Position numbers and translations under genes: made by a program
Part shown: piece after piece, positions 1 through 64,000 of the stretch
Position numbering within the stretch: position 1 is the stretch's first letter
Layout of the letters: every line of letters begins with the position of its first letter
Assembly (NCBI GenBank): GCA_947567595.1
Contig: CANOMQ010000001.1
Location: 77,613 to 141,612, forward strand
Direction of reading: 5' to 3'
Origin: an uncultured Lachnospiraceae bacterium
Lineage (GTDB): Bacteria; Bacillota; Clostridia; Lachnospirales; Lachnospiraceae
Length of the DNA stretch: 64,000 nucleotides
The notes under the pieces: generated by a model
Told to the model about the DNA's origin: nothing
Database searches by the model: none
Seen by the model: only the letters and a program-made list of their open reading frames with translations

Positions 1-1
1 T

Positions 2-955
2 GTGAAAAAGACAGGAACCGTCACCTTTACGGCGACGGCATCAGACGGCAGCAATAAAAAAGAAAAAATCACGTTTGTCATTACAAAGCAGACAACCAAA
101 ATGTGGCCTGCCGGAGGACGGGAAAACGTGGTCGTTGGCAGGAAAAAGTCCGTACAGCTCAACGTAGAGTACAGACCGCTTGGCACAACCATGAAAAAGG
201 CACAGTGGGAGAGCAGCGACACGTCGATCGCAAAGGTCAATAAAAATAACGGAAAGGTGACGGGCGTACAGGAGGGCACGGCGGTGATTACGGCAACGGC
301 GACGGACGGAAGCGGCAAAAGCTGCACGTTTAACGTTCAGGTGGTGCCTGCGGTAAGCAAGGTTGACATTGTTAAGGTTGAGGCAAACGGACGCAGGAAT
401 GAGCCCAGAGCTGTTGTGGGAGTGGATTTAGGTCCCGGTGTGAGCACCTATACAACGAAGCTTAGCACAGACCTTTATGTAAAAGAGGGGAAGGAATACA
501 TTCCGCTGGATGCCCAGCGTGTGGAATGGAGCTCGAGCAATAAGGCGATTGCCGAGGTTGACGAGGACGGACTTGTGACAGTGCATAAGGCAGGAGAGGT
601 GACCATCAAGGCGACAGCGACAGACGGCAGCAAGAAGTCGGGCAAGATTAAGCTCTACGCGGGAAGGCTTGTGGAACGGCTTGATGTGGATAAGAGCGTG
701 CTTGGCGGAATTGACCTGTACTTAGGCATGAAGGAGTACAAGACGTTTGACCTTTCGGACAAAATTGACGTTTATCCGCTGATTGCAAGCAATAAGACGC
801 TTGTCTATACAAGCACCAACAAAAAATGCGTGACAGTGAATGCGAAAGGCAAGGTAACGGCGAAAAAGCCAAATGATGAACCTGTATACATCATTGTTAC
901 AACAAAGGACGGTTCCGGCGTCAGCGTGGAGATACCTGTTGATGTGACAAAATGA
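2..955 (+). CDS. Cell-surface protein, C-terminal fragment with tandem bacterial Ig-like (Big_2) repeats; 5' end lies outside the window
   Basis: Motif recurs about every 90 aa: GKVTGVQEGTAVITATATDGSGKS, GLVTVHKAGEVTIKATATDGSKKSG, GKVTAKKPNDEPVYIIVTTKDGSGVS. The first residues already sit inside a repeat (TFTATASDGSNKK), so the GTG at position 2 is not the true start. A terminator hairpin follows. Confidence 0.8.
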   Translation: MKKTGTVTFTATASDGSNKKEKITFVITKQTTKMWPAGGRENVVVGRKKSVQLNVEYRPLGTTMKKAQWESSDTSIAKVNKNNGKVTGVQEGTAVITATATDGSGKSCTFNVQVVPAVSKVDIVKVEANGRRNEPRAVVGVDLGPGVSTYTTKLSTDLYVKEGKEYIPLDAQRVEWSSSNKAIAEVDEDGLVTVHKAGEVTIKATATDGSKKSGKIKLYAGRLVERLDVDKSVLGGIDLYLGMKEYKTFDLSDKIDVYPLIASNKTLVYTSTNKKCVTVNAKGKVTAKKPNDEPVYIIVTTKDGSGVSVEIPVDVTK

Positions 956-983
956 CGGAATGAGACAATAAGAATGTATGTTT

Positions 984-1018
984 GGGCAGGAGAAGAAAAA
1001 GACTCCTGCCCGTTTTTT
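984..1018 (+). terminator. Rho-independent terminator after the Big_2 gene
   Basis: Perfect 9-bp stem GGGCAGGAG (984-992) / CTCCTGCCC (1003-1011) with a 10-nt loop, followed by G + TTTTTT (1013-1018). Confidence 0.75.
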
Positions 1019-1068
1019 GCTTTTCATTCTTTCCATTTCCGATTATTTACATTTCATTGGCAAATACT

Positions 1069-1097
1069 ATGACATAGAAGGAAAACTATGATATAAT
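1069..1097 (+). promoter_or_regulatory. SigA-type promoter upstream of the asnB-like gene
   Basis: ATGACA (1069-1074), 17-nt spacer, extended -10 TGaTATAAT (TG 1089-1090, TATAAT 1092-1097). Lies about 40 nt upstream of the ATG at 1138. Confidence 0.5.
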
Positions 1098-1137
1098 GAG
1101 CGTTAGCGAGAACGAGTATAGGGAGGCAGGATAAAGG

Positions 1138-3021
1138 ATGTGTGGAATAGCCGGATTTTGCAACAACGCCGCAAACTGGAGAACAAATATCGAAAAAATG
1201 AATGAACGAATGTACCACCGCGGCCCCGACGCAGGCGGCGTCTGGGCAAACGACGACAAAAGTGTGGTCTTCGGACACCGCAGGCTTTCCATCATCGACC
1301 TGTCCGAAAACGGCGCGCAGCCAATGCACTCCGCGTCGGGAAGATATGTGTGCGTCTTTAACGGCGAAATCTACAATTACCGCACCATAAGGGACAAGCT
1401 CCTTGCGGAAAAAAAGGTAACAGCATTTCGCGGCGGCTCAGACACGGAGGTCTTGCTCGCGGCGTTTGAGGCATACGGCGTCAGGGATACGCTTGCGCTC
1501 TGCAAGGGCATGTTTGCAATCGCGCTTTATGATAAGGAAACAAAGCGTATCACCCTCATGCGTGACCGCGTTGGCGAAAAGCCCCTGTATTACGGCTTTG
1601 TCAACAAAAGCTTTGTCTTTGCGTCCGACATTGGCAGTATCCGTGTACTGGACGGCTTTTGCAACGAAATCGACACCGCCGTGCTCCAAATCTATTTCAT
1701 ACACGGCTATATCCCCGCGCCCTATTCCATTTACAAGGACATTTACAAGCTCGACGCAGGCTGTATTTTGGAGCTTGACGTGCCTTATGACACACCAAAA
1801 ATCAGCCCCTACTGGTCGGTGCGCGAGGTGGCAAAATACGGGCAGGCACACCCTTTTTGCGGGACAAGACAGGAAGCCGCAGACGAGCTGGAACGCCTGC
1901 TCAAGGCGTCCATCAGGGAACAAATGGTCGCGGACGTTCCTGTCGGTGCGTTTTTGTCGGCAGGCATTGACAGCAGCACCATCGTCGCGCTCATGCAGGC
2001 GCAGTCGGACTTGAAGGTGCGGACGTTCACAATCGGCATGGAAGACCCCAAGTACAACGAGGCTGCTTATGCAAAGGAAATCGCAAAGCATTTGGGAACA
2101 CAGCACACAGAGCTGTACATTACGCCCGACGATGCAAAAGCGGTCATTCCAAAGCTCGCACATATATTCGGCGAGCCGTTTGCCGACTCCTCACAGATAC
2201 CGACCTATCTTGTCAGCAAAATGACGCGGGAGCACGTGACGGTGTCCTTAAGCGGCGACGCGGGCGACGAGCTGTTCTGCGGGTATATGACATACGCCTC
2301 CATCGACCGGATATGGGGAAAGATGAAGTCGTATCCGTACGCGCTGCGCAAAATGGCAAGCAGCCTTCTTGTAAACTGTCCGCTGCTAAAAAACAAACAG
2401 ATTTTGCAGACAAAGGCATATCTGCTTGGCGCCAAAAGCCCGGAGCACCTTTACGAGCTTTCCAACGCGCAGGAGGCAGGAAATCTGGCGGTTGCGCTTG
2501 ACAAAAACGTTCACCCATATAAGCATAACACGCAGCCCTACGGCGATGTCCAAGAGCCGCAGAGCCGCATTATGCTGATGGATATGGAGGTGTATCACCC
2601 AGACGACATTTTGGTGAAGGTTGACCGGACGGCAATGGCAGTGTCTTTGGAGACGCGCGTGCCAATGCTTGACAAGGACGTGGTCGAATTTGCGTGGACG
2701 CTGCCGATTGCATACAAAAAACAGGGCGATGTCGGAAAGGTGGTTTTGCGCGATGTCCTCTATCGTTATGTGCCAAAGGAAATGATGGACAGACCAAAGA
2801 AGGGCTTTTCCATTCCGATTACAAAATGGCTCAAGGAGCCGCAGCTTCGGTCTTGGGCGGAGGCGCTGGTTGACAGGGAGCTTATCAGAAGGCAGGGGAT
2901 TTTAAACGCCGACGTGGTTTGGCGTATGTGGACGGACTACATCAAAAACGACAACTGGCGGATACAGCTTTGGTATATCCTGATGTTCCAAAGCTGGCTT
3001 GCCTCGGAAAAAATCAGGTAG
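1138..3021 (+). CDS. asnB: Asparagine synthase (glutamine-hydrolysing) family amidotransferase, AsnB-like
   Basis: N-terminal MCGIAGF (Cys2 nucleophile of class II/Ntn glutamine amidotransferases). PP-loop-like SAGIDSS in the synthetase domain. 627 aa, typical length. RBS GGGAGG upstream. Confidence 0.9.
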   Translation: MCGIAGFCNNAANWRTNIEKMNERMYHRGPDAGGVWANDDKSVVFGHRRLSIIDLSENGAQPMHSASGRYVCVFNGEIYNYRTIRDKLLAEKKVTAFRGGSDTEVLLAAFEAYGVRDTLALCKGMFAIALYDKETKRITLMRDRVGEKPLYYGFVNKSFVFASDIGSIRVLDGFCNEIDTAVLQIYFIHGYIPAPYSIYKDIYKLDAGCILELDVPYDTPKISPYWSVREVAKYGQAHPFCGTRQEAADELERLLKASIREQMVADVPVGAFLSAGIDSSTIVALMQAQSDLKVRTFTIGMEDPKYNEAAYAKEIAKHLGTQHTELYITPDDAKAVIPKLAHIFGEPFADSSQIPTYLVSKMTREHVTVSLSGDAGDELFCGYMTYASIDRIWGKMKSYPYALRKMASSLLVNCPLLKNKQILQTKAYLLGAKSPEHLYELSNAQEAGNLAVALDKNVHPYKHNTQPYGDVQEPQSRIMLMDMEVYHPDDILVKVDRTAMAVSLETRVPMLDKDVVEFAWTLPIAYKKQGDVGKVVLRDVLYRYVPKEMMDRPKKGFSIPITKWLKEPQLRSWAEALVDRELIRRQGILNADVVWRMWTDYIKNDNWRIQLWYILMFQSWLASEKIR

Positions 3022-4683
3022 GTGCGCATGGTTTTTGTGATTTTAAACTGGGGATACATTCTAATAACAAGCTTCCTGTGCGGCTTTGCGTTCTCAAGGC
3101 TTGTGAAAAAGACATTGGGCTATCCGATGGAAAATCTGATAGAGCTGGTGTTTTTCGGGCTAATTATAGCAACGGCTTACGCACAGCTTTTCAGCCTGCT
3201 TGGCGGAGTGGGCATTGCGGCAAATCTTCTCTTGACTGCCGGGTGCATTTTGATATTTGCAGCTTGGAGAAAAGAAATAATATGCGTTATACATCAAAAA
3301 TGGCAAAAACGGACGCTTTTTTATAAAATAACAGTTGTAATTCTGACGCTGCTATGGTGTTACTGCACCTCAAGAGGCTACATGCATTATGATTCTGACC
3401 TCTACCATGCGCAAAGTATCCGCTGGATAGAGGAGTATGGTATTGTGAAGGGGTTGGGAAATATCCATGTGCGCTTTGCGTACAACAGCTCGTTTTTTGC
3501 GCTGTCCGCGCTTTATAGTATGCGGGGGCTTCTGGGGCAGTCGCTTCATACGGTAAACGGGCTGATTGCGCTTTTGCTGAGCGTGGAATTGCTCGAGGGC
3601 TTTCGGCGGCGGCTTGCACCCTCTGATTTTGCAAGGCTTGGGGCGTTTTATTATCTGACGTTGATTTACCGCGACATCGTAGCTCCGGCGTCGGATTACT
3701 GTGTGATGTGCTTCGTATTTTACCTTGTGATAAGGTGGCTTTCCTGCTTGGAGGCAGGGGAGCGCAGGGCTGCTCCCTACGCGCTGCTGTGTGTGATGGG
3801 TGCCTACTGTGTCACGTTGAAGCTTACGGCGGGGGTGATTTTGCTGCTTTTGATAAAGCCTGCGTATCTGCTTTTGAAGGGGCGGCGTTATCGGGAAATC
3901 GCGTTCTACGTTTTGATGGGGAGCTTGGTGCTTGTCCCGTGGCTTGCAAGGACTGCCCTGATTTCGGGGTATCTGCTGTATCCGTTTCCGGCGCTTGACG
4001 TGCTTGATGTGGACTGGAAGATTCCGGCGGCAGCGGCGGCGCTTGACGCGGCGGAAATCAAGACATGGGGGCGCGGGCTGCAAAACGCTGCGCTGGTGGG
4101 GCTTCCTGTTTGGGAATGGTTTCCGGGCTGGTTTCGGGAGACGCTTCCTGCTATCGGAAAGCTTTTGGTTGTGGCAGATTTGGCATGTGTTGCGGCGACG
4201 GTGTGCTTTGCCGTAGCTTTTGCGGTCTGTGCAGTCCGAAAAAAAGCCGTGCCCAAAAAGGCGGACCGTCTGTTGGTGCTTGTCACAGTGGCGGTGTCTT
4301 ATCTGTTCTGGCAGCTTTCGGCACCGCTGTTAAGATATGGCTACGCATACGTGCTGCTGCTGATAATGCTTGTAGCAGGCTTTTTGTATCAGGGTATCCG
4401 AAAAAACGGACGCTTGGTGTGCTTTGCCGTGCTTCTTTTGATAGCGGTCAAGGGCGTATCGCTTGCGGGGTATCTGACGGAGACAGCGAAAAAGCCCCAT
4501 TACATTGCCCAGCAGGAGTATGGCAGCTATGACTTGGAACGCTTTGAGGCGGAGGGGATTTCCTTCTATTATCCTAAAAGCGGCGACCGGGTGGGCTATG
4601 AACGCTTTCCCGCAATCCCGCGTAAAATTGCCGTAAGGTTCCGTGGACAGGACATCAGGGACGGATTTCTTCCATCAGGTTAG
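3022..4683 (+). CDS. Large polytopic integral membrane protein of unknown function (possible glycan polymerase or GT-C-like)
   Basis: More than 10 hydrophobic segments across 553 aa. Abuts the asnB stop directly. ATG at 3028 with AGGTAGG upstream is an alternative start. I recognise no named family motif. Confidence 0.55.
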   Translation: MRMVFVILNWGYILITSFLCGFAFSRLVKKTLGYPMENLIELVFFGLIIATAYAQLFSLLGGVGIAANLLLTAGCILIFAAWRKEIICVIHQKWQKRTLFYKITVVILTLLWCYCTSRGYMHYDSDLYHAQSIRWIEEYGIVKGLGNIHVRFAYNSSFFALSALYSMRGLLGQSLHTVNGLIALLLSVELLEGFRRRLAPSDFARLGAFYYLTLIYRDIVAPASDYCVMCFVFYLVIRWLSCLEAGERRAAPYALLCVMGAYCVTLKLTAGVILLLLIKPAYLLLKGRRYREIAFYVLMGSLVLVPWLARTALISGYLLYPFPALDVLDVDWKIPAAAAALDAAEIKTWGRGLQNAALVGLPVWEWFPGWFRETLPAIGKLLVVADLACVAATVCFAVAFAVCAVRKKAVPKKADRLLVLVTVAVSYLFWQLSAPLLRYGYAYVLLLIMLVAGFLYQGIRKNGRLVCFAVLLLIAVKGVSLAGYLTETAKKPHYIAQQEYGSYDLERFEAEGISFYYPKSGDRVGYERFPAIPRKIAVRFRGQDIRDGFLPSG

Positions 4684-4692
4684 TCTGTCAGG

Positions 4693-4721
4693 TTGATACG
4701 ATACGGCAATTATAGTATAAT
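4693..4721 (+). promoter_or_regulatory. SigA-type promoter upstream of the UbiA-family gene
   Basis: TTGATA (4693-4698), 17-nt spacer, TATAAT (4716-4721). Located in the 66-bp gap before the ATG at 4750. Confidence 0.55.
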
Positions 4722-4749
4722 GGTATATATCATACGTTAGGAGAGGATT

Positions 4750-5724
4750 TTGATGAGGATACAAACGAGTGACGCAGAAGCACTACAGATTAAGAATTAT
4801 ATTAAGATTGCACGGCCGGATCACTGGATTAAAAACGTGTTTATCCTGCCGGGGCTTGCGCTTGCGCTGATTTTGATTGAACTGCCTGCGGACTGGGGCA
4901 GCTTTCTGATAAAGCTTGTGGCGGGCTTTCTTGCGACCTGCTTTATCGCGTCGGCAAACTATGTCATCAATGAATGGCTTGACGCGGAGTTTGACCAGTA
5001 CCACCCGACGAAAAAGTACCGACCTGTGGTGAGCCAGAACATGAAATTTTCGCTTGTGATGGTGGAGTATGTCATCTGCATTCTCGTCGGTATCGTATTG
5101 TCCTTTATGGTCAATATCCCCTTTGTCGTGACGGAGCTGTGGCTTTTGGTGATGGGGGTTTTATACAATGTAAAGCCGGTGCGGACAAAGGACGTGGTGT
5201 ACCTTGACGTGCTCTCCGAGTCCATTAACAATATGATACGCCTTTTGCTTGGCTGGTTTATCGTATGCGAGGACGTGTATCCACCCTCAAGCATTATGCT
5301 TGGCTACTGGATGGCGGGCGCGTTTCTGATGGCGGTAAAGCGTTACGCGGAATACCGCATGATTGGAAATCCCGAGGTTGCAGGCTCCTACAGGAAGTCA
5401 TTTTGCAAATACAAGGAGGAGACGCTTTTGTGCTCCGCGCTCTTTTATGCGCTGTGCGCAACGTTTTTAATCGGCATTTTCCTGCTAAAGTACCGGATTG
5501 AGTACCTTGTTGCAATGCCTGTGCTCTTTTTCCTGTTCTGCTATTACCTGTACATAGCGCACAAGCCCGATTCGGCGGCGCAGAAGCCGGAAAAGCTGTT
5601 TCGCGAGAAAAAGCTGATGTTGCTGGTGGCGGTGCTTGTGGTGCTTTTTGCCGTGCTTACGGTGGTTGACATTCCGGTGATGGAAGTGTGGGAGACGGCA
5701 TTCTTCATTCCCACAGGGCATTGA
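4750..5724 (+). CDS. UbiA-superfamily polyprenyl-phosphate transferase, resembling decaprenyl-phosphate phosphoribosyltransferase (DPPR synthase)
   Basis: RPDHWIKNVFILPG near the N-terminus. First Asp-rich motif NYVINEWLDAEFDQYHPTKKYRPVVS, which resembles my recollection of the ..D..D..HPTK..RP.. pattern of DPPR synthases. LYNVKP and AVKRYAEY further downstream. About 8-9 TM helices. Confidence 0.75.
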   Translation: MMRIQTSDAEALQIKNYIKIARPDHWIKNVFILPGLALALILIELPADWGSFLIKLVAGFLATCFIASANYVINEWLDAEFDQYHPTKKYRPVVSQNMKFSLVMVEYVICILVGIVLSFMVNIPFVVTELWLLVMGVLYNVKPVRTKDVVYLDVLSESINNMIRLLLGWFIVCEDVYPPSSIMLGYWMAGAFLMAVKRYAEYRMIGNPEVAGSYRKSFCKYKEETLLCSALFYALCATFLIGIFLLKYRIEYLVAMPVLFFLFCYYLYIAHKPDSAAQKPEKLFREKKLMLLVAVLVVLFAVLTVVDIPVMEVWETAFFIPTGH

Positions 5725-5738
5725 TGTGAGGGCGATGT

Positions 5739-6461
5739 ATGAACCGGATAGAGCTTAGAAAAAACAATCTCATGGAGTATGATACCTTCATCTTTGACTT
5801 GGACGGAACGCTTTATTATCAGAAGCCGTTTCGGATTAGAATGCTTTGTACGCTGCTTGGCTATGTGCTGCGCCACCCGACGTCGGTCAGGGATTTATCC
5901 TTAATTCAGACCTACCGGAAGACGCGTGAGCAGTGGGAGCGGCTTGAACGAAATGTCGCGTTTGCGTCAGGGCTGAGCCTTGATGAACGCCAGTTTGCAT
6001 ACGTGGCGGAAAAACGGAGGGTGGAGCCGGAGGACGTAAGGCGTGCGGTGGAGCTGTTTATGCTAAAGCTGCCCCTGCGCGTGCTGCCGCCGTTTCGCGA
6101 TGAAATGCTTGCGGAATGGATACAACGGCTGAAAACTGAAAAGAAAACAGTAGTTATTTATTCGGATTATCCCGTGGAGGATAAGCTTCGGTGCCTTGGC
6201 ATTGAGGCGGACGCCTGTTTTACATCGGGGGACGCTGCCATTGGCTGTATGAAGCCTGATCCAAGGGGACTCCGGGTAATCCTGTCCGCGCTTGGCTGTG
6301 AGGGCGCAGACGCGGTCATGGTTGGCGACCGTTATGAAAAGGACGGTATTGCCGCACAGTCGGCGGGCGTTGACTATATCATCGTGGACAGCGTGAAACG
6401 GGAGCGCGAAAGGCTGCGGGAGCTTTTTTTTGATAAAATGATATGTCATAAAATGATGTGA
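5739..6461 (+). CDS. HAD-superfamily hydrolase / phosphatase
   Basis: Motif I FIFDLDGTLY. Motif IV VMVGDRYEKDGIAA. 240 aa, cytoplasmic. Sits 15 bp after the UbiA gene. Confidence 0.8.
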   Translation: MNRIELRKNNLMEYDTFIFDLDGTLYYQKPFRIRMLCTLLGYVLRHPTSVRDLSLIQTYRKTREQWERLERNVAFASGLSLDERQFAYVAEKRRVEPEDVRRAVELFMLKLPLRVLPPFRDEMLAEWIQRLKTEKKTVVIYSDYPVEDKLRCLGIEADACFTSGDAAIGCMKPDPRGLRVILSALGCEGADAVMVGDRYEKDGIAAQSAGVDYIIVDSVKRERERLRELFFDKMICHKMM

Positions 6462-6471
6462 GGGAGAGCGT

Positions 6472-7581
6472 GTGATGATGAAAAATAAGTTGATAAGAGT
6501 GATTGCGGCTGCCTGCATTGCGGTAATGATCAGTCAGCCGCCTTATGCTGTCATGGCAGCGGAGGAAACACCTGTTATGGAAATGCCAAAAAACGAAATG
6601 CCCGAAATGGAAGCACCTGTTATGGAAGTGCCGGAAATGCCCCAGCCAGAGCCGGTAGACCATGAGACGGCGTTATTGCAGGAGGCGCAAAGGGCAGTTG
6701 TCGAGCAGGGGCTTGCGCTTGACAAATACCATGTAATCAATGTGCTTGGCGACTCGCTTACCGAGGGAGTCGGCGCAAGGTCGGAGGATAAAGCGTATCC
6801 GGTTGTCCTTTCAAGGCTTACAGGGGCAGTCGTGAACAATTACGGGGTTTCCGGCTCACGCATTACGGATATAGAGAGTATCTGGACAAATCCCGGCTCT
6901 TTTGTAGACCGCATGTATGCGATGGACAAAGCAGCCGACCTTGTGCTCGTATTTGGCGGCACAAATGATTTCTGGTTCGGCGACTGCCCGATTGGAAAGC
7001 GCAGTGATACGGGTGTCAATACCTTTTATGGTGCGCTCAATAAAATGCTGCCGCACCTTAAGCGGGAATATCCCGATGCGGACATTGTGCTGATCATTCC
7101 GTATCAGCAGTGCAAGGACGCGGACGAGACACGTCCGTATAAAAGAAGCACCTACAGTGATTTTGGACACGGCACATTCAGCAAGTACCGCATTGCCATG
7201 CTCGACCGCTGTGAATACTACGGGATACCGGTGCTTGACTTATACGCGGACTACGACCTCAATATGGCGGATAACAGGGAGGCGCTTGAGCGCTACGGGA
7301 ACTTTATCTGCGACGGCTGTCACTTAAATGACGCGGGCTACAACCTGCTTGCGCGAAAAATATATGCCTTTATTATGCAGGACTTCTCCGAATATGTGCC
7401 GCAATATACCGAAATCCATGATATGGTCTTTGAGACGGCGGCGCTTCCGGCGCTCATTCAAAACGGCAGCTTCGTCATGCCAAACGGCGAGGTCATTTTA
7501 AGCAAGCCCGGCTTTGAGGTTGAACCCACCATGCCCCTGCAGCAGCTTTATCAGAATTTCATTATCTCAGCAATGTACTAA
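6472..7581 (+). CDS. Secreted SGNH/GDSL-family hydrolase (esterase / acyl-transfer enzyme) with a Pro/Glu/Met-rich linker
   Basis: Signal-peptide-like N-terminus (KLIRVIAAACIAVMISQPPYAVMAA). Block I INVLGDSLTEGVG. Block III GGTNDFW. Block V DGCHLNDAGY (DxxH). Starts at GTG 6472 or ATG 6475/6478. Confidence 0.8.
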   Translation: MMMKNKLIRVIAAACIAVMISQPPYAVMAAEETPVMEMPKNEMPEMEAPVMEVPEMPQPEPVDHETALLQEAQRAVVEQGLALDKYHVINVLGDSLTEGVGARSEDKAYPVVLSRLTGAVVNNYGVSGSRITDIESIWTNPGSFVDRMYAMDKAADLVLVFGGTNDFWFGDCPIGKRSDTGVNTFYGALNKMLPHLKREYPDADIVLIIPYQQCKDADETRPYKRSTYSDFGHGTFSKYRIAMLDRCEYYGIPVLDLYADYDLNMADNREALERYGNFICDGCHLNDAGYNLLARKIYAFIMQDFSEYVPQYTEIHDMVFETAALPALIQNGSFVMPNGEVILSKPGFEVEPTMPLQQLYQNFIISAMY

Positions 7582-7692
7582 TCAAAAAATTAAACAAATT
7601 TTAAGAAAAAATTTATTTTTAATTCATCTTTACGTTTTTATCAAAATATGTTACCATTGAGAAACGCGAAAGACAAAGGTGGGAACGTAAAG

Positions 7693-9432
7693 ATGGGTGC
7701 GATTAGAAAATACTGGCATTGGCTGCTTGCGGCAGGCATTTTTGCCTTTGAAGCAGTCGTTTTGCTGTTGCTTCGAAAAAACATTTATGTGGGAATTTGT
7801 GATAATCTGGATTTGTTCATCACGCAGCTAAAAATGCTGCGCGACAATGGAACCTTTTTTGCAAGGCATTCTGAAATGCCCATATTAGGCGGCATTGACC
7901 GGAATTATTTTCCGTCGGAGTTTTCGCTCTACAATCTGCTGTATTTCATCTTGCCGGACATTTATGCATATATCGCCGGATACCTGCTCAAGCTTGTCCT
8001 TGCCTTTTTCTCCTGTATCCTGCTGGCAAAGTACATCTTGCGCGAAACCTTTCGGGACTATGAAAAAATCGTGGTTTTGGTCGCCATAGCGTTTGCGCTG
8101 CTTCCGGTCTATCCGATGTATGCGCTGTGCTTTTCGTCCATGCCGCTTGTGCTCTATCTGCTCATCAGAATTTACGAGAAGCCGGACTGGTGGCTTTATC
8201 TGCTGCTGTTTTTGTATCCGCTTGTCTCTTATTTTACGTTTTTTGGTGCGTTTATCATCGGTTATATATTAATAGCAATTGTTATTTTATGGTTTCGGGA
8301 CAAAAAGACCTCGTTTTCCCTGATGGCTGCCCTGATTGTCCTGATGGCGGGGTATGTGTGCTTTGAATACCGTCTGTTTTACATTATGCTGATGTCTGAT
8401 GAGACGACCATCAGGAGCACGATGGTGACGGGAGATTACGGGATGCGCGAGCTGTGGGACTGCTTTTGGGACGTGTTTTTACATGGCTTTTCCCATGCGA
8501 AATCGCTCCATACCTATTTTGTCCTTCCGGTGTGCGTCCTCTATTTTATATGGAACAATGTGCAGTATCTTACAGGCAGGAAATCAGGAAGGCTCTGCGC
8601 GGACAGATTCAATTGGATTGCTTTGTTTCTTCTATTTAACTGCCTTGTCTATGCGCTTTACTTTTGGAGACCGCTCAGGGGCCTGATTGAGACGGTACTG
8701 CCGCCGCTTAAGGGCTTCCAGTATGGCAGAACAATCTTTTTTAACACCTTTGCATGGTACGCGGCATTTTTTATCGTTATCAAACGGCTGGTTGACAATA
8801 TGCACTGGGACGGGATTTTTTGCGCGACACCGTATGCGCTTTGTATTGTGGCAATTCTGATTGTCGGCGGTACACAGTGCGAGTACAGCGACTTCTACAA
8901 TACCTGCTACTGCAACCTGTACAAGCTTGTGAAGCAAAAACCCGCAAACCAGCTAAGCTATAAGGAATTTTACGCCGAGGCGTTGATGGAAAAGATAAAA
9001 GCGGACATTGGCTATACGCCGGACAAGGGCGCCTGTGCCTACGGCTTTCACCCCGCAATGCTCTCCTACAACGGCATTACGACGATTGACGGCTATTGCG
9101 GCTATTACAGCCAGAGTTATAAGGAAGCATTCCGCACGGCAATCGCCCCGACGCTTGCGGCAAATCCAAGCTGGCAGACCTACTATGACGACTGGGGCTG
9201 CCGGGCATACCTGTTTTCGGCGTCGGGGGAAAATACGTATGATTTTGGTGCAAATGCCACTGCCGCGGCGCAGGAAATTTTGATTGACGAGCCGGCGTTA
9301 AAGGCGCTTGGGTGCGATTACATTTTTTCCCGCGTAGAGATTACCAATGCCGAGGCAATGCATATCAGGCTGATAAAGGTCTATCAGGCTGACGGGGCTG
9401 CGTACGGTGTGTATCTGTACGGGCTGGAATAA
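7693..9432 (+). CDS. Large polytopic membrane protein with a C-terminal soluble domain of about 170 aa; function unknown
   Basis: The ORF-track frame opens at 7648, but the ATG at 7693 has AAAGGTGGG about 9 nt upstream. Roughly 10 TM segments are followed by a Cys/Tyr-rich soluble tail (GYCGYYSQSYKEAF...). I have a vague impression of a DUF-type family seen in Firmicutes glycan loci and cannot verify it. Confidence 0.55.
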   Translation: MGAIRKYWHWLLAAGIFAFEAVVLLLLRKNIYVGICDNLDLFITQLKMLRDNGTFFARHSEMPILGGIDRNYFPSEFSLYNLLYFILPDIYAYIAGYLLKLVLAFFSCILLAKYILRETFRDYEKIVVLVAIAFALLPVYPMYALCFSSMPLVLYLLIRIYEKPDWWLYLLLFLYPLVSYFTFFGAFIIGYILIAIVILWFRDKKTSFSLMAALIVLMAGYVCFEYRLFYIMLMSDETTIRSTMVTGDYGMRELWDCFWDVFLHGFSHAKSLHTYFVLPVCVLYFIWNNVQYLTGRKSGRLCADRFNWIALFLLFNCLVYALYFWRPLRGLIETVLPPLKGFQYGRTIFFNTFAWYAAFFIVIKRLVDNMHWDGIFCATPYALCIVAILIVGGTQCEYSDFYNTCYCNLYKLVKQKPANQLSYKEFYAEALMEKIKADIGYTPDKGACAYGFHPAMLSYNGITTIDGYCGYYSQSYKEAFRTAIAPTLAANPSWQTYYDDWGCRAYLFSASGENTYDFGANATAAAQEILIDEPALKALGCDYIFSRVEITNAEAMHIRLIKVYQADGAAYGVYLYGLE

Positions 9433-9459
9433 AGAGGAAGGATATTTGGAAAGGAACGA

Positions 9460-10914
9460 ATGCAGATGAGTAAAAAAAGGGTACTGTTATTTTATCCGCC
9501 CGGGGCGCTTTTCCAGCGGGGCGAAGACCGCTGCCAGCAGAACATCGACGACGGCTCCGCACAGGCAATGCGCGCGTGCAACGATTTGGGCTACGCCGCG
9601 GCAATCCTGATGAAAAGCGGCTACGAGGTCAAGCTTCAGGATTATCAGACGCAGCGGGATACCTTTGATACGCTGTTAAAGGACATGGACACGTTTGCGC
9701 CGGACATGATTATGATGAGTATCACAAACACCACCATTTTTGACGACATCAAGGTTGTGAATACATTAAGGGAAAAATATAACCCGATTGTCGTATTAAA
9801 GGGCGCCTTGTTTTACGCACCCGAGCAGGCAATGCTTGACATGCTTGACCTATCAAACGTCGATTACCTGATTGGCGGGGAGATTGACTTCTGCATTGGA
9901 AAGATTGCGGATTACTGCTTTCAGGGCATCGGGAAGCCCGAGGACATCAACAATATTTTATATAAGGACGAAAACGGCAAAATGGTTGCGGCAAAATTCC
10001 ATGTATGGGACGACGACCTTGACGCGCAGCCGTTTCCGGCAAGGGAGCTGATGCCAAATGCGCTTTATATCCGTCCCGACACCAAGGAGCCGATGGCGAC
10101 CATTCAGACGGCAAGGGGGTGCCCGAGCCAGTGCGTGTTCTGCCTGACGCCGGAAATTTCCGGGAAACGCGTGCGCTTTCGAAGCCCGCAGAATGTACTG
10201 GAAGAAATGATTGAATGCTATGAAAAGCACCATATCAGAAACTTCTTCTTCAAGGCGGACACGTTTACGATTGATCCCAAGTGGGTAAAGGAAATGTGCG
10301 AGCTGATTATCGGGTCAAGGATTTACGGGAAAATCGAGTTTACGGCAAACTCGCGTGTACGCCCCCTGAGCAAGGAAACGTTAGAGCTGATGAAAAAAGC
10401 AGGCTGTTTTTTGGTGGCGTTTGGCTTTGAGTCCGGCAGTGACAAAATGTTAAAGGCAATGCGGAAGGGAACAACCGTCGAGGAGAACCGGCAGGCGGCA
10501 AGATGGTGCAAGGAACTTGGCTTAAAGTTCTGGGGGTATTTTGTGATTGGCTTTCCGTGGGAGACAAGGGAAGACATTCTGATGACCAAAAAGCTTGTCA
10601 TGGAAACAGACCCTGATTTTATTGAGGTGACGATTGCGCTGCCGTTTTACGGGACGCCGATGTATGAAATCTGTAAGCAGGAGAAACTGCTTGAAAAGTC
10701 CGTGCTGGGAAGCGATTTCTTCCATTCCAGCACAAAGGGCACCATACACCTGACGCTTGACGAGGTCATGAAGCTTCGCAGGAATATCCTGCTTGGCTTC
10801 TACTTAAGACCAAAATATATCATCAGGCGCATGGGCGACTGTATCAAAGACCCCGGCATTTTCGTGCAGTATGTCAAATACGGGATAAAGCTTGTCGTAA
10901 ATCTTTTAAAATAG
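9460..10914 (+). CDS. B12-binding-domain radical SAM enzyme (class B rSAM)
   Basis: TARGCPSQCVFC contains the CxxxCxxC 4Fe-4S/SAM motif. It is preceded by a Rossmann-like region of about 200 aa (VLLFYPP..., DMIMMSITN) typical of cobalamin-binding domains. 484 aa. Confidence 0.85.
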   Translation: MQMSKKRVLLFYPPGALFQRGEDRCQQNIDDGSAQAMRACNDLGYAAAILMKSGYEVKLQDYQTQRDTFDTLLKDMDTFAPDMIMMSITNTTIFDDIKVVNTLREKYNPIVVLKGALFYAPEQAMLDMLDLSNVDYLIGGEIDFCIGKIADYCFQGIGKPEDINNILYKDENGKMVAAKFHVWDDDLDAQPFPARELMPNALYIRPDTKEPMATIQTARGCPSQCVFCLTPEISGKRVRFRSPQNVLEEMIECYEKHHIRNFFFKADTFTIDPKWVKEMCELIIGSRIYGKIEFTANSRVRPLSKETLELMKKAGCFLVAFGFESGSDKMLKAMRKGTTVEENRQAARWCKELGLKFWGYFVIGFPWETREDILMTKKLVMETDPDFIEVTIALPFYGTPMYEICKQEKLLEKSVLGSDFFHSSTKGTIHLTLDEVMKLRRNILLGFYLRPKYIIRRMGDCIKDPGIFVQYVKYGIKLVVNLLK

Positions 10915-10924
10915 GAAGCGCTCT

Positions 10925-10963
10925 ATACGACCTTTTGGTTTAGCCAGAAGGTCGTATTTTTTT
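10925..10963 (+). terminator. Rho-independent terminator ending the 1.1-10.9 kb operon; overlaps the 3' end of the convergent gene
   Basis: Perfect 10-bp stem ATACGACCTT (10925-10934) / AAGGTCGTAT (10948-10957) with a 13-nt loop, then TTTTTTT. Confidence 0.7.
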
Positions 10964-12106
10964 GTCGATTTTATCCAAAATCTTTTTCATGCAAAGCCCG
11001 AGCGCGTAGATTGCAAAAACGGAAGGAAGATAGACAATGCAGTACAGCAGCAGGTCGTTGTATTCATAACCATTTATGGTCAGGAAGTAGGAAAGGTCTT
11101 TCAGCGCATACCAACTGATAAAGGCGTGCACGAGATACATTCCATAGGAGTTTTTCCCGCACGACGCGATAAAGCCCGTAAATGCATTCGGGTGCGCCGC
11201 GTTTTTCTTCTCGATATGGATAAGGCTTACGGCAAGCCAGTAAAAGGAAAGCCCGACAACCGAGGGCAGGAGCGCGTAGATAAAATTGCGCTCCGGCGTG
11301 ATGTAGCGGTAAACGCACCAGTAGCAGAGCACCGCGGACAGTGCAAGCGAAACAGGCAGCGGGCATTTTTTCGAAAAATCGGTCTTTTCCTGAAAATACA
11401 GCAAAATGCCAAGCGAGAAGCAGGGGAGCTGGTTGGTAAAAAAGTAATATAAAAACGAGTTGTTGTAAGGATAGTACTCGTACTGCGTTGCAATGGCAAT
11501 GTGCTTTAAAAGCAGGTAGTTTAGCAGTAACAAAACAGGCGGTATCAATACAATCAGCGCACATGCGCGCGCGAATAGCTTTTCAAATAAAAAGAACAAA
11601 AGCGGGAACAGCGCGTACAGGATAAAGGTGGTGCCGATGTACCAGCCGCCCGGAAACACCGTGTTGATGTAATCCGGGAAAAATCCGTGGACAAACAGGA
11701 CGTTCGTGATAATGGCGGCAGGCTCCCTTTTCATGATAAAGCCGGGAGAGTGGTCAAGAATATCAAGAAACAGCACATTGAGCAGGTAATTGATACACAG
11801 GATTATGACAAAGCCCGGCGCAAGGCGCAGGTAGCGGCGCAGTATAAAGCGTCCGCTGCACGCAAGGCGCTGCCGCAGGGGAAGCGTTCCATCGGGGCTT
11901 TCGTATTTTGTGCTCAGGTGCGTCCACGCGTAGCAAAGGGACATGCCGGACACCAGAAAAAAGAGCTGACAGCCCATCTGCCCGTAATTGATGAGTTGCC
12001 GAAGCCCTGTCATGTCCTTCATGATAAAATGGCGGTTGTGCACCATGATAATCATCAGGATACCAATGCCTTTTAAGAGATTGAGTGCGCCTAGCTGTTT
12101 TTTCAT
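10940..12106 (-). CDS. Acyltransferase family 3 (AT3) membrane O-acyltransferase
   Basis: N-terminus LNLLKGIGILMIIMVHN. About 10 TM helices. Later GKNSYGMYLVHAF motif typical of AT3. This is the only supported minus-strand gene in the window. Confidence 0.8.
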   Translation of the reverse strand: MKKQLGALNLLKGIGILMIIMVHNRHFIMKDMTGLRQLINYGQMGCQLFFLVSGMSLCYAWTHLSTKYESPDGTLPLRQRLACSGRFILRRYLRLAPGFVIILCINYLLNVLFLDILDHSPGFIMKREPAAIITNVLFVHGFFPDYINTVFPGGWYIGTTFILYALFPLLFFLFEKLFARACALIVLIPPVLLLLNYLLLKHIAIATQYEYYPYNNSFLYYFFTNQLPCFSLGILLYFQEKTDFSKKCPLPVSLALSAVLCYWCVYRYITPERNFIYALLPSVVGLSFYWLAVSLIHIEKKNAAHPNAFTGFIASCGKNSYGMYLVHAFISWYALKDLSYFLTINGYEYNDLLLYCIVYLPSVFAIYALGLCMKKILDKIDKKIRPSG

Positions 12107-12269
12107 AGGTAATCATTCCTTTCCTCGTCAAGATTATGTTTATCTGTATTTTGCCATTTTTTTCCTGCTTTGTAAACCGAACTTCTTTTTTTACAATCGT
12201 GTTGGAGCCGTGTCGGGGGCAAGCCGCGGTAAATATGTACAGTTAATTGAAGAAAAAAAAGGAACAATA

Positions 12270-12298
12270 TTGACTATTTTGTATTAAAATGATAAAAT
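12270..12298 (+). promoter_or_regulatory. SigA-type promoter for the signalling island
   Basis: TTGACT (12270-12275), 17-nt spacer, extended -10 TGaTAAAAT (TG 12290-12291, TAAAAT 12293-12298). Confidence 0.55.
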
Positions 12299-12357
12299 TA
12301 GAATACTTGTTAAGTAAACAAAAATAAGGAAGCAAATTTGTGTATCAGGGGGTAATG

Positions 12358-13443
12358 ATGGATAAACAGAAGATTTTAATTGTGGATGATGAAGAAGTAA
12401 ACAGAGCCATACTCGAAATCATGTTCCAAACGGAGTTTGAGGTCATTCAGGCGAGCAATGGTGAGGAGGCAATCAAGCAGATTGAGGAAAATCCGGACGC
12501 CGTATTAATCCTGTTGGACATCGTTATGCCGGTGATGGACGGATTTGGCGTTTTGGAATACATGCAGTCCAAGGAGCTGCTTGAGAAAATGCCGGTTATC
12601 CTGATTACGGGCGAGACAATCCGTGACAGCGAGGATAAGGCGTATTCATACGGCGTTGCGGACGTCATACATAAGCCGTTCTACCCCGATATTGTAGAGC
12701 GCAGGGCAAAGAACATCATCGAGCTGTATCAGAACAAGCACAACATGGAGGTTCGTTTAAAGGAGCAGGAGATGGAGCTGCGCGCGCAGCAGAAGCTTTT
12801 GCAGGAAAACAACGAGTTCATGATTGACACGCTCAGTACGGTTGTCGAGTTTCGAAGCCTTGAGACTGGGGAACATATCCGCCGTATCAAGTATTTTACA
12901 AGGATTTTGCTCAAATATCTTGACAAATATTTCCCGAAATACGGGCTGACAAAGGTGCAGATTGATGAGATTGCAAGGGCTTCCGCGCTGCATGATGTCG
13001 GAAAAATCGGTATCCCTGATGCAATTTTGTTAAAGCCGGGAAAGCTGACGCCCGAAGAATTTGAGGAGATGAAGAAGCATACGACAATCGGTGCGGAAAT
13101 TTTGGAAAGCTTCCGTGAAAGACAGTCAAATGAATTCTTTGAATATTGTTATGAAATCTGCCGTTGGCACCATGAGAGATGGGACGGAAACGGTTATCCC
13201 GATCATTTGGTCGGAGATCAGATTCCAATCAGTGCACAGATTGTAGCGATTGCAGATGTATACGATGCGTTGGTAAGCAAGAGAGTTTACAAGGGTGCAT
13301 ACGCCAATTCCGATGCATACAAGATGATTATGGACGGAGAGTGCGGACAGTTTTCTCCGGATGTACTGGAGTGCTTCCAGCTTGCAAAAGAGGACTTCTT
13401 CAATATTGTGGAAGTAATTGGAATGTTTGATTTTGCAGATTAG
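12358..13443 (+). CDS. Response regulator with HD-GYP output domain (predicted c-di-GMP phosphodiesterase, RpfG-like)
   Basis: REC domain: ILIVDDEE, LLDIVMPVMDG, IHKPF. HD-GYP domain: ETGEHIRRI, ALHDVGKIGIPD, HHERWDGNGYP, ADVYDAL. The start at 12358 is preferred because GGGGG lies 5 nt upstream. The ORF-track GTG is at 12340. Confidence 0.9.
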   Translation: MDKQKILIVDDEEVNRAILEIMFQTEFEVIQASNGEEAIKQIEENPDAVLILLDIVMPVMDGFGVLEYMQSKELLEKMPVILITGETIRDSEDKAYSYGVADVIHKPFYPDIVERRAKNIIELYQNKHNMEVRLKEQEMELRAQQKLLQENNEFMIDTLSTVVEFRSLETGEHIRRIKYFTRILLKYLDKYFPKYGLTKVQIDEIARASALHDVGKIGIPDAILLKPGKLTPEEFEEMKKHTTIGAEILESFRERQSNEFFEYCYEICRWHHERWDGNGYPDHLVGDQIPISAQIVAIADVYDALVSKRVYKGAYANSDAYKMIMDGECGQFSPDVLECFQLAKEDFFNIVEVIGMFDFAD

Positions 13444-13521
13444 ATTTAGAGGATGCGTAAAGGACAGCGAAACAGTATATGGTTTTGCTGTTTTTACGTA
13501 AACGGAAATTGGAGGCTGGAT

Positions 13522-14973
13522 ATGAGTCAAAGAGATTTAGCAGTCCTTCTTTTTGATAACGCTTTGGAGATTGTGCTGGCATTTGACGATCAGGGATTGA
13601 TTATCTACGGCAATGCCGCTGCGCATGAGAAGCTGGAATACGGCGAGGATTTGGTGGGTGTGCCGATTGGGAGTGTGTTTCCCAACGCGTTTGCAAAAGA
13701 TGGGGATAAATGGGTTCCGGCCTGTGCCATCGGGACGCAGATTCACCGCATGACGGCATACCGTAAAAATCAGACCTGTTTTCCGACGGATATGCGTGTC
13801 GTAAAGGAGGAGACGACAGGAACGTTTCTATGTATGGCGCACAGTGTGCTGGAAAAGGAGCATTTGAGCCATGAGCTGGATCAGATCAAGCAGGAGAACG
13901 AGGCGGCAATGCGCGTCAAGTCGGAGTTTGTGGCAAACGTGACGCATGAGCTTCGCACGCCCGTAAACGGGATTTTAGGTCATGTGCGGGAAATGCTGCC
14001 GGAGGAGACGGACAAAAAAAAGCTGCGTCAGTTGAATTTAATTGAGCACTGCTGCGTACAAATGAATAAGCTGATTAACAATATTTTGGATTTTTCCAAA
14101 TTGGAGGCAGGAAAGTTTGTTTTGGAGCCGCGGCGTTTTAAATTCCGTGACATGATTGATTATGTGGTGGCAAACCATAAGGGCAGGATTACGGAGAAGG
14201 GACTGGACTTTTTCGTGACCGTTTCGCCCGGCGTGCCGGAATATATTGTTGGTGACGAATTGCGGATTGTACAGATTTTAAATAATCTCCTGTCCAATGC
14301 GCAGAAGTTTACCAGTGTCGGGAAAATTACTTTGGAGGTCATCAAGACATCCAAAATGAAGGACTCGATTGAGCTGTTTTTTTTGGTGAACGACACGGGG
14401 ATTGGCATGGACGAAAAGGAGCAGGATAAGCTGTTTCAGAGCTTTTCGCAGGTGGACGCCTCAATTTCGCGCAAGTACGGCGGTACGGGACTCGGGCTTA
14501 GTATTTGTCGTCAGCTCGTGGAGCTGATGCACGGAAGCATTCATGCGGAGAGCGTAAAAGGCAGGGGTACGACGTTCACGTTTTCCGTATGGGTAGGAAG
14601 CGACCCAGAGGCTGTGGACACGGGAGCGGAGGAGGAAGGCATTGTCATGCCGGAGTCCATTGGTGCATTTTCGAACGCACTTGGCGAGGAGGACGAGGAG
14701 TCAGGCTATGCGTCGGCGCATAACCGCGAAACGCTGCTTCGCAATCTGTCAAAGCTGATTTTGTGTGTTGAGATGGAGAACTGGGAGAAGGCGGAAATGT
14801 TTATGGAGACCATCAGACAGCTTACGACGGGGGCGCCGCAGGAGGTTAGCCGTGCGGTATTGCGTCTGAAAATGGCAATTCAGAAGGAAAATTACGATAA
14901 GATTTCTACGGGAATTGAAACATTGAGAGGTTTAGTTGAGACACAGGGGGAATCAGGTATTGGAGAAGCATGA
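13522..14973 (+). CDS. Soluble PAS-domain sensor histidine kinase with a C-terminal helical extension
   Basis: H-box VTHELRTPVNGILG. N-box LLSNAQKFT. G-boxes VNDTGIGM and GGTGLGLSIC. No hydrophobic TM segment. The start at 13522 has a GGAGG RBS. The ORF-track start is 13453. Confidence 0.9.
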   Translation: MSQRDLAVLLFDNALEIVLAFDDQGLIIYGNAAAHEKLEYGEDLVGVPIGSVFPNAFAKDGDKWVPACAIGTQIHRMTAYRKNQTCFPTDMRVVKEETTGTFLCMAHSVLEKEHLSHELDQIKQENEAAMRVKSEFVANVTHELRTPVNGILGHVREMLPEETDKKKLRQLNLIEHCCVQMNKLINNILDFSKLEAGKFVLEPRRFKFRDMIDYVVANHKGRITEKGLDFFVTVSPGVPEYIVGDELRIVQILNNLLSNAQKFTSVGKITLEVIKTSKMKDSIELFFLVNDTGIGMDEKEQDKLFQSFSQVDASISRKYGGTGLGLSICRQLVELMHGSIHAESVKGRGTTFTFSVWVGSDPEAVDTGAEEEGIVMPESIGAFSNALGEEDEESGYASAHNRETLLRNLSKLILCVEMENWEKAEMFMETIRQLTTGAPQEVSRAVLRLKMAIQKENYDKISTGIETLRGLVETQGESGIGEA

Positions 14974-16033
14974 AAAAATCAGGAGAAAGGCACTTGTCCT
15001 GATTGTTGATGACGTTGAGATTAATCGGGAAATTCTAGGGGAAATCGTTGCCGACATGGGGTATAATACTGTGCTCGCAGAAAGCGGCGTGGCGGCACTG
15101 GAGCGCGTTAAGGAGCATTTGCCAAACTTAGTGTTGACCGATATATCCATGCCGGAGATGGATGGTTATGAGTTGTGCAGGCGGTTGAAGGCAGATGTGC
15201 GCACAAGGGATATTCCGATTATCTTTATTTCGGCATTTGACAAAACGACGGACATTGTAAAGGGATTTGAACTGGGCGGCGGCGATTATATTACAAAGCC
15301 GTTTATACCAGAGCTTGTGAAGGCGCGCGTCAATGTACACTTAAAGCTCTACGAAGCGACAAGGGAGGTTACGGAAGCAAACAGACATTTGCAGATTTCC
15401 GTAAACGAGCAGGTGAAGCAGCTTGAGCAGGAGCGGCGCGGTGTACTTTATGCGCTTGCGGGCGTTGCGCGGAAAAATTCGCAGTATGGGGAAAAGTACA
15501 TCGAACGAATGCGCCACAACTGCCATATCCTTGCGCAGAGTATGCAGCTCTCCCCGCTTTTTTCCGATATGATTTCGGATAATTTCGTTGATACCGTACA
15601 GCTTGCGGCACCGCTTTGCGACATCGGAAATATCGGGATTCCAAAGGATATTCTGCAAAAGAAGGCGAAGCTTACGGACGAGGAGTGGGGGATTATGTGT
15701 AGTCACACCAAGATCGGTACAAAGCTTTTGCGCGATTTGAAGGTGACAAACGACTACAACGATTTCATGCAGATTTCAATGGATATCACACATTACCATC
15801 ATGAAAACTGGGATGGAAGCGGTTATCCGGAAGGCATGAAAGGGAATGAAATCCCGCTTGCGGCGCAGATTGTCGCAATGTCAAGCATGTTCTGTGCGCT
15901 GACGGAGGACAGGAGCTTCCGCCAAAGCTATGACAGGGACGAGGCGTTGGAGATTATGCGGCAAGAGGCGCAGCAAAAGTTTAATCCTGATATTTTTAAT
16001 ATATTCTGTAAGGTTGCAAGACAGCTTCGATAA
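14936..16033 (+). CDS. Response regulator with a degenerate HD-GYP domain (several metal-ligand positions substituted)
   Basis: REC domain is intact (LIVDDVE, LVLTDISMPEMDG, ITKPF). The output domain keeps HHENWDGSGYP. It has GEKYIER where the paralog has GEHIRR, LCDIGNIGIP where the paralog has LHDVGKIGIP, and SSMFCAL where the paralog has ADVYDAL. TTG start at 14936 or 14960; it overlaps the HK stop. Confidence 0.85.
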   Translation: MRHRGNQVLEKHEKIRRKALVLIVDDVEINREILGEIVADMGYNTVLAESGVAALERVKEHLPNLVLTDISMPEMDGYELCRRLKADVRTRDIPIIFISAFDKTTDIVKGFELGGGDYITKPFIPELVKARVNVHLKLYEATREVTEANRHLQISVNEQVKQLEQERRGVLYALAGVARKNSQYGEKYIERMRHNCHILAQSMQLSPLFSDMISDNFVDTVQLAAPLCDIGNIGIPKDILQKKAKLTDEEWGIMCSHTKIGTKLLRDLKVTNDYNDFMQISMDITHYHHENWDGSGYPEGMKGNEIPLAAQIVAMSSMFCALTEDRSFRQSYDRDEALEIMRQEAQQKFNPDIFNIFCKVARQLR

Positions 16034-16035
16034 AT

Positions 16036-16065
16036 TAACAATTTTTTACTGGCAAAAAATTGTTA
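16036..16065. repeat. Perfect 12-bp inverted repeat in the gap between the degenerate HD-GYP gene and cheR
   Basis: TAACAATTTTTT (16036-16047), loop ACTGGC, AAAAAATTGTTA (16054-16065). No U-tract follows. Confidence 0.6.
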
Positions 16066-16115
16066 TGAAAGGCGTGCCTTAGACCGATAAGTTATATGAC
16101 GGAGGACGAAAAACG

Positions 16116-16925
16116 ATGATAACGGATGAAGAGTTTTTAAGAATTGCCGCGTATATGAAAAACCATTACGGAATTGATTTGGGACAAAAAAAGGTCATTA
16201 TGAATGGCAGACTTGAAAATCGCATAAGGACGGGCGGCTGGGGAACTTTTAACAATTTCATGGATGCAATGGAGAAGGATAAATCCGGCGCGCTGGAAAA
16301 GGAACTGGTCAATCAGCTTACCACCAATTATACCTATTTTATGCGGGAGTTTGAGCATTTTGAGTTCTTGAAACGGGAGGTGCTTCCGTGGGCGAAAAAG
16401 AAAGCACTAAAAACTAAAGACCTGCGGGTTTGGTGCGGCGCCGCCTCGACAGGGGAAGAACCATATATGATTGCGATGGTAATCCGGGATTTTTTTGGAT
16501 TGGAACATACCTCATGGGATACAAAGGTATTAGCGACAGACGTGTCCACAAAGGCGTTGCAACAGGCGCTTGCGGGAACCTATGAGGAGGAGGCGCTCAA
16601 GGATATGCCTGACCAGTGGAAGCGGCATTTTTTTCAAAAGCCGGTCATGGGCAGGTATACAGTGACGGACGAACTTAAGCAGGAGGTGCTGTTTCGACAG
16701 TTTAACCTGATGTCGCCGTTTCCGTTTAAGAAAAAAATGCATACTGTTTTTTTGCGCAATGTTATGATATACTTTGATAGTAAGACAAAACAGGAATTGC
16801 TCCAAAAGGTTTATGACTGCTTGGAGCCGGGAGGCTACCTATTTATCGGAATGACGGAGACGCTTGACAGAACAAGGACGCCTTTTCAGATTATACAACC
16901 CTCCATTTTCAGAAAAAGAGAGTAA
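16116..16925 (+). CDS. cheR: Chemotaxis protein methyltransferase CheR
   Basis: N-terminal helical CheR_N region (FLRIAAYMKNHYGIDL). SAM-binding core RVWCGAASTGEEPY. FLRNVMIYFD. 269 aa. Confidence 0.92.
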   Translation: MITDEEFLRIAAYMKNHYGIDLGQKKVIMNGRLENRIRTGGWGTFNNFMDAMEKDKSGALEKELVNQLTTNYTYFMREFEHFEFLKREVLPWAKKKALKTKDLRVWCGAASTGEEPYMIAMVIRDFFGLEHTSWDTKVLATDVSTKALQQALAGTYEEEALKDMPDQWKRHFFQKPVMGRYTVTDELKQEVLFRQFNLMSPFPFKKKMHTVFLRNVMIYFDSKTKQELLQKVYDCLEPGGYLFIGMTETLDRTRTPFQIIQPSIFRKRE

Positions 16926-16941
16926 ATAAAATAGGAAGGAT

Positions 16942-17982
16942 GTGATTGACATGCGGCCTATCAGGGTGTTAATTGTAGAAGATTCCCTTGTGTTTCGGGA
17001 ATTGTTGGTACAGAATTTAAATAAAGATCCGGCAATTGAGGTTGTGGCGACAGCAAAAGATCCGTTTGAGGCGCGGGATGCCATTTTGGAATACCGGCCA
17101 GACGTTATGACATTGGATGTGGAGCTGCCGCGCATGAACGGCATTGAGTTTCTGCAAAAGCTCATGCCGCAGTACCCGCTTCCTGTTGTGGTCATCAGCG
17201 CTTTAAGCGACAAGGTGTTTGATGCGTTAAACGCGGGCGCTGTTGATTTTGTGGCAAAGCCTGCCGTTACAGGGCGCGCGCAGCTTGAGGATTTTATCCA
17301 AAATGAGCTGCTTGTGAAGATTAAGATTGCATCAACTGCAAAAATCAGTCAGATTAAGCAGAAAGCAATTGCACAGGAGCACCACGGAGGATTTTCGGGA
17401 AAAGGAAAAGAGCTGATTGTGGCAATCGGAGCGTCCACAGGCGGTACGGAAGCGATTTTTTCGGTAGTAAAGGATTTTAACGTGGATATTCCCGGTGTGA
17501 TTATTGTACAGCATATGCCACCGGGGTTTACAAAGATGTATGCGCAGCGACTGGATAACCAGTGCCGCGTGCAGGTGAAGGAAGCGGAGACGGGAGACCG
17601 TGTGCTTCCGGGGCATGTGCTGATTGCGCCGGGGGGCGACAGGCATATGCATTTGGTGAAGGTGAACGGCATTTATCAGGTAGAAGTGAAGCCGGGACCT
17701 AGGGTAAACGGACATTGTCCGTCGGTGGATGTATTGTTTGATTCCGTGGCAAAGGTGGCGGGGCCGAGTGCGCTTGGCATTATTCTGACCGGAATGGGCG
17801 GAGACGGCGCGAAGGGGCTGCTTGCCATGCGCAAGGCGGGAGCAAGGACAATCGGGCAGGACGAATCGACCTGCGTAGTGTATGGAATGCCTAAAGTTGC
17901 TTATGATATCGGGGCAGTGGAGTTTCAGGATAAGCTGCAGGATATTGCAAAGAGGACTTATGCGGTATTAAATAAAATGTAA
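16942..17982 (+). CDS. cheB: Protein-glutamate methylesterase/deamidase CheB (REC + methylesterase)
   Basis: REC domain: VLIVEDS, VMTLDVELPRMNG, FVAKP. Esterase domain: IGASTGGTEA, VQHMPPGFT, LTGMGGDGA. Confidence 0.92.
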   Translation: MIDMRPIRVLIVEDSLVFRELLVQNLNKDPAIEVVATAKDPFEARDAILEYRPDVMTLDVELPRMNGIEFLQKLMPQYPLPVVVISALSDKVFDALNAGAVDFVAKPAVTGRAQLEDFIQNELLVKIKIASTAKISQIKQKAIAQEHHGGFSGKGKELIVAIGASTGGTEAIFSVVKDFNVDIPGVIIVQHMPPGFTKMYAQRLDNQCRVQVKEAETGDRVLPGHVLIAPGGDRHMHLVKVNGIYQVEVKPGPRVNGHCPSVDVLFDSVAKVAGPSALGIILTGMGGDGAKGLLAMRKAGARTIGQDESTCVVYGMPKVAYDIGAVEFQDKLQDIAKRTYAVLNKM

Positions 17983-17994
17983 AGGAGAGGAAAA

Positions 17995-18387
17995 ATGAGG
18001 ATTTTACTTGCAGAGGATGATTTCGCAACAAGAAAATTCATGATCAGCTTTCTGTCGAAATACGGGGAATGTGATGTTACCGTAGACGGAATGGAGGCGG
18101 TAGACGCGTTTATGATGGCGCTCGAAGATGATGAGCCTTATGACCTTGTGTGCCTTGACATTATGATGCCGGTTATGGACGGTTATCAGGCGCTTATGGG
18201 AATCAGGAACTTGGAGAAGGAACGCAACATTCCGCAGGAAGAAGGGGTTAAGGTCATCATGACTACCGCGCTCAATGATGAGCAGAATGTAAAGATGGCG
18301 TTTGAACTGGGATGTACGATTTATTCCGGCAAACCGATTGACAAGGCAAGATTTGAACAGGCGATGAAAAAGCTGGGACTGATTTAG
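17995..18387 (+). CDS. cheY: Single-domain response regulator, CheY-like
   Basis: 130 aa. ILLAEDD, LVCLDIMMPVMDG, IMTTA, SGKPID. Positioned between cheB and cheA. Confidence 0.85.
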   Translation: MRILLAEDDFATRKFMISFLSKYGECDVTVDGMEAVDAFMMALEDDEPYDLVCLDIMMPVMDGYQALMGIRNLEKERNIPQEEGVKVIMTTALNDEQNVKMAFELGCTIYSGKPIDKARFEQAMKKLGLI

Positions 18388-18420
18388 TCAGGTATTAAAA
18401 TATGTAGGAAAGGAGAACAT

Positions 18421-20571
18421 ATGGCTGAAGAATTTAACACAGAGGGAATGCTGGACATATATCTCTTTGAGAATCAACAGCTTTTAGAGCAGTTGCAGGA
18501 AATGGTCTTGGAGCAGAAGGATGCGGACTGTTTTGATGAGGACAGCATCAATGAAATTTTTAGGACCATGCATACCATCAAAGGGTCTTCAGGTATTATG
18601 ATGTTTGACAATATCACGGCGATTTCACATAAGCTGGAAGATGTCTTTTATTACCTGAGAGAGTCTCATCCCGACAACGTGCCACATGTTAAGCTTGTGG
18701 AGCACGTTTTGGAGGTTGAGGATTTTATCAGCGGTGAGCTGGAGAAAATCAGCAACGGAGAAACAGCAGACGGCGATCCAAAGAGTATCATCAAGGAATT
18801 AGATGCGTTTTTGGATATGCTGAAAAACGGCGCTGCGGAGGGGGCGGAGCCACCCGCCGAGAATGTGCATGAAGAACCGAAGCAGTTTTACATTGCGCCG
18901 GTTGCAACGGACGCAAGTCGGTTTTACAAGGTTTATGTAACCTTTTCACCGGATACCGGAATGGCAAATATCCGTGCGTACAAAATCGTGTATGCGATGA
19001 AGGAGATTGCGGAGGATTTACTGTATTATCCCGAGGATATTATTTCCGATGAGAGCAGTGCGGAAGTGATTATGAAGGAGGGTTTTAAGATCCTGCTTCA
19101 GGCGCAGTGTTCCGAGGAGGAAATCAGGAAGATTATTGGTATCGGATATGATATTCAGGCAGTTGATATTTATGAATGTAAGGCAAATGAGTTCCTACAG
19201 GGATTTTCTGATCCGGAACCCGGCCAACAGGTCATTGACTTAGAGTCAAGCGTGGAGGCGATTGAGGCGAAGGCGGAACAGGCGAAGGAGGGGGAACAGG
19301 AGAAGAAGCCTGCGAAACCGCAGATTGCACCGGGTGATTTTGTCATTAAGTCCAAAGAACCCGGAAAGCAGAAGAAGCTTGCGAAGGATAAGCCCAAAAA
19401 TGAGAAGGCTGCCTTTATCAGCGTCAATGTCCAAAAGATGGATCAGTTGATGGATTTAATCGGCGAGCTGGTGATTTCCGAGTCTGTGGTGCTGCAAAAT
19501 CCCGATTTGAAGGTTCCGGGATTAAACCTTGCGAACTTCAACAAGGCAGCCCAGCAGATGGCAAAAATTTCCACGGATTTGCAGAATGTCATTATGTCCA
19601 TGCGAATGGTGCCGCTTACGACGCTGTTCCAAAAGATGAACCGTATTGTGTTCGACGTGTCAAGAAAGCTAGGCAAGGACATCGAATTTGAGATGATTGG
19701 CGAGCACACGGAGGTTGATAAGAATATCAGTGAAAACATTTCCGATCCTTTGATGCATATGGTGCGTAACGCGGTGGATCATGGTATTGAGACCAACGAG
19801 GAGCGCAAGGAGAGTGGAAAGAAGGAAAAAGGAAAAGTTACGCTTTCGGCAAGGACAGAGGCCGGAAAGGTGTGGATTAGCGTAACGGACAACGGAAGAG
19901 GCCTGGAGCGCCACAAAATTCTTGCAAAGGCGAGAAAACAGGGGCTTTTGGATCCTGATAAACCGGATAGCTCTTACACAGATAAGGAAGTGTTTCAGTT
20001 TATTACCCTGCCCGGATTTTCTACCAATGAAACGGTAACGGAATATTCCGGCAGAGGCGTGGGAATGGACGTTGTGGTACAGAATATTCAGGCAATCGGC
20101 GGCTCTTTGGAGATTGACAGTATTGCCGGAATGGGCTCTACGATGTCGCTGAAAATCCCGCTCACGCTTGCGATTATTGACGGTATCGTGCTGGAAACAG
20201 GCACTTCTTCGTTTGTGGTGGAGACTGGTGTCATCAAGGAGTTTGTAAATGTAAAAGAGGATATGATGATTCATGAGCCAAACGGCGAAGAATACATCAT
20301 GATCCGTGGAGAGTGCTACCCCGTACTCCGTTTGGGAGAATGGTATGGATTAAAAGAATACCGCAAGTCAGTAGAAGAGGGGACAATGCTGATTTTTGAA
20401 GTGGAAGGCAAGACGATATGTCTCTTTGTGGACAGACTGGTAGGCAAGCAGGAAATCGTTGTAAAGCCGATTCCTTCTTATGTGAAGAAGGTGAAGGGCA
20501 TATCAGGGTGTACACAGCTTGGAGACGGCAGCATTGCATTAATACTGGATCCGGTAGGACTAATCGAATAA
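18421..20571 (+). CDS. cheA: Chemotaxis histidine kinase CheA
   Basis: P1/Hpt motif FRTMHTIKGSSG. Lys/Glu-rich linker. P3/P4 motifs (DPLMHMVRNAVDHGIE, DNGRGL, GRGVGMDVV). C-terminal CheW-like P5 domain. No fused REC domain. Confidence 0.93.
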   Translation: MAEEFNTEGMLDIYLFENQQLLEQLQEMVLEQKDADCFDEDSINEIFRTMHTIKGSSGIMMFDNITAISHKLEDVFYYLRESHPDNVPHVKLVEHVLEVEDFISGELEKISNGETADGDPKSIIKELDAFLDMLKNGAAEGAEPPAENVHEEPKQFYIAPVATDASRFYKVYVTFSPDTGMANIRAYKIVYAMKEIAEDLLYYPEDIISDESSAEVIMKEGFKILLQAQCSEEEIRKIIGIGYDIQAVDIYECKANEFLQGFSDPEPGQQVIDLESSVEAIEAKAEQAKEGEQEKKPAKPQIAPGDFVIKSKEPGKQKKLAKDKPKNEKAAFISVNVQKMDQLMDLIGELVISESVVLQNPDLKVPGLNLANFNKAAQQMAKISTDLQNVIMSMRMVPLTTLFQKMNRIVFDVSRKLGKDIEFEMIGEHTEVDKNISENISDPLMHMVRNAVDHGIETNEERKESGKKEKGKVTLSARTEAGKVWISVTDNGRGLERHKILAKARKQGLLDPDKPDSSYTDKEVFQFITLPGFSTNETVTEYSGRGVGMDVVVQNIQAIGGSLEIDSIAGMGSTMSLKIPLTLAIIDGIVLETGTSSFVVETGVIKEFVNVKEDMMIHEPNGEEYIMIRGECYPVLRLGEWYGLKEYRKSVEEGTMLIFEVEGKTICLFVDRLVGKQEIVVKPIPSYVKKVKGISGCTQLGDGSIALILDPVGLIE

Positions 20572-20629
20572 ATGTTACCGGAGTACAGTGAACGGTAACG
20601 AATAAATGGAGTGAAAGGAAGGTAGTCAT

Positions 20630-21184
20630 ATGGATGAAATCATGGAACAGAAGAGGCGCGCAGAGGATCTGAATGTGTCTGATGAACATGATGCACAAAA
20701 AGGAAAGTACATGACGTTTAAATCCGGAAATGAGTACTTCGGACTGAAAATCCAATATGTCAATGAGATTATCGGATTTCAGGCGATTACGGCGATTCCG
20801 GAAACAGAGGATTACATTAAAGGCTTGATAAACCTCAGAGGAAAGATTATCCCTGTTATTGACGTTCGGCTTCGCTTTCGGCAGCCACCCTTTGATTATA
20901 ATGACAGAACTTGTATTATTGTGATTGATGTCAAATCGACAGTAGTTGGCCTCATTGTGGAAAAGATTGCGGAAGTGGTGGAAATCAGGGAAGAGAATAT
21001 TTTGCCGCCGCCGAGTATCGGACGCGCAGACAAGGTACAGAACAAGTATGTGTACGGTATCGGAAAAGTGGGCGATTCGGTCAAGCTTTTGCTTGATCCG
21101 GATAAGCTTTTGAATGACGAAGATATGTCGGTCATTGAACAGGCGGGCGAAATGAATAATGTAGAAGATGTCGAAGAGAAGTGA
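20630..21184 (+). CDS. cheW: Chemotaxis coupling protein CheW
   Basis: [22 protein letters not shown]...[17 protein letters not shown]...[11 protein letters not shown] is the classic CheW-fold signature. It carries an acidic C-terminal tail. Confidence 0.9.
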
Positions 21185-21200
21185 AAGGAGATTAACAAAA

Positions 21201-22670
21201 ATGAAAAACTTAAAGATAAGAACAAAGTTAATATTGGGATTCAGTGTTCCTGTTATACTCATGATTCTCACGGTGGTGATAAACATTTTCATAACAAATG
21301 AGATTATCGATAACGTTGCAGAGATGAACGAACAGGCTGTAGTGACAATAACAGAGGAACTACATAAGACAGCCGGTGTAGATGATCAGGAGCTTGCTCA
21401 TTTGACGGCGATGATTTCTGAGGGAAAGGATGACAGAATTGAGCGCATGCGCAATGGTATCCAGATTTCTGATTATATCAGCGTTGCTCTGCTGCTTATT
21501 TCCGTAATTTGTACCGTGGGTATTTCTTTAAGCCTGATTAAGGTGATCATGAAATCAATAAGGCAGTTGTCAGGAGCAGCAAAAGAGATTGCACAGGGGC
21601 ATGTTGACATTGAAATGGAAAAATACAACAATGACGAGTTCGGCGATTTGGTTGACGAGTATACTAAGGTGATTGACAACATTAAATATCAGGCACGTGT
21701 GGCAGAGGAGGTTTCCAACGGAAATCTTACAGTGGATGTAAAGCCCAGTTCTTCAGGAGATCTTCTTGGTAACTCTTTGAAGAAGCTTGTGGATGACAAC
21801 CGCAATACACTTGGCAACATCAGCGATGCAGGTCATCAGGTTACCATTGGCGCTTCACAGGTGGCAAGCGCAAGCCAGTCTTTGGCACAGGGTACGACAG
21901 AGCAGGCAAGCGCAATTGAGGAGATTACGGCTTCGATTGATGAGATTGCAGATAAGACAAAGCAGAATGCAAATCAGGCAAATTCTGCGGCTGATTTGGT
22001 TAAGAGGGCAATTGATGATGTAAAGCAGGGTAATGAGCAGATGCAGGATATGATGTCTGCGATGGACGACATCAACAAGGCTTCTGAGAGCATTTCCAAG
22101 ATTATTAAGACGATTGACGATATTGCGTTCCAGACAAATATTCTTGCCCTGAACGCGGCGGTTGAGGCTGCAAGGGCAGGTGAGGCAGGCAAAGGCTTTG
22201 CAGTTGTAGCGGAAGAGGTAAGAAGTCTTGCGGCAAAGAGTGCGGCGGCAGCTTCTGAGACGGCAGAATTGATTGAGGACTCTATCAACAAGGTAAGTCA
22301 GGGTTCTAAGATTGCGGACGAGACAGCAAAGGCTCTGGGCGTAATTACAGAAGCGGTTCAGCAAAGTGAAGTGCTGATCAACAGCATTGCACAGACTTCG
22401 AACTATCAGGCAACGGCGGTTGCACAGATTGAGCAGGCGATAACACAGGTTTCACAGGTTGTGCAGACCAATTCGGCAACCAGTGAGCAGTGTGCTGCTG
22501 CAAGCGAGGAGCTTTCTAATCAGGCATCGAGAATGCGCGATATGCTTTCGATTTACAATCTTGGCAGTCAGCATGTCTCTTCACCGGCAGGCTCCGCGAA
22601 TTATTCTTCGTCTGTTTCAAATGCAAACGAGCAGATTATTTCGCTTGGGGACGGATTTGGAAAATATTAA
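21201..22670 (+). CDS. Methyl-accepting chemotaxis protein (2 TM, very small ectodomain, HAMP, MA domain)
   Basis: The hairpin tip is conserved: [42 protein letters not shown]1 is at the N-terminus and TM2 follows about 70 aa later, then HAMP. The start at 21201 has AAAGGAG upstream. The ORF-track start is 21168. Confidence 0.92.
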
Positions 22671-22686
22671 AAAGATGGATTTGGAA

Positions 22687-22722
22687 ACAGCCGTGTGAGG
22701 TGTCTGCACGGCTGTTTTTTTT
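22687..22722 (+). terminator. Rho-independent terminator after the MCP gene
   Basis: Perfect 9-bp stem ACAGCCGTG (22687-22695) / CACGGCTGT (22707-22715) with an 11-nt loop, then TTTTTTT. Confidence 0.8.
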
Positions 22723-22757
22723 GTGTTTTTTCAATGCTTTTATGTTGGATTGACTTC

Positions 22758-22786
22758 TTGTGCTAAAAGATAAGATATGGTATACT
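22758..22786 (+). promoter_or_regulatory. Candidate promoter for the hybrid-kinase genes
   Basis: TTGTGC (22758-22763), 17-nt spacer, extended -10 TGgTATACT (TATACT 22781-22786). The -35 is weak. Confidence 0.35.
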
Positions 22787-22817
22787 GGAAATACTTAGTG
22801 TTAATAAGTGTAGTTAG

Positions 22818-24899
22818 ATGGGAGAAGATACGGATATGCAGGAAACAGCAGATTATGTACAGGAAATTATTGATGTGCTGGGGGATATGAACTTTGCAAT
22901 TTATGAGGTCAGTCTGCAAAGCGGGGAAGTTACGGTTGTGCGTGCGACGGAGCGGATTGTAAAGGGGACAAAAGGGCGCGGTTTTATGTGGGAAGATTTG
23001 TTCCGGCGTGGGATTGGCTATATTGTCTTGGAATATCGGGATGCGTTTCGGGAAAAATTCTCGTTAGAGGCAATGCGTAAAGCAAAGGAGAATGGAGAAA
23101 AAAAGAAAACGTATGTTTGCCAAGCGCTGCTTCAGGGAGCATGGCGTTATATCGCTGTGACGGCGTTTTTTAAGGAGAGTAAGACGCGGGGACCATATGC
23201 GGTCGTGACCTTTCAGGATATTGACGAGCAGACGAAAAACGATATGGAGCATATTCAGCAGGATAGACGCATGGAGTCTATTATCAGCAGCCTAAGCAGT
23301 ATGTTTTTTGCGGCGTACTATGTTGATTTTCAGAAGGATACGTTTCGTGCGGTGACACAGAAGGAAGCGGTGGGAAATATTTTGGGGGACGAGCGCAGCT
23401 ATACACAGGGTATTCGTTTGTATGCTGAGCATTTTATTTGTCCGGAAGACCGTGAAGAGTATCTGCGGTGCCTTAATAAACAGTATTTGATGGAGACGCT
23501 CAGCGGAGAGCATTCGCTAGTGGCAACAGAGTATCGGACGCTGCCAGATGAGCGGAATAAGCGAGAGTGGATTCGCGCATCCGTCGTGCTTGCGGAGACT
23601 GCGCCGGACGGGACGCCGCGCGGGGCAGTGTATGTGGCGCAGGATATTACGGAGAGCAGGCTTCGGGAGGAGCAGGAGCAGCAGGCGTTGCGTGAGGCAT
23701 GTGAGGCGGCAAACCATGCCAACGAGGCAAAAAGTGAATTTATGTCGCGCATGAGTCATGATATTCGGACACCGATGAACGCGATTATCGGCATGACGGA
23801 GATTGCGGGCCGGTATTTGGATGATCGTGAGCGTGTGATGGACTGTTTGGAGAAGATTACGGTTTCAAGTAAGCATTTGTTGTCATTGATTAATGAAGTG
23901 CTTGACATGAGTAAGATTGAATCGGGGAAGATTGAGCTTTCGGAGGAGGAGGTATCCCTTCCTGAGCTGATTGATAATCTTGAGACGATTATTCGGCCCT
24001 CTGTGCAGAAAAACAATCATACGCTCCATGTGGAAGTGGCGGATATGAAGCATCCCTGCGTGATTGGCGATCCGGTCAGACTGCAGCAGGTTTTTATGAA
24101 TATATTAGGAAATTCCGTAAAATATACGCCGCCGGGCGGAAGGCTATCGGTGGAGGTTTGGGAAAATCCGTCAAAGGTACGGGGATATGGTTCGTATGCG
24201 TTTGTCTTTACCGATAACGGTATCGGCATGAGCAAGGAGTTTTTGGAGAAACTGTTTGAGCCGTTTAGCCGCGAGGAGGATTCGCGCGTAAGCAAGATTG
24301 AGGGTACCGGTCTTGGCATGGCGATAGCAAGAAATATTGCCCGGAAAATGAACGGGGATATTCTCGTGGAGAGTACGGAGGGCAAGGGTTCGCGTTTTAC
24401 GGTTGAGTTATCATTGAAAATTGCCAACGTGTCAAAGCAGGAGGCACAGACGCCTGCGAAATTGGTACAAAGCGAAACGCAGACACTTAGCAAGGAGCTT
24501 TTGGCGAGCAAGCGGTTGTTACTGGTGGAGGACAATGAGCTCAATAGGGAGATTGCCATAGAGATTATTTCACAGACGGGTGTGTGCGTGGAGAGCGCGG
24601 AGAACGGCAAGGAGGCGCTTGAGCGGTTTGAGAGAATGCCTGAAAATTATTATGATATGATTTTTATGGATATCCAAATGCCTGTGATGAACGGGTATGA
24701 GGCGACGGAGTCAATTCGTAGTTTTTCGCGCGCGGATGCCGAAAAAATCCCGATTATTGCCATGACGGCAAATGCCTTTATGGAGGACATCCGCAGAAGC
24801 AGGGAGGCGGGAATGAACGAACATTTGACGAAGCCGCTTGATGTGGGAGAATTGATGAAATGTTTGGAGAAGTGGCTGGGAGGAACGAAAAATAATTAG
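22818..24899 (+). CDS. Soluble hybrid sensor histidine kinase / response regulator
   Basis: H-box [16 protein letters not shown]-box [11 protein letters not shown]-boxes DNGIGM and GTGLGMAI. C-terminal REC ([27 protein letters not shown]). N-terminal sensory region of about 290 aa with no TM segment. Alternative start at 22836. Confidence 0.9.
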
Positions 24900-24914
24900 G
24901 GGAGGCGATATGCC

Positions 24915-27005
24915 GTGAACCAAATGAATTATAAAGAAGAGGCGCTGTTGCAGTTAGATGAAAAGACGGTGCCGATTGTTGAGAGCATTTCGGAGCGGAT
25001 GCCGGGCGGCTTTTTTATCTATCATGCGGACGGTGACGAGGAACTTATTTTTACAAACAATGCGCTGTTGCGCATTTTCGGGTGTGAGACGTTGGAAGAA
25101 TTTAAGGCGCTGACGGGATATACGTTTCGCGGAATGGTTCATCCCGAGGATCTTGAAATGGTTGAAAAAAGTATTGTCAATCAGATTGCGAGCAGCCGTT
25201 ATGATTTGGACTACGTGGAATACCGGATTATTAAGAAGGACGGGAGTGTCCGTTGGGTGGAGGATTACGGGCATTTTGTACATACACAGTTGTACGGCGA
25301 TATTTTTTATGTGTTTATCGACGATGCAACGGAGCGGATGAAGAAGCGGGTACAGCACCTTGAGTCGATTAATATTGAGCTGGGAGAGGTTTATGCGCGC
25401 GAGCTTCAGTACCGCAAGGCGATTTTACATGATGCGCTTTTGTTTTTTGAGGTTAATCTGACGCACAACGAAATGATTACGAAGACGCTTTTGAATATGG
25501 AGAGCGGACAGGGGGACGAACTGTATGGATTGTCTGAGGAAGAGCAGGTAAAGTCGTATTCCGATTATGTGAAGGATAAAGAGGCGTGCGTTGGTTTGGA
25601 TGGGCTTGACGGATATCGTCAGTTTTTCGACGCGAAGCGTTTGATTGTGTGCTGCGAACAAGGTGAGATTGAGCAGACGCATGACGTTTGGATGTTTGAT
25701 GCGTTTGGAAGAAAGCAGTTGTGTCACTATGTGTTTTTGCTTGGTAAAAATGAGAACACGGGTGATGTCGTGGCGCTTGCCGTTGCAAAGGACATTACGG
25801 AGCAAATGGAGCGGCAGAAGCTTTTACAGTCGGCGCTTCGACAAGCACAGGCGGCAAATATCGCAAGGGATACCTTTCTTGTCAATATGTCGCATGATAT
25901 TCGCACGCCGTTAAACGCGATTATTGGTTACACGGAGCTTTTGCGAAGCCGTAGGGATGATCCGGAGAAGGTGGACACGTATTTGGGCAAAATCCGTGCT
26001 TCCAGTGAGCAGCTATTATCAATTTTAAACGAAACGCTTGAGGTGACGAGGACAGAGTCGGGCAGGGTAAATCTGATTGAAAGTGAATGTGATTTGGCAG
26101 AACTGTTTGCGGAGGTAGAAAAGTCAGCGCTTCCGATGATGAAGACAAAGTCGATTCGTTTTCATATTGACAGTTCAAACGTAACACATTTTGCAGTGAT
26201 TGCAGACTTTATCCGTATCAAGGAAATTTTAATGCAATTGCTTGACAACTCGGCGAAGTATATGAATTCCAATGGTACGATTTCGTTGACAGTTGTGGAA
26301 ACGGAGATTGACATGAAGGGGTATAAGAAATACCGTTTTACTGTCGAAGATAACGGCATCGGTATTTCAGAGGAATTTAAAGAGCAATTGTTTGATCCGT
26401 TTAAGCGGGAAAGCAACACGACACATAGTGGTGTACTTGGAATTGGATTGGGGCTTACAGTTGTCAAGAACTTTGTCGAGATGATGGAGGGCGACATTGC
26501 GGTGGAAAGCAGACTTGGACATGGCAGCCGGTTTACGGTCAGCCTGCTCTTGAAGCTTCAGGAGGAGTCAGGCAAACAGGAGCTGCATACTGCTGACACT
26601 GCCAAGCTTGTGCAAAAGTCAAAGAACAGACGTTTACTTGTCGTGGAGGATAACGAGATTAACTGCGAAATTGTGGAGGAGCTGTTAAAGGATAAGGGCT
26701 ATTTGGTTGAGACGGCGGCAAACGGCAGGATTGCGCTGGAGATGGTGGCAGGTTCTGCGGACGGGTATTTTGCGGCGATTTTGATGGACATTCAGATGCC
26801 TGAGATGGACGGGTATGAGGCGACAAGAGCCATCCGTAAGTTGGAAAATCCAGCGTTATCGCAAATTCCGATTATTGCGCTTTCAGCGAACGCGTTTGCA
26901 GAGGATTATCAAAAGTCCATTGATGCTGGAATGGTGGCGCATTTTCCAAAGCCAATCAATATTGATGCGCTGCATGATTTAATTTGCCATACTTTGGACG
27001 GCTGA
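24915..27005 (+). CDS. Soluble PAS-containing hybrid sensor histidine kinase / response regulator
   Basis: PAS-like region: PGGFFIYHADGDEELIFTNNALLRIFG...YRIIKKDGSVRWVEDYG. H-box [16 protein letters not shown]-boxes DNGIGI and GIGLGLTV. REC: LLVVEDNEIN, ILMDIQMPEMDG, FPKPI. GTG start with a GGAGG RBS. Confidence 0.9.
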   Translation: MNQMNYKEEALLQLDEKTVPIVESISERMPGGFFIYHADGDEELIFTNNALLRIFGCETLEEFKALTGYTFRGMVHPEDLEMVEKSIVNQIASSRYDLDYVEYRIIKKDGSVRWVEDYGHFVHTQLYGDIFYVFIDDATERMKKRVQHLESINIELGEVYARELQYRKAILHDALLFFEVNLTHNEMITKTLLNMESGQGDELYGLSEEEQVKSYSDYVKDKEACVGLDGLDGYRQFFDAKRLIVCCEQGEIEQTHDVWMFDAFGRKQLCHYVFLLGKNENTGDVVALAVAKDITEQMERQKLLQSALRQAQAANIARDTFLVNMSHDIRTPLNAIIGYTELLRSRRDDPEKVDTYLGKIRASSEQLLSILNETLEVTRTESGRVNLIESECDLAELFAEVEKSALPMMKTKSIRFHIDSSNVTHFAVIADFIRIKEILMQLLDNSAKYMNSNGTISLTVVETEIDMKGYKKYRFTVEDNGIGISEEFKEQLFDPFKRESNTTHSGVLGIGLGLTVVKNFVEMMEGDIAVESRLGHGSRFTVSLLLKLQEESGKQELHTADTAKLVQKSKNRRLLVVEDNEINCEIVEELLKDKGYLVETAANGRIALEMVAGSADGYFAAILMDIQMPEMDGYEATRAIRKLENPALSQIPIIALSANAFAEDYQKSIDAGMVAHFPKPINIDALHDLICHTLDG

Positions 27006-27084
27006 TGCTTGTATTTTGTGCGGATTGGCAGTATGATAAATACGGATATGCATGAGATTACAATGCGAGGAGGGAAAGGACAAG

Positions 27085-27966
27085 ATGAACAGTGTGCAGT
27101 GGAACGACCGGTTTAATATCGGTGTGGAGATTGTGGACAAGGCACATCAGCGACTCTTTTCGATTGTCAGCAAGATGATTGCGCTCAATGAGGATGAAAG
27201 CAAGCGCGCACATGCCTGTCGGGAAACGATTAAGTATTTTAAGAACTATACGGTGAAGCACTTTTCGGAGGAAGAGGCGTATATGCGCTCCATCGGCTAT
27301 GAAAAGTACGAAATACATAAGGCTTTGCATGACGATTTACGGGATAAGACCATTCCTGCACTGGAGATGGAGCTTGAGGAACAGTGTTATTCGGAGGAAG
27401 CGGTACAACACTTCCTTGGAATTTGTCTTGGGTGGCTGAGCGGGCATATTATGATGACGGACCGTGCGATTACGGGACGGATTAGCGACCGATGGTATAT
27501 TAATCCCAAGCAGGAGGAGCTGATGGCGCTGGAGGACGCGATTGAACGTGTCGTAAAGGAAATGCTTGGCATTACGCCGCGTCTTGTGAGCGGGCATTAT
27601 GGCGGTGAGGATTTTGGAAAAGCGATTTTTATCCGTCTTTCGTACCGTGATGAGCAGGGTGCCCGCGTACGGGTGTATATGGCGTTTGAGGAGCGGATGG
27701 TGCTGCAGACGTTTGGCGAACTGCTTGGGAAGAAGCTTGTGCGTGTGGATAAGACGGTGGTTTTTGCGGTCAATCAGCTTGTACAGATGATGGTAAAGCG
27801 TATGCATTTTAACTTTCAGCATTTGGGCGCATTTCAGCTTGAGAAGGAAAACGTGCTAAGCTATGAACTGCTTGTCAAGGAGTTCGATAAGGTGCCGCTT
27901 TGTTACAGTCTGTTGTATGACGGGGAAGGAAAGGGATATTTTGTGTTTGCAGCGGCAAAAGTGTAG
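27085..27966 (+). CDS. Hemerythrin-like (HHE cation-binding) domain protein with a CheX/CheC-like C-terminal domain
   Basis: The N-terminus WNDRFNIGVEIVDKAHQRLF ... HFSEEEAYM ... HKALHDDL matches bacteriohemerythrin patterns. The C-terminal region of about 150 aa (AIERVVKEMLGITP...VRVYMAFEERMVLQTFGELLG...AVNQLVQMM) resembles CheX as I recall it. The start at 27085 has a GGAGGG RBS. Confidence 0.65.
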   Translation: MNSVQWNDRFNIGVEIVDKAHQRLFSIVSKMIALNEDESKRAHACRETIKYFKNYTVKHFSEEEAYMRSIGYEKYEIHKALHDDLRDKTIPALEMELEEQCYSEEAVQHFLGICLGWLSGHIMMTDRAITGRISDRWYINPKQEELMALEDAIERVVKEMLGITPRLVSGHYGGEDFGKAIFIRLSYRDEQGARVRVYMAFEERMVLQTFGELLGKKLVRVDKTVVFAVNQLVQMMVKRMHFNFQHLGAFQLEKENVLSYELLVKEFDKVPLCYSLLYDGEGKGYFVFAAAKV

Positions 27967-28008
27967 GCAGTTATATTGTGTTAATATTTTGATAATTGCC
28001 TTGTACGC

Positions 28009-28037
28009 TTGCAATACGGGAATGCTTTCGATATAAT
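28009..28037 (+). promoter_or_regulatory. SigA-type promoter for the stand-alone Hpt gene
   Basis: TTGCAA (28009-28014), 17-nt spacer, TATAAT (28032-28037). Confidence 0.55.
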
Positions 28038-28117
28038 AGTAATATACGGGAATTTTTGGCAATTTTTTAAGAAGGGAATATTGCCGCAAGCGTTGCGTAT
28101 ATGGAAAGGAAAAGACA

Positions 28118-28489
28118 ATGAGCGAGCTTTTAAAACAGAAATTAAAGGAAAACGGAGCGGATGTGGAAGGGACGCTGCACCGCTTTATGAACAATGACGC
28201 GTTGTTTTTAAAATTTATCCGGAAATTTAAGGATGATCAGAATTACGCGATTTTAAAGAAGCATTTGGATGAGAAGAATTATGAAGAGGCGTTTAAGGCG
28301 GCGCATACGCTTAAGGGCGTGAGTGCAAATTTGGGGCTGAATCCGATTTTCGACCGTGCGTCTGCGGTGACGGAACTTCTTCGGGGCAAGGAGCCTTCAG
28401 AGGTGGATGTCGCAAAGGTGGAGGAAGAGAAGAATGCGCTTGAGGAGGCGTATAAGCGATTCCTTCAGATTATCGAGGAAAATGCATAA
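28118..28489 (+). CDS. Stand-alone histidine phosphotransfer (Hpt) protein
   Basis: 123 aa, all-helical. AHTLKGVSANLGL contains the HxxKG phospho-His motif. It has its own promoter and terminator. Confidence 0.85.
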   Translation: MSELLKQKLKENGADVEGTLHRFMNNDALFLKFIRKFKDDQNYAILKKHLDEKNYEEAFKAAHTLKGVSANLGLNPIFDRASAVTELLRGKEPSEVDVAKVEEEKNALEEAYKRFLQIIEENA

Positions 28490-28518
28490 TGCCCATGATT
28501 GTGAACAAATAGAAAAAA

Positions 28519-28551
28519 GGTGCCATGCGTCTTTTGCATAGCGCCTTTTTT
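28519..28551 (+). terminator. Rho-independent terminator after the Hpt gene
   Basis: Stem GGTGCCATGC (28519-28528) / GCATAGCGCC (28536-28545): 10 positions with one G-U wobble and one mismatch. 7-nt loop, then TTTTTT. An A-run lies upstream. Confidence 0.65.
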
Positions 28552-28656
28552 GACGTATGTTCGTTTTGGTTTATCGAAATTTAACGAAATATGTACTGTA
28601 TAGGAACTGTACAATTTGGGAAAAATGGTATAAAATGGCGGAGTGGAGAAAAAACA

Positions 28657-30255
28657 GTGAAAGAACGGTTTGTACGGTTTTGGAAACGTCTGCCGGAGTG
28701 GTTTACGGCGGGCGTGGCATTTGTGTATTATTGGATGATGGCGCTATATAAGCTGACACAGGCGCCAATTTGGCAGGACGAGGCGATGGAATTTTACTGT
28801 TCCCTTCCTGTCAGGGGACCGATTGAGGGCGTGACGAAGCTTTCGTCAATGTATGAGCGGATGGCGTATATCCAGCAGCAGCCGCCTTTATACAACTGGG
28901 TGATGTGTTTGTGGCTTCAGGTGAGTGAGGGCGAATGGTGGTATCGGTTTTCAAGCGCGGTATGTGGCTTTGGCGCCATGATTGGGCTATATTTTATTAT
29001 AAGAAGGCTTTGTGACCGCTATATGGCGGCTTTTTGTGTTGTAATTTGTTCGAGTATTTATATTTGGATGTATTATATCAAGGAAGCATCAGAGTATGCG
29101 ATGCTTGTAATGATCTTACTGTGGCTGATTTATGTGCTGGTGCTAATCTGCGAGGAACTGAATGTACGGCGGCTGATTGTGTTTACGGTGTTGTGTGTAG
29201 CAGCAATGTATACGCATTATGGGGCGGTGTTTGTGGTTGTCCCGATGGCGGTTTGTGTGCTATTGATTGCGTTTAAGAGGAAAGATTACAAGTGTTTTCG
29301 AATTGGAATTGGTTCTTTTGTGGCGGCGGGGATTGCAGGAGGGCTGCCGCTTTTGCTCTTTTTTGTCATTCCACAGTCAACCAATCAGGTTTCTACGTTA
29401 TTTTCGGAACGGGATATTATAATAGAACGAGGGAACATTTTTGGCGATTTCTGCTATAGTATAACAAGTGTCTTTAAATGGTGCCTGATTGACATTGACA
29501 GGGATACGCAGAAGCTGAACACGCTTTTGAATGTTCTTTTTATAATACTGGTGGCGGTTTTATTTTATGTGGCGCTTCGGACAAAGCGTTTTTTCATAAA
29601 GGTGTTCTTTTGGTGTAATGTGGCGGTTTTCATGATTTACTATGTTGTCACGAAGCTGAATTTGTATGCGTACGGATGGTACGGGAACCGTTATAATATG
29701 TTTATTTTCCCTCTGTGGCTGGTGCTTGTCATGGTGTCTTTGTATGAGCTTGTGCGGCTGCTTGGGGCGCATAGAAATGTGGTGGTTTCGCGGTTTTCCG
29801 GCGTTGTGGGGCTTTGCCTTGTGCTTGGGGGGCTGCTGTATTGTCTGTACGGGGATTACCGGATTAGCAATCATTGGTGGAAAATGGACTTGCGGACGGT
29901 GGTTCGGGAATGGTATGATTTGGAAGGGTACAATACGCCGACCATTTTGGACTTTCATCAGCGGTATGCGTTTGTGTATTATTTTACGCATGACGGGCGT
30001 TATGATGAGACGCAGTGGGAAAACATTGTGTATAATGACGAGATTGAGACGTATTCGCATAACCGTTCGGAGCCGTTTCAGGAATTTATCTGTAAGGCTT
30101 ATGATGATGATTTGCCCGACGAGGTTTATCTTGTGACAGGGCAGTGGAATGCGTTTTGTAAGGCGTTTGAGCATTTGGGATACAGGGTGGAGCCGGTGGT
30201 TGACACGACCGCGAAGCTTTACCGTGCGGTGAAGGATGAGGAAATGGCGCAATGA
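28657..30255 (+). CDS. GT-C-fold (ArnT/PMT-like) polytopic membrane glycosyltransferase candidate
   Basis: After TM1 comes LTQAPIWQDEAMEFY, a first-loop D-E motif like those of GT39/GT83 enzymes. About 11 TM segments are followed by a C-terminal soluble domain of about 150 aa. GTG at 28657 has GGAG 8 nt upstream. The ORF-track ATG is at 28591. Confidence 0.6.
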   Translation: MKERFVRFWKRLPEWFTAGVAFVYYWMMALYKLTQAPIWQDEAMEFYCSLPVRGPIEGVTKLSSMYERMAYIQQQPPLYNWVMCLWLQVSEGEWWYRFSSAVCGFGAMIGLYFIIRRLCDRYMAAFCVVICSSIYIWMYYIKEASEYAMLVMILLWLIYVLVLICEELNVRRLIVFTVLCVAAMYTHYGAVFVVVPMAVCVLLIAFKRKDYKCFRIGIGSFVAAGIAGGLPLLLFFVIPQSTNQVSTLFSERDIIIERGNIFGDFCYSITSVFKWCLIDIDRDTQKLNTLLNVLFIILVAVLFYVALRTKRFFIKVFFWCNVAVFMIYYVVTKLNLYAYGWYGNRYNMFIFPLWLVLVMVSLYELVRLLGAHRNVVVSRFSGVVGLCLVLGGLLYCLYGDYRISNHWWKMDLRTVVREWYDLEGYNTPTILDFHQRYAFVYYFTHDGRYDETQWENIVYNDEIETYSHNRSEPFQEFICKAYDDDLPDEVYLVTGQWNAFCKAFEHLGYRVEPVVDTTAKLYRAVKDEEMAQ

Positions 30256-31157
30256 TTATTATTCATGTGATGGGCGGACTTGGCAATCAGCTTTACCAAT
30301 ATGCGCTATCGGAGAAGCTTCGGCAGCTTGGGAAGACGGTTAAGCTTGACTTTTATGCATACAGGCAGGCACAGGGGGACGACAGAGAATGGCGTGCGTT
30401 GGAGCTGGAGCGTCTTGAGGGCTTGACGTATGAGGCGTGTACCATGCGGGAGCGCACGTTGTTTTTGGATAACAGCATGAAGCTTACCGACCGTGTGCGC
30501 AGGAAGCTTACGGGGCGCAGGGACAGGACGGTTGCAGAGACAAGAGATTACATGCCGGAAATTTTTGCGATGGACGATGTGTATCTGTATGGCTTTTGGG
30601 GCTGTGAGAGATACTATAAGGATATTACGGGGCTTTTGCAGCAGACAATCCGGTTTCCCAAAAGCAGGAATTTGGCAAATATTGAGACGCTTGAAACGAT
30701 GGCGCATGAGAATGCGGTGAGTGTGCATATCCGGCGCAAGGATTACCTGACGGTGGCGGACGGGGCGCGTTATATGGGGATTTGTACGGACGCTTATTAT
30801 CAGGGGGCGTTTGACTATATCCGCGCGCGTGTGGACAAGCCGGTGTTTTATGTTTTTTCCGATGATGCGGCGTACGTGAGGGCGCATTTTGGCGGGGAGG
30901 ATTTTCGGATTGTGGACTGGAATACGGGGGAGGACAGCTTATATGACATGGAGCTTATGAGCCATTGTAAGCATAATATCTGTGCGAACAGTACCTTTAG
31001 TATTTGGGGGGCACGGCTTAATCCGAATCAGGACAAGATTATGGTACGCCCCTTGCACCATGATAATTACGAGACATCATCGCCAGAGGAGGTTCATGAA
31101 AACTGGGAAGACTGGGTGCTCTTGAACGCAGCAGGAGAGACGGTTTATGGAGAATGA
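30252..31157 (+). CDS. Glycosyltransferase family 11 (alpha-1,2-fucosyltransferase-like)
   Basis: MGGLGNQLYQYA, HIRRKDY and CANSTFSIWGARL are the three GT11 signature motifs. ATGA overlap with the upstream stop. Confidence 0.88.
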   Translation: MIIIHVMGGLGNQLYQYALSEKLRQLGKTVKLDFYAYRQAQGDDREWRALELERLEGLTYEACTMRERTLFLDNSMKLTDRVRRKLTGRRDRTVAETRDYMPEIFAMDDVYLYGFWGCERYYKDITGLLQQTIRFPKSRNLANIETLETMAHENAVSVHIRRKDYLTVADGARYMGICTDAYYQGAFDYIRARVDKPVFYVFSDDAAYVRAHFGGEDFRIVDWNTGEDSLYDMELMSHCKHNICANSTFSIWGARLNPNQDKIMVRPLHHDNYETSSPEEVHENWEDWVLLNAAGETVYGE

Positions 31158-32175
31158 ATTAATTTCGGTGATTGTGCCGGTGTACAATATGGAACAGTAT
31201 TTGGAGCGGTGCGTGCGGTCTGTTTTGGGACAGAGTTATCAAAATCTTGAGGTTATTCTTGTGGATGACGGCTCGACGGACGCGTCGCCTGCGATGTGTG
31301 ACGCGTATGCCAGGGAGGACGCGCGTGTGAAGGTCATTCACAAGGAAAACGGCGGGCTTTCCGACGCGCGGAATGCGGGGCTTGCGGTGGCGACGGGGGC
31401 ATTTATCGGGTATGTTGACAGTGACGACTGGATTGAACCGGATATGTATGAGCGCATGTATCGGGCGTGTGTGGACGAAAATGCGCAGCTTTGCGTGTGT
31501 CGGTATTTCAGCGAGTATGCAAATAGGACTTTAGGCGGCGGTGACGGGGCGTGCGTGGCGCTTACGAGGGAGGAGCTTCTTCGGATTTATATTGGCGGTC
31601 ATGCGCAGTATGTGATTTATAATTCGGTGTGGAGCAAGCTGTTCCGGCGCAGTCTTGTGGATGGTGTAATGTTTCCCAAAGGGCGCAATTCGGAGGATAT
31701 TACGTATACGACGAAGGCTTTTTGCAGGCTTGATAAGGCGGTATATTTGGACAGGTGTCTTTACCATTATGTGCTTGACCGGGAAGGCAGCATTATGAAT
31801 GTGTTGAGGGGGGAACGTATGTTTAAGGACGAGCTGCCGTTTTGGCGGGAGCATATCGGGCTTATTCGGACGCAGGTCTCGGAGGAATTGGGGGATTTTG
31901 CGGAGTACCATTTTTGGAGACGGTTGTTATTTTATTATATTGATTTTTGGAATGCGTTTCGGGCGGGGGATATGGCTGCGCGGGAATATGCGCGGCGGAT
32001 TGTAAAGGAAGTTCGGGACGATTGTAAGGAGATTGGGCGCGTTTATAAAGGCGTGGCTTCGCGCGGGGACAGGGTGCGTATGCGGTTGTTTTTGGTAAGC
32101 CCAAGGCTTTATGCGGCGGTTGTTGGTTTGTATGAAAAATATGTAATACCATTGAGGAGTTCGAATGCTGTTTAA
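31147..32175 (+). CDS. Glycosyltransferase family 2
   Basis: ISVIVPVYNMEQYLERCVRSVLGQSYQNLEVILVDDGSTD. DxD-type motif YVDSDDW. Confidence 0.9.
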   Translation: MENELISVIVPVYNMEQYLERCVRSVLGQSYQNLEVILVDDGSTDASPAMCDAYAREDARVKVIHKENGGLSDARNAGLAVATGAFIGYVDSDDWIEPDMYERMYRACVDENAQLCVCRYFSEYANRTLGGGDGACVALTREELLRIYIGGHAQYVIYNSVWSKLFRRSLVDGVMFPKGRNSEDITYTTKAFCRLDKAVYLDRCLYHYVLDREGSIMNVLRGERMFKDELPFWREHIGLIRTQVSEELGDFAEYHFWRRLLFYYIDFWNAFRAGDMAAREYARRIVKEVRDDCKEIGRVYKGVASRGDRVRMRLFLVSPRLYAAVVGLYEKYVIPLRSSNAV

Positions 32176-33628
32176 TTCTTATATCTTTGTATTTGTTTTT
32201 TTTCCGCTGGTGGTTTTGGGGTATTATGGCTTTCACCATTGGAAGAAGCCGAAGATGGCGCTTGGGTATCTGCTTTTGATGTCCATGCTGTTTTATGGCT
32301 ACAATAGCATAGCGTATTTGTTTATTCTGATGATGAGCATTGTCGCAAATTATGCGTTGGTCGAGCTGCTTGACCGTACGGATAAGGCGGCGTTGCGTAA
32401 ATTACTGCTTGCGGCGGGGCTTGGGGTTAATCTTGGGATTTTGTTTTATTATAAGTACTATGATTTCTTTATTGAGAATGTCAACAAGTGGCTGAAAACG
32501 GATTTTGCCTTTTTACAGCTTATGCTGCCGCTTGGGATTAGCTTTTATACGTTCCAGCAGCTTTCCTATGTCATTGACGCGTATCGGGGGGAGTGTGAGA
32601 AGTATGGTTTTTTGGAGTATGCTTCGTATGTGGCTTTTTTCCCGCAGTTGATTGCGGGACCGATTGTGTATCATGATGAGTTGATACCGCAGCTTCGGGA
32701 TGAGAGAAATCATAAGGTGAATTTTGAGAATTTGGGGAAGGGGCTGTATGCGTTTTCGCTGGGGCTTGCGAAGAAGGTGCTGATTGCGGATACGCTTTCG
32801 AAGATTGTGACGCCTGCATATGCGGATCTTCGGTATATATATACCGTGTCGGTCATAATCGTAACAATCTGTTATTCGCTGCAGATTTATTTTGATTTCA
32901 GCGGCTATTGTGATATGGCATATGGGATTGGGTATCTGTTTAATGTAAAGCTGCCTGTGAATTTCAATTCTCCGTATAAAGCAGTTTCGGTTACGGATTT
33001 TTGGGATCGGTGGCATATGACGCTTACGCGTTTTTTTACCAAGTATGTATATATTCCGCTTGGCGGCAGCAGGAAGGGAACGATACGCACATATTTGAAT
33101 ATTTTGATTGTATTTTTTGTGAGCGGCGTTTGGCATGGCGCAAACTGGACATTTATTTTATGGGGCATATTAAACGGCATAGCAAATGTAATTGATAAGA
33201 TAGCAGGGCGTTTTTTGGAGTGGATTCCCAAAATTATCAGAAGAATAGGGATATTCATACTTGCCACGTTTGCGTGGGCGCTGTTTCGCTGCAGCTCCAT
33301 GTCTCAGGCAAGAAGGCTATGGAGTCATTTGAAGGAATTTGAGGGAGGCGAGATTAATCAGACGCTTCTTGACACATTCAACCACTTGCTGGAGGTACGC
33401 ATACTGTATCGCTTGGGATTTGGCGGACTGATTGACCGTTTTCCGCTTCTTCCGCTTGCGGCGTTTATGCTGGTGCTCATTCTTGCATGTTTTTTCCTGA
33501 AAAATACACAGGAGAAGGTAGAGGACGGGCGTTATGGAAAATGGCGTTTTTTTGTGACTATCGGGCTGCTGTTTTGGAGCATTATGTCGCTTTCCGATGT
33601 GAGTGAGTTCTTGTATTTTAACTTTTAG
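32165..33628 (+). CDS. MBOAT-family membrane O-acyltransferase (AlgI/DltB-like)
   Basis: MLFNSYIFVFVFFPLV N-terminus. FWDRWHMTLTRFF. IPLGGSRKG. SGVWHGANW carries the conserved His. Confidence 0.9.
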   Translation: MLFNSYIFVFVFFPLVVLGYYGFHHWKKPKMALGYLLLMSMLFYGYNSIAYLFILMMSIVANYALVELLDRTDKAALRKLLLAAGLGVNLGILFYYKYYDFFIENVNKWLKTDFAFLQLMLPLGISFYTFQQLSYVIDAYRGECEKYGFLEYASYVAFFPQLIAGPIVYHDELIPQLRDERNHKVNFENLGKGLYAFSLGLAKKVLIADTLSKIVTPAYADLRYIYTVSVIIVTICYSLQIYFDFSGYCDMAYGIGYLFNVKLPVNFNSPYKAVSVTDFWDRWHMTLTRFFTKYVYIPLGGSRKGTIRTYLNILIVFFVSGVWHGANWTFILWGILNGIANVIDKIAGRFLEWIPKIIRRIGIFILATFAWALFRCSSMSQARRLWSHLKEFEGGEINQTLLDTFNHLLEVRILYRLGFGGLIDRFPLLPLAAFMLVLILACFFLKNTQEKVEDGRYGKWRFFVTIGLLFWSIMSLSDVSEFLYFNF

Positions 33629-33651
33629 ATTGTCTGTAAGGAGGGAGCGGA

Positions 33652-34701
33652 ATGCGTAAGTGGGCTATCGGATGTCTGATGACGATAATAGCGATAACAC
33701 TTGTTATAATTGCGACGGTGTGGATTATTGATCCGTATTTCCATTTTCACAAGCCGTTTTCGTTTGTTTCATATCGTCTTTATGACGAGCGTTATACCAA
33801 TGATGGCATATCGAGACATTTTGATTATGACACGATTATTACGGGAACCTCTATGGCACAGAATTTTAAGCCGAGTGAGGCGGATCAAATATTTGGAGTA
33901 AAATCCGTGAAGGAAACGTTTTCGGGGGCGGGGTTTAAGGAGCTGTCGGAAAATCTTGACAGGGCGCTTCGGAGAAATGAGAATTTAAAAACAATCATTT
34001 GGTCAGTGGATTTCAATGCGCTTATCCGTGATAAGGATTATGATATATATGACGGTTATCCTGAGTATTTATATGATGATAATCTGTTCAATGACGTGTG
34101 TTATGTTTTTAACAAGGAGATTTGGTATGAGGGCGTTATTCCGAATTTGGTGATGACGCTTACGGGACAGGAGCGCACGACGCTTGACGCGTACTCCGCG
34201 TGGGACAAGGAGCTTGGCTATGAGCATGTCATGTCAGGCTACGACCGCTGGGAGGAGCGCGCCGAAATGCGCCCGGGACTAAGCGCGGAGGAGGAAACGA
34301 TGGTGGAGGAGAATATCCGCCAAAATATCGTGGAGCTTGCCAACCGCTATCCGAATACAACATTTTACCTGTTTTACACACCGTACAGTATTTGCTGGTG
34401 GGATTATCTCAATCAGGAGGGACTTATGCTTCAGCAGTTTGAGGCGGAGCGCATTGCGACAAGCCTGCTTTTGGAATGCCCGAATATCCGGCTTTATAAT
34501 TTTAACAACCGCTATGATTTGATTTTGGATTTTGACAATTACAGGGACAAGGAGCACTACGGGGCGCATGTCAATTCATGGATTTTGCAGTGGATTGCGG
34601 ACGGCGAGGGGCTTGTGACATTGGACAACTATGAGGAGCTGTTAGAGCAGGAACGGCAATATTTCTTAAACTACGACTATGAGGAGATTTTTAATGAATA
34701 A
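33652..34701 (+). CDS. Membrane-anchored extracytoplasmic partner of the MBOAT (DltD/AlgJ-like, SGNH-like fold)
   Basis: Single N-terminal TM. IITGTSMAQN is a candidate nucleophile block. DKEHY is a DxxH-like block near the C-terminus. Its position directly after the MBOAT gene mirrors dltB-dltD and algI-algJ pairs. Confidence 0.55.
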   Translation: MRKWAIGCLMTIIAITLVIIATVWIIDPYFHFHKPFSFVSYRLYDERYTNDGISRHFDYDTIITGTSMAQNFKPSEADQIFGVKSVKETFSGAGFKELSENLDRALRRNENLKTIIWSVDFNALIRDKDYDIYDGYPEYLYDDNLFNDVCYVFNKEIWYEGVIPNLVMTLTGQERTTLDAYSAWDKELGYEHVMSGYDRWEERAEMRPGLSAEEETMVEENIRQNIVELANRYPNTTFYLFYTPYSICWWDYLNQEGLMLQQFEAERIATSLLLECPNIRLYNFNNRYDLILDFDNYRDKEHYGAHVNSWILQWIADGEGLVTLDNYEELLEQERQYFLNYDYEEIFNE

Positions 34702-36436
34702 TATCAAAAAGCTCGGCTATATCTTTGACAAAAAACAAAAGCGCAGGCTTGCCTTTCTAGGGGTACTGATTTTTATCGGCGGCGTGCTGGAAACGCTCGG
34801 CGTGTCGGCGCTGCTTCCGGTGGTGGCGGCAATTGTAGATGTTGACGCGACAATGGACAAATGGTATGTGCGTCCATTCCTTGACCTATTCCATATCTAC
34901 GACCCGACGCAGTTTATCATTGTGCTTTTGTCTGCGCTGATTGCGATTTATATTATCAAAAATGCGTATCTGCTCATTTTGGTCAATGTGAGGACGAAAT
35001 TTATCACCTACAACAAAAATACCCTGATTAGCAGAGTGCTGCGGGAGTTTTTGAACCGCCCGTATGAGTTTTACCTCGACGCGGACATTCCGACGGTGTT
35101 TCGCCTGACGGACAGCGACATTCCGAATGTGTTCAACATGATTATGGCAATCATTTCGCTTGCGTCCGAGGTGGTCGTGTTTGTGATGATTTGCATGGTG
35201 CTTGTCTTAAAGGATTGGAAAATGACGGGCTTTCTCGTTGTCGTGATGCTTGTCATGACGCTGCTGCTCACGAAAATCCTAAAGCCGCAGCTAAGCCGCC
35301 TTGGCAGGAAAAATCAGGACATTCAGTCGCGGATTGCAAAGTGGCGCATTGAGGCGATTTATGGGATTAAGGACGTGAAGGTGTTGCACAGGGAGGCGTT
35401 TTTTGCGGACAATTATGAGGCGTCGGGCGAAATCGGCGCGGGGATTGCAAAGGTTTATGCAGTGCTTAACAGTCTTCCGCGGATTTTAGTGGAGACCATT
35501 TTTATCTGTAGTATTTTGGGTTACATTATGGTGTATATGCTGCTGGGGAATGATTTGCAGGCATTGATTGAGACGTTGACGGTGTTCGGCGCGGCGGCGG
35601 TGCGGCTTATGCCGTGTGTCAACCGGATTAATACGTACATTACCGAGGTGGCATATGCGCAGCCAAGCCTTGACTATGTGTATGAAAACCTGAACATGAG
35701 TGCGATTACGCGCGCAAACGACAGGACGGTCGAGGCAAAAAATCCTGCGGTTACGATTGCGCTTACGGATAAGATTGAGCTGAAAGACATTGAATATGCC
35801 TATCCGAACACGGATACGATGATTTTTACGGGTGCGGACATGGTGGTGCCTTATGGAAAGTCGGTTGGTATCATGGGGCCATCGGGTGCCGGAAAATCCA
35901 CGGTTGTGGATATTTTGCTTGGGCTTTTGCGGGCGAAAAAGGGCACAATTACCTGCGATGGTGTGGACGTGTTTGAGAATTATCCGTCGTGGCTTGCACA
36001 GATTGGTTATATTCCACAGTCCATTTACCTTGTGGATGAGCCAATCCGCAATAACATCGCGTTTGGCATTGCGGATGATAAGATCGAGGATAAGCGGATT
36101 TGGGAGGTGCTTGAGGAAGCGCAGCTCAAGGAGTTTATCGAGACGCTGCCGGAGGGGCTTGACACGACAATCGGTGACCGCGGCGTGCGGCTTTCGGGCG
36201 GGCAAAGGCAGCGGCTTGGCATTGCGAGGGCGCTTTACCACAACCCCGAAATTCTTGTCTTTGACGAGGCGACGAGCGCGCTTGACAATGAGACGGAGGC
36301 GGCGGTGATGGAGGCGATTAACAGCTTTCATGGAAAAAAGACAATGGTTATTATTGCGCACAGGTTAAATACGATTGAAAAGTGTGATATGATATATAGA
36401 GTAGCGGACGGGAAAATCGAACGCACGACATTGTAG
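34694..36436 (+). CDS. Fused TMD-NBD ABC exporter, PglK/MsbA-like (candidate lipid-linked glycan flippase)
   Basis: Six TM helices, then Walker A GPSGAGKST, signature LSGGQRQRLGIARAL and Walker B ILVFDEATSALD. The N-terminus MNNIKKLGYIFDKKQKRRL resembles PglK-type exporters. The ORF-track start is 34679. Confidence 0.85.
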   Translation: MNNIKKLGYIFDKKQKRRLAFLGVLIFIGGVLETLGVSALLPVVAAIVDVDATMDKWYVRPFLDLFHIYDPTQFIIVLLSALIAIYIIKNAYLLILVNVRTKFITYNKNTLISRVLREFLNRPYEFYLDADIPTVFRLTDSDIPNVFNMIMAIISLASEVVVFVMICMVLVLKDWKMTGFLVVVMLVMTLLLTKILKPQLSRLGRKNQDIQSRIAKWRIEAIYGIKDVKVLHREAFFADNYEASGEIGAGIAKVYAVLNSLPRILVETIFICSILGYIMVYMLLGNDLQALIETLTVFGAAAVRLMPCVNRINTYITEVAYAQPSLDYVYENLNMSAITRANDRTVEAKNPAVTIALTDKIELKDIEYAYPNTDTMIFTGADMVVPYGKSVGIMGPSGAGKSTVVDILLGLLRAKKGTITCDGVDVFENYPSWLAQIGYIPQSIYLVDEPIRNNIAFGIADDKIEDKRIWEVLEEAQLKEFIETLPEGLDTTIGDRGVRLSGGQRQRLGIARALYHNPEILVFDEATSALDNETEAAVMEAINSFHGKKTMVIIAHRLNTIEKCDMIYRVADGKIERTTL

Positions 36437-36446
36437 AGGGGAATTT

Positions 36447-37484
36447 ATGAGCGACAGACCTATCATTGCGACAGAGCTGTTACAGGGACAGGGGCTTGGG
36501 AACCAGTTGTTCTGCTATGTGACGGTGCGCAGTCTTGCATATGCGAAGGGATATGATTTCAGTATATTAAACAGGGACATTTTTGCAAATAATATACACA
36601 GCAGCAAGGGAATGTATTTTATGGACCTTGACTGTGGCGTTGATATGCCAAAGGAAGCGTTTGGCAACATCTGCCACGAGCGCGAAGACAGGCTGTTTCT
36701 TGCAAATTCCATGCATGACCTTGTACACGGCTGTTATGTGACGGGGACGGACAAGGCGCTTTTGGCGTTGGACAAGACGACGCTTGTGTATGGCAATCTG
36801 CAGGCATGGGATTATTTCGGGCAGTATCGGGACGAGATTAAGGAGTGGCTTGCGGTCAAACCGGAATATGACTGTTATTCCTATGCACGCGAGAACCTTT
36901 GTATCATCAATGTGCGCGGCGGCGAGTATGCGGGAAATCCCGAGTTATTTCTAAGGCGTAAATATTGGCTTGACGCGATGAAAAAAATGTGCGAAATCCG
37001 TTCGGATATGGAATTTATGATTGTGACGGACGATGTGGACGCGGCAAAGCGCGTGCTTCCGGAGGTTGAGGCGCATCATTTCGACCTTGCAAAGGATTAT
37101 ACCATAATAAAAAACGCAAGTTATTTAATTTTATCGAACTCAACATTTGCCTTTTTCCCCGCGTTTACGAGTGAGACGGTAAAGTATATCATTGCGCCAA
37201 AGTATTGGGCGAGGCACAATGTTTCGGACGGGTACTGGGCGTCGGAGCAGAATATTTATGACGGTTTTTGGTATATGGATAAAAAGGGCAGGCTGTTTTC
37301 GGCGCAGGAGTGCAGGGACGAGCTTGCAGTGTATAAAAAAACATCGAAAAATTATCAGCGGATTGGCGTGCCGCTTACGGGAATCGCTTTGAAAACGGCA
37401 AGAGTCAGAGCAAAAAGCCTGATATATCGCGATTTGTTCGTAAGAGCGCTGCGCTCGCTTAGACGGCGGCTGACGAAGAAATAA
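36447..37484 (+). CDS. GT11-like glycosyltransferase (divergent)
   Basis: LQGQGLGNQLFCYV, INVRGGEY and LSNSTFAFFPAF parallel the three GT11 motifs but are more divergent. Confidence 0.65.
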   Translation: MSDRPIIATELLQGQGLGNQLFCYVTVRSLAYAKGYDFSILNRDIFANNIHSSKGMYFMDLDCGVDMPKEAFGNICHEREDRLFLANSMHDLVHGCYVTGTDKALLALDKTTLVYGNLQAWDYFGQYRDEIKEWLAVKPEYDCYSYARENLCIINVRGGEYAGNPELFLRRKYWLDAMKKMCEIRSDMEFMIVTDDVDAAKRVLPEVEAHHFDLAKDYTIIKNASYLILSNSTFAFFPAFTSETVKYIIAPKYWARHNVSDGYWASEQNIYDGFWYMDKKGRLFSAQECRDELAVYKKTSKNYQRIGVPLTGIALKTARVRAKSLIYRDLFVRALRSLRRRLTKK

Positions 37485-37557
37485 CGCCGGATTACGCGTG
37501 GGCTGCGGTTGTCAGAACGGATTGAACAGTGAGGGCTGTGGAAAGGGAGAGGATTAG

Positions 37558-38313
37558 ATGCAGGAAAAGAGAGAACTGCCCAATGTTACATTAGTGGCGA
37601 TGGCAAGTGTGAACATACGGGCGACGATTAAGGCAATGCTTTACAGTATGCGTGGTATTGAATTTGGCGATGCAGTGCTGATTACCCACAAGAAGCCGTT
37701 GGGGCTGTCCAAAAGCATTCGTTACAGCCACACGGACAGACTTTGCAATATTGATGATTTTAATTATAAAATGGTCTATGAGCTTGGCAGCCATATCCAT
37801 ACGGATTTTGCGCTGATTGTCCACGCGGACGGTTTTGTTGTACACCCTGAATTGTGGCGCGATGAGTTTTTGGACTATGACTATATCGGCGCGCCGTGGC
37901 CGCTCCCACCAGAGGGCGACACTACGACGTACCGCGACAAGGACGGGAATATATGCCGCGTGGGAAACAGCGCGGGTATCCGCAGCAAGCGTCTGATGGA
38001 TTTTCCGAAAAAAGCAGGTATTCCGTGGGAGGGCGAGTATGCCTACGGGCAGATGTGGTATTATGAGGACGGCTTTATCTGTTGCAAAATCCGCCATCTT
38101 TTGGAGGCAGAGGGAATGCGGATTGCGCCGCTTGAGGTGGCGAAGTATTACAGCCATGAGAAGATGATCCCCGAAGTGAAGGGAATCACGCCGTTTGCGT
38201 TCCACAAGTGGGAGGGGACGAACGCGCAGTATCCGAACTTTATTAAAGCATCAATAAAGGAACGCATCAAGAGAAGGCTAAAAAAGGAAGGTACAGTTAG
38301 TTATGAGAAATAA
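37558..38313 (+). CDS. Hypothetical cytoplasmic protein, possibly DUF5672-like
   Basis: ALIVHADGFVVHPELWRDEFLDYDYIGAPW resembles my recollection of DUF5672. No TM segment. 251 aa. Confidence 0.45.
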   Translation: MQEKRELPNVTLVAMASVNIRATIKAMLYSMRGIEFGDAVLITHKKPLGLSKSIRYSHTDRLCNIDDFNYKMVYELGSHIHTDFALIVHADGFVVHPELWRDEFLDYDYIGAPWPLPPEGDTTTYRDKDGNICRVGNSAGIRSKRLMDFPKKAGIPWEGEYAYGQMWYYEDGFICCKIRHLLEAEGMRIAPLEVAKYYSHEKMIPEVKGITPFAFHKWEGTNAQYPNFIKASIKERIKRRLKKEGTVSYEK

Positions 38314-40648
38314 TATGAGTGCGAATGTAAAGAATTTTATTTTTGAGCATAAAACTTTTGATGGTTTTATACTGTTACAATTGTTTTTATTGTTTTTTTT
38401 GTTTGTGCGCCTTTGGGGTAAGGGCATAGAAATGCAATTCAATGCGGCAAATCTAAATATAACAGATGAAAAAGTGGCAGTTAATGAAGATGATTCGATA
38501 TATATTACAGGGAAAAATGACTCAGAGGTTTATGGAAGATGGATTGCAGAAACAGATCAGTTTGATTTAAAAGGAGGTATGTATGAAATAGCAGTTGATT
38601 ACCAATCGCTTTTATATGATACAGATGAGGCAATGGATTACGAAAATATTACAGGAAGGCTTGAAACAATAAGGGGGGAAAAGGCCGATAATTTTTACTA
38701 TAATTATTTAACATTTCAAGATGGTGATACGAATCGGACAACGCGTATATGGGTTAGGGATGATAGTGGTGAAAACGGACTAAAGTTAGTAATCAATTTT
38801 TACGGTACTGGTGAGCTTAAAATTAATAAAATCATTATAAAGGAGCTTATAATATGGCGCTTTATGAGATTTTTTACGTGGTTGCTTTGCTTTTGTGTAA
38901 TAGATGTGCTATGTCTGTATTTTTTTGTATATGAAAATGTGAAAAAAAAGCTGGTGACTTCTATATTGCTTTTTACGATTTTTTTTGTCAGTCTTCCGAT
39001 GCTCACTGATTTGTTGTTTAGCGGAGATGATTTGAATTTTCATTTAACAAGGATCTTAACATTAGCGGACAGTCTGTCAGCAGGTATCATTATAGAACCG
39101 ATACAAACAGGGGTATATAATGGCTATGGTTATGCAGCACCTTTGTTTTATGGACAGTTATTTTTATACTTGCCGGCAATTCTATATAATTTAGCAGTAC
39201 CTATACAAATCTGTTATCAAATATATGTGATTACGGTAAATATTGTGACATGCTTGATTGCGTATTTTAGTTTTAAGGGGATTACTAAAGATGATAAAAT
39301 TGCTGTCACAGGTGCTGTAGTATATACTCTGGCAATATACAGACTTACAAATTTGTTTGTAAGGGCAGCAGTTGGGGAGTATACGGCAATGGTATTTTTC
39401 CCTTTGCTTGTATATGGATTTTTTCATATATATACAAAAAAAGAGAGTAAAATAAAATTTAGGGATTCTCTTTCTATCGTGATAGGGCTCAGTGGCATTA
39501 TTCAAAGTCATATAATTTCTTGCGAGCTGGTCGCTATTTTTATAGTATTAATATGCATTGTCAACTTTAGAAAGACATTTTCAGTGAAACGTTTTATTGT
39601 GTTTATGGAGGCGGCATTTTTTACGCTACTCGTGAATTTAGGCTTTTTGGTTCCTCTTATAGACTCAATGGGAATGGACATTCAGATAAAAAGCAATGCT
39701 ATAAACAATATGCAAAGACATGGGACATATTTGATACAGGTTCTGAGTTTGTTTCCGATTTCATTTGGGAAAAGTGGTGGCGGTATGCAGGATGAGATGC
39801 ATTTATCGCTCGGATTAGCGCTTGTAGTAGGACTCATTTTGTTTTTTATATGCTGTGTTATGTGTAAAGAGTGGAAAGTAAAGAAATCTCATATCTTCAG
39901 GGTTGGAGTAATTAATGCCATACTTTCTGTTATATGTATTGTTTTAACTTTAAAGTTCTTTCCATGGAATAGCATTGAGGGAGTTCAGAAATCTGTTGCT
40001 CGGATGCTTTGTACAGTCCAGTTTCCATGGCGGTATCTTGCACCAGCAACAATATTTGCTACAGTTGCAACAATTGCCGGACTTGTTATTATAAAGGGTG
40101 TGAAAGGTGAGAAAACAGCATATTCCTTGTGTATGGCACTTGGTTTGACAGCTATTGTAACCAGTGGACTTTGTATGGGTGTATATACAAATGCAGCAGT
40201 TGTGTCAAATGCACTTGGACATGCAGATATTATCTTTGATACAGGAGTTAATGAATATTTGCTTAAAGATACACAGATAGAAGAGCTTCATCAAAGAAAG
40301 GTTTTTTATGATGAAAATTTTATTACAATATCCAATTATCAGTACAAGGATGGTATTACGACATTTGTTTGCAGAAATATTGCTGATGTGGAAAAACCGA
40401 TTGAAATACCACTGTTAAATTATGATAACTATCATGCGTATGATACCGTCACAGGGAAAGAGATTGGTATTATGAACGGTAGCAATAACAGGGTTAGTTT
40501 AGCGGTTCCGGCATTTTTTGACAGTGAAGTGAAGGTTGTTTATGAGATTCCAATTGTTTGGAAAATGGCATATGTTATTTCGATGCTTTCTGTGGTATTT
40601 TTGGTTGTGATGACCGTGAGGAACCACAGAAAAGAGAGGTTATGTTAG
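38303..40648 (+). CDS. Very large polytopic membrane protein (781 aa), GT-C/YfhO-like candidate with extracytoplasmic N- and C-terminal domains
   Basis: TM1, then a soluble region of about 150 aa, then more than 12 TM segments (GDDLNFHLTRI in the first loop), then a soluble domain of about 130 aa and a terminal TM. The gene is markedly AT-rich relative to its neighbours. Confidence 0.5.
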   Translation: MRNNMSANVKNFIFEHKTFDGFILLQLFLLFFLFVRLWGKGIEMQFNAANLNITDEKVAVNEDDSIYITGKNDSEVYGRWIAETDQFDLKGGMYEIAVDYQSLLYDTDEAMDYENITGRLETIRGEKADNFYYNYLTFQDGDTNRTTRIWVRDDSGENGLKLVINFYGTGELKINKIIIKELIIWRFMRFFTWLLCFCVIDVLCLYFFVYENVKKKLVTSILLFTIFFVSLPMLTDLLFSGDDLNFHLTRILTLADSLSAGIIIEPIQTGVYNGYGYAAPLFYGQLFLYLPAILYNLAVPIQICYQIYVITVNIVTCLIAYFSFKGITKDDKIAVTGAVVYTLAIYRLTNLFVRAAVGEYTAMVFFPLLVYGFFHIYTKKESKIKFRDSLSIVIGLSGIIQSHIISCELVAIFIVLICIVNFRKTFSVKRFIVFMEAAFFTLLVNLGFLVPLIDSMGMDIQIKSNAINNMQRHGTYLIQVLSLFPISFGKSGGGMQDEMHLSLGLALVVGLILFFICCVMCKEWKVKKSHIFRVGVINAILSVICIVLTLKFFPWNSIEGVQKSVARMLCTVQFPWRYLAPATIFATVATIAGLVIIKGVKGEKTAYSLCMALGLTAIVTSGLCMGVYTNAAVVSNALGHADIIFDTGVNEYLLKDTQIEELHQRKVFYDENFITISNYQYKDGITTFVCRNIADVEKPIEIPLLNYDNYHAYDTVTGKEIGIMNGSNNRVSLAVPAFFDSEVKVVYEIPIVWKMAYVISMLSVVFLVVMTVRNHRKERLC

Positions 40649-41599
40649 ATGGTTTACGATTGTTTTCAGTTTTTTAATGAACTTGATATATTAAAAATTC
40701 GCCTGAATGTGCTGAACCCCGTAGTGGACAGGTTTGTCATCAGCGAGGCGACGGAGACGTTTTCGGGGCTGGAAAAGCCGCTGTATTTCGAGGAAAATAA
40801 GGAGCTGTTTGTCGAATTTGCGGATAAGATTATCCATGTCGTGGTTGAGGATACCCCCGAGGGGGATACGCACTACCGCGATACGTTTCAGAAAAATGCG
40901 GTGACAAGGGGCTTGAAGGACTGCACAGATGATGATGTGATTATTTTCAGCGACCTTGACGAGATACCAAATCCCGACAAAATCCGTGCGATTTTGCAGA
41001 ATTTTCAGACGGATAAAATCTATCACTTTGCGCAGCGGCTCTTTTACTGTTACCTCAACATGGAGGAGATATCGGGAAACCTGCTTTCCTACGCCGGAGA
41101 ATTTGAGGGTGTGGAGCGCAAAAAATGGATTGGCACGAAGATGTTAAGCTACAAGCTTTTGCGGGAGCGGAATCTCATGCTTGGCGAGCTGCGGTTTCCC
41201 GAGCGCAAGGAAATCGGTATCCGCGTGGACAACGGCGGCTGGCATTTCGGCTATATGGGCGGACATGGGGAGAAAGATATCCGAAAGCGCGTGCAGGAGA
41301 AAGTGGTCTCGGCGGCACATCAGGAATATAATTCAAAACATGTGTTATCAAATGTGACGGATCAGATTAAGGACGGCAAGGACATCTTTGGCAGGAACGC
41401 GCAGTTTGTGCGCTGCGAGATTGACGAGAGCTTTCCGCAGTATATCAGGGAGCACCAAAAGGAGCTGGATTTTCTCATTATGCATGAGGAAAAGGCGGCG
41501 GACAGGGCGTTTCGGCGTGCGAAAATGGGAATAAAAAACACGTGTTATGATATTTTAACAGCGATAAAACGGCTTGGAAGGAAAGTGTTAAGAAGATGA
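40649..41599 (+). CDS. Glycosyltransferase family 17-like (GnT-III-like beta-1,4-N-acetylglucosaminyltransferase family)
   Basis: MVYDCFQFFNELDILKIRLNVLNPVVDRFVISEATETFSGLEKPLYF and DDDVIIFSDLDEIPNP match the characteristic bacterial GT17 N-terminal pattern. Confidence 0.8.
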   Translation: MVYDCFQFFNELDILKIRLNVLNPVVDRFVISEATETFSGLEKPLYFEENKELFVEFADKIIHVVVEDTPEGDTHYRDTFQKNAVTRGLKDCTDDDVIIFSDLDEIPNPDKIRAILQNFQTDKIYHFAQRLFYCYLNMEEISGNLLSYAGEFEGVERKKWIGTKMLSYKLLRERNLMLGELRFPERKEIGIRVDNGGWHFGYMGGHGEKDIRKRVQEKVVSAAHQEYNSKHVLSNVTDQIKDGKDIFGRNAQFVRCEIDESFPQYIREHQKELDFLIMHEEKAADRAFRRAKMGIKNTCYDILTAIKRLGRKVLRR

Positions 41600-42528
41600 C
41601 AGAGCGTATTCCAAAGGTTTCAATATGCGCCCCCGCGTACAACAACGCGCCGGAGGTCGAGCGGCTGTTGCAGTCGGTTTACGCGCAGACGTATACGGAT
41701 TTTGAGGTCAATATTTCGGACGACTCCACGGACGGAGCGGTTGAACAGGTGGTTTTGGCGTTTCAGAAGCAACATACAAACATTCGTTATATCCACAATG
41801 AAACGCCGTACGGACATATTTTTAACTGGAACGCGGCAATCAAGATGGCGCGCGGCGCGTACATCAAAATCATGTTCAGCGACGACTGGTTTACCGATGA
41901 AAAAAGCCTTGGCGCGTATGTGGCGCTTTTGGACAAGTCGCCCGACGCGTATCTGGCGTTTGCAGGCAGCAGGCAGGTTTCGCTGGACAATGAGATGAAG
42001 TATTACGACAGGCACGCCACGCCGCAGTATATCGGCAGGCTGCGAAAGGACTACAGGCAGTTGTTTTTGGGCAATGAAATCGGTGCGCCAAGCGCGGTGA
42101 TGTACCGGCGCGGCGAGTCGCTGACGCTGTTTGACGAAAAGAGCAACTGGGCGTCGGATATGTACCTTTATTTTGACTTGCTGCGCAAAAGCCCCAAATT
42201 TGTGTTCACAACAAAGCCGCTGGCTTCCATAGGCGTGCATGAACATCAGTATACGGAGAGCTTTTCCGAGAAGGATTTGCGCATTTATAATGATTACCGC
42301 TACATGTATGAAAAATACGGGCTGCGCGAAAGCCGGGCGTGCCGGGAGTATTTTACGAAGCAGTTCCTTGTGAAATATGGGAAAGGTATCGGGGAAGCAA
42401 GAAAGCTTGGTATTGAGCCCTCGATGTATTTAAAGGCGTGTGCCCATGAGTTTGGCGGCAGCGTGCGGTGTTTTGTACGTGCGAGGCTTGGCAAAAGCAT
42501 AAAGAAGGAAGCGGGGAGAGCAGAATGA
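41596..42528 (+). CDS. Glycosyltransferase family 2
   Basis: VSICAPAYNNAPEVERLLQSVYAQTYTDFEVNISDDSTD. MFSDDW. ATGA overlap with the upstream gene. Confidence 0.88.
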   Translation: MTERIPKVSICAPAYNNAPEVERLLQSVYAQTYTDFEVNISDDSTDGAVEQVVLAFQKQHTNIRYIHNETPYGHIFNWNAAIKMARGAYIKIMFSDDWFTDEKSLGAYVALLDKSPDAYLAFAGSRQVSLDNEMKYYDRHATPQYIGRLRKDYRQLFLGNEIGAPSAVMYRRGESLTLFDEKSNWASDMYLYFDLLRKSPKFVFTTKPLASIGVHEHQYTESFSEKDLRIYNDYRYMYEKYGLRESRACREYFTKQFLVKYGKGIGEARKLGIEPSMYLKACAHEFGGSVRCFVRARLGKSIKKEAGRAE

Positions 42529-43367
42529 AAAAAACAGACAATTTTTTCATCATCCACAATTTCAACACAGTCCCAACAGACCTTTTGGCGTACTGCAAGG
42601 AGTATCTCATTTATGACTGCTCCACGGACAGTGCAGTGAAACAGCAGTTAAGGGATATGGGCTTGAACCTGAAGGAAGTGGAAAATACAGGGCATAATAT
42701 CACCAGTTATTTTTCGTATTTTGCCGATTACTATGATGCGCTTCCCGAAGTGATGTGCCTGCTCAAGGGAAATATGATTGGGAGGCACTGCTCAAAAGAA
42801 TTTTTTGAACATATGTACGACGCCAAGAGCTTTACCTTTTTGTATGAAGAAAAGCAGTACTGGGACAAATTTTCCAAATACAATGCGGACGGCGTACAAA
42901 ACGAGGCAGGCAACACATTTCTTGCGATGGAGAATGTCTATGTGGAGAAAAACGACTCATGGTACGTAGCGTCGGAGAACCACCCGAAGAAATATTTCAA
43001 TGATGTGGACGATTTGCTGCGGTTTATTTACAAAAAGCCAATGATACCGCAGTACCTCATGTTTGCGTCGGGCGCGTGCTACATTGTCCGCCGCGAGCAG
43101 GTTTTGCGCCACAGCAGGGAATTTTACCGGAACATGAACAAGCTGATGAATTACGGCATGGCGCCAAGCTTCCCCTCCGAGGCGCATCAGGTCGAGCGCA
43201 TTCTGCCAATCCTCTTTAACTCGATTTTGGAGGTGCAGGATTATATGAATGATGAGGCGGCATTTGAGGCAAAGCTGCCTGAGTGTAGCGCGTACATCCA
43301 ATACAAGTACGAAAACAGACCAAGAAAATTCAAAAAGCTGAGAAAAGCGTTGGGATTAATACAATGA
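42525..43367 (+). CDS. Hypothetical cytoplasmic protein of unknown function
   Basis: ATGA overlap with the GT2 stop, and a GGGGAG RBS. NTGHNITSYFSYFADYYDALPEVMCLLKGNMIGRHC faintly resembles DUF3431-type proteins, with very low certainty. The ORF-track start is 42468. Confidence 0.5.
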   Translation: MKKTDNFFIIHNFNTVPTDLLAYCKEYLIYDCSTDSAVKQQLRDMGLNLKEVENTGHNITSYFSYFADYYDALPEVMCLLKGNMIGRHCSKEFFEHMYDAKSFTFLYEEKQYWDKFSKYNADGVQNEAGNTFLAMENVYVEKNDSWYVASENHPKKYFNDVDDLLRFIYKKPMIPQYLMFASGACYIVRREQVLRHSREFYRNMNKLMNYGMAPSFPSEAHQVERILPILFNSILEVQDYMNDEAAFEAKLPECSAYIQYKYENRPRKFKKLRKALGLIQ

Positions 43368-44557
43368 ATACGGACAAAATGGAAAAAATAGAACAGACCG
43401 GCATGATTTGCTTCTGGCTTGCGTTTGTGACGGAGCTTGTCATTGTGATGGTTGACAAAAGTGCATATATCAACCCGATTGAGGGGCAGCTTTTCCGGAT
43501 TACGTTTCTGCTCTGCTGTATCAAGATTGCTGTGACGAAATATTCGCGTGATGAGTGGATTTGTATTTTGTTGTTTGGGGCAGTGGCGTTTGTGTCGTAT
43601 CTTGTCAATGAGCGCGATGAGACGGTGCGGTTAGTGGCGTTTGTGGCGGCGTGCAAGGGCGTGGATTTGCGCAAAATGCTGCGGGTCGCGTTTGGGATTA
43701 CGCTGGCAGGCTCGGTTATTTTGTTTGCGCTTTCAGGACTTGGGCTGTTCGGAGAGTTCAAAATTACGGCAAATTTTGGCAGAGGCGAGTACCCAAGCAT
43801 TATCGAGACACGCTATTGCTTTGGCATGGGGCACCCGAACGCGTTTCAGTGCATGCTGTTTATGATGATAACGCTTTGCCTGTATTTGGACGCGGAGCGG
43901 ATGAAATGGCACCATTTTCTGTTATTGGAATTTATCAATTATTTTTCCTTCCGCTACACGGACTCCAACACAGGCTTTTTAGTGTGTACAGCAGTAATAG
44001 CAGGTGTTATGCTAATGAAATACTGTAAACCGCTGCGAAAAAGCAGGACGATTTATCTTTTGGGTGCGCTGTTTGTGATTGGCATTGTTGTGTTCTCGGC
44101 AATCGGCTCCCATACGGGAATTGAAAATGAGCTGATTAACCGATTGGATACGATTTTAAATGGCAGGTTTAAGTTTGCGCATAAAATCGAAGCGTCACGC
44201 CTTGAAAACTGGCTTCCGTTCGCTTCAGCAGCAAATGAGGAATATTTTGACGCAGGCTTTATCCGGCTGTTTTACTGGTACGGAATCATTCCCGGGGTGC
44301 TTTACGTGCTGATGAATTTGTACCTGATTTATCAAAGCTTCCGAGAGCAGGACTATACACTTGTCGTGATTGTGGCAGGCTATACGCTGTTTACAATTAT
44401 GGAGGCGCATTTAATATCGTTTTACATTCTGCGCAACTACCTCTTTATATGGTTAGGCTACTATTGGTATCAGCCGTTTGCGAAGCGGCAATGCTTTGAG
44501 GGATATTTTTGGCAGGTCAGGAAGCTGCTTGTGGCGAAGAACGGAGGTGCGTCATGA
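43364..44557 (+). CDS. Wzy-like polytopic membrane protein (O-antigen polymerase/ligase-like)
   Basis: About 10 TM helices. A loop carries CFGMGHPNAFQ, similar to the H-N-containing loops of the O-antigen ligase/polymerase family. 397 aa, a typical Wzy size. Highly divergent, as is usual for Wzy. Confidence 0.5.
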   Translation: MNTDKMEKIEQTGMICFWLAFVTELVIVMVDKSAYINPIEGQLFRITFLLCCIKIAVTKYSRDEWICILLFGAVAFVSYLVNERDETVRLVAFVAACKGVDLRKMLRVAFGITLAGSVILFALSGLGLFGEFKITANFGRGEYPSIIETRYCFGMGHPNAFQCMLFMMITLCLYLDAERMKWHHFLLLEFINYFSFRYTDSNTGFLVCTAVIAGVMLMKYCKPLRKSRTIYLLGALFVIGIVVFSAIGSHTGIENELINRLDTILNGRFKFAHKIEASRLENWLPFASAANEEYFDAGFIRLFYWYGIIPGVLYVLMNLYLIYQSFREQDYTLVVIVAGYTLFTIMEAHLISFYILRNYLFIWLGYYWYQPFAKRQCFEGYFWQVRKLLVAKNGGAS

Positions 44558-45378
44558 AGCTGGTAAGCGTCATTGTCCTTGCATACAGGTCAGCAGAAAC
44601 AATCGTGCAGACCTTGGACAGTATCAAAAACCAAACCTACAAAAACATAGAATTGATTGTCACAGACGACTGTTCTCCTGATCATACAGTAGAAGTAGTG
44701 CAGAAGTGGCTCGGCGATAATAAGGGAGTCCTTACAGACATGCGGCTTGTCACGGCGCAGCAAAATACGGGAATTGCCGGAAACATCAACCGTGCACTGG
44801 TTCACGCAAAAGGCGATTACGTCAAGATTATCGGAGATGACTGCATGACAAAGGACGCAGTATCGGAATACGTCAGGTTTTGTGAAAAAAATCCGGGTGT
44901 TATCCCAATTGCAAAAGTCCATTTGTTTTATGATGGAAAAGCAGAAGAAAAAGTAGATTTTAAGTCGATTGAAGCATACTGCAACAGATGTTATGAATTT
45001 GCCGCGCAGACGGATTACAAAAAACAATACCATATGTTATTGAAGCAAAACTGCATTTTGGCACCGTCAGGCTCCTTTTATCCAATGGAAATTATCAGAA
45101 AGGTAGGAGGATATGACGAAAGCTACAGTTGCTTTGAGGATTACCCAATGAACCTAAAGGTTATGCATGAAGGGTATCGCTGCGGATTGATCAATCGTGA
45201 GCTGATTTATTATAGAATAACAGGTGGTTCTATTACCGCGTCACAGCAGGCACGCGTGAAAAAAACGGAGATGAAGCTTTTTTTCAGGGAGCGGATGTTT
45301 TACATGATGCAGGCAGGAATGGGCTGGGAGGCAGTGAAGCAGTCAAGATACTGGGCGAAAATTGCACTCAAAGGGTAA
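44554..45378 (+). CDS. Glycosyltransferase family 2
   Basis: VSVIVLAYRSAETIVQTLDSIKNQTYKNIELIVTDDCSPD. ATGA overlap with the upstream stop. The ORF-track start is 44509. Confidence 0.88.
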   Translation: MKLVSVIVLAYRSAETIVQTLDSIKNQTYKNIELIVTDDCSPDHTVEVVQKWLGDNKGVLTDMRLVTAQQNTGIAGNINRALVHAKGDYVKIIGDDCMTKDAVSEYVRFCEKNPGVIPIAKVHLFYDGKAEEKVDFKSIEAYCNRCYEFAAQTDYKKQYHMLLKQNCILAPSGSFYPMEIIRKVGGYDESYSCFEDYPMNLKVMHEGYRCGLINRELIYYRITGGSITASQQARVKKTEMKLFFRERMFYMMQAGMGWEAVKQSRYWAKIALKG

Positions 45379-45417
45379 GGAACCGCTCCGAAAGCATATT
45401 TGGAAGGAGACCAAAAC

Positions 45418-46245
45418 ATGATTATCGCGGCAAACTATGCGGATAAAAGGTTCCGAAGGGCACAGCGCTTAAACAGCAAAACCGCCAGACAGTGGGGAGC
45501 CGACCGGGTGATTGAATACACTGCAAAGGACATAGATCCGGCATTTCGTGAAAAAAACAAGGAAATTTTAAATAATCCAAGAGGCGGAGGCTATTATCTT
45601 TGGAAACCATACGTATTTTACCGCGGGTATCAGGAGCTTGGGGAGGGTGATTACCTGATTTATACGGACGCAGGCTCCATTTATGTCGATAAAATCCAAA
45701 AGCTGATTGACTGCATGGAGCGGGAAAACGTTAATTTAATGCTTTTTTCCCTGCAAAATGAAATGCTGGAACGAAGCTACACAAAACGCGACGCGTTTAT
45801 CCTGACAGGCTGTGACGAGGAACAATATGCCAATACGCCGCAGTCAATCGGCGGCTACATGGTGTGCAAAAAGTCGCCGGAGGTGGAGGCGTTCTTCCAA
45901 GAGGTCTTATCGTATGCGCAGGACATCAGGATTATTTCCGACCGTCCCAACACGATGGGAAAGGAGAATTACCCCGGTTTTGTGGACCACCGCCATGACC
46001 AGTCAGTCATTTCGCTGATTTCCAAGAAAAGAGGCATCAAAAAGTTCCGCGATCCGTCACAATATGGTATAATAAACCATTATCCCAAGGAAGTGGAGGA
46101 GCGAAGCTCTTATCCGCAGATTATCGATTCGCACAGATTAAATGTAGGAAGCCTGATGGAGCTGCGTTTTCGGAGGACAAAGCTGATGACAGCGATTCAT
46201 AAGTTTTGGAAAAAGGTAGAAAATAAGCTCAGAACGGAGGTATAG
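45418..46245 (+). CDS. Uncharacterised transferase-like protein (GYYLWKP / DAG / HRHDQS motifs), paralog of 61078-61926
   Basis: GGGYYLWKPYVF, GDYLIYTDAGS, YTKRDAF, IRIISDRPNTMGKENYPGFVDHRHDQSVISL. GGAAGGAG RBS. The ORF-track start is 45400. Confidence 0.55.
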   Translation: MIIAANYADKRFRRAQRLNSKTARQWGADRVIEYTAKDIDPAFREKNKEILNNPRGGGYYLWKPYVFYRGYQELGEGDYLIYTDAGSIYVDKIQKLIDCMERENVNLMLFSLQNEMLERSYTKRDAFILTGCDEEQYANTPQSIGGYMVCKKSPEVEAFFQEVLSYAQDIRIISDRPNTMGKENYPGFVDHRHDQSVISLISKKRGIKKFRDPSQYGIINHYPKEVEERSSYPQIIDSHRLNVGSLMELRFRRTKLMTAIHKFWKKVENKLRTEV

Positions 46246-46246
46246 C

Positions 46247-47245
46247 ATGGACAAGAAAGAAAAGTGGCTCAAATATGAAAAACGCTGGAAGTGGCGCGAT
46301 ATTTATTTCAATAAGGCGCTCAGGCGGCATGGAATTGTCAAGTATTTCCACAGGGAGCCGGTCATGCCGCACTATGCGCATAAATGGGTGATGGGTTCGA
46401 AAAAGACAAACGACTATATCTACGAAAAAATCATAGAAGGAAAACCGTTTATGGCGTGCCGTTTCGGGAACACGGAAATGCAGACAATGGTAGGCGATTT
46501 GGCAGTGCGCTATAAAGGGCACTCGCCTTCGGACGATGAATATTTGGACAGATGGTTTACAAGGCTGGGAAAGGATTCCGGTTTTTTTCCGGTTGATTAC
46601 CAATACCTCCATACCTTTACCGACTTAATGCTTGACTCCTGCAGGCAGGTCGATTTACTTGCCATGTGGCATTTAAATATGGAGGATTTTATCATAGAGG
46701 AATTTGTTTCGCACGCGGATTTGACCTTTCTTTTCCGACTGGAGCCGTGGCTTTACCACGGTCGCCCGTGGACTGCGGCGCTGAAAGGGAAAAAGGTGCT
46801 GGTAATCCACCCTTTTGAAAAAAGTATTCAGGCACAGTACCCCAAGAGAAAGGAAATCTGGAAAACACACCCCATTCTTCCGAAATTTGAGTTAAAGACA
46901 CTAAAAGCAGTGCAGACGCTCTGCGGGGAACAGGACGAGCGGTTTGAAACATGGTTTGATGCACTCGAATATATGTTCAACGGGGCGATGAAGATTGACT
47001 TCGACGTGGCAATTATCGGGTGCGGCGCATACGGGTTCCCGCTTGCGGCAAAGCTAAAGGCGGCAGGAAAGCAGGCAATACACTTAGGCGGGGCGACACA
47101 GTTGATGTTTGGCATTAAAGGATATCGCTGGGAAAACAACTACCCGTCCAAAATTGCGACATTCTTCAACGACGCATGGATTTACCCGGACGCGTCAGAA
47201 ACGCCGAAAAATGCCAAAACAGTGGAAAAAGGATGTTACTGGTAA
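46247..47245 (+). CDS. Hypothetical protein, possibly GT-D (DUF1792)-like glycosyltransferase
   Basis: ACRFGNTEMQ resembles the RFGDGE motif of DUF1792. IGCGAYGFPLAAKLKAAGKQAIHLGG resembles that family's C-terminal nucleotide-binding stretch. Confidence 0.45.
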   Translation: MDKKEKWLKYEKRWKWRDIYFNKALRRHGIVKYFHREPVMPHYAHKWVMGSKKTNDYIYEKIIEGKPFMACRFGNTEMQTMVGDLAVRYKGHSPSDDEYLDRWFTRLGKDSGFFPVDYQYLHTFTDLMLDSCRQVDLLAMWHLNMEDFIIEEFVSHADLTFLFRLEPWLYHGRPWTAALKGKKVLVIHPFEKSIQAQYPKRKEIWKTHPILPKFELKTLKAVQTLCGEQDERFETWFDALEYMFNGAMKIDFDVAIIGCGAYGFPLAAKLKAAGKQAIHLGGATQLMFGIKGYRWENNYPSKIATFFNDAWIYPDASETPKNAKTVEKGCYW

Positions 47246-48105
47246 TGAAAAAGCTGACTTATCGGATTTATCGGAAAATCCATTACATTTTGCGAAGAAT
47301 TTATGTCCACACAGCTCCCAATAGATATGCACTCAGCCAACACGGGCGAAAAACGCGTATCATCGTGTCACTTACAAGCTATCCGGGACGATTTGCCCAT
47401 ATCCACACCGCGCTCAAAAGCATCATGCTGCAAACGGTACAGCCGGACAAAATCATCGTATGGCTTGACGAGGACGTAACACGGGAGCAGTTTACCGCCG
47501 AAATGCTCGCATTAGAGCAATACGGAATCGAATACAGACCAATGCCGGGCGATTTAAAACCGCATAAAAAATATTTCCACGCGATGCAGGAATACCCGGA
47601 TGATATTATTATTACCGTAGATGACGACCTGATTTATGCCAAAGATGTGATAGAGTCCTTAATCAAAACACACAAGCGGTATCCAAAGGCAGTCTGTGCA
47701 AGACGCGTGCATAAAATCACCAAAAAGCCAAATGGCGAAATCGCGCCATATAATGAATGGTTGGGGGAATACTGCGGTTGTGACACTCCCTCCCATGCGC
47801 TCGTTGCCACGGGGGTAGGCGGTGTGCTGTATCCGCCGCACTGCCTGTATGAAAAAGCGTTTGATGAGAAGCTGATTACGGAATTAAGCTTAAAAGCAGA
47901 TGATATATGGCTTAAGTTTATGGAGCTGTTAAACGATACGCCAGTGGTCTGGGCACCCTGTAAAATTCCGATGCCGGATTTAATCGAGAAAGAGCAGGCG
48001 ACAAGCTTAAAAAGTGAAAATGTCGGGAAAAATAAAAACGATATTTATTTTATGAATGTGCAGAATTATTTTCACGTGTATACGGATGTATTTGAATTAA
48101 AATAA
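47245..48105 (+). CDS. GT-A-fold glycosyltransferase (SLTSYPGR family)
   Basis: IIVSLTSYPGRFAHIHTALKSIMLQTVQPDKIIVWLDED. DxD motif IITVDDDLIY. TAATG overlap with the upstream stop. The ORF-track start is 47176. Confidence 0.7.
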   Translation: MKKLTYRIYRKIHYILRRIYVHTAPNRYALSQHGRKTRIIVSLTSYPGRFAHIHTALKSIMLQTVQPDKIIVWLDEDVTREQFTAEMLALEQYGIEYRPMPGDLKPHKKYFHAMQEYPDDIIITVDDDLIYAKDVIESLIKTHKRYPKAVCARRVHKITKKPNGEIAPYNEWLGEYCGCDTPSHALVATGVGGVLYPPHCLYEKAFDEKLITELSLKADDIWLKFMELLNDTPVVWAPCKIPMPDLIEKEQATSLKSENVGKNKNDIYFMNVQNYFHVYTDVFELK

Positions 48106-48123
48106 AAGATAAATAAAGGCTAT

Positions 48124-50052
48124 ATGGGTATGAAAAAGACGGATGGTAAGAAGGTTTTAAAGAGTTTTATTAAGGCTATGATAACATTGGGGGCATTGGC
48201 AATGAATTATGGTCTTATATCTGATGCCATATCATTGACTGGCTATGGAAATCCTGAAACGATATTTGGTACATTGTCAAAACTGTTATATTCCGTTGAG
48301 ACTGAACCAATGACTGCATTTTTTCTTTTAGGATTTCTGCTCTTTTTTTATCTGCACTTGTATGATATGGAAAAACTGCCAAGAAACATTTTGCCAGGCA
48401 CAAGATGGTTGGCATTTTTTGCTGCTGGCAGTGTAATAATAGGAAAATCCTTTTATGTTTATGATGATATAGGGCTTTTGCTTCGCGGAACAGTGCAGAT
48501 GATAAAAGGTGCAATTGTTCTTGGCGGGTTCTGCTTGTTTTTTTCAGGATTGCTTCAAATGCTTGTATCTGTATATATCCGTTACTGTGCTAAAAATCCG
48601 GATATATCCCGATTTGACAAAATATTTTGCATGAAGTATTCAGGACTCCTTATCGCATCGTTCTTGTTAGCAGCATGGCTTCCAACAATTGTAGCATATT
48701 ATCCGGCAGTGTTTATGGGGGATAGTGAAGACATTATTTATATGGCGTATAACTATCCTTCAGGAATTGAAACGACAGTATTACCGATAAAAGAGGGGGT
48801 TTATATCACAAACCACCATCCGGTTCTCTATACAGGATATGTAAGTATTTTTTTGCATGGCGTAAGGGCACTTGGGGGCAGCTATAATCTGGGCATTTTT
48901 TTCTGTGCCATAATGCAATGCGTGATTACATTGGCCATATTAGTATACAGTATTTTATATTGTGCAAATACGATAAAAAATGAGAAGGCTGCATTGATGG
49001 CAACAGTATTCTCTGCATTGTTTCCATTGATTCCCAAGTATGCCATCATGATTTCCAAAGATACTTTTTTTGCGGATTTATTGTTGCTATGGGCTATTTT
49101 AATACATAAGACAATTGATAAAGCGTGTAAAAAGAACGATATAATAGCATTGCTGGGAACTTCTGTGGGTATTGTATTGATTAGAAAAAATGGGGTTTAT
49201 GTAATTGTACTGACATTACTGGCTGCCATGATACTTTATAAACGTTTTTGGAAACAATGGCTGGGGGTCATGATGAGTGTTGTATTCGTGAGTCTGCTAT
49301 ATTCTAATATAATGCTGCCTTTGGCGGGAATACCGGATGGAAGCGTTCGGGAAATTCTTTCTGTTCCGTTTCAGCAAACGGCAAGATATATAAAATATCA
49401 TGAAGATGAGGTAACGAAGGAGCAGCGCCAGTCAATAGAAGGTGTGCTTGATTATGAGATCCTTGCGGATATTTACTCGGGGAATTTGTCGGATCCGGTG
49501 AAAAATACCTATCATAAAGCGGCAACAAGTCATGATTTAAAGCGATACTTTGGCGCATGGTTCCAAATGCTGCAAAAACATCCAGAGGTATATGTGGCAG
49601 CATTTCTTAATAACTATTATGGCTACTTTTATCCAGTGGTAAATGATGCGATGAAGCTTGCAAGAACAAGTGTTGGAAGTATGGCAAATGTTAATAGGGA
49701 TGGATATTTTGATTTCTCGCATTGCTATGATGCCGTTCATATAGGACTTCGTGATTTGCTGACTTTTTATGAGCTGATATGGATGTATACACCAGTTTTA
49801 AATTTCTTTATGACAAGTGCATTTTACGTATGGATAATAATTATATCATTTTTTCTTGGCTGTATCAGGCATAACAGAGCAGTCATACTGCCTGTAATAA
49901 TGTATATGGCACTGGTTTTGACGGTACTTGTTGGACCAAGTAATGCCATAAACTATGAACGTTATATTTTTCCATGCATTTTGGGAATGCCGTTCCTGAT
50001 AACACTGACCTTAGATAAGAGAAATCAGAATGCTGTCGTAAAAGGAGTATGA
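48124..50052 (+). CDS. Large polytopic membrane protein (642 aa), function unknown (GT-C-like candidate)
   Basis: More than 12 TM segments with a soluble loop of about 140 aa (HEDEVTKEQRQSIEGVLDY...). AT-rich relative to flanking genes. Alternative start at 48130. Confidence 0.5.
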   Translation: MGMKKTDGKKVLKSFIKAMITLGALAMNYGLISDAISLTGYGNPETIFGTLSKLLYSVETEPMTAFFLLGFLLFFYLHLYDMEKLPRNILPGTRWLAFFAAGSVIIGKSFYVYDDIGLLLRGTVQMIKGAIVLGGFCLFFSGLLQMLVSVYIRYCAKNPDISRFDKIFCMKYSGLLIASFLLAAWLPTIVAYYPAVFMGDSEDIIYMAYNYPSGIETTVLPIKEGVYITNHHPVLYTGYVSIFLHGVRALGGSYNLGIFFCAIMQCVITLAILVYSILYCANTIKNEKAALMATVFSALFPLIPKYAIMISKDTFFADLLLLWAILIHKTIDKACKKNDIIALLGTSVGIVLIRKNGVYVIVLTLLAAMILYKRFWKQWLGVMMSVVFVSLLYSNIMLPLAGIPDGSVREILSVPFQQTARYIKYHEDEVTKEQRQSIEGVLDYEILADIYSGNLSDPVKNTYHKAATSHDLKRYFGAWFQMLQKHPEVYVAAFLNNYYGYFYPVVNDAMKLARTSVGSMANVNRDGYFDFSHCYDAVHIGLRDLLTFYELIWMYTPVLNFFMTSAFYVWIIIISFFLGCIRHNRAVILPVIMYMALVLTVLVGPSNAINYERYIFPCILGMPFLITLTLDKRNQNAVVKGV

Positions 50053-50055
50053 AAA

Positions 50056-50808
50056 ATGTGTGAATTATTGGTATCCGTGATAACACCATGCTATAATAGC
50101 AGCAGTACCATTGAAAAAACGTTACAATGTATTGAAAATCAGACATATAAAAATATAGAATATATCATTATTGACGGTGGTTCAACGGACAACACCCTCA
50201 AAATAATTGAACGGCATAAAGACAGGCTACCGCAAAAGCTAAAGGTTGTATCCGAGCCAGATAATGGAATTTACGACGCCATGAATAAGGGCGTACGGCT
50301 TGCCAAAGGTGCCTTAATCGGGATTGTCAATAGTGATGACTGGTATGAGCCGGACACAGTGGAACAGGCGGTAAAGCATTATGGTGGAAATCAATACGAG
50401 GTCATTTATGGAATGCAGCGCAACATTTTGCGGAAAAAGGAGAAAACAACCTTTATCCACTACCATGATTTTTTGCCAGAGCAGATGATTACGCATCCGA
50501 CCTGCTTTGTGACGAAGGACGCTTATCGGGATTTTGGCGTATTTGACACAAAGTATCGTTCCGCGGCGGATTATGACTTGATGCTTCGTTTTTATGAAAG
50601 CAAAAAAGTCGTTTTTACACCAGTCATGCGTGTGATGTCCAACTTTAGAATGGGTGGCATGTCAGGAAGCCAAACGGGAGTTCGAGAAAACGCGGCAATC
50701 CGTTATCAGCGTGGTTATATGAGTAAAAAAAGGTACTGGTTTGTAATGTTTAAAAGCCATGTGTACGAATGGCTGCATCGAAAAAATAGACATAAAGAAA
50801 GGTGTTGA
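50056..50808 (+). CDS. Glycosyltransferase family 2 (short WcaA-like form)
   Basis: VSVITPCYNSSSTIEKTLQCIENQTYKNIEYIIIDGGSTDNT. VNSDDWY. AAAGGAG RBS. Confidence 0.88.
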   Translation: MCELLVSVITPCYNSSSTIEKTLQCIENQTYKNIEYIIIDGGSTDNTLKIIERHKDRLPQKLKVVSEPDNGIYDAMNKGVRLAKGALIGIVNSDDWYEPDTVEQAVKHYGGNQYEVIYGMQRNILRKKEKTTFIHYHDFLPEQMITHPTCFVTKDAYRDFGVFDTKYRSAADYDLMLRFYESKKVVFTPVMRVMSNFRMGGMSGSQTGVRENAAIRYQRGYMSKKRYWFVMFKSHVYEWLHRKNRHKERC

Positions 50809-50812
50809 AATT

Positions 50813-51355
50813 ATGCAATTAATGGAACAGGAATTTGTGAAAACAGAAAAAGTGGACGGTGTTATTTTTAATATGTCCCCGTCGGGCGGTTTTGCACATA
50901 GTCAGATTAACGGAAACATATATCATGCCATAAAAAGGCAGCTCAAAGACAGCGTTTGCGTTGTTTCGATAGAGAATCTTGATTTATATCTGTCAGAGGA
51001 TGAGTATGTGATACCGGACATTATGCTGATTTGCGACCGGCAGAGAATCAAAAATGATAAATACAGGGGAGTGCCGCGCTTTATTGCGGAAACACTCAGC
51101 CCCCGGACAGCATTGCGTGACAGAACAATTAAGCTTGAAAAATACGCGAAGCTGGGCGTGGATGAATACTGGATTGTTTTGCCAAAGGAGCGCTGCGTGG
51201 AGATTTATTATCTGGAGGGCGACAGATATGAGCTAAAGCAGTCCTATATTCTTGTGGAAGATGAGAAGGACGAAAATTACAATGCAGATAAGATGCTTGC
51301 ACTGCGCGCCATGCCGTCAGTGACAATCGGGCTGAAAGAAATGTTTGATATATAG
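50813..51355 (+). CDS. Uma2-family (DUF820) restriction-endonuclease-fold protein
   Basis: PDIMLICD and FIAETLSPRTALRDRTIKLEKYAKLGVDEYWIVLPKERCVEIYYL match the Uma2 pattern (E-x-S-P-s-t..D...K...Y...GV.EYW). The ORF-track start is 50759. Confidence 0.75.
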   Translation: MQLMEQEFVKTEKVDGVIFNMSPSGGFAHSQINGNIYHAIKRQLKDSVCVVSIENLDLYLSEDEYVIPDIMLICDRQRIKNDKYRGVPRFIAETLSPRTALRDRTIKLEKYAKLGVDEYWIVLPKERCVEIYYLEGDRYELKQSYILVEDEKDENYNADKMLALRAMPSVTIGLKEMFDI

Positions 51356-51366
51356 GAGAGCGGGTA

Positions 51367-52485
51367 ATGAAGCTTGCGGTGATTTCCCTGAATACGGAAA
51401 CTAAAAATTTAAGTCAATACTATAATTCGCAGGCAGAGGGACTTGCAAAAGCCCTTGCGGGGATGGGGCATGAGCTGACGGTTTATCATCCGGTGCCTGA
51501 TCTTGAAAAAGAGCAGGAGTGCCTTATCAAGGGCGGCATTCAGATTGTATACATCCGTTGCAGGCACATCGGAAAGCACGCCCTGATCGACTGCTCCTTG
51601 CTGGACGCGGACAAGGTGTGCTATATTACGGCATCTGACAATTACCTGTTTTTAGGGAAATTTTATCGGTGGTGCAGACAAAATAAAATTCTTTGTTTAC
51701 CATATATTGGTGTAATTCATAGTAACAATTCTTCGGCAATGAAGCGAAAAATAGTTGACATTTTCTGTAATAATGTGAAATATTATAAGGGAATGCCTAC
51801 AATAGTCAAAACACCTGCTTTGGAACAAAATCTTAGGAAAGAGGGAGCAAAACAGATTTTTTGCGTACCAGTAGGATTAGATGAAGAGCGTCTGCGGCAG
51901 GATTATAAAGAATATTCGATAGACACATTAAAAAAGCAATGGAATTACAGGGATACTGATAAGGTAATCCTCTTTGTAGGACGCATGACCGCCGAAAAAC
52001 AGCCTGAAAAAATGATTGAGCTGTTTTCCCAAATGGCAAAAAAAGATAGCACATACAGGCTTCTTATGGTTGGACAGGGAGAGCTTTCGGAGCGCGTCAA
52101 AAATAAAATAACCACATATGGACTAAATGATAAGGCAGTAATTCACGAAAAGGTGCCAAACGACCGCATGTGGGAGCTTTATCGCATGGCGGATTGTTAT
52201 ATTAATTTAAATACACATGAGATTTTTGGCATGGCGATTTTGGAAGCGATGTACTATGAGAACGCGGTAATTGCACTGCGTGCGCCGGGACCCGAGCTAA
52301 TTATTGAAAACGGCGTATCGGGATATATCTGTGACAGTGAGAACGCACTGGTTCAAAGAGCGTTAACGGCAGATAAAGATGCAGTTGGCGCGGCGGCGCA
52401 TCATCACGTGACAGAATGCTTTTTGTGGGAACGCTCTGCAGAAAAAATAGCAGAGATTATATTGGGAATTGTCGGAAAGGTGTGA
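51367..52485 (+). CDS. Glycosyltransferase family 4 (GT-B fold, Glycos_transf_1)
   Basis: VILFVGRMTAEKQPEKMIELF, LLMVGQGEL and HEIFGMAILEAMYYENAVIA contain the E-x7-E region. Confidence 0.85.
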   Translation: MKLAVISLNTETKNLSQYYNSQAEGLAKALAGMGHELTVYHPVPDLEKEQECLIKGGIQIVYIRCRHIGKHALIDCSLLDADKVCYITASDNYLFLGKFYRWCRQNKILCLPYIGVIHSNNSSAMKRKIVDIFCNNVKYYKGMPTIVKTPALEQNLRKEGAKQIFCVPVGLDEERLRQDYKEYSIDTLKKQWNYRDTDKVILFVGRMTAEKQPEKMIELFSQMAKKDSTYRLLMVGQGELSERVKNKITTYGLNDKAVIHEKVPNDRMWELYRMADCYINLNTHEIFGMAILEAMYYENAVIALRAPGPELIIENGVSGYICDSENALVQRALTADKDAVGAAAHHHVTECFLWERSAEKIAEIILGIVGKV

Positions 52486-52493
52486 TACGATAG

Positions 52494-53585
52494 ATGCAGA
52501 TTAAGTGCAATGTTTTGGACAGGCAGTTCCAAATGCACCAAGAGGAATATGAGGAGGCAGCGCTAAGGGTGCTGCGCTCCGGCTGGTATGTTCTTGGAAA
52601 GGAAGTAGAGCAGTTTGAGCAGGAGTTTGCCGCATATACGGGAAGAAAATATTGTGTAGGATTAAATTCAGGGCTTGACGCGCTGATTATGTCCGTGCGT
52701 GCATTGGAAATTGGCGAAGGCGATGAGGTGATTGTTCAGGCAAACACCTACATTGCAACCGTGCTTGGCATTACGGAAAATAAAGCGGTTCCCGTTTTTA
52801 TAGAGCCGGACGAATTTTTTAATATGGATGCGCAAAAAATTGAGAAGGCAATCACCCCGAGGACAAAAGCAATTATGGTGACGCATCTGTACGGACAGGC
52901 AAGCAACATGAATTTGATTGCAGAGCTTGCCAAAAGACATCAGCTTGCGCTGATAGAGGACTGCGCGCAGTCTCATGGAGCGTGCTATGAAGGCAAAATG
53001 ACAGGAAGCTTTGGTATATCGGGCTGTTTTAGCTTCTATCCGACAAAAAACCTCGGCGCGTTTGGCGATGCAGGCGCAGTTGTGACAGATGACAAAGAGT
53101 TTGCAGACCAAATCAGGATGATGCGAAACTACGGCAGTCGTATCCGCTATTATAACGAAATACAAGGCTTAAATTCGCGTTTGGATGAGATGCAGGCAGC
53201 GCTTTTGCGGGTAAAGCTAAAATATATCAATGCCTTGAATGAAGAACGCAGAAGATTAGCCGCAGCTTATGACAGTGGCATCAAAAATGAAAAAATCATA
53301 CTGCCCAAGGTAAGAGCGGGTGCAGACAGCATCTATCATCAATATGTAATACGCTGTAAAGAACGCGAAAAGCTTCAAAAATTTTTGCAGGAACAGGATA
53401 TTCAGACACAAATTCATTACCCGATACCGCCGCACCTTGCAAAATGCTATCGGCATTTGGGGCATAAAAAGGGTGAATTTCCACTGACGGAACAGTATGC
53501 CGACGAGGTTTTAAGCCTTCCGATTTACACCGGAATGACAGATGATGAACAACAGTATGTGATTGCAAGACTGAATGAGTTTTAA
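52494..53585 (+). CDS. fdtB: DegT/DnrJ/EryC1/StrS-family PLP-dependent sugar aminotransferase (FdtB/QdtB-like)
   Basis: [29 protein letters not shown] carries the PLP Lys. The FdtA-like isomerase gene follows directly. Confidence 0.85.
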
Positions 53586-53603
53586 CGAACAGCAGGAGGC
53601 AGT

Positions 53604-54029
53604 ATGATAGAGGATTGTAAATTGATAGCGTTTCCGCAAAAGGGCGATGAGCGGGGGCATCTTGTGATTATTGAGGGAAATCAGGATATACCGTTTGAGA
53701 TAAAGCGCGTATTTTATATCTATGGCTCCGATAAGGATGTCATTCGCGGGCGTCATGCCAATTATCATTCGGAGTTTGTTCTGATTAATGTTTCAGGCAC
53801 ATCAAAGGTAAAGGTTGATGACGGGACAACCCAAAAAATATTTAACCTTGACCGCCCGCATATCGGCATTTACCTGCCGAAGCTTGTGTGGAAGGACATG
53901 TATGATTTCTCGGAGGATTCGGTGCTTTTGTGCCTTGCAAGTGAACATTATGATGCAGGTGAATATATCAGAGACTATGATAAATATTTAACAGTTATGA
54001 AAGAGGAAGAAAATGCTCAGACATCTTGA
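53604..54029 (+). CDS. fdtA: WxcM/FdtA-like sugar 3,4-ketoisomerase (cupin)
   Basis: FPQKGDERGHLVIIEGNQDIPFEIKRVFYIYG..RGRHANY...LLCLASEHYDAGEYIRDYDKY is the characteristic FdtA/QdtA pattern. 141 aa. Confidence 0.85.
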   Translation: MIEDCKLIAFPQKGDERGHLVIIEGNQDIPFEIKRVFYIYGSDKDVIRGRHANYHSEFVLINVSGTSKVKVDDGTTQKIFNLDRPHIGIYLPKLVWKDMYDFSEDSVLLCLASEHYDAGEYIRDYDKYLTVMKEEENAQTS

Positions 54030-54501
54030 GAAAAAAGATGCACCCATGATGCTTGAGTGGATGCATGACAATGAAATCAACTGCAATTTTCAAATCGATT
54101 TTGCGTCTTCAACGCTGGAGAGTGTGCTGTGCTTTATAGACGGAAGCTATGATGATGAAAATCAGAATTTTGCCTTTGTGGACGAAAAGGATGAATATCT
54201 TGGAACCATCAGTTTAAAGCATATTTCACACAAAAACCGGAACGCGGAGTACTCCATTGTCGCAAGAAAAAAGGCACAGGGGACAGGTGCCGCGATGCAG
54301 GCGACACAGGAGCTGCTGAAATATGCGTTTGAGGAGCTAAAGCTCCACAAGGTTTATCTGAATGTGCTTGCGGATAATGTGAGGGCGCAGAGGCTATATG
54401 AGAAAAGCGGGTTTGTGTATGAAGGAACGTCTCCTGATGCCGTTATGATAAATGGAGTTTATAGGACGCTTAAGTGGTATGGCATTATTGCGAAATCGTG
54501 A
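54013..54501 (+). CDS. GNAT-family N-acetyltransferase
   Basis: 162 aa. RKKAQGTGAAMQATQELLKYAF is the acetyl-CoA-binding Q/RxxGxG/A segment. It overlaps the fdtA stop by 17 nt. Confidence 0.8.
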   Translation: MLRHLEKKDAPMMLEWMHDNEINCNFQIDFASSTLESVLCFIDGSYDDENQNFAFVDEKDEYLGTISLKHISHKNRNAEYSIVARKKAQGTGAAMQATQELLKYAFEELKLHKVYLNVLADNVRAQRLYEKSGFVYEGTSPDAVMINGVYRTLKWYGIIAKS

Positions 54502-54573
54502 TAGGCAGTTACAGGGCATAACAGGAAAAATCAACATTTGAAAAGGGAATTTACAGAAGGATAGGACAGAATC

Positions 54574-56250
54574 ATGAAACAGATTAAGAAAAAAGTTGTA
54601 TTATTTATAGCTGTAGAAGCTGTTTTGGCAATATGTATGATGGTATCTTCCCATCCTCTTCGCATTTTTATGTTAATGACCTTCGTTCTTGGTATCGGAT
54701 TGTTTTGCATTCCCTCCCTCTATTTTGAATTAGGGACTTCCCCGGATAAAGACTTTCAATGGACGGCAAAGACATGGGTTGTTTTAGGGTTAACATCTGT
54801 TGGAGTAATTACAATCTGCTCGAAATCTTCCCCACTGTATCCGTTTAATGACTGGGTTGATGCCAATGTTTACCTGACGATGGGGAGAGCAATGCTGGAC
54901 GGTAAAATGCCGTATCGTGACTTGTATGAGCACAAAGGCTTTATTGTATATGCGATATATGCTTTGGCAGCCTTGATTTCCCGCACCGATTTTTTGGGAG
55001 TGTGGATTATAGAAATTGCTGCGGCATTTTTCTTCCTCTATTATAGCTTGCGGAGCATGTGGCTCTTTTGTGGAGAACGGGCATATTTATGGATTCCGGT
55101 TCTTGCTGTTACGGTGTATGGCTCAGCAGCATTTTGTCATGGAGGCAGTGCTGAGGAGCTTTGTCTGCCATTACTGGCATATGGATTTTGGGTGGGCTTG
55201 AAGGCGGTCATGCTGAAACGCTTTCCCACAGGCTGGGAGTGTTTTGCAATCGGACTTACCTCCGGCTGCATATTTTGGATAAAATATAATTTGCTTGGTT
55301 TTTATTTAGGATGGTTTGCGGCTCTTGTACTAATGCTGCCAAAGGAAAAATGTTTTATCCAAATATGGAAAATGCTATGGAAGATTATAGCCGGTGTGGG
55401 AATTGTTACAATACCGTGGATGGTATGGTTCTGGTATCATAATGCATTGGCTGATTTGGTCACAGTCTATTTTTATAACAACCTGACCTATGCGGCAGCG
55501 CATGAATCAGGTAATCAATTGTTCGGTATATTGCAGAATGTTTGCAGAGGCTGTCAGGAAATATGGAGAAATCACACTGCTGCGGCTGTTTTGATATTTG
55601 TAGGAATGATTTATTTACTTCGCTCACGTTATCATACATGGACGGGGTATATTATGGGCATTCTGGTATTTTTTGAGATTGGCTGCTATATGGGTGGATT
55701 GACGTATAAATATTATGCATTACCATTCTCTGTATTTGCGGTAATCGGTTTAGCTGCATTAGACTGCCTGATTTGCCGGCGCGGGAATTTTATTAAAAAC
55801 CTTCAGTTTTTCTTTATAATAGAGCTTGTGATTTGCCTGCTGGCTGCATTCTTGGTAAGCTCCAATACCTATATGCTGCGATATCAAAAATCGGATTTAC
55901 CCCAATACCAATTCCGTGATATCATTGCAAAAACTCCGGAAGCGACATTACTGGAATATAAAACTATGGATATTGGCGTGTATACGGTTTGTGACATGGT
56001 TCCGACATTTCGCTACTTTTGTTACTATAATATGCAGAAAGCAGAAATTGATGAAGAACAGGACACGTATCTTATGAGCGGCGAGGCGGATTATGTAGTG
56101 ATAATGCTTCGGGATATCGTATCGGAAGGGAATGTTGAGTTAATGTCTAAGATAGAGGCAGCAGGATATGAGTGCGTTTCCTGTGTTGATTACTTCAATG
56201 GAGAAAATCCGCACATGTATTTATTATACAGGCTGCTGCAAAAGGGCTGA
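54574..56250 (+). CDS. GT-C-like polytopic membrane glycosyltransferase candidate
   Basis: The first large loop, YPFNDWVDANVYLTMGRAMLDGKMPYRDLYEHKGFIVY, resembles ArnT/PMT_2-type loops. About 12 TM segments are followed by a soluble C-terminus. AT-rich. Confidence 0.55.
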   Translation: MKQIKKKVVLFIAVEAVLAICMMVSSHPLRIFMLMTFVLGIGLFCIPSLYFELGTSPDKDFQWTAKTWVVLGLTSVGVITICSKSSPLYPFNDWVDANVYLTMGRAMLDGKMPYRDLYEHKGFIVYAIYALAALISRTDFLGVWIIEIAAAFFFLYYSLRSMWLFCGERAYLWIPVLAVTVYGSAAFCHGGSAEELCLPLLAYGFWVGLKAVMLKRFPTGWECFAIGLTSGCIFWIKYNLLGFYLGWFAALVLMLPKEKCFIQIWKMLWKIIAGVGIVTIPWMVWFWYHNALADLVTVYFYNNLTYAAAHESGNQLFGILQNVCRGCQEIWRNHTAAAVLIFVGMIYLLRSRYHTWTGYIMGILVFFEIGCYMGGLTYKYYALPFSVFAVIGLAALDCLICRRGNFIKNLQFFFIIELVICLLAAFLVSSNTYMLRYQKSDLPQYQFRDIIAKTPEATLLEYKTMDIGVYTVCDMVPTFRYFCYYNMQKAEIDEEQDTYLMSGEADYVVIMLRDIVSEGNVELMSKIEAAGYECVSCVDYFNGENPHMYLLYRLLQKG

Positions 56251-56347
56251 TAATCCAAGAGGCTTTGGAGCGCAGCGTGTAGATACATTTTTGTTATGCA
56301 ATTGTTACGTATGCATCATTATAAAAGCGGGATGGAGGATACTTTGT

Positions 56348-57415
56348 ATGGATAGTAAGTGTATTCATTCCTTAAAGGGAATTGGAATATTGGGTGTTGT
56401 GCTGGTGCACTGCGGACTAGGCATGCAGGAAGGAGTATTGGGGTCCATTTCGGCGTGTGGTGCAAGAGGTGTGCAGCTATTGTTTATCATAAACGGCTTT
56501 TTGATTTTTCATTCTTTGGATAAAATAGAATGGAATAAGCAGCAGATTATTGCATGGTATAAACGCAAATTTATCAGACTAATACCGTTATATTGGTTTT
56601 TCACGATTCTTCATTTGCTTGTGTTCGGAGTCGGTGAACGATACTACTTGGGAACATTGTCCAAGGTTTCGCCACTGAATATTTTGTGCAACATGTTGTT
56701 TTTGCATGGATTTCATCCATATTATATAGGAAGTATCAACGCGAATTGGTTTATGGCAGATCTGGCGATGTTTTACCTGTTAGCGCCGCTTTTATACAAG
56801 ATAATTGATTCATTGGAAAAATCAGTGCTTGCCTTGCTTATCATCACACCACTTGGTTATGTGCTGTATCACGTTGCACTGGGGTGGAATGTGTTAGCGG
56901 TCAAAGAAATCTGGATAGATTATGTTACAATCGTGAGTTTTCCTTCGGAACTTCCGATTATGCTTTTGGGGATCTTTTCATATTTTATGGTAAAGGAAAG
57001 CTTTAAATGGAAAAATAAAGGAATGATATCAGTTGTTACGCTTCTGTTTGCATTATTCTGTATGATATCGTTGGTTATGGGAAAAAGATATTTTATGATT
57101 TTTAATTATATTTTTTCATTTGGAGTATTGTTTGCAGTTTTGTTTATCGGGCAGGTACAGTATCCACTTAAGGTGATTAATAACAGTTTTTTTGCGACCT
57201 TTGGGAAACATAGTTATGGTATTTATCTTTCCCATACGTTTTTACTACCAATAATACCGAAGAATAATTCGGTTCTGCAAAGCTTTATCAGATATTGTGT
57301 AATAGTAATGATGGCGCTTTTTATTGCGATTGTGTCGGAAAAGATAATAGAGAAACCAGTTATCCGGTTTTTCAATAAAAAATTATTTGACACAAAGTTA
57401 AAATGCAATACATAA
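56348..57415 (+). CDS. Acyltransferase family 3 (AT3) membrane O-acyltransferase
   Basis: IHSLKGIGILGVVLVHCG. GKHSYGIYLSHTF. About 10 TM segments. The ATG at 56348 has GGATGGAGG upstream. The ORF-track start at 56168 would overlap the upstream gene by 83 nt. Confidence 0.8.
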   Translation: MDSKCIHSLKGIGILGVVLVHCGLGMQEGVLGSISACGARGVQLLFIINGFLIFHSLDKIEWNKQQIIAWYKRKFIRLIPLYWFFTILHLLVFGVGERYYLGTLSKVSPLNILCNMLFLHGFHPYYIGSINANWFMADLAMFYLLAPLLYKIIDSLEKSVLALLIITPLGYVLYHVALGWNVLAVKEIWIDYVTIVSFPSELPIMLLGIFSYFMVKESFKWKNKGMISVVTLLFALFCMISLVMGKRYFMIFNYIFSFGVLFAVLFIGQVQYPLKVINNSFFATFGKHSYGIYLSHTFLLPIIPKNNSVLQSFIRYCVIVMMALFIAIVSEKIIEKPVIRFFNKKLFDTKLKCNT

Positions 57416-57451
57416 TGGGACAAGGATGGAATGAGCAGCATCTGACGTTGT

Positions 57452-57480
57452 TTGACAAGCTATTCCCACATATGTATAAT
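57452..57480 (+). promoter_or_regulatory. Consensus SigA promoter opening the distal sub-operon
   Basis: TTGACA (57452-57457), exactly 17 nt, TATAAT (57475-57480). Located in the 141-bp gap before the ATG at 57557. Confidence 0.6.
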
Positions 57481-57556
57481 ACTTGTAAAATATGGAAATA
57501 TAGTCATATAGAAAATTAAGCGTGTATGACGCAAGGCATAAGAATATGAGGTTAGT

Positions 57557-59224
57557 ATGAACAAAGAAATTTCAATTATTGTATTTTCAAAAGGAAGGCC
57601 CTTGCAGATGCATGCATATCTTGAGAGCCTGCTAAAATTTTCGGATGCAGAACAGGAAATGATACAGGTTTTGTATTGTGAAACGGAAAAAATCCGGTAC
57701 GAAAAGCTGATGCAGAACTTTCCCCGGGTGCAATGGATAAAAGAATGTAAGTTCGAAACCGATTTAAGGAAACTAATAGCAAACGCAGGCAAATACATCA
57801 TGTTTGGCTGCGATGATGTCGTTTTTACAAGAAAATTCAGTCTTGCCCAAGCGGCACAGTACTTGCAGGAGCACTCACAGGTGTTTGGCTACAGTATGCG
57901 TCTTGGCGAAAATATTAAGCCTGTGCCGGTGAATTTGTCAGAGGATGCAGCCGTTCTTGAGTGGAAATGGGATTGTGAAGAACCGCACTATAATTATCCG
58001 TGGGAGCTAGACTGTACGCTGTATCGCAGCGAAGATGTATTGCGGATGCTTGAGGAAGAGGAGAATCCGATTAAAAATCCAAACTATTATGAGGCAATGA
58101 TTACACCGGATAATAGAAGTAAGCGTATTACCAGACCAAACATGGCGTGCAACAAAAAGTCGGGCTGTGCGGTTGTCATAACCGTGAACCGAGTGCAGGA
58201 AACACACCAAAACGGCTATGATGACAGTATGCTTACAGATATTTATTCCTTAGACCGGCTGTATAATGACGAGGATAATACACTCGATATTGAGAAAATA
58301 TCAGCGATGGATAACAGCGTCATACATGTAGGGGCAGAATATTTCCAGCTTCACAAAGCGGCGAAAGGTTATTCGAAAAAAAAGCTTATCAGGAAAAGAA
58401 TAAAAACCATTTCAGGAAAGCTCATGCGTTTCCCGAAACGTGTGTATCGTCATATGGAGCGCAGGCGTTACGAAAGGGGCGGGTATGCCAAACGGTTGGA
58501 CATTTTAAATACGGAGGACACCTTAAAGCTTATGGAAAGCGAAGCATTTAGCTTTCTCAGATATGGAGACGGTGAAATCGCTATCATGAACGGAGAGTCC
58601 ATTCCCTTTCAGGAGTATGACGAGAGGCTTGCAAAGCGTCTGAAAAAGCTTTTAAAGACAGACAAAAAAGGGCTTCGGATTGGAATACCGTACTACTATA
58701 TGACGCCTGTCAAAAACCTAAATGATTTTGTATCGAAATTTGCAAAATCGCTGGCAGCGCAGAGAAAATTTCTGTGTAAATACTGCAGGCAGGATATCAC
58801 ATACATTGATACTGCAATAACACAGGTTTATCAAACTTATAAAAAATATGACTTTAAGGACTACTATCAGCGTATGCAAAACCTGTTAAAAAACAGAAGC
58901 ATCACAATCATATGCGGAGAAGGCGTTTTGGACAGATTAGAGTATAAGGCATTTGATGTGTGCAAAGCAGTAACGTTTGTAACTGCGCCAAGCATGAACG
59001 CCTATGCAGATTATGAGGACATTTTGAATGCGGCGTTAAAAACGGATAAAAAGAACCTTGTGTGTGTGATACTTGGTCCGACAGCAAAGGTGTTAGTCTA
59101 TGATTTATACAAAAGAGGGTATCAGGCATGGGATTTGGGGCATTATTTTAAAGATTATGATTCCTATATGAAAAAACGTCCGCGGACGGATGCGGAAATA
59201 ACGCAGTTTTATAAGCCTGATTGA
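57557..59224 (+). CDS. Two-domain glycosyltransferase candidate: N-terminal GT-A-like domain + C-terminal GT-D (DUF1792) domain
   Basis: N-terminus ISIIVFSKGRPLQMHAYLESLLKF and FGCDDVVF. C-terminal half FSFLRYGDGEIAIMNG and VILGPTAKVLVYDLYKRGYQAWDLGH match my recollection of DUF1792. Confidence 0.6.
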   Translation: MNKEISIIVFSKGRPLQMHAYLESLLKFSDAEQEMIQVLYCETEKIRYEKLMQNFPRVQWIKECKFETDLRKLIANAGKYIMFGCDDVVFTRKFSLAQAAQYLQEHSQVFGYSMRLGENIKPVPVNLSEDAAVLEWKWDCEEPHYNYPWELDCTLYRSEDVLRMLEEEENPIKNPNYYEAMITPDNRSKRITRPNMACNKKSGCAVVITVNRVQETHQNGYDDSMLTDIYSLDRLYNDEDNTLDIEKISAMDNSVIHVGAEYFQLHKAAKGYSKKKLIRKRIKTISGKLMRFPKRVYRHMERRRYERGGYAKRLDILNTEDTLKLMESEAFSFLRYGDGEIAIMNGESIPFQEYDERLAKRLKKLLKTDKKGLRIGIPYYYMTPVKNLNDFVSKFAKSLAAQRKFLCKYCRQDITYIDTAITQVYQTYKKYDFKDYYQRMQNLLKNRSITIICGEGVLDRLEYKAFDVCKAVTFVTAPSMNAYADYEDILNAALKTDKKNLVCVILGPTAKVLVYDLYKRGYQAWDLGHYFKDYDSYMKKRPRTDAEITQFYKPD

Positions 59225-59244
59225 CAGGAAAGGCATGGAATGGA

Positions 59245-60993
59245 ATGTTAAAGAAGATAAATTATGTTTTAAATAAAAAACAGAAAATCAATTTGCTGAT
59301 ACTGCTTGTGGTGATATTTATAGGCGCCTTTGTTGAGCTTTTGGGCGTTTCCGCAATTATGCCAATTATTGAGGTTGCCATGAATCCGGTGGTTATTCAT
59401 GAGAAATGGTATCTGGTCATAATTATGGATACAATGGGATTTACGGACGCGAACGAGGTGCTTGTGTTTTGGGCGCTTCTTCTGATTGTAATCTATATAT
59501 TGAAGAATATTTATGTGACAATGATGTACAGCTTGCAGTATCGTTTTATTTTTAACAATCAACAAAGGTTATCCGTTAAAATGATGAAAAGCTACATGAA
59601 ACAGGATTATTTGTTCCATGTGGCAAGAAATGTGGCAGAGTTTCAAAGAAACATTACAAATGATGTGAACGGTTTTTTTACGGTGGTTCTAAATGTGCTG
59701 CAGTTCTTGGCGGAGTTTAGCGTGAGTGTTGTGTTGGTAGCGTTTTTGTTTGTACAGGACTGGGTTTCGACGGTGGCAGTAGCGTCGCTGTTGTTTCTCT
59801 TTCTTCTGTTCTTTGCCGGTTTTTTCAAGAAAGTGCTTGTGAAAAAGGGGGAAGAAAGCAGACAGGCAAATCTGCTTGTCACTAAATGGCTGTTACAGTC
59901 TTTTTCAGGCATTAAGGAAGTAAAAGTCACAAACGCAGAACCGTTTTTTATATCAAATTATGACAAGCACTATAAAAAGTGTGCTACGGTGCAGCGTCAG
60001 CAGTCCATTTTGACCTATTTGCCAAGACCTGTCATGGAGACTGTGTGTATCTGCAGCCTTTTGCTTGCGATGATTATCAAAATTACAGTGACAAAAAGCG
60101 ATATTACAACATTTGTTACAACGCTTTCCGTATTTGCAGTGGCAGCGTTTCGTATGCTGCCATCCTTTAATAAAATCACTGGTTATCTAAGCGGAATGAT
60201 GTTTAACAAACCTTCAATTGATGCGGTATACAATGATTTGAAGGAAATTGAAGCGCTTCTTGACAAAAAGACAATGGACAGGCAGGATACAAAGAAGGTT
60301 GCCTTTGCGGACTGCATCAAGCTGAACAAGGTGTCATTTCAGTATCCTGAAAATGATAGATGGGTATTGAAGGATGCTGACTTAGAGATTCAGAAAAATA
60401 CATCTGTGGCATTGATTGGTGCGTCCGGTGCAGGGAAGACGACGGCGGCTGATTTGATACTTGGCATTTTGGAGCCACAACAGGGAACCGTTACAATAGA
60501 CGGCACGGATATTAAGGAATGTATGTCTTCATGGCATAAGAATATCGGGTATATTCCACAGACGATTTATTTAATGGACGATACCATCCGTGCCAATATT
60601 GCATTCGGCATACCGGAAAATGAAATTGACGATGCGGCGATTGAAAAAGCAATGAAGGAGGCGCAGCTTGATGCGTTTGTACATTCCTTAAAAGAAGGTC
60701 TAGATACAATTGTAGGCGACAGGGGCGTGAAGCTTTCGGGCGGACAGCGGCAGCGGATTGGGATTGCAAGGGCGCTTTATAGAAATCCTAAGGTACTTGT
60801 ATTGGACGAGGCAACATCTGCGCTTGACAATGAGACCGAGAAAGAGGTTATGCAGGCGATAGACGGGCTTCATGGCACACGGACGATGATTGTGATTGCG
60901 CACCGGTTGAGTACCATTAAAAAATGTGATAGAATCTATGAAGTTGGCAATGGCTTGATTACGGAGAGGATAAAAGAGGAAGTGGTTAAGTGA
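59245..60993 (+). CDS. Fused TMD-NBD ABC exporter, PglK/MsbA-like; paralog of 34694-36436
   Basis: MLKKINYVLNKKQKINL N-terminus. Walker A GASGAGKTT. LSGGQRQRIGIARAL. VLVLDEATSALD. The ORF-track TTG start is 59221. Confidence 0.85.
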   Translation: MLKKINYVLNKKQKINLLILLVVIFIGAFVELLGVSAIMPIIEVAMNPVVIHEKWYLVIIMDTMGFTDANEVLVFWALLLIVIYILKNIYVTMMYSLQYRFIFNNQQRLSVKMMKSYMKQDYLFHVARNVAEFQRNITNDVNGFFTVVLNVLQFLAEFSVSVVLVAFLFVQDWVSTVAVASLLFLFLLFFAGFFKKVLVKKGEESRQANLLVTKWLLQSFSGIKEVKVTNAEPFFISNYDKHYKKCATVQRQQSILTYLPRPVMETVCICSLLLAMIIKITVTKSDITTFVTTLSVFAVAAFRMLPSFNKITGYLSGMMFNKPSIDAVYNDLKEIEALLDKKTMDRQDTKKVAFADCIKLNKVSFQYPENDRWVLKDADLEIQKNTSVALIGASGAGKTTAADLILGILEPQQGTVTIDGTDIKECMSSWHKNIGYIPQTIYLMDDTIRANIAFGIPENEIDDAAIEKAMKEAQLDAFVHSLKEGLDTIVGDRGVKLSGGQRQRIGIARALYRNPKVLVLDEATSALDNETEKEVMQAIDGLHGTRTMIVIAHRLSTIKKCDRIYEVGNGLITERIKEEVVK

Positions 60994-61077
60994 TTGATAA
61001 ATATATAGTGGGTACTAAAAAAAGAGAATTATTTTGTAAAATGAAAATGGATTTTGAAACTGTTAAGGAGGATTGCA

Positions 61078-61926
61078 ATGATCTATGCAATGACAATGGC
61101 AACAAAAACTTATATGCCTTCGGCAGCTTTCCAGCTTGAAACAGCAAAAAAGAAAGGAAAAGTTGACAAAGTTATCTGTTATAATATAGATCAGGACATT
61201 GATGAAAAGTTTAAAGAAAAGAATAAGGAATTGTTGGATTCTGGTCAGGGAAGGCGGAAAGGGTATTATTTGTGGAAGTCTTATTTTGTAGATAAAGCTA
61301 TAAAAAGCATTGAATATGGGGATTATCTGATCTACATGGATGCTGCGGGCTTTTATTATAAAAGAAGCGCACAGGAAGTTATCCGTTATATGGTAAGTAA
61401 CAATATAGATATGGTTGTCAGCAGAAAGTACAGATGTTTGGAAAAGCACTGGACAAAAAGGGATGTGTTTGTTTATATGGATTGCGATTATGAAAAATAT
61501 TGGAATCAATATCAGTGCATGAGCGGTTTTTTTGTGGCAAAGAAAACAAAAAGGCTTGAGAAGATTGTTGAGGAGTGGCTGGAGTATTCCAAGGATGCTC
61601 GAATTATTTCGGATGCACCAAACACATGCGGCAAGGAAAATTATGAAGGATTTGTAGAGAATAGACATGATCAAAGCATATTTTCCCTGCTTATGACAAA
61701 ATATGATATTGTAACAATTGAAAGTATTAAAGTGCCCGAATTTTACAAGTATCATCATACAATGGAAACGAACCTAAGCAAAATAAACAGGGAGTTGCGT
61801 AGAAGAAGAAAAGCGCTTATTTGCAATTATATCAAGAAAAAGGATTATAAGGGAATATATTATACGATGAGAGAAGAATTGAAAGACTTGTATTATATTC
61901 AAAAAATATTAAAATGGAAATTGTGA
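61078..61926 (+). CDS. Uncharacterised transferase-like protein, paralog of 45418-46245
   Basis: KGYYLWKSYFV, GDYLIYMDAAG, WTKRDVF, ARIISDAPNTCGKENYEGFVENRHDQSIFSL. AAGGAGG RBS. The ORF-track start is 61054. Confidence 0.55.
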   Translation: MIYAMTMATKTYMPSAAFQLETAKKKGKVDKVICYNIDQDIDEKFKEKNKELLDSGQGRRKGYYLWKSYFVDKAIKSIEYGDYLIYMDAAGFYYKRSAQEVIRYMVSNNIDMVVSRKYRCLEKHWTKRDVFVYMDCDYEKYWNQYQCMSGFFVAKKTKRLEKIVEEWLEYSKDARIISDAPNTCGKENYEGFVENRHDQSIFSLLMTKYDIVTIESIKVPEFYKYHHTMETNLSKINRELRRRRKALICNYIKKKDYKGIYYTMREELKDLYYIQKILKWKL

Positions 61927-61988
61927 TAATGGATTAAAGTATAGAATTTGGAGAATCGAAGAGAAATTTAGGAAGAAAGGCGGAACGA

Positions 61989-63164
61989 ATGAAAATACAC
62001 GTGAAGGCATTCACATTGGCGCTTGGCATTTTATCAATGCTTTTAACGGGAATTACATTTTTAAATTGGATATACAGTGAGTCTTGTCAGCTTCTCCAAT
62101 ATGATTTGAAAAATGGCTTTGTTGATAATAGGATCTATTTGGCAGTCCTGATTATTTTAATCTTCCTAATAATACTAGGCATACACATTTATAAGCAAGT
62201 TCTGTTTGGAAGGATACACGTTATTTTTACAGTAAAAATAAAAAAGAGGTTGTATTTGGCAGTTTTTGACAGAAATGATGGAGCAGGCATCAAGGCAGAT
62301 AAGCAGATTGATCTTAAGATAATAGCAAATGTAGTCAGCATGGCAGTAATTGTATGCTGTTTCATTGTAAACAGCCGTGTTTTCTTTTTAGATTTACCTT
62401 TGGGTACATGGGAGCCGGCAAAAACAATAGGGCATTCGTTTGGGGCAGTAAACGGTGACGATTATACTGGTTCCTTAGAGGCATTTGAATATAATTATGC
62501 ATTGGGCAGAAGAACAATGGAGGTAGATTTAATTCTTACAACAGATAAGAAACTTGTGCTGAAGCATGACTGGGATGAATTAGGAGAGGATGAAGCGGAC
62601 TGGGATAAAATACCACAGACATCTCCGCTTTCGGAAGAACAGTTTTTAAATACAAAGATTTTAGGGAAATATACGCCAATGAGTTTTGTACAACTGTGCG
62701 AAATTATGATGGAATATTCTGATTTATGGATTGTGACAGATACAAAAAATACAGAAAATGATGAAGTGAAAGAACAGTTTGAGGTAATGGCTGAGACGGT
62801 TAGACAGTTAGGCTGTGAAGAGATTATGGATAGGATCATTGTTCAGGTGTATAATGAGGAAATGTATAAAGCAGTTCATGACATCTATCAATTTAATAAT
62901 TATATTTTTACAATGTACCTGCGTTTTGATAGTGAGGACTGGCTTGGAATTATGAGGACAGTATGCCGTTTTTGTGTGAACAACGGTATAGAAACGGTAA
63001 CGATTGGGATAAACAGGATTTCTCCAGAGTTAATCGCCGTCGCAGACCATTATGGACGAAACGTATATGTTCATACAGTAAATGATATGACGAATGCGAT
63101 TCAATATTTTCAAATTGGAGTGACTGGAATTTATACCGACATTATACAAGATAAGGACTTATAA
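61989..63164 (+). CDS. Membrane-anchored glycerophosphodiester phosphodiesterase (GDPD / PI-PLC-like) family protein
   Basis: Three N-terminal TM segments. Then IGHSFGAVNGDDYTGSLEAFEYNYALGRRTMEVDLILTTDKKLVLKHDW (GDPD pattern H..G....N(S/T)..AF......G....E.D...T.D...V..HD) and GIYTD at the C-terminus. Confidence 0.65.
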   Translation: MKIHVKAFTLALGILSMLLTGITFLNWIYSESCQLLQYDLKNGFVDNRIYLAVLIILIFLIILGIHIYKQVLFGRIHVIFTVKIKKRLYLAVFDRNDGAGIKADKQIDLKIIANVVSMAVIVCCFIVNSRVFFLDLPLGTWEPAKTIGHSFGAVNGDDYTGSLEAFEYNYALGRRTMEVDLILTTDKKLVLKHDWDELGEDEADWDKIPQTSPLSEEQFLNTKILGKYTPMSFVQLCEIMMEYSDLWIVTDTKNTENDEVKEQFEVMAETVRQLGCEEIMDRIIVQVYNEEMYKAVHDIYQFNNYIFTMYLRFDSEDWLGIMRTVCRFCVNNGIETVTIGINRISPELIAVADHYGRNVYVHTVNDMTNAIQYFQIGVTGIYTDIIQDKDL

Positions 63165-63228
63165 AGGAATTAGTCAATAAGCTGTTTTTATGACAAAGAA
63201 ATACGGTGTATAAAAAGGGAGGTATGCA

Positions 63229-63558
63229 ATGTTCACATATTTAATTATTTTTGGAATGGGTGCAATAACGTTTGTTATTGAAAAAAAACTGACAAGAACT
63301 CAGCAAGGGAATAGTACTTTTATGTTTATTGAATATCTGATGTATACGGTAATTAATTTAGTGACAACATATTTCATGCTTTTGCCGACGGGAAGGATTA
63401 CGATGGTGCAGACTAGCGGCGGCATCAGTGAAATTACTTATGGAAGCTCTGCAATTTTGATATCACTTGTCATTGCAATTATATGGGGCTGTGTCATGGC
63501 TTTCTTCAATAAGAATGTTAAGTGTAGAATAAAGTTAGATGAGCAGCAGAAGAACTGA
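63229..63558 (+). CDS. Small membrane protein (3 TM), unknown function
   Basis: 109 aa. GGGAGG RBS. Hydrophobic segments MFTYLIIFGMGAITFVI, MYTVINLVTTYFMLL and SSAILISLVIAIIWGCVMAFF. Confidence 0.5.
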   Translation: MFTYLIIFGMGAITFVIEKKLTRTQQGNSTFMFIEYLMYTVINLVTTYFMLLPTGRITMVQTSGGISEITYGSSAILISLVIAIIWGCVMAFFNKNVKCRIKLDEQQKN

Positions 63559-63603
63559 CGGAATAAAAGCAAAAAATTATAAGGTGTATAGAGGTAAAGG
63601 CAG

Positions 63604-64000
63604 ATGAAAAACAGCAGAGAGCATAAGGGTACATTCCAAAAAAAGTATTTAATCATACAGCTTATTGCGTTGGCAGTATTGTATGGTGTTATTGCAATCT
63701 TGGTGGAATCAGCAGAGTGGTTTCAGAGGTGGTGGGGAAAAATAAGCTTTGCAACAGTGGTATACCAACTGACAACGCCGCTTAAAGGTACGGAAACCAG
63801 TCTTATTGTTTCCTACTGTCAGGGAGTGATTCCGCTGGCAATCACGCGGCTTGTGCTTGTACTGGGATTTTGGTACGTATTTGTGAGAATTTTCTCTGTA
63901 TTGGATTTGGAAGTCCATGTCAGATTATGGAAAAAGCATTTTACGGTGAAGATGGGGAAAAGCTTCCTAAGATGTGGGCAAGGATTGTTCCTTTTACTGC
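63604..64000 (+). CDS. 5' part of a membrane protein ORF running off the window edge; possibly LtaS/sulfatase-family (phosphoglycerol-transferase-like)
   Basis: This ORF is not in the supplied track. My own translation from ATG 63604 (RBS GAGGTAAAGG) has no stop through position 64000: MKNSREHKGTFQKKYLIIQLIALAVLYGVIAILVESAEWFQRWWGKISFATVVYQLTTPLKGTETSLIV... The 'ISFATVVYQLTTPLKGTE' stretch resembles the N-terminal membrane region of clostridial LTA-synthase-family proteins as I recall them. Confidence 0.4.
   Translation, partial: MKNSREHKGTFQKKYLIIQLIALAVLYGVIAILVESAEWFQRWWGKISFATVVYQLTTPLKGTETSLIVSYCQGVIPLAITRLVLVLGFWYVFVRIFSVLDLEVHVRLWKKHFTVKMGKSFLRCGQGLFLLL

Follow-up and report, generated by a model that had tools for sequence, protein, structure and literature searches.

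In the Wsp system of Pseudomonas and the Dif system of Myxococcus, the chemosensory genes are accompanied by one for a response regulator that acts in c-di-GMP metabolism and carries a GGDEF domain; these systems form the ACF class, whose defining marks are a CheA-REC fusion, a CheR-TPR protein and a 40H receptor. A different arrangement occurs in Pseudomonas aeruginosa, where the kinase PA2571, the REC-YN-GYP regulator PA2572 and the orphan MCP PA2573 are neighbours; the REC domain of PA2572 binds the cytoplasmic part of the receptor PA2573, and PA2572 has no phosphodiesterase activity (PMC3411652). Systems of the F7 class, to which the E. coli and Salmonella pathway belongs, pair with 36H receptors. 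Beyond enteric bacteria F7-type systems can be non-chemotactic, and in Vibrio cholerae chemotaxis is driven by F6 only, the output of F7 being unknown.

The window analysed here, 64,000 nucleotides of DNA from an uncultured Lachnospiraceae bacterium, carries a signalling island at 12.3-28.5 kb; all 13 signalling genes listed in a preliminary description were recovered on the + strand by Pfam scans. The island is made up of two units, a conserved operon of 10.4 kb and a clade-specific tail of 5.8 kb. A promoter-like site at 12270 opens the operon and a strong terminator at 22683-22719 closes it; the genes run in the order REC-HD-GYP, soluble kinase, REC-variant HD-GYP, cheR, cheB, 130-aa REC, cheA, cheW and MCP. 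The candidate sigma-70-like promoter (12270..12298, + strand; TTGACT-17-TAAAAT with a TG extension, 10/12 matches in a consensus scan) sits ahead of the operon in the 234-bp gap past a divergent AT3 gene. The intrinsic-terminator-like hairpin (22683..22719, + strand; a 15-bp stem with 6 GC pairs, then a T run) was the top-scoring site of the terminator scan and closes the conserved operon. The tail, which holds two hybrid kinases, a hemerythrin-CheX protein and an Hpt protein, is confined to the clade of the window.

The chemosensory proteins and their class

The methyltransferase CheR (16116..16925, + strand; Pfam CheR_N and CheR) has no TPR domain, and its relatives in the PDB are P. aeruginosa CheR1 and the CheR proteins of Salmonella and B. 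subtilis. The methylesterase CheB (16942..17982, + strand) carries a REC domain by Pfam and scores 382 bits, above the cut-off, with the NCBIfam CheB model. CheA (18421..20571, + strand) consists in Pfam of P1 (Hpt), P2, dimerisation, HATPase and CheW-like domains with no fused REC, and is slightly nearer to E. coli CheA (316 bits) than to that of T. maritima (281 bits). CheW (20630..21184, + strand; Pfam) is clearly E. coli-like, at 116 bits to E. coli CheW vs 44 bits to T. maritima CheW.

The single MCP (21168..22670, + strand, or from 21201 in public gene calls) has HAMP and MCPsignal domains, a weak 4HB match and two transmembrane segments, and is, as had been claimed, the only MCPsignal protein in the window; its ectodomain, put at about 70 aa in the preliminary description, is instead about 50 aa between the two hydrophobic segments. 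It aligns gap-free to E. coli Tsr over 224-290 residues (176 bits), and its match to the 44H receptor TM1143 is gapped (82 bits); these alignments place it in the 36-heptad (36H) class. The protein ends in a pentapeptide, xFGKY, and the tail D-x-F-G-K-Y is present in 72/73 orthologues as well as in L096 and L098, two of the more distant loci.

The pathway is E. coli-like and F7-like, because the MCP is of the 36H class, CheW is E. coli-like and CheA is slightly nearer to that of E. coli; this class was assigned from similarity to E. coli and Thermotoga proteins rather than with MiST models. The likeness to the E. coli/Salmonella system extends to the aromatic C-terminal pentapeptide on a flexible linker and to the presence of CheR, CheB, CheA (P1-P5) and CheW with no fusions. 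Unlike in that system, however, the gene order is R-B-Y-A-W-MCP, there is no CheZ, the receiver sequence is not CheY-like, a kinase and two REC-HD-GYP genes head the operon, and the host is a Firmicute. The comparison with Wsp and Dif, drawn in the preliminary description, fails at the family level, since all three ACF marks are absent, the MCP is 36H and CheW is E. coli-like. What is shared is the notion that a Che pathway has a second messenger as its output, but here the regulators carry HD-GYP, in a degradative or a degenerate form, rather than GGDEF, and a separate kinase is available as phosphodonor.

With about even confidence, we read the operon as the core of chemotaxis signalling in these bacteria, into which a c-di-GMP branch is hard-wired. 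Alternatively, it could be a dedicated non-motility chemosensory pathway with c-di-GMP signalling as its main output, in which one pentapeptide receptor would act on CheA, and CheA, directly or via the receiver and Hpt, on the REC-HD-GYP proteins; it would then be a Wsp counterpart acting through phosphodiesterases, or else analogous to the F7 systems that stress induces in Vibrio and Pseudomonas. We regard this as possible, although rather unlikely. Several findings count against the chemotaxis core and are those on which the non-motility pathway draws. The 130-aa single-domain receiver in the CheY position (17995..18387, + strand; Pfam REC) is not close to canonical CheY, scoring 31 bits with the E. 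coli model PRK10610 against a cut-off of 189, and its top PDB matches are SLN1-type receivers, so that it is more like a phosphorelay receiver than CheY. Neither the window nor any of 66 relatives has a SigD-type promoter (B. subtilis consensus) ahead of the module, and when the Pfam families of the 118 recurrent flank clusters are ranked by frequency, no flagellar family appears in the top 25. The existence of non-chemotactic F7 systems outside the enteric bacteria also counts against chemotaxis, and the V. cholerae F7 output, which is not chemotaxis, is a precedent for a non-motility pathway. The same pathway is favoured by the lack of CheC, CheD, CheV and CheZ, none of which Pfam found in the operon; across the window as well, cheC, cheD, cheV and flagellar genes are absent, as had been reported, from ORFs of at least 200 aa and from public gene calls, which cover most of it.

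Other evidence points away from a non-motility pathway. The 130-aa receiver is the best conserved protein of the module, with 84-98% identity across 80 species and 82-88% in lineages where CheA is only 63-66% identical, and such extreme conservation suits docking on a conserved machine, for example the motor switch. Furthermore, seven additional MCPs, a small sample and possibly one biased by lying near the module, were found in the flanks of relatives; some are large and dCache-type, all have a signalling domain of the same length, and none has the pentapeptide. Together with the pentapeptide MCP they are signs of a multi-receptor array, and such extra 36H-length receptors with large sensors fit a multi-input taxis array better than a single-receptor pathway. 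The absence of the ACF marks is a further point against the non-motility pathway.

The HD-GYP regulators, their kinase and the conserved module

HDGYP1 (12340..13443, + strand; Pfam REC, HD_5 and HD) is a response regulator with a canonical HD-GYP domain and a predicted c-di-GMP phosphodiesterase. Its nearest solved structures are PA4781 (4r8z) and PmGH (4mcw), and the motifs H, HD, H, HHExxDGxGYP and DxxD are invariant in 59/59 orthologues. This branch is optional, being present in most but not all lineages; HDGYP1 is missing from L018, L024, L074, L085 and L096-L098. The presence of the stand-alone Hpt protein (28118..28489, + strand; Pfam Hpt, motif HTLKG) tracks that of HDGYP1, at 40/50 loci with HDGYP1 vs 0/4 without, and an Hpt gene adjoins the module in 48 loci, the window included, mostly directly upstream of HDGYP1. 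A PocR-GGDEF-HD-GYP gene lies nearby in five loci and a MotA/MotB-like pair in four, which speaks for the chemotaxis core.

HK1 (13453..14973, + strand, or from 13522 in public gene calls) is a soluble histidine kinase with HisKA and HATPase domains. It had been described as a PAS histidine kinase; the kinase assignment holds, whereas the PAS match is weak (PAS_8, E=0.004). The H-box is invariant in 67/67 sequences, and the C-terminus is a conserved helical domain with no His, carrying the conserved motif LRLKMA[IV]QKENY and a weak similarity to Hpt (E=0.004).

The gene for HDGYP2 (14936..16033, + strand; Pfam REC and HD_5) overlaps the 3' end of HK1. It had been listed as a second REC-HD-GYP, but its domain is a variant ("CD-GYP") in which HD has become CD and a second acidic residue, at the position of PmGH D308, is Cys. 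The first change is found in 66/66 orthologues and the second in 65/66, and the CD..C pattern is kept in 117/120 wider relatives; the H189 and D305 positions are variable and GYP is intact. Active HD-GYP enzymes have eight metal ligands, of which, judged from sequence, this protein has lost or altered three. As in PA2571-PA2573, therefore, a kinase, a non-canonical HD-GYP regulator and a chemoreceptor are encoded together, and the variant domain resembles that of PA2572, compared by description rather than by sequence, in keeping GYP and losing the HD dyad. The window protein differs from PA2572 in having CD and a second conserved Cys in place of YN. It also differs in its setting, as a full CheA/W/R/B set stands between regulator and receptor, and the variant regulator usually occurs alongside an Hpt protein and a canonical HD-GYP paralogue.

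It is this variant, HDGYP2, that is the constant partner of the che genes. Its gene is directly upstream of cheR, with HK1, in all 67 relatives that had enough upstream sequence, and the eight core genes are in identical order in 64/65 loci. The core consists of HK1, the CD-GYP regulator, CheR, CheB, the 130-aa receiver, CheA, CheW and one 36H pentapeptide MCP. The same arrangement, tightly packed, is seen in L096-L098, where CheA is 63-66% and HK1 40-45% identical. The link between Che and HD-GYP genes put forward in the preliminary description is thus borne out at the gene level, both by the informative relatives and by these distant lineages, and in dozens of gut Lachnospiraceae species the chemosensory operon keeps its c-di-GMP-type regulators.

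That the HD-GYP and che genes are never apart, in any of the 67 loci, and that an Hpt gene adjoins the module in most, would suit a non-motility pathway. HK1, however, lies between both HD-GYP genes and overlaps the second, and is their obvious cognate donor; CheA is therefore not needed to explain the HD-GYP regulators. This same adjacency raises another explanation, that two independent systems share one transcript and an ordinary HK1/HD-GYP two-component switch for c-di-GMP is merely co-expressed with an ordinary chemotaxis set, to which it would not signal. Kinase and regulator genes that adjoin and overlap are what a self-sufficient two-component pair typically shows, neither HD-GYP protein has a domain for which binding to Che proteins is known, and co-expression alone would already have a sensible result, with c-di-GMP low during production of the chemotaxis proteins. 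Nevertheless, we consider it unlikely: all other neighbours change as CheA identity falls from 96% to 63%, yet the linkage is kept, and the constant partner is the variant in which normal catalysis has probably been lost, which argues for a protein-protein role. Moreover, in PA2572/PA2573 a variant HD-GYP regulator does contact an MCP.

The clade-specific tail and the surrounding glycan locus

Downstream of the terminator are two cytoplasmic hybrid histidine kinases, one at 22818..24899 (+ strand; Pfam HisKA, HATPase and REC, with an N-terminal region that has no assigned domain) and the other at 24915..27005 (+ strand; Pfam PAS_3, HisKA, HATPase and REC). Orthologues of each, at 74-80% identity for the first, occur only in L007, L009 and L010. 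No transmembrane segment was found in HK1 or in either hybrid kinase. The locus recalls RpfC/RpfG in that a REC-HD-GYP enzyme whose catalytic motifs are all present is encoded alongside an Hpt module and hybrid kinases; here, in contrast, Hpt forms a protein of its own, the kinases lie in the cytoplasm, there are no rpf/DSF genes, and the branch is optional among the relatives.

The tail also encodes a protein (27052..27966, + strand) whose N-terminal half is a hemerythrin by Pfam, NCBIfam and the PDB entry for DcrH. Its C-terminal half, earlier called CheX-like, had no Pfam CheX match even at E<=5, but an AlphaFold2 model (pLDDT 85) searched with Foldseek confirms a CheX/CheC fold, with matches to 3iic, 6vpw, 1squ and 3hzh (E ~3e-7, TM ~0.7 on the target). 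The protein thus combines a DcrH-like bacteriohemerythrin, as in the Desulfovibrio receptor, with a CheX fold. It differs from DcrH and the CheX/CheC phosphatases in that both domains are fused in one protein of 293-304 aa, and from the CheX/CheC CheY-P phosphatases in that the canonical catalytic motif D/S-x3-E-x2-N is not evident in the alignment. Lachnospiraceae contain 592 clusters of this protein family, whose members elsewhere stand alone.

The glycan genes had been correctly placed on both sides of the island: an AT3 acyltransferase (10940-12106, - strand) forms the left flank and a PMT_2 (GT-C) gene, starting at 28591 or, in public gene calls, at 28657, the right flank, with further glycan genes running on to 63 kb and past it. 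On this basis it had been proposed that a surface- or redox-sensing island controls the surrounding glycan genes through c-di-GMP turnover. In favour of this, the module is flanked by glycan genes on both sides in the window's clade, and in L007, L009 and L010 a GT-C (PMT_2) gene lies between the two hybrid kinases, so that tail and glycan genes are interleaved there. An AT3 gene is next to the module in this clade and also, in an unrelated context, in 10 loci of the Acetatifactor group, and MBOAT/AlgX or DUF6020 genes are within a few kb of it in L096-L098.

A lack of synteny in relatives had been named as a refutation of this proposal, and the synteny comparison came out against it. Only 4/80 relatives (L007, L009, L010 and L011), all with CheA at least 87% identical, have homologues of the window's glycan genes beside the module; three further loci have a few glycan-type genes, and the remaining relatives have none, their neighbours being unrelated and highly variable. 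No glycosyltransferase is among the 25 most frequent Pfam families (118 clusters, 173 families). A search for Rfam families, c-di-GMP riboswitches included, gave no match in the window or five related loci, the glycan genes gave no match to a PilZ-type domain, and the island has no DNA-binding regulator. Sensing of a surface is unsupported, the kinases being cytoplasmic; an intracellular or redox cue is plausible, given the soluble PAS kinases and the hemerythrin domain. Control of the glycan genes by the island is, in our view, very improbable, and the position of the operon inside a mosaic surface-glycan region is a local accident of one small clade.

A model for signalling by the operon

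For the operon as a chemotaxis core, we infer the routes of phosphotransfer, the phosphodiesterase activity and the link to flagella as follows. The operon's MCP would recruit CheR and CheB through its pentapeptide, and 36H receptors encoded elsewhere would join the same array. CheA would then phosphorylate the 130-aa receiver and CheB, and HK1 would phosphorylate the CD-GYP regulator; by analogy with PA2572 and PA2573, HDGYP2 probably serves the receptor array as an adaptor or sensor without catalysis. Oxygen or iron may act through the hemerythrin-CheX-fold protein to tune phosphorylation of the receiver. In the add-on branch, phosphate would go from the hybrid kinases to the stand-alone Hpt protein and on to the canonical REC-HD-GYP enzyme, which would lower c-di-GMP and so favour swimming.

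The operon, its boundaries and its relatives

Six-frame open reading frames and Pfam placed every gene that the preliminary description had listed between 12.3 and 28.5 kb at the position reported, all on the forward strand. The series begins with a REC-HD_5 protein, the canonical REC-HD-GYP (HDGYP1; 12340-13443, +), followed by the HisKA/HATPase kinase HK1 (13453-14973, +) and a second REC-HD_5 protein (HDGYP2; 14936-16033, +). After HDGYP2 come CheR, CheB, a 130-aa receiver (REC), CheA with all five domains, CheW and one MCP, and after the MCP two hybrid kinases, a hemerythrin protein and an Hpt protein, again all on the + strand. A sigma-70-like promoter candidate is present at 12270-12298 and a strong terminator-like hairpin, with a 15-bp stem and a T run, lies directly after the MCP at 22683-22719; together these mark out a conserved operon of about 12.3-22.7 kb. 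The SigD-type promoter TAAA-N14-16-CCGATA was found neither in the window nor ahead of the module in 66 loci; this negative is weak, since the Lachnospiraceae consensus may differ.

The exact CheA of the window is encoded on mouse-gut assemblies, and the closest genomes with a name are those of uncultured Lachnospiraceae, of Lachnospiraceae bacterium COE1 (CheA 93% identical) and of Acetatifactor. As relatives, the best 80 of 432 stretches from species-representative genomes were taken (L numbers below; CheA 78-96% identical, each with at most 10 kb of flank); the proteins of the window were searched against these 80 loci and all open reading frames of the flanks were clustered. The order REC-HD-GYP, kinase, REC-HD-GYP, CheR, CheB, REC, CheA, CheW, MCP recurs throughout the 80 loci. 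HK1 and HDGYP2 lie immediately 5' of cheR in all 67 loci whose upstream sequence reaches 2.8 kb or more, and 64 of 65 loci have all eight core genes in collinear order. Distant lineages were reached via P0244, a bridging protein 42% identical to the HDGYP2 of the window; there the tightly packed operon runs kinase, CD-GYP (the variant form of HD-GYP discussed below), CheR, CheB, 130-aa REC, CheA, CheW and MCP, without a canonical HD-GYP. No description of the module was found in full-text literature searches.

Outside this core the gene content is less constant. Only L007, L009 and L010 have the two hybrid kinases and the hemerythrin protein behind the MCP; together with the Hpt gene (22818-28489) these make up a separate tail that is specific to the clade of the window. 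In 48 loci (window included) the module has a stand-alone Hpt gene beside it, mostly just upstream of HDGYP1, and the two tend to travel together: the Hpt gene is present in 40 of the 50 loci that have HDGYP1 and in none of the four that do not. These four form two pairs (L018/L024 and L074/L085), each with common flank genes, so that the absence of HDGYP1 and Hpt probably reflects only about two independent losses.

Several features were also seen in single loci or small groups. Upstream gene content varies even among the four closest relatives. L062 carries a second cheA-cheW-mcp in tandem (order HK1, HD-GYP, cheR, cheB, cheA, cheW, mcp, REC, cheA, cheW, mcp), which may reflect a true duplication or faulty assembly of a metagenome-assembled genome. 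Five loci have a divergent PocR-GGDEF-HD-GYP gene immediately upstream of the module (L055, 1705-3309, -; L061; L066, from Acetatifactor muris; L071; L084), a second c-di-GMP enzyme beside the che operon in that lineage. Serine recombinase genes (Resolvase plus Recombinase), among them one at 7908-9611 of L093, make up three of the flank clusters near the module and are also found beside a hemerythrin-CheX gene; this hints that some of these neighbourhoods have been shaped by mobile elements.

The glycan surroundings

Glycan genes do flank the island on both sides, as had been claimed. Upstream are genes for a DUF6044 protein, a B12/radical-SAM enzyme and a divergent AT3 acyltransferase; downstream are PMT_2 (GT-C), GT11, GT2, MBOAT and about 25 more glycan genes, reaching to 63 kb. 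The 10 kb beyond each end of the window holds giant Big_2 surface proteins upstream and further glycan genes downstream. The preliminary description proposed that the Che/HD-GYP island controls these surrounding genes through c-di-GMP turnover. One observation favours such a local link: a PMT_2 (GT-C) gene encoding 526-540 aa lies between the two hybrid kinase genes in L009 (16729-18315), L007 and L010, so that tail and glycan genes are interleaved in the nearest relatives; the window has no such insert, its two hybrid kinase genes being 16 bp apart. Against this, homologues of the glycan genes of the window flank the module only in L007, L009, L010 and L011, the four relatives whose CheA is at least 87% identical, and synteny restricted to close relatives is the outcome that the proposal itself had named as refuting it. 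In three other loci there are a few DegT/FdtA/GT2 genes, and the rest of the 80 have no glycan homologues at their flanks. No cluster of flank genes is shared by more than 12 loci. The 118 recurrent ones, searched through their representatives, match 173 Pfam families, with no glycosyltransferase or flagellar family among the most frequent.

Nor was a c-di-GMP receptor for the glycan genes found in the locus. Pfam detected no PilZ, GIL or MshEN domain in the glycan open reading frames and gene calls; seven of these proteins have no Pfam match at all and could yet carry such a domain. In the window and in L088, L091, L009, L013 and L066 no Rfam family reached its gathering threshold, so no c-di-GMP riboswitch was detected in the window or in those five loci. 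The related suggestion of surface sensing is unsupported, because all three extra kinases lack membrane segments. Being embedded in a hypervariable glycan region is weak evidence for function, and control of the glycan genes by this pathway is, in our judgement, very improbable.

The glycan region itself (1-12106 and 28591-64000 of the window; also L088 and L091) exceeds 55 kb and is a mosaic, with a GC content of 0.36-0.51 per 2 kb. It encodes a UbiA prenyltransferase, a HAD phosphatase and a GT-C enzyme, a combination that suggests polyprenyl-phosphate sugar donors, as well as DUF6044 and DUF6020 proteins, the B12/radical-SAM enzyme, two GT-D proteins, a GDPD protein and a sulfatase-family protein. 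Ahead of it lie surface proteins of 2153 aa and at least 1437 aa. A flagellin-glycosylation island was considered as an explanation of these genes and dismissed, since no flagellin or flagellar gene is present in the 84 kb inspected.

The class of the chemosensory system

The operon is best read as an F7-like chemosensory system of gut Lachnospiraceae to which a two-component branch is hard-wired. In published class tables a 36-heptad (36H) receptor marks class F7 and a 44H receptor class F1, while the ACF class, which includes Wsp, combines a 40H receptor with CheA-REC and CheR-TPR fusions (PMC9321776 table S1, PMC6943060). Residues 243-466 of the window MCP align without gaps to residues 2-225 of E. 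coli Tsr (36H), the whole match scoring 176 bits, whereas the alignment to the 44H Thermotoga receptor TM1143 is gapped and scores 82 bits; the MCP is therefore a 36-heptad receptor, like the cognate input of the E. coli-type F7 system. As a proxy for class membership, scores against single reference proteins were 116 bits to E. coli versus 44 bits to T. maritima for CheW, and 316 versus 281 bits for CheA; the comparison of CheR with its solved relatives did not discriminate between classes. Relative to the F7 gene order Y-A-W ... R ... B, the Y-A-W block is present, but R and B come before it instead of after.

None of the marks of an ACF system is present, and at the level of family the analogy with Wsp and Dif drawn in the preliminary description does not hold. 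The CheA of the window has the architecture Hpt-P2-dimerisation-HATPase-CheW, without the REC fusion; its CheR is a protein of 269 aa with CheR_N and CheR domains only, without TPR; and its MCP aligns gap-free to a 36H receptor rather than being of the 40H type. The F1 type of Bacillus and Thermotoga flagellar systems differs as well, having 44H receptors and the auxiliaries CheC and CheD; neither auxiliary was found in the window or in the modules of the 80 relatives, although they could lie elsewhere in the genome. The absence of cheV, cheC, cheD and flagellar genes that had been noted for the window was found to extend over 10 kb on each side.

At its C-terminus the MCP (21168-22670, +) has a flexible linker and then, as its last 6 residues, the motif D-x-F-G-K-Y, which is kept in 72 of 73 orthologues and also in the distant lineages. 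An aromatic pentapeptide at the end of E. coli-type receptors tethers CheR and CheB. The motif differs from the enteric NWETF but its sequence is consistent with such a tether. Seven further MCPs in the flanks of relatives have a signalling domain of the same length without the pentapeptide, and some are large and, by eye, of dCache type; one pentapeptide MCP together with others of the same length is the pattern of a mixed, multi-input array.

Flagellar chemotaxis is the likeliest function of the module, a view that we hold with about as much belief as doubt. No flagellar neighbours were seen at the module loci, save a MotA/MotB-like pair in four of them (L048, L057, L070 and L072), where genes for a MotA/ExbB-like protein (376 aa) and a MotB-plug/OmpA-like protein (297 aa) follow a double-REC hybrid kinase about 5-7 kb 3' of the MCP; this pair may belong to a flagellar stator or to some other proton-channel system. 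Chief among the rivals is a dedicated pathway whose output is c-di-GMP signalling, which appears possible but somewhat doubtful.

A proposed two-component branch

HDGYP1 has the complete metal-binding set (H, HD, H, HH, D) and the GYP motif when aligned to its solved relatives PA4781 and PmGH, all invariant in 59 of 59 orthologues. Since all catalytic motifs of active enzymes are present, it is a predicted c-di-GMP phosphodiesterase; its solved relatives include a 3'3'-cGAMP phosphodiesterase (5z7c). HDGYP2 departs from this pattern. The His of the HD dyad is replaced by Cys in all 66 orthologues, and the position of PmGH D308 is Cys in 65 of the 66, while those of H189 and D305 vary; these three residues we take to be metal ligands, as assigned in the published PmGH structure. 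In the window protein the two Cys are C229 and C320. The GYP motif HHENWDGSGYP is intact, with H, H, E, G, G, Y and P invariant in 66/66. Among a wider set of 120 relatives, 117 carry CD..C and 3 carry SD..C. The signature is found in only two of the 150 best representatives of REC-HD-GYP proteins (50% clustering), one of them P0244, and neighbouring families carry YN instead of HD. Other copies of this CD-GYP variant with two invariant Cys, besides that at 14936-16033 (+) of the window, lie at 3124-4188 of L096 and 10001-11062 of L098. Since the distant operons keep the CD-GYP without a canonical HD-GYP, the constant che partner is the variant and not the enzyme, and HDGYP2 is, judged from its motifs, probably a non-catalytic adaptor.

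There is a precedent in PA2572 of P. aeruginosa, a REC-YN-GYP regulator without phosphodiesterase activity, whose gene lies between those of the kinase PA2571 and the orphan MCP PA2573 and whose REC domain binds the cytoplasmic part of the receptor (PMC3411652). As in that locus, a kinase, a REC-variant HD-GYP and an MCP share one operon in 67/67 loci of the present module; unlike it, a full cheRBYAW set stands between HDGYP2 and the MCP.

The 130-aa receiver is the most constrained protein of the module, being 84-98% identical across the 80 species and 82-88% identical where CheA is only 63-66%. Against the E. coli CheY model it scores 31 bits, where the cut-off is 189, so that it is no close match to canonical CheY; among solved structures its best relatives are phosphorelay receivers of SLN1 type. 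A homologue search returned 4012 clusters, of which the best 120 were all near-copies at least 86% identical, with no new genomic context. This evidence cuts both ways: the constraint suits docking on a conserved machine, and the sequence type would suit a relay to Hpt. Such a relay is central to an alternative in which the array has c-di-GMP as its direct output, CheA acting through the 130-aa receiver and Hpt on the canonical HD-GYP, and the CD-GYP being a new kind of array-bound sensor; the CD-GYP would then sense c-di-GMP, or redox state via its two invariant Cys. We regard this direct output as unlikely. Were it true, chemoeffector gradients would set second-messenger levels in hundreds of commensal species.

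Under the preferred reading, an F7-like operon with a two-component branch, HK1 would signal to the probably non-catalytic CD-GYP adaptor and, in most lineages, the hybrid kinases would signal via Hpt to the active HD-GYP enzyme. The kinase core of HK1 is closest to the hybrid kinases BarA, TorS and LuxQ. A helical domain in the C-terminal part of HK1 (residues ~420-500) is conserved, contains the motif LRLKMA[IV]QKENY and lacks a Pfam match; a true Hpt was considered for this domain and rejected, the similarity being weak (E=0.004) and no His conserved.

The hemerythrin protein of the tail (27052-27966, +) had been described as CheX-like. Pfam gave no CheX match for it, but an AlphaFold2 model (47 homologues, pLDDT 85) was compared with the PDB by Foldseek, and its C-terminal half matched the CheX/CheC structures 3iic, 6vpw, 1squ, 1xko and 3hzh (E 3e-7 to 2e-5, probability 1.00, TM 0.67-0.74 on target); the label, for which sequence gave no confirmation, is thus right at the level of fold. 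For the CheC/CheX active-site motif D/S-x3-E-x2-N-x22-P, no conserved E-x2-N is among the invariant columns of the 47-sequence alignment, which has conserved acidic residues at E213, E214 and D233. The family comprises 592 clusters (90% identity) of about 293 aa in Lachnospiraceae, and the two other genomic contexts read were both unrelated housekeeping neighbourhoods. In strict anaerobes the protein may couple receiver dephosphorylation to oxygen or iron.

Two protein types are of biochemical interest, the HD-GYP variant with two invariant Cys in its metal-site motifs and the hemerythrin-CheX fusion. In many species the unit of eight to ten genes joins HD-GYP regulators to a chemosensory core of E. 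coli type, and it gives a concrete handle on the coupling of chemotaxis and c-di-GMP in Firmicutes. Flagellated Lachnospiraceae are abundant gut commensals whose flagellins are major immune targets, and the control of their swimming therefore bears on host-microbe biology.
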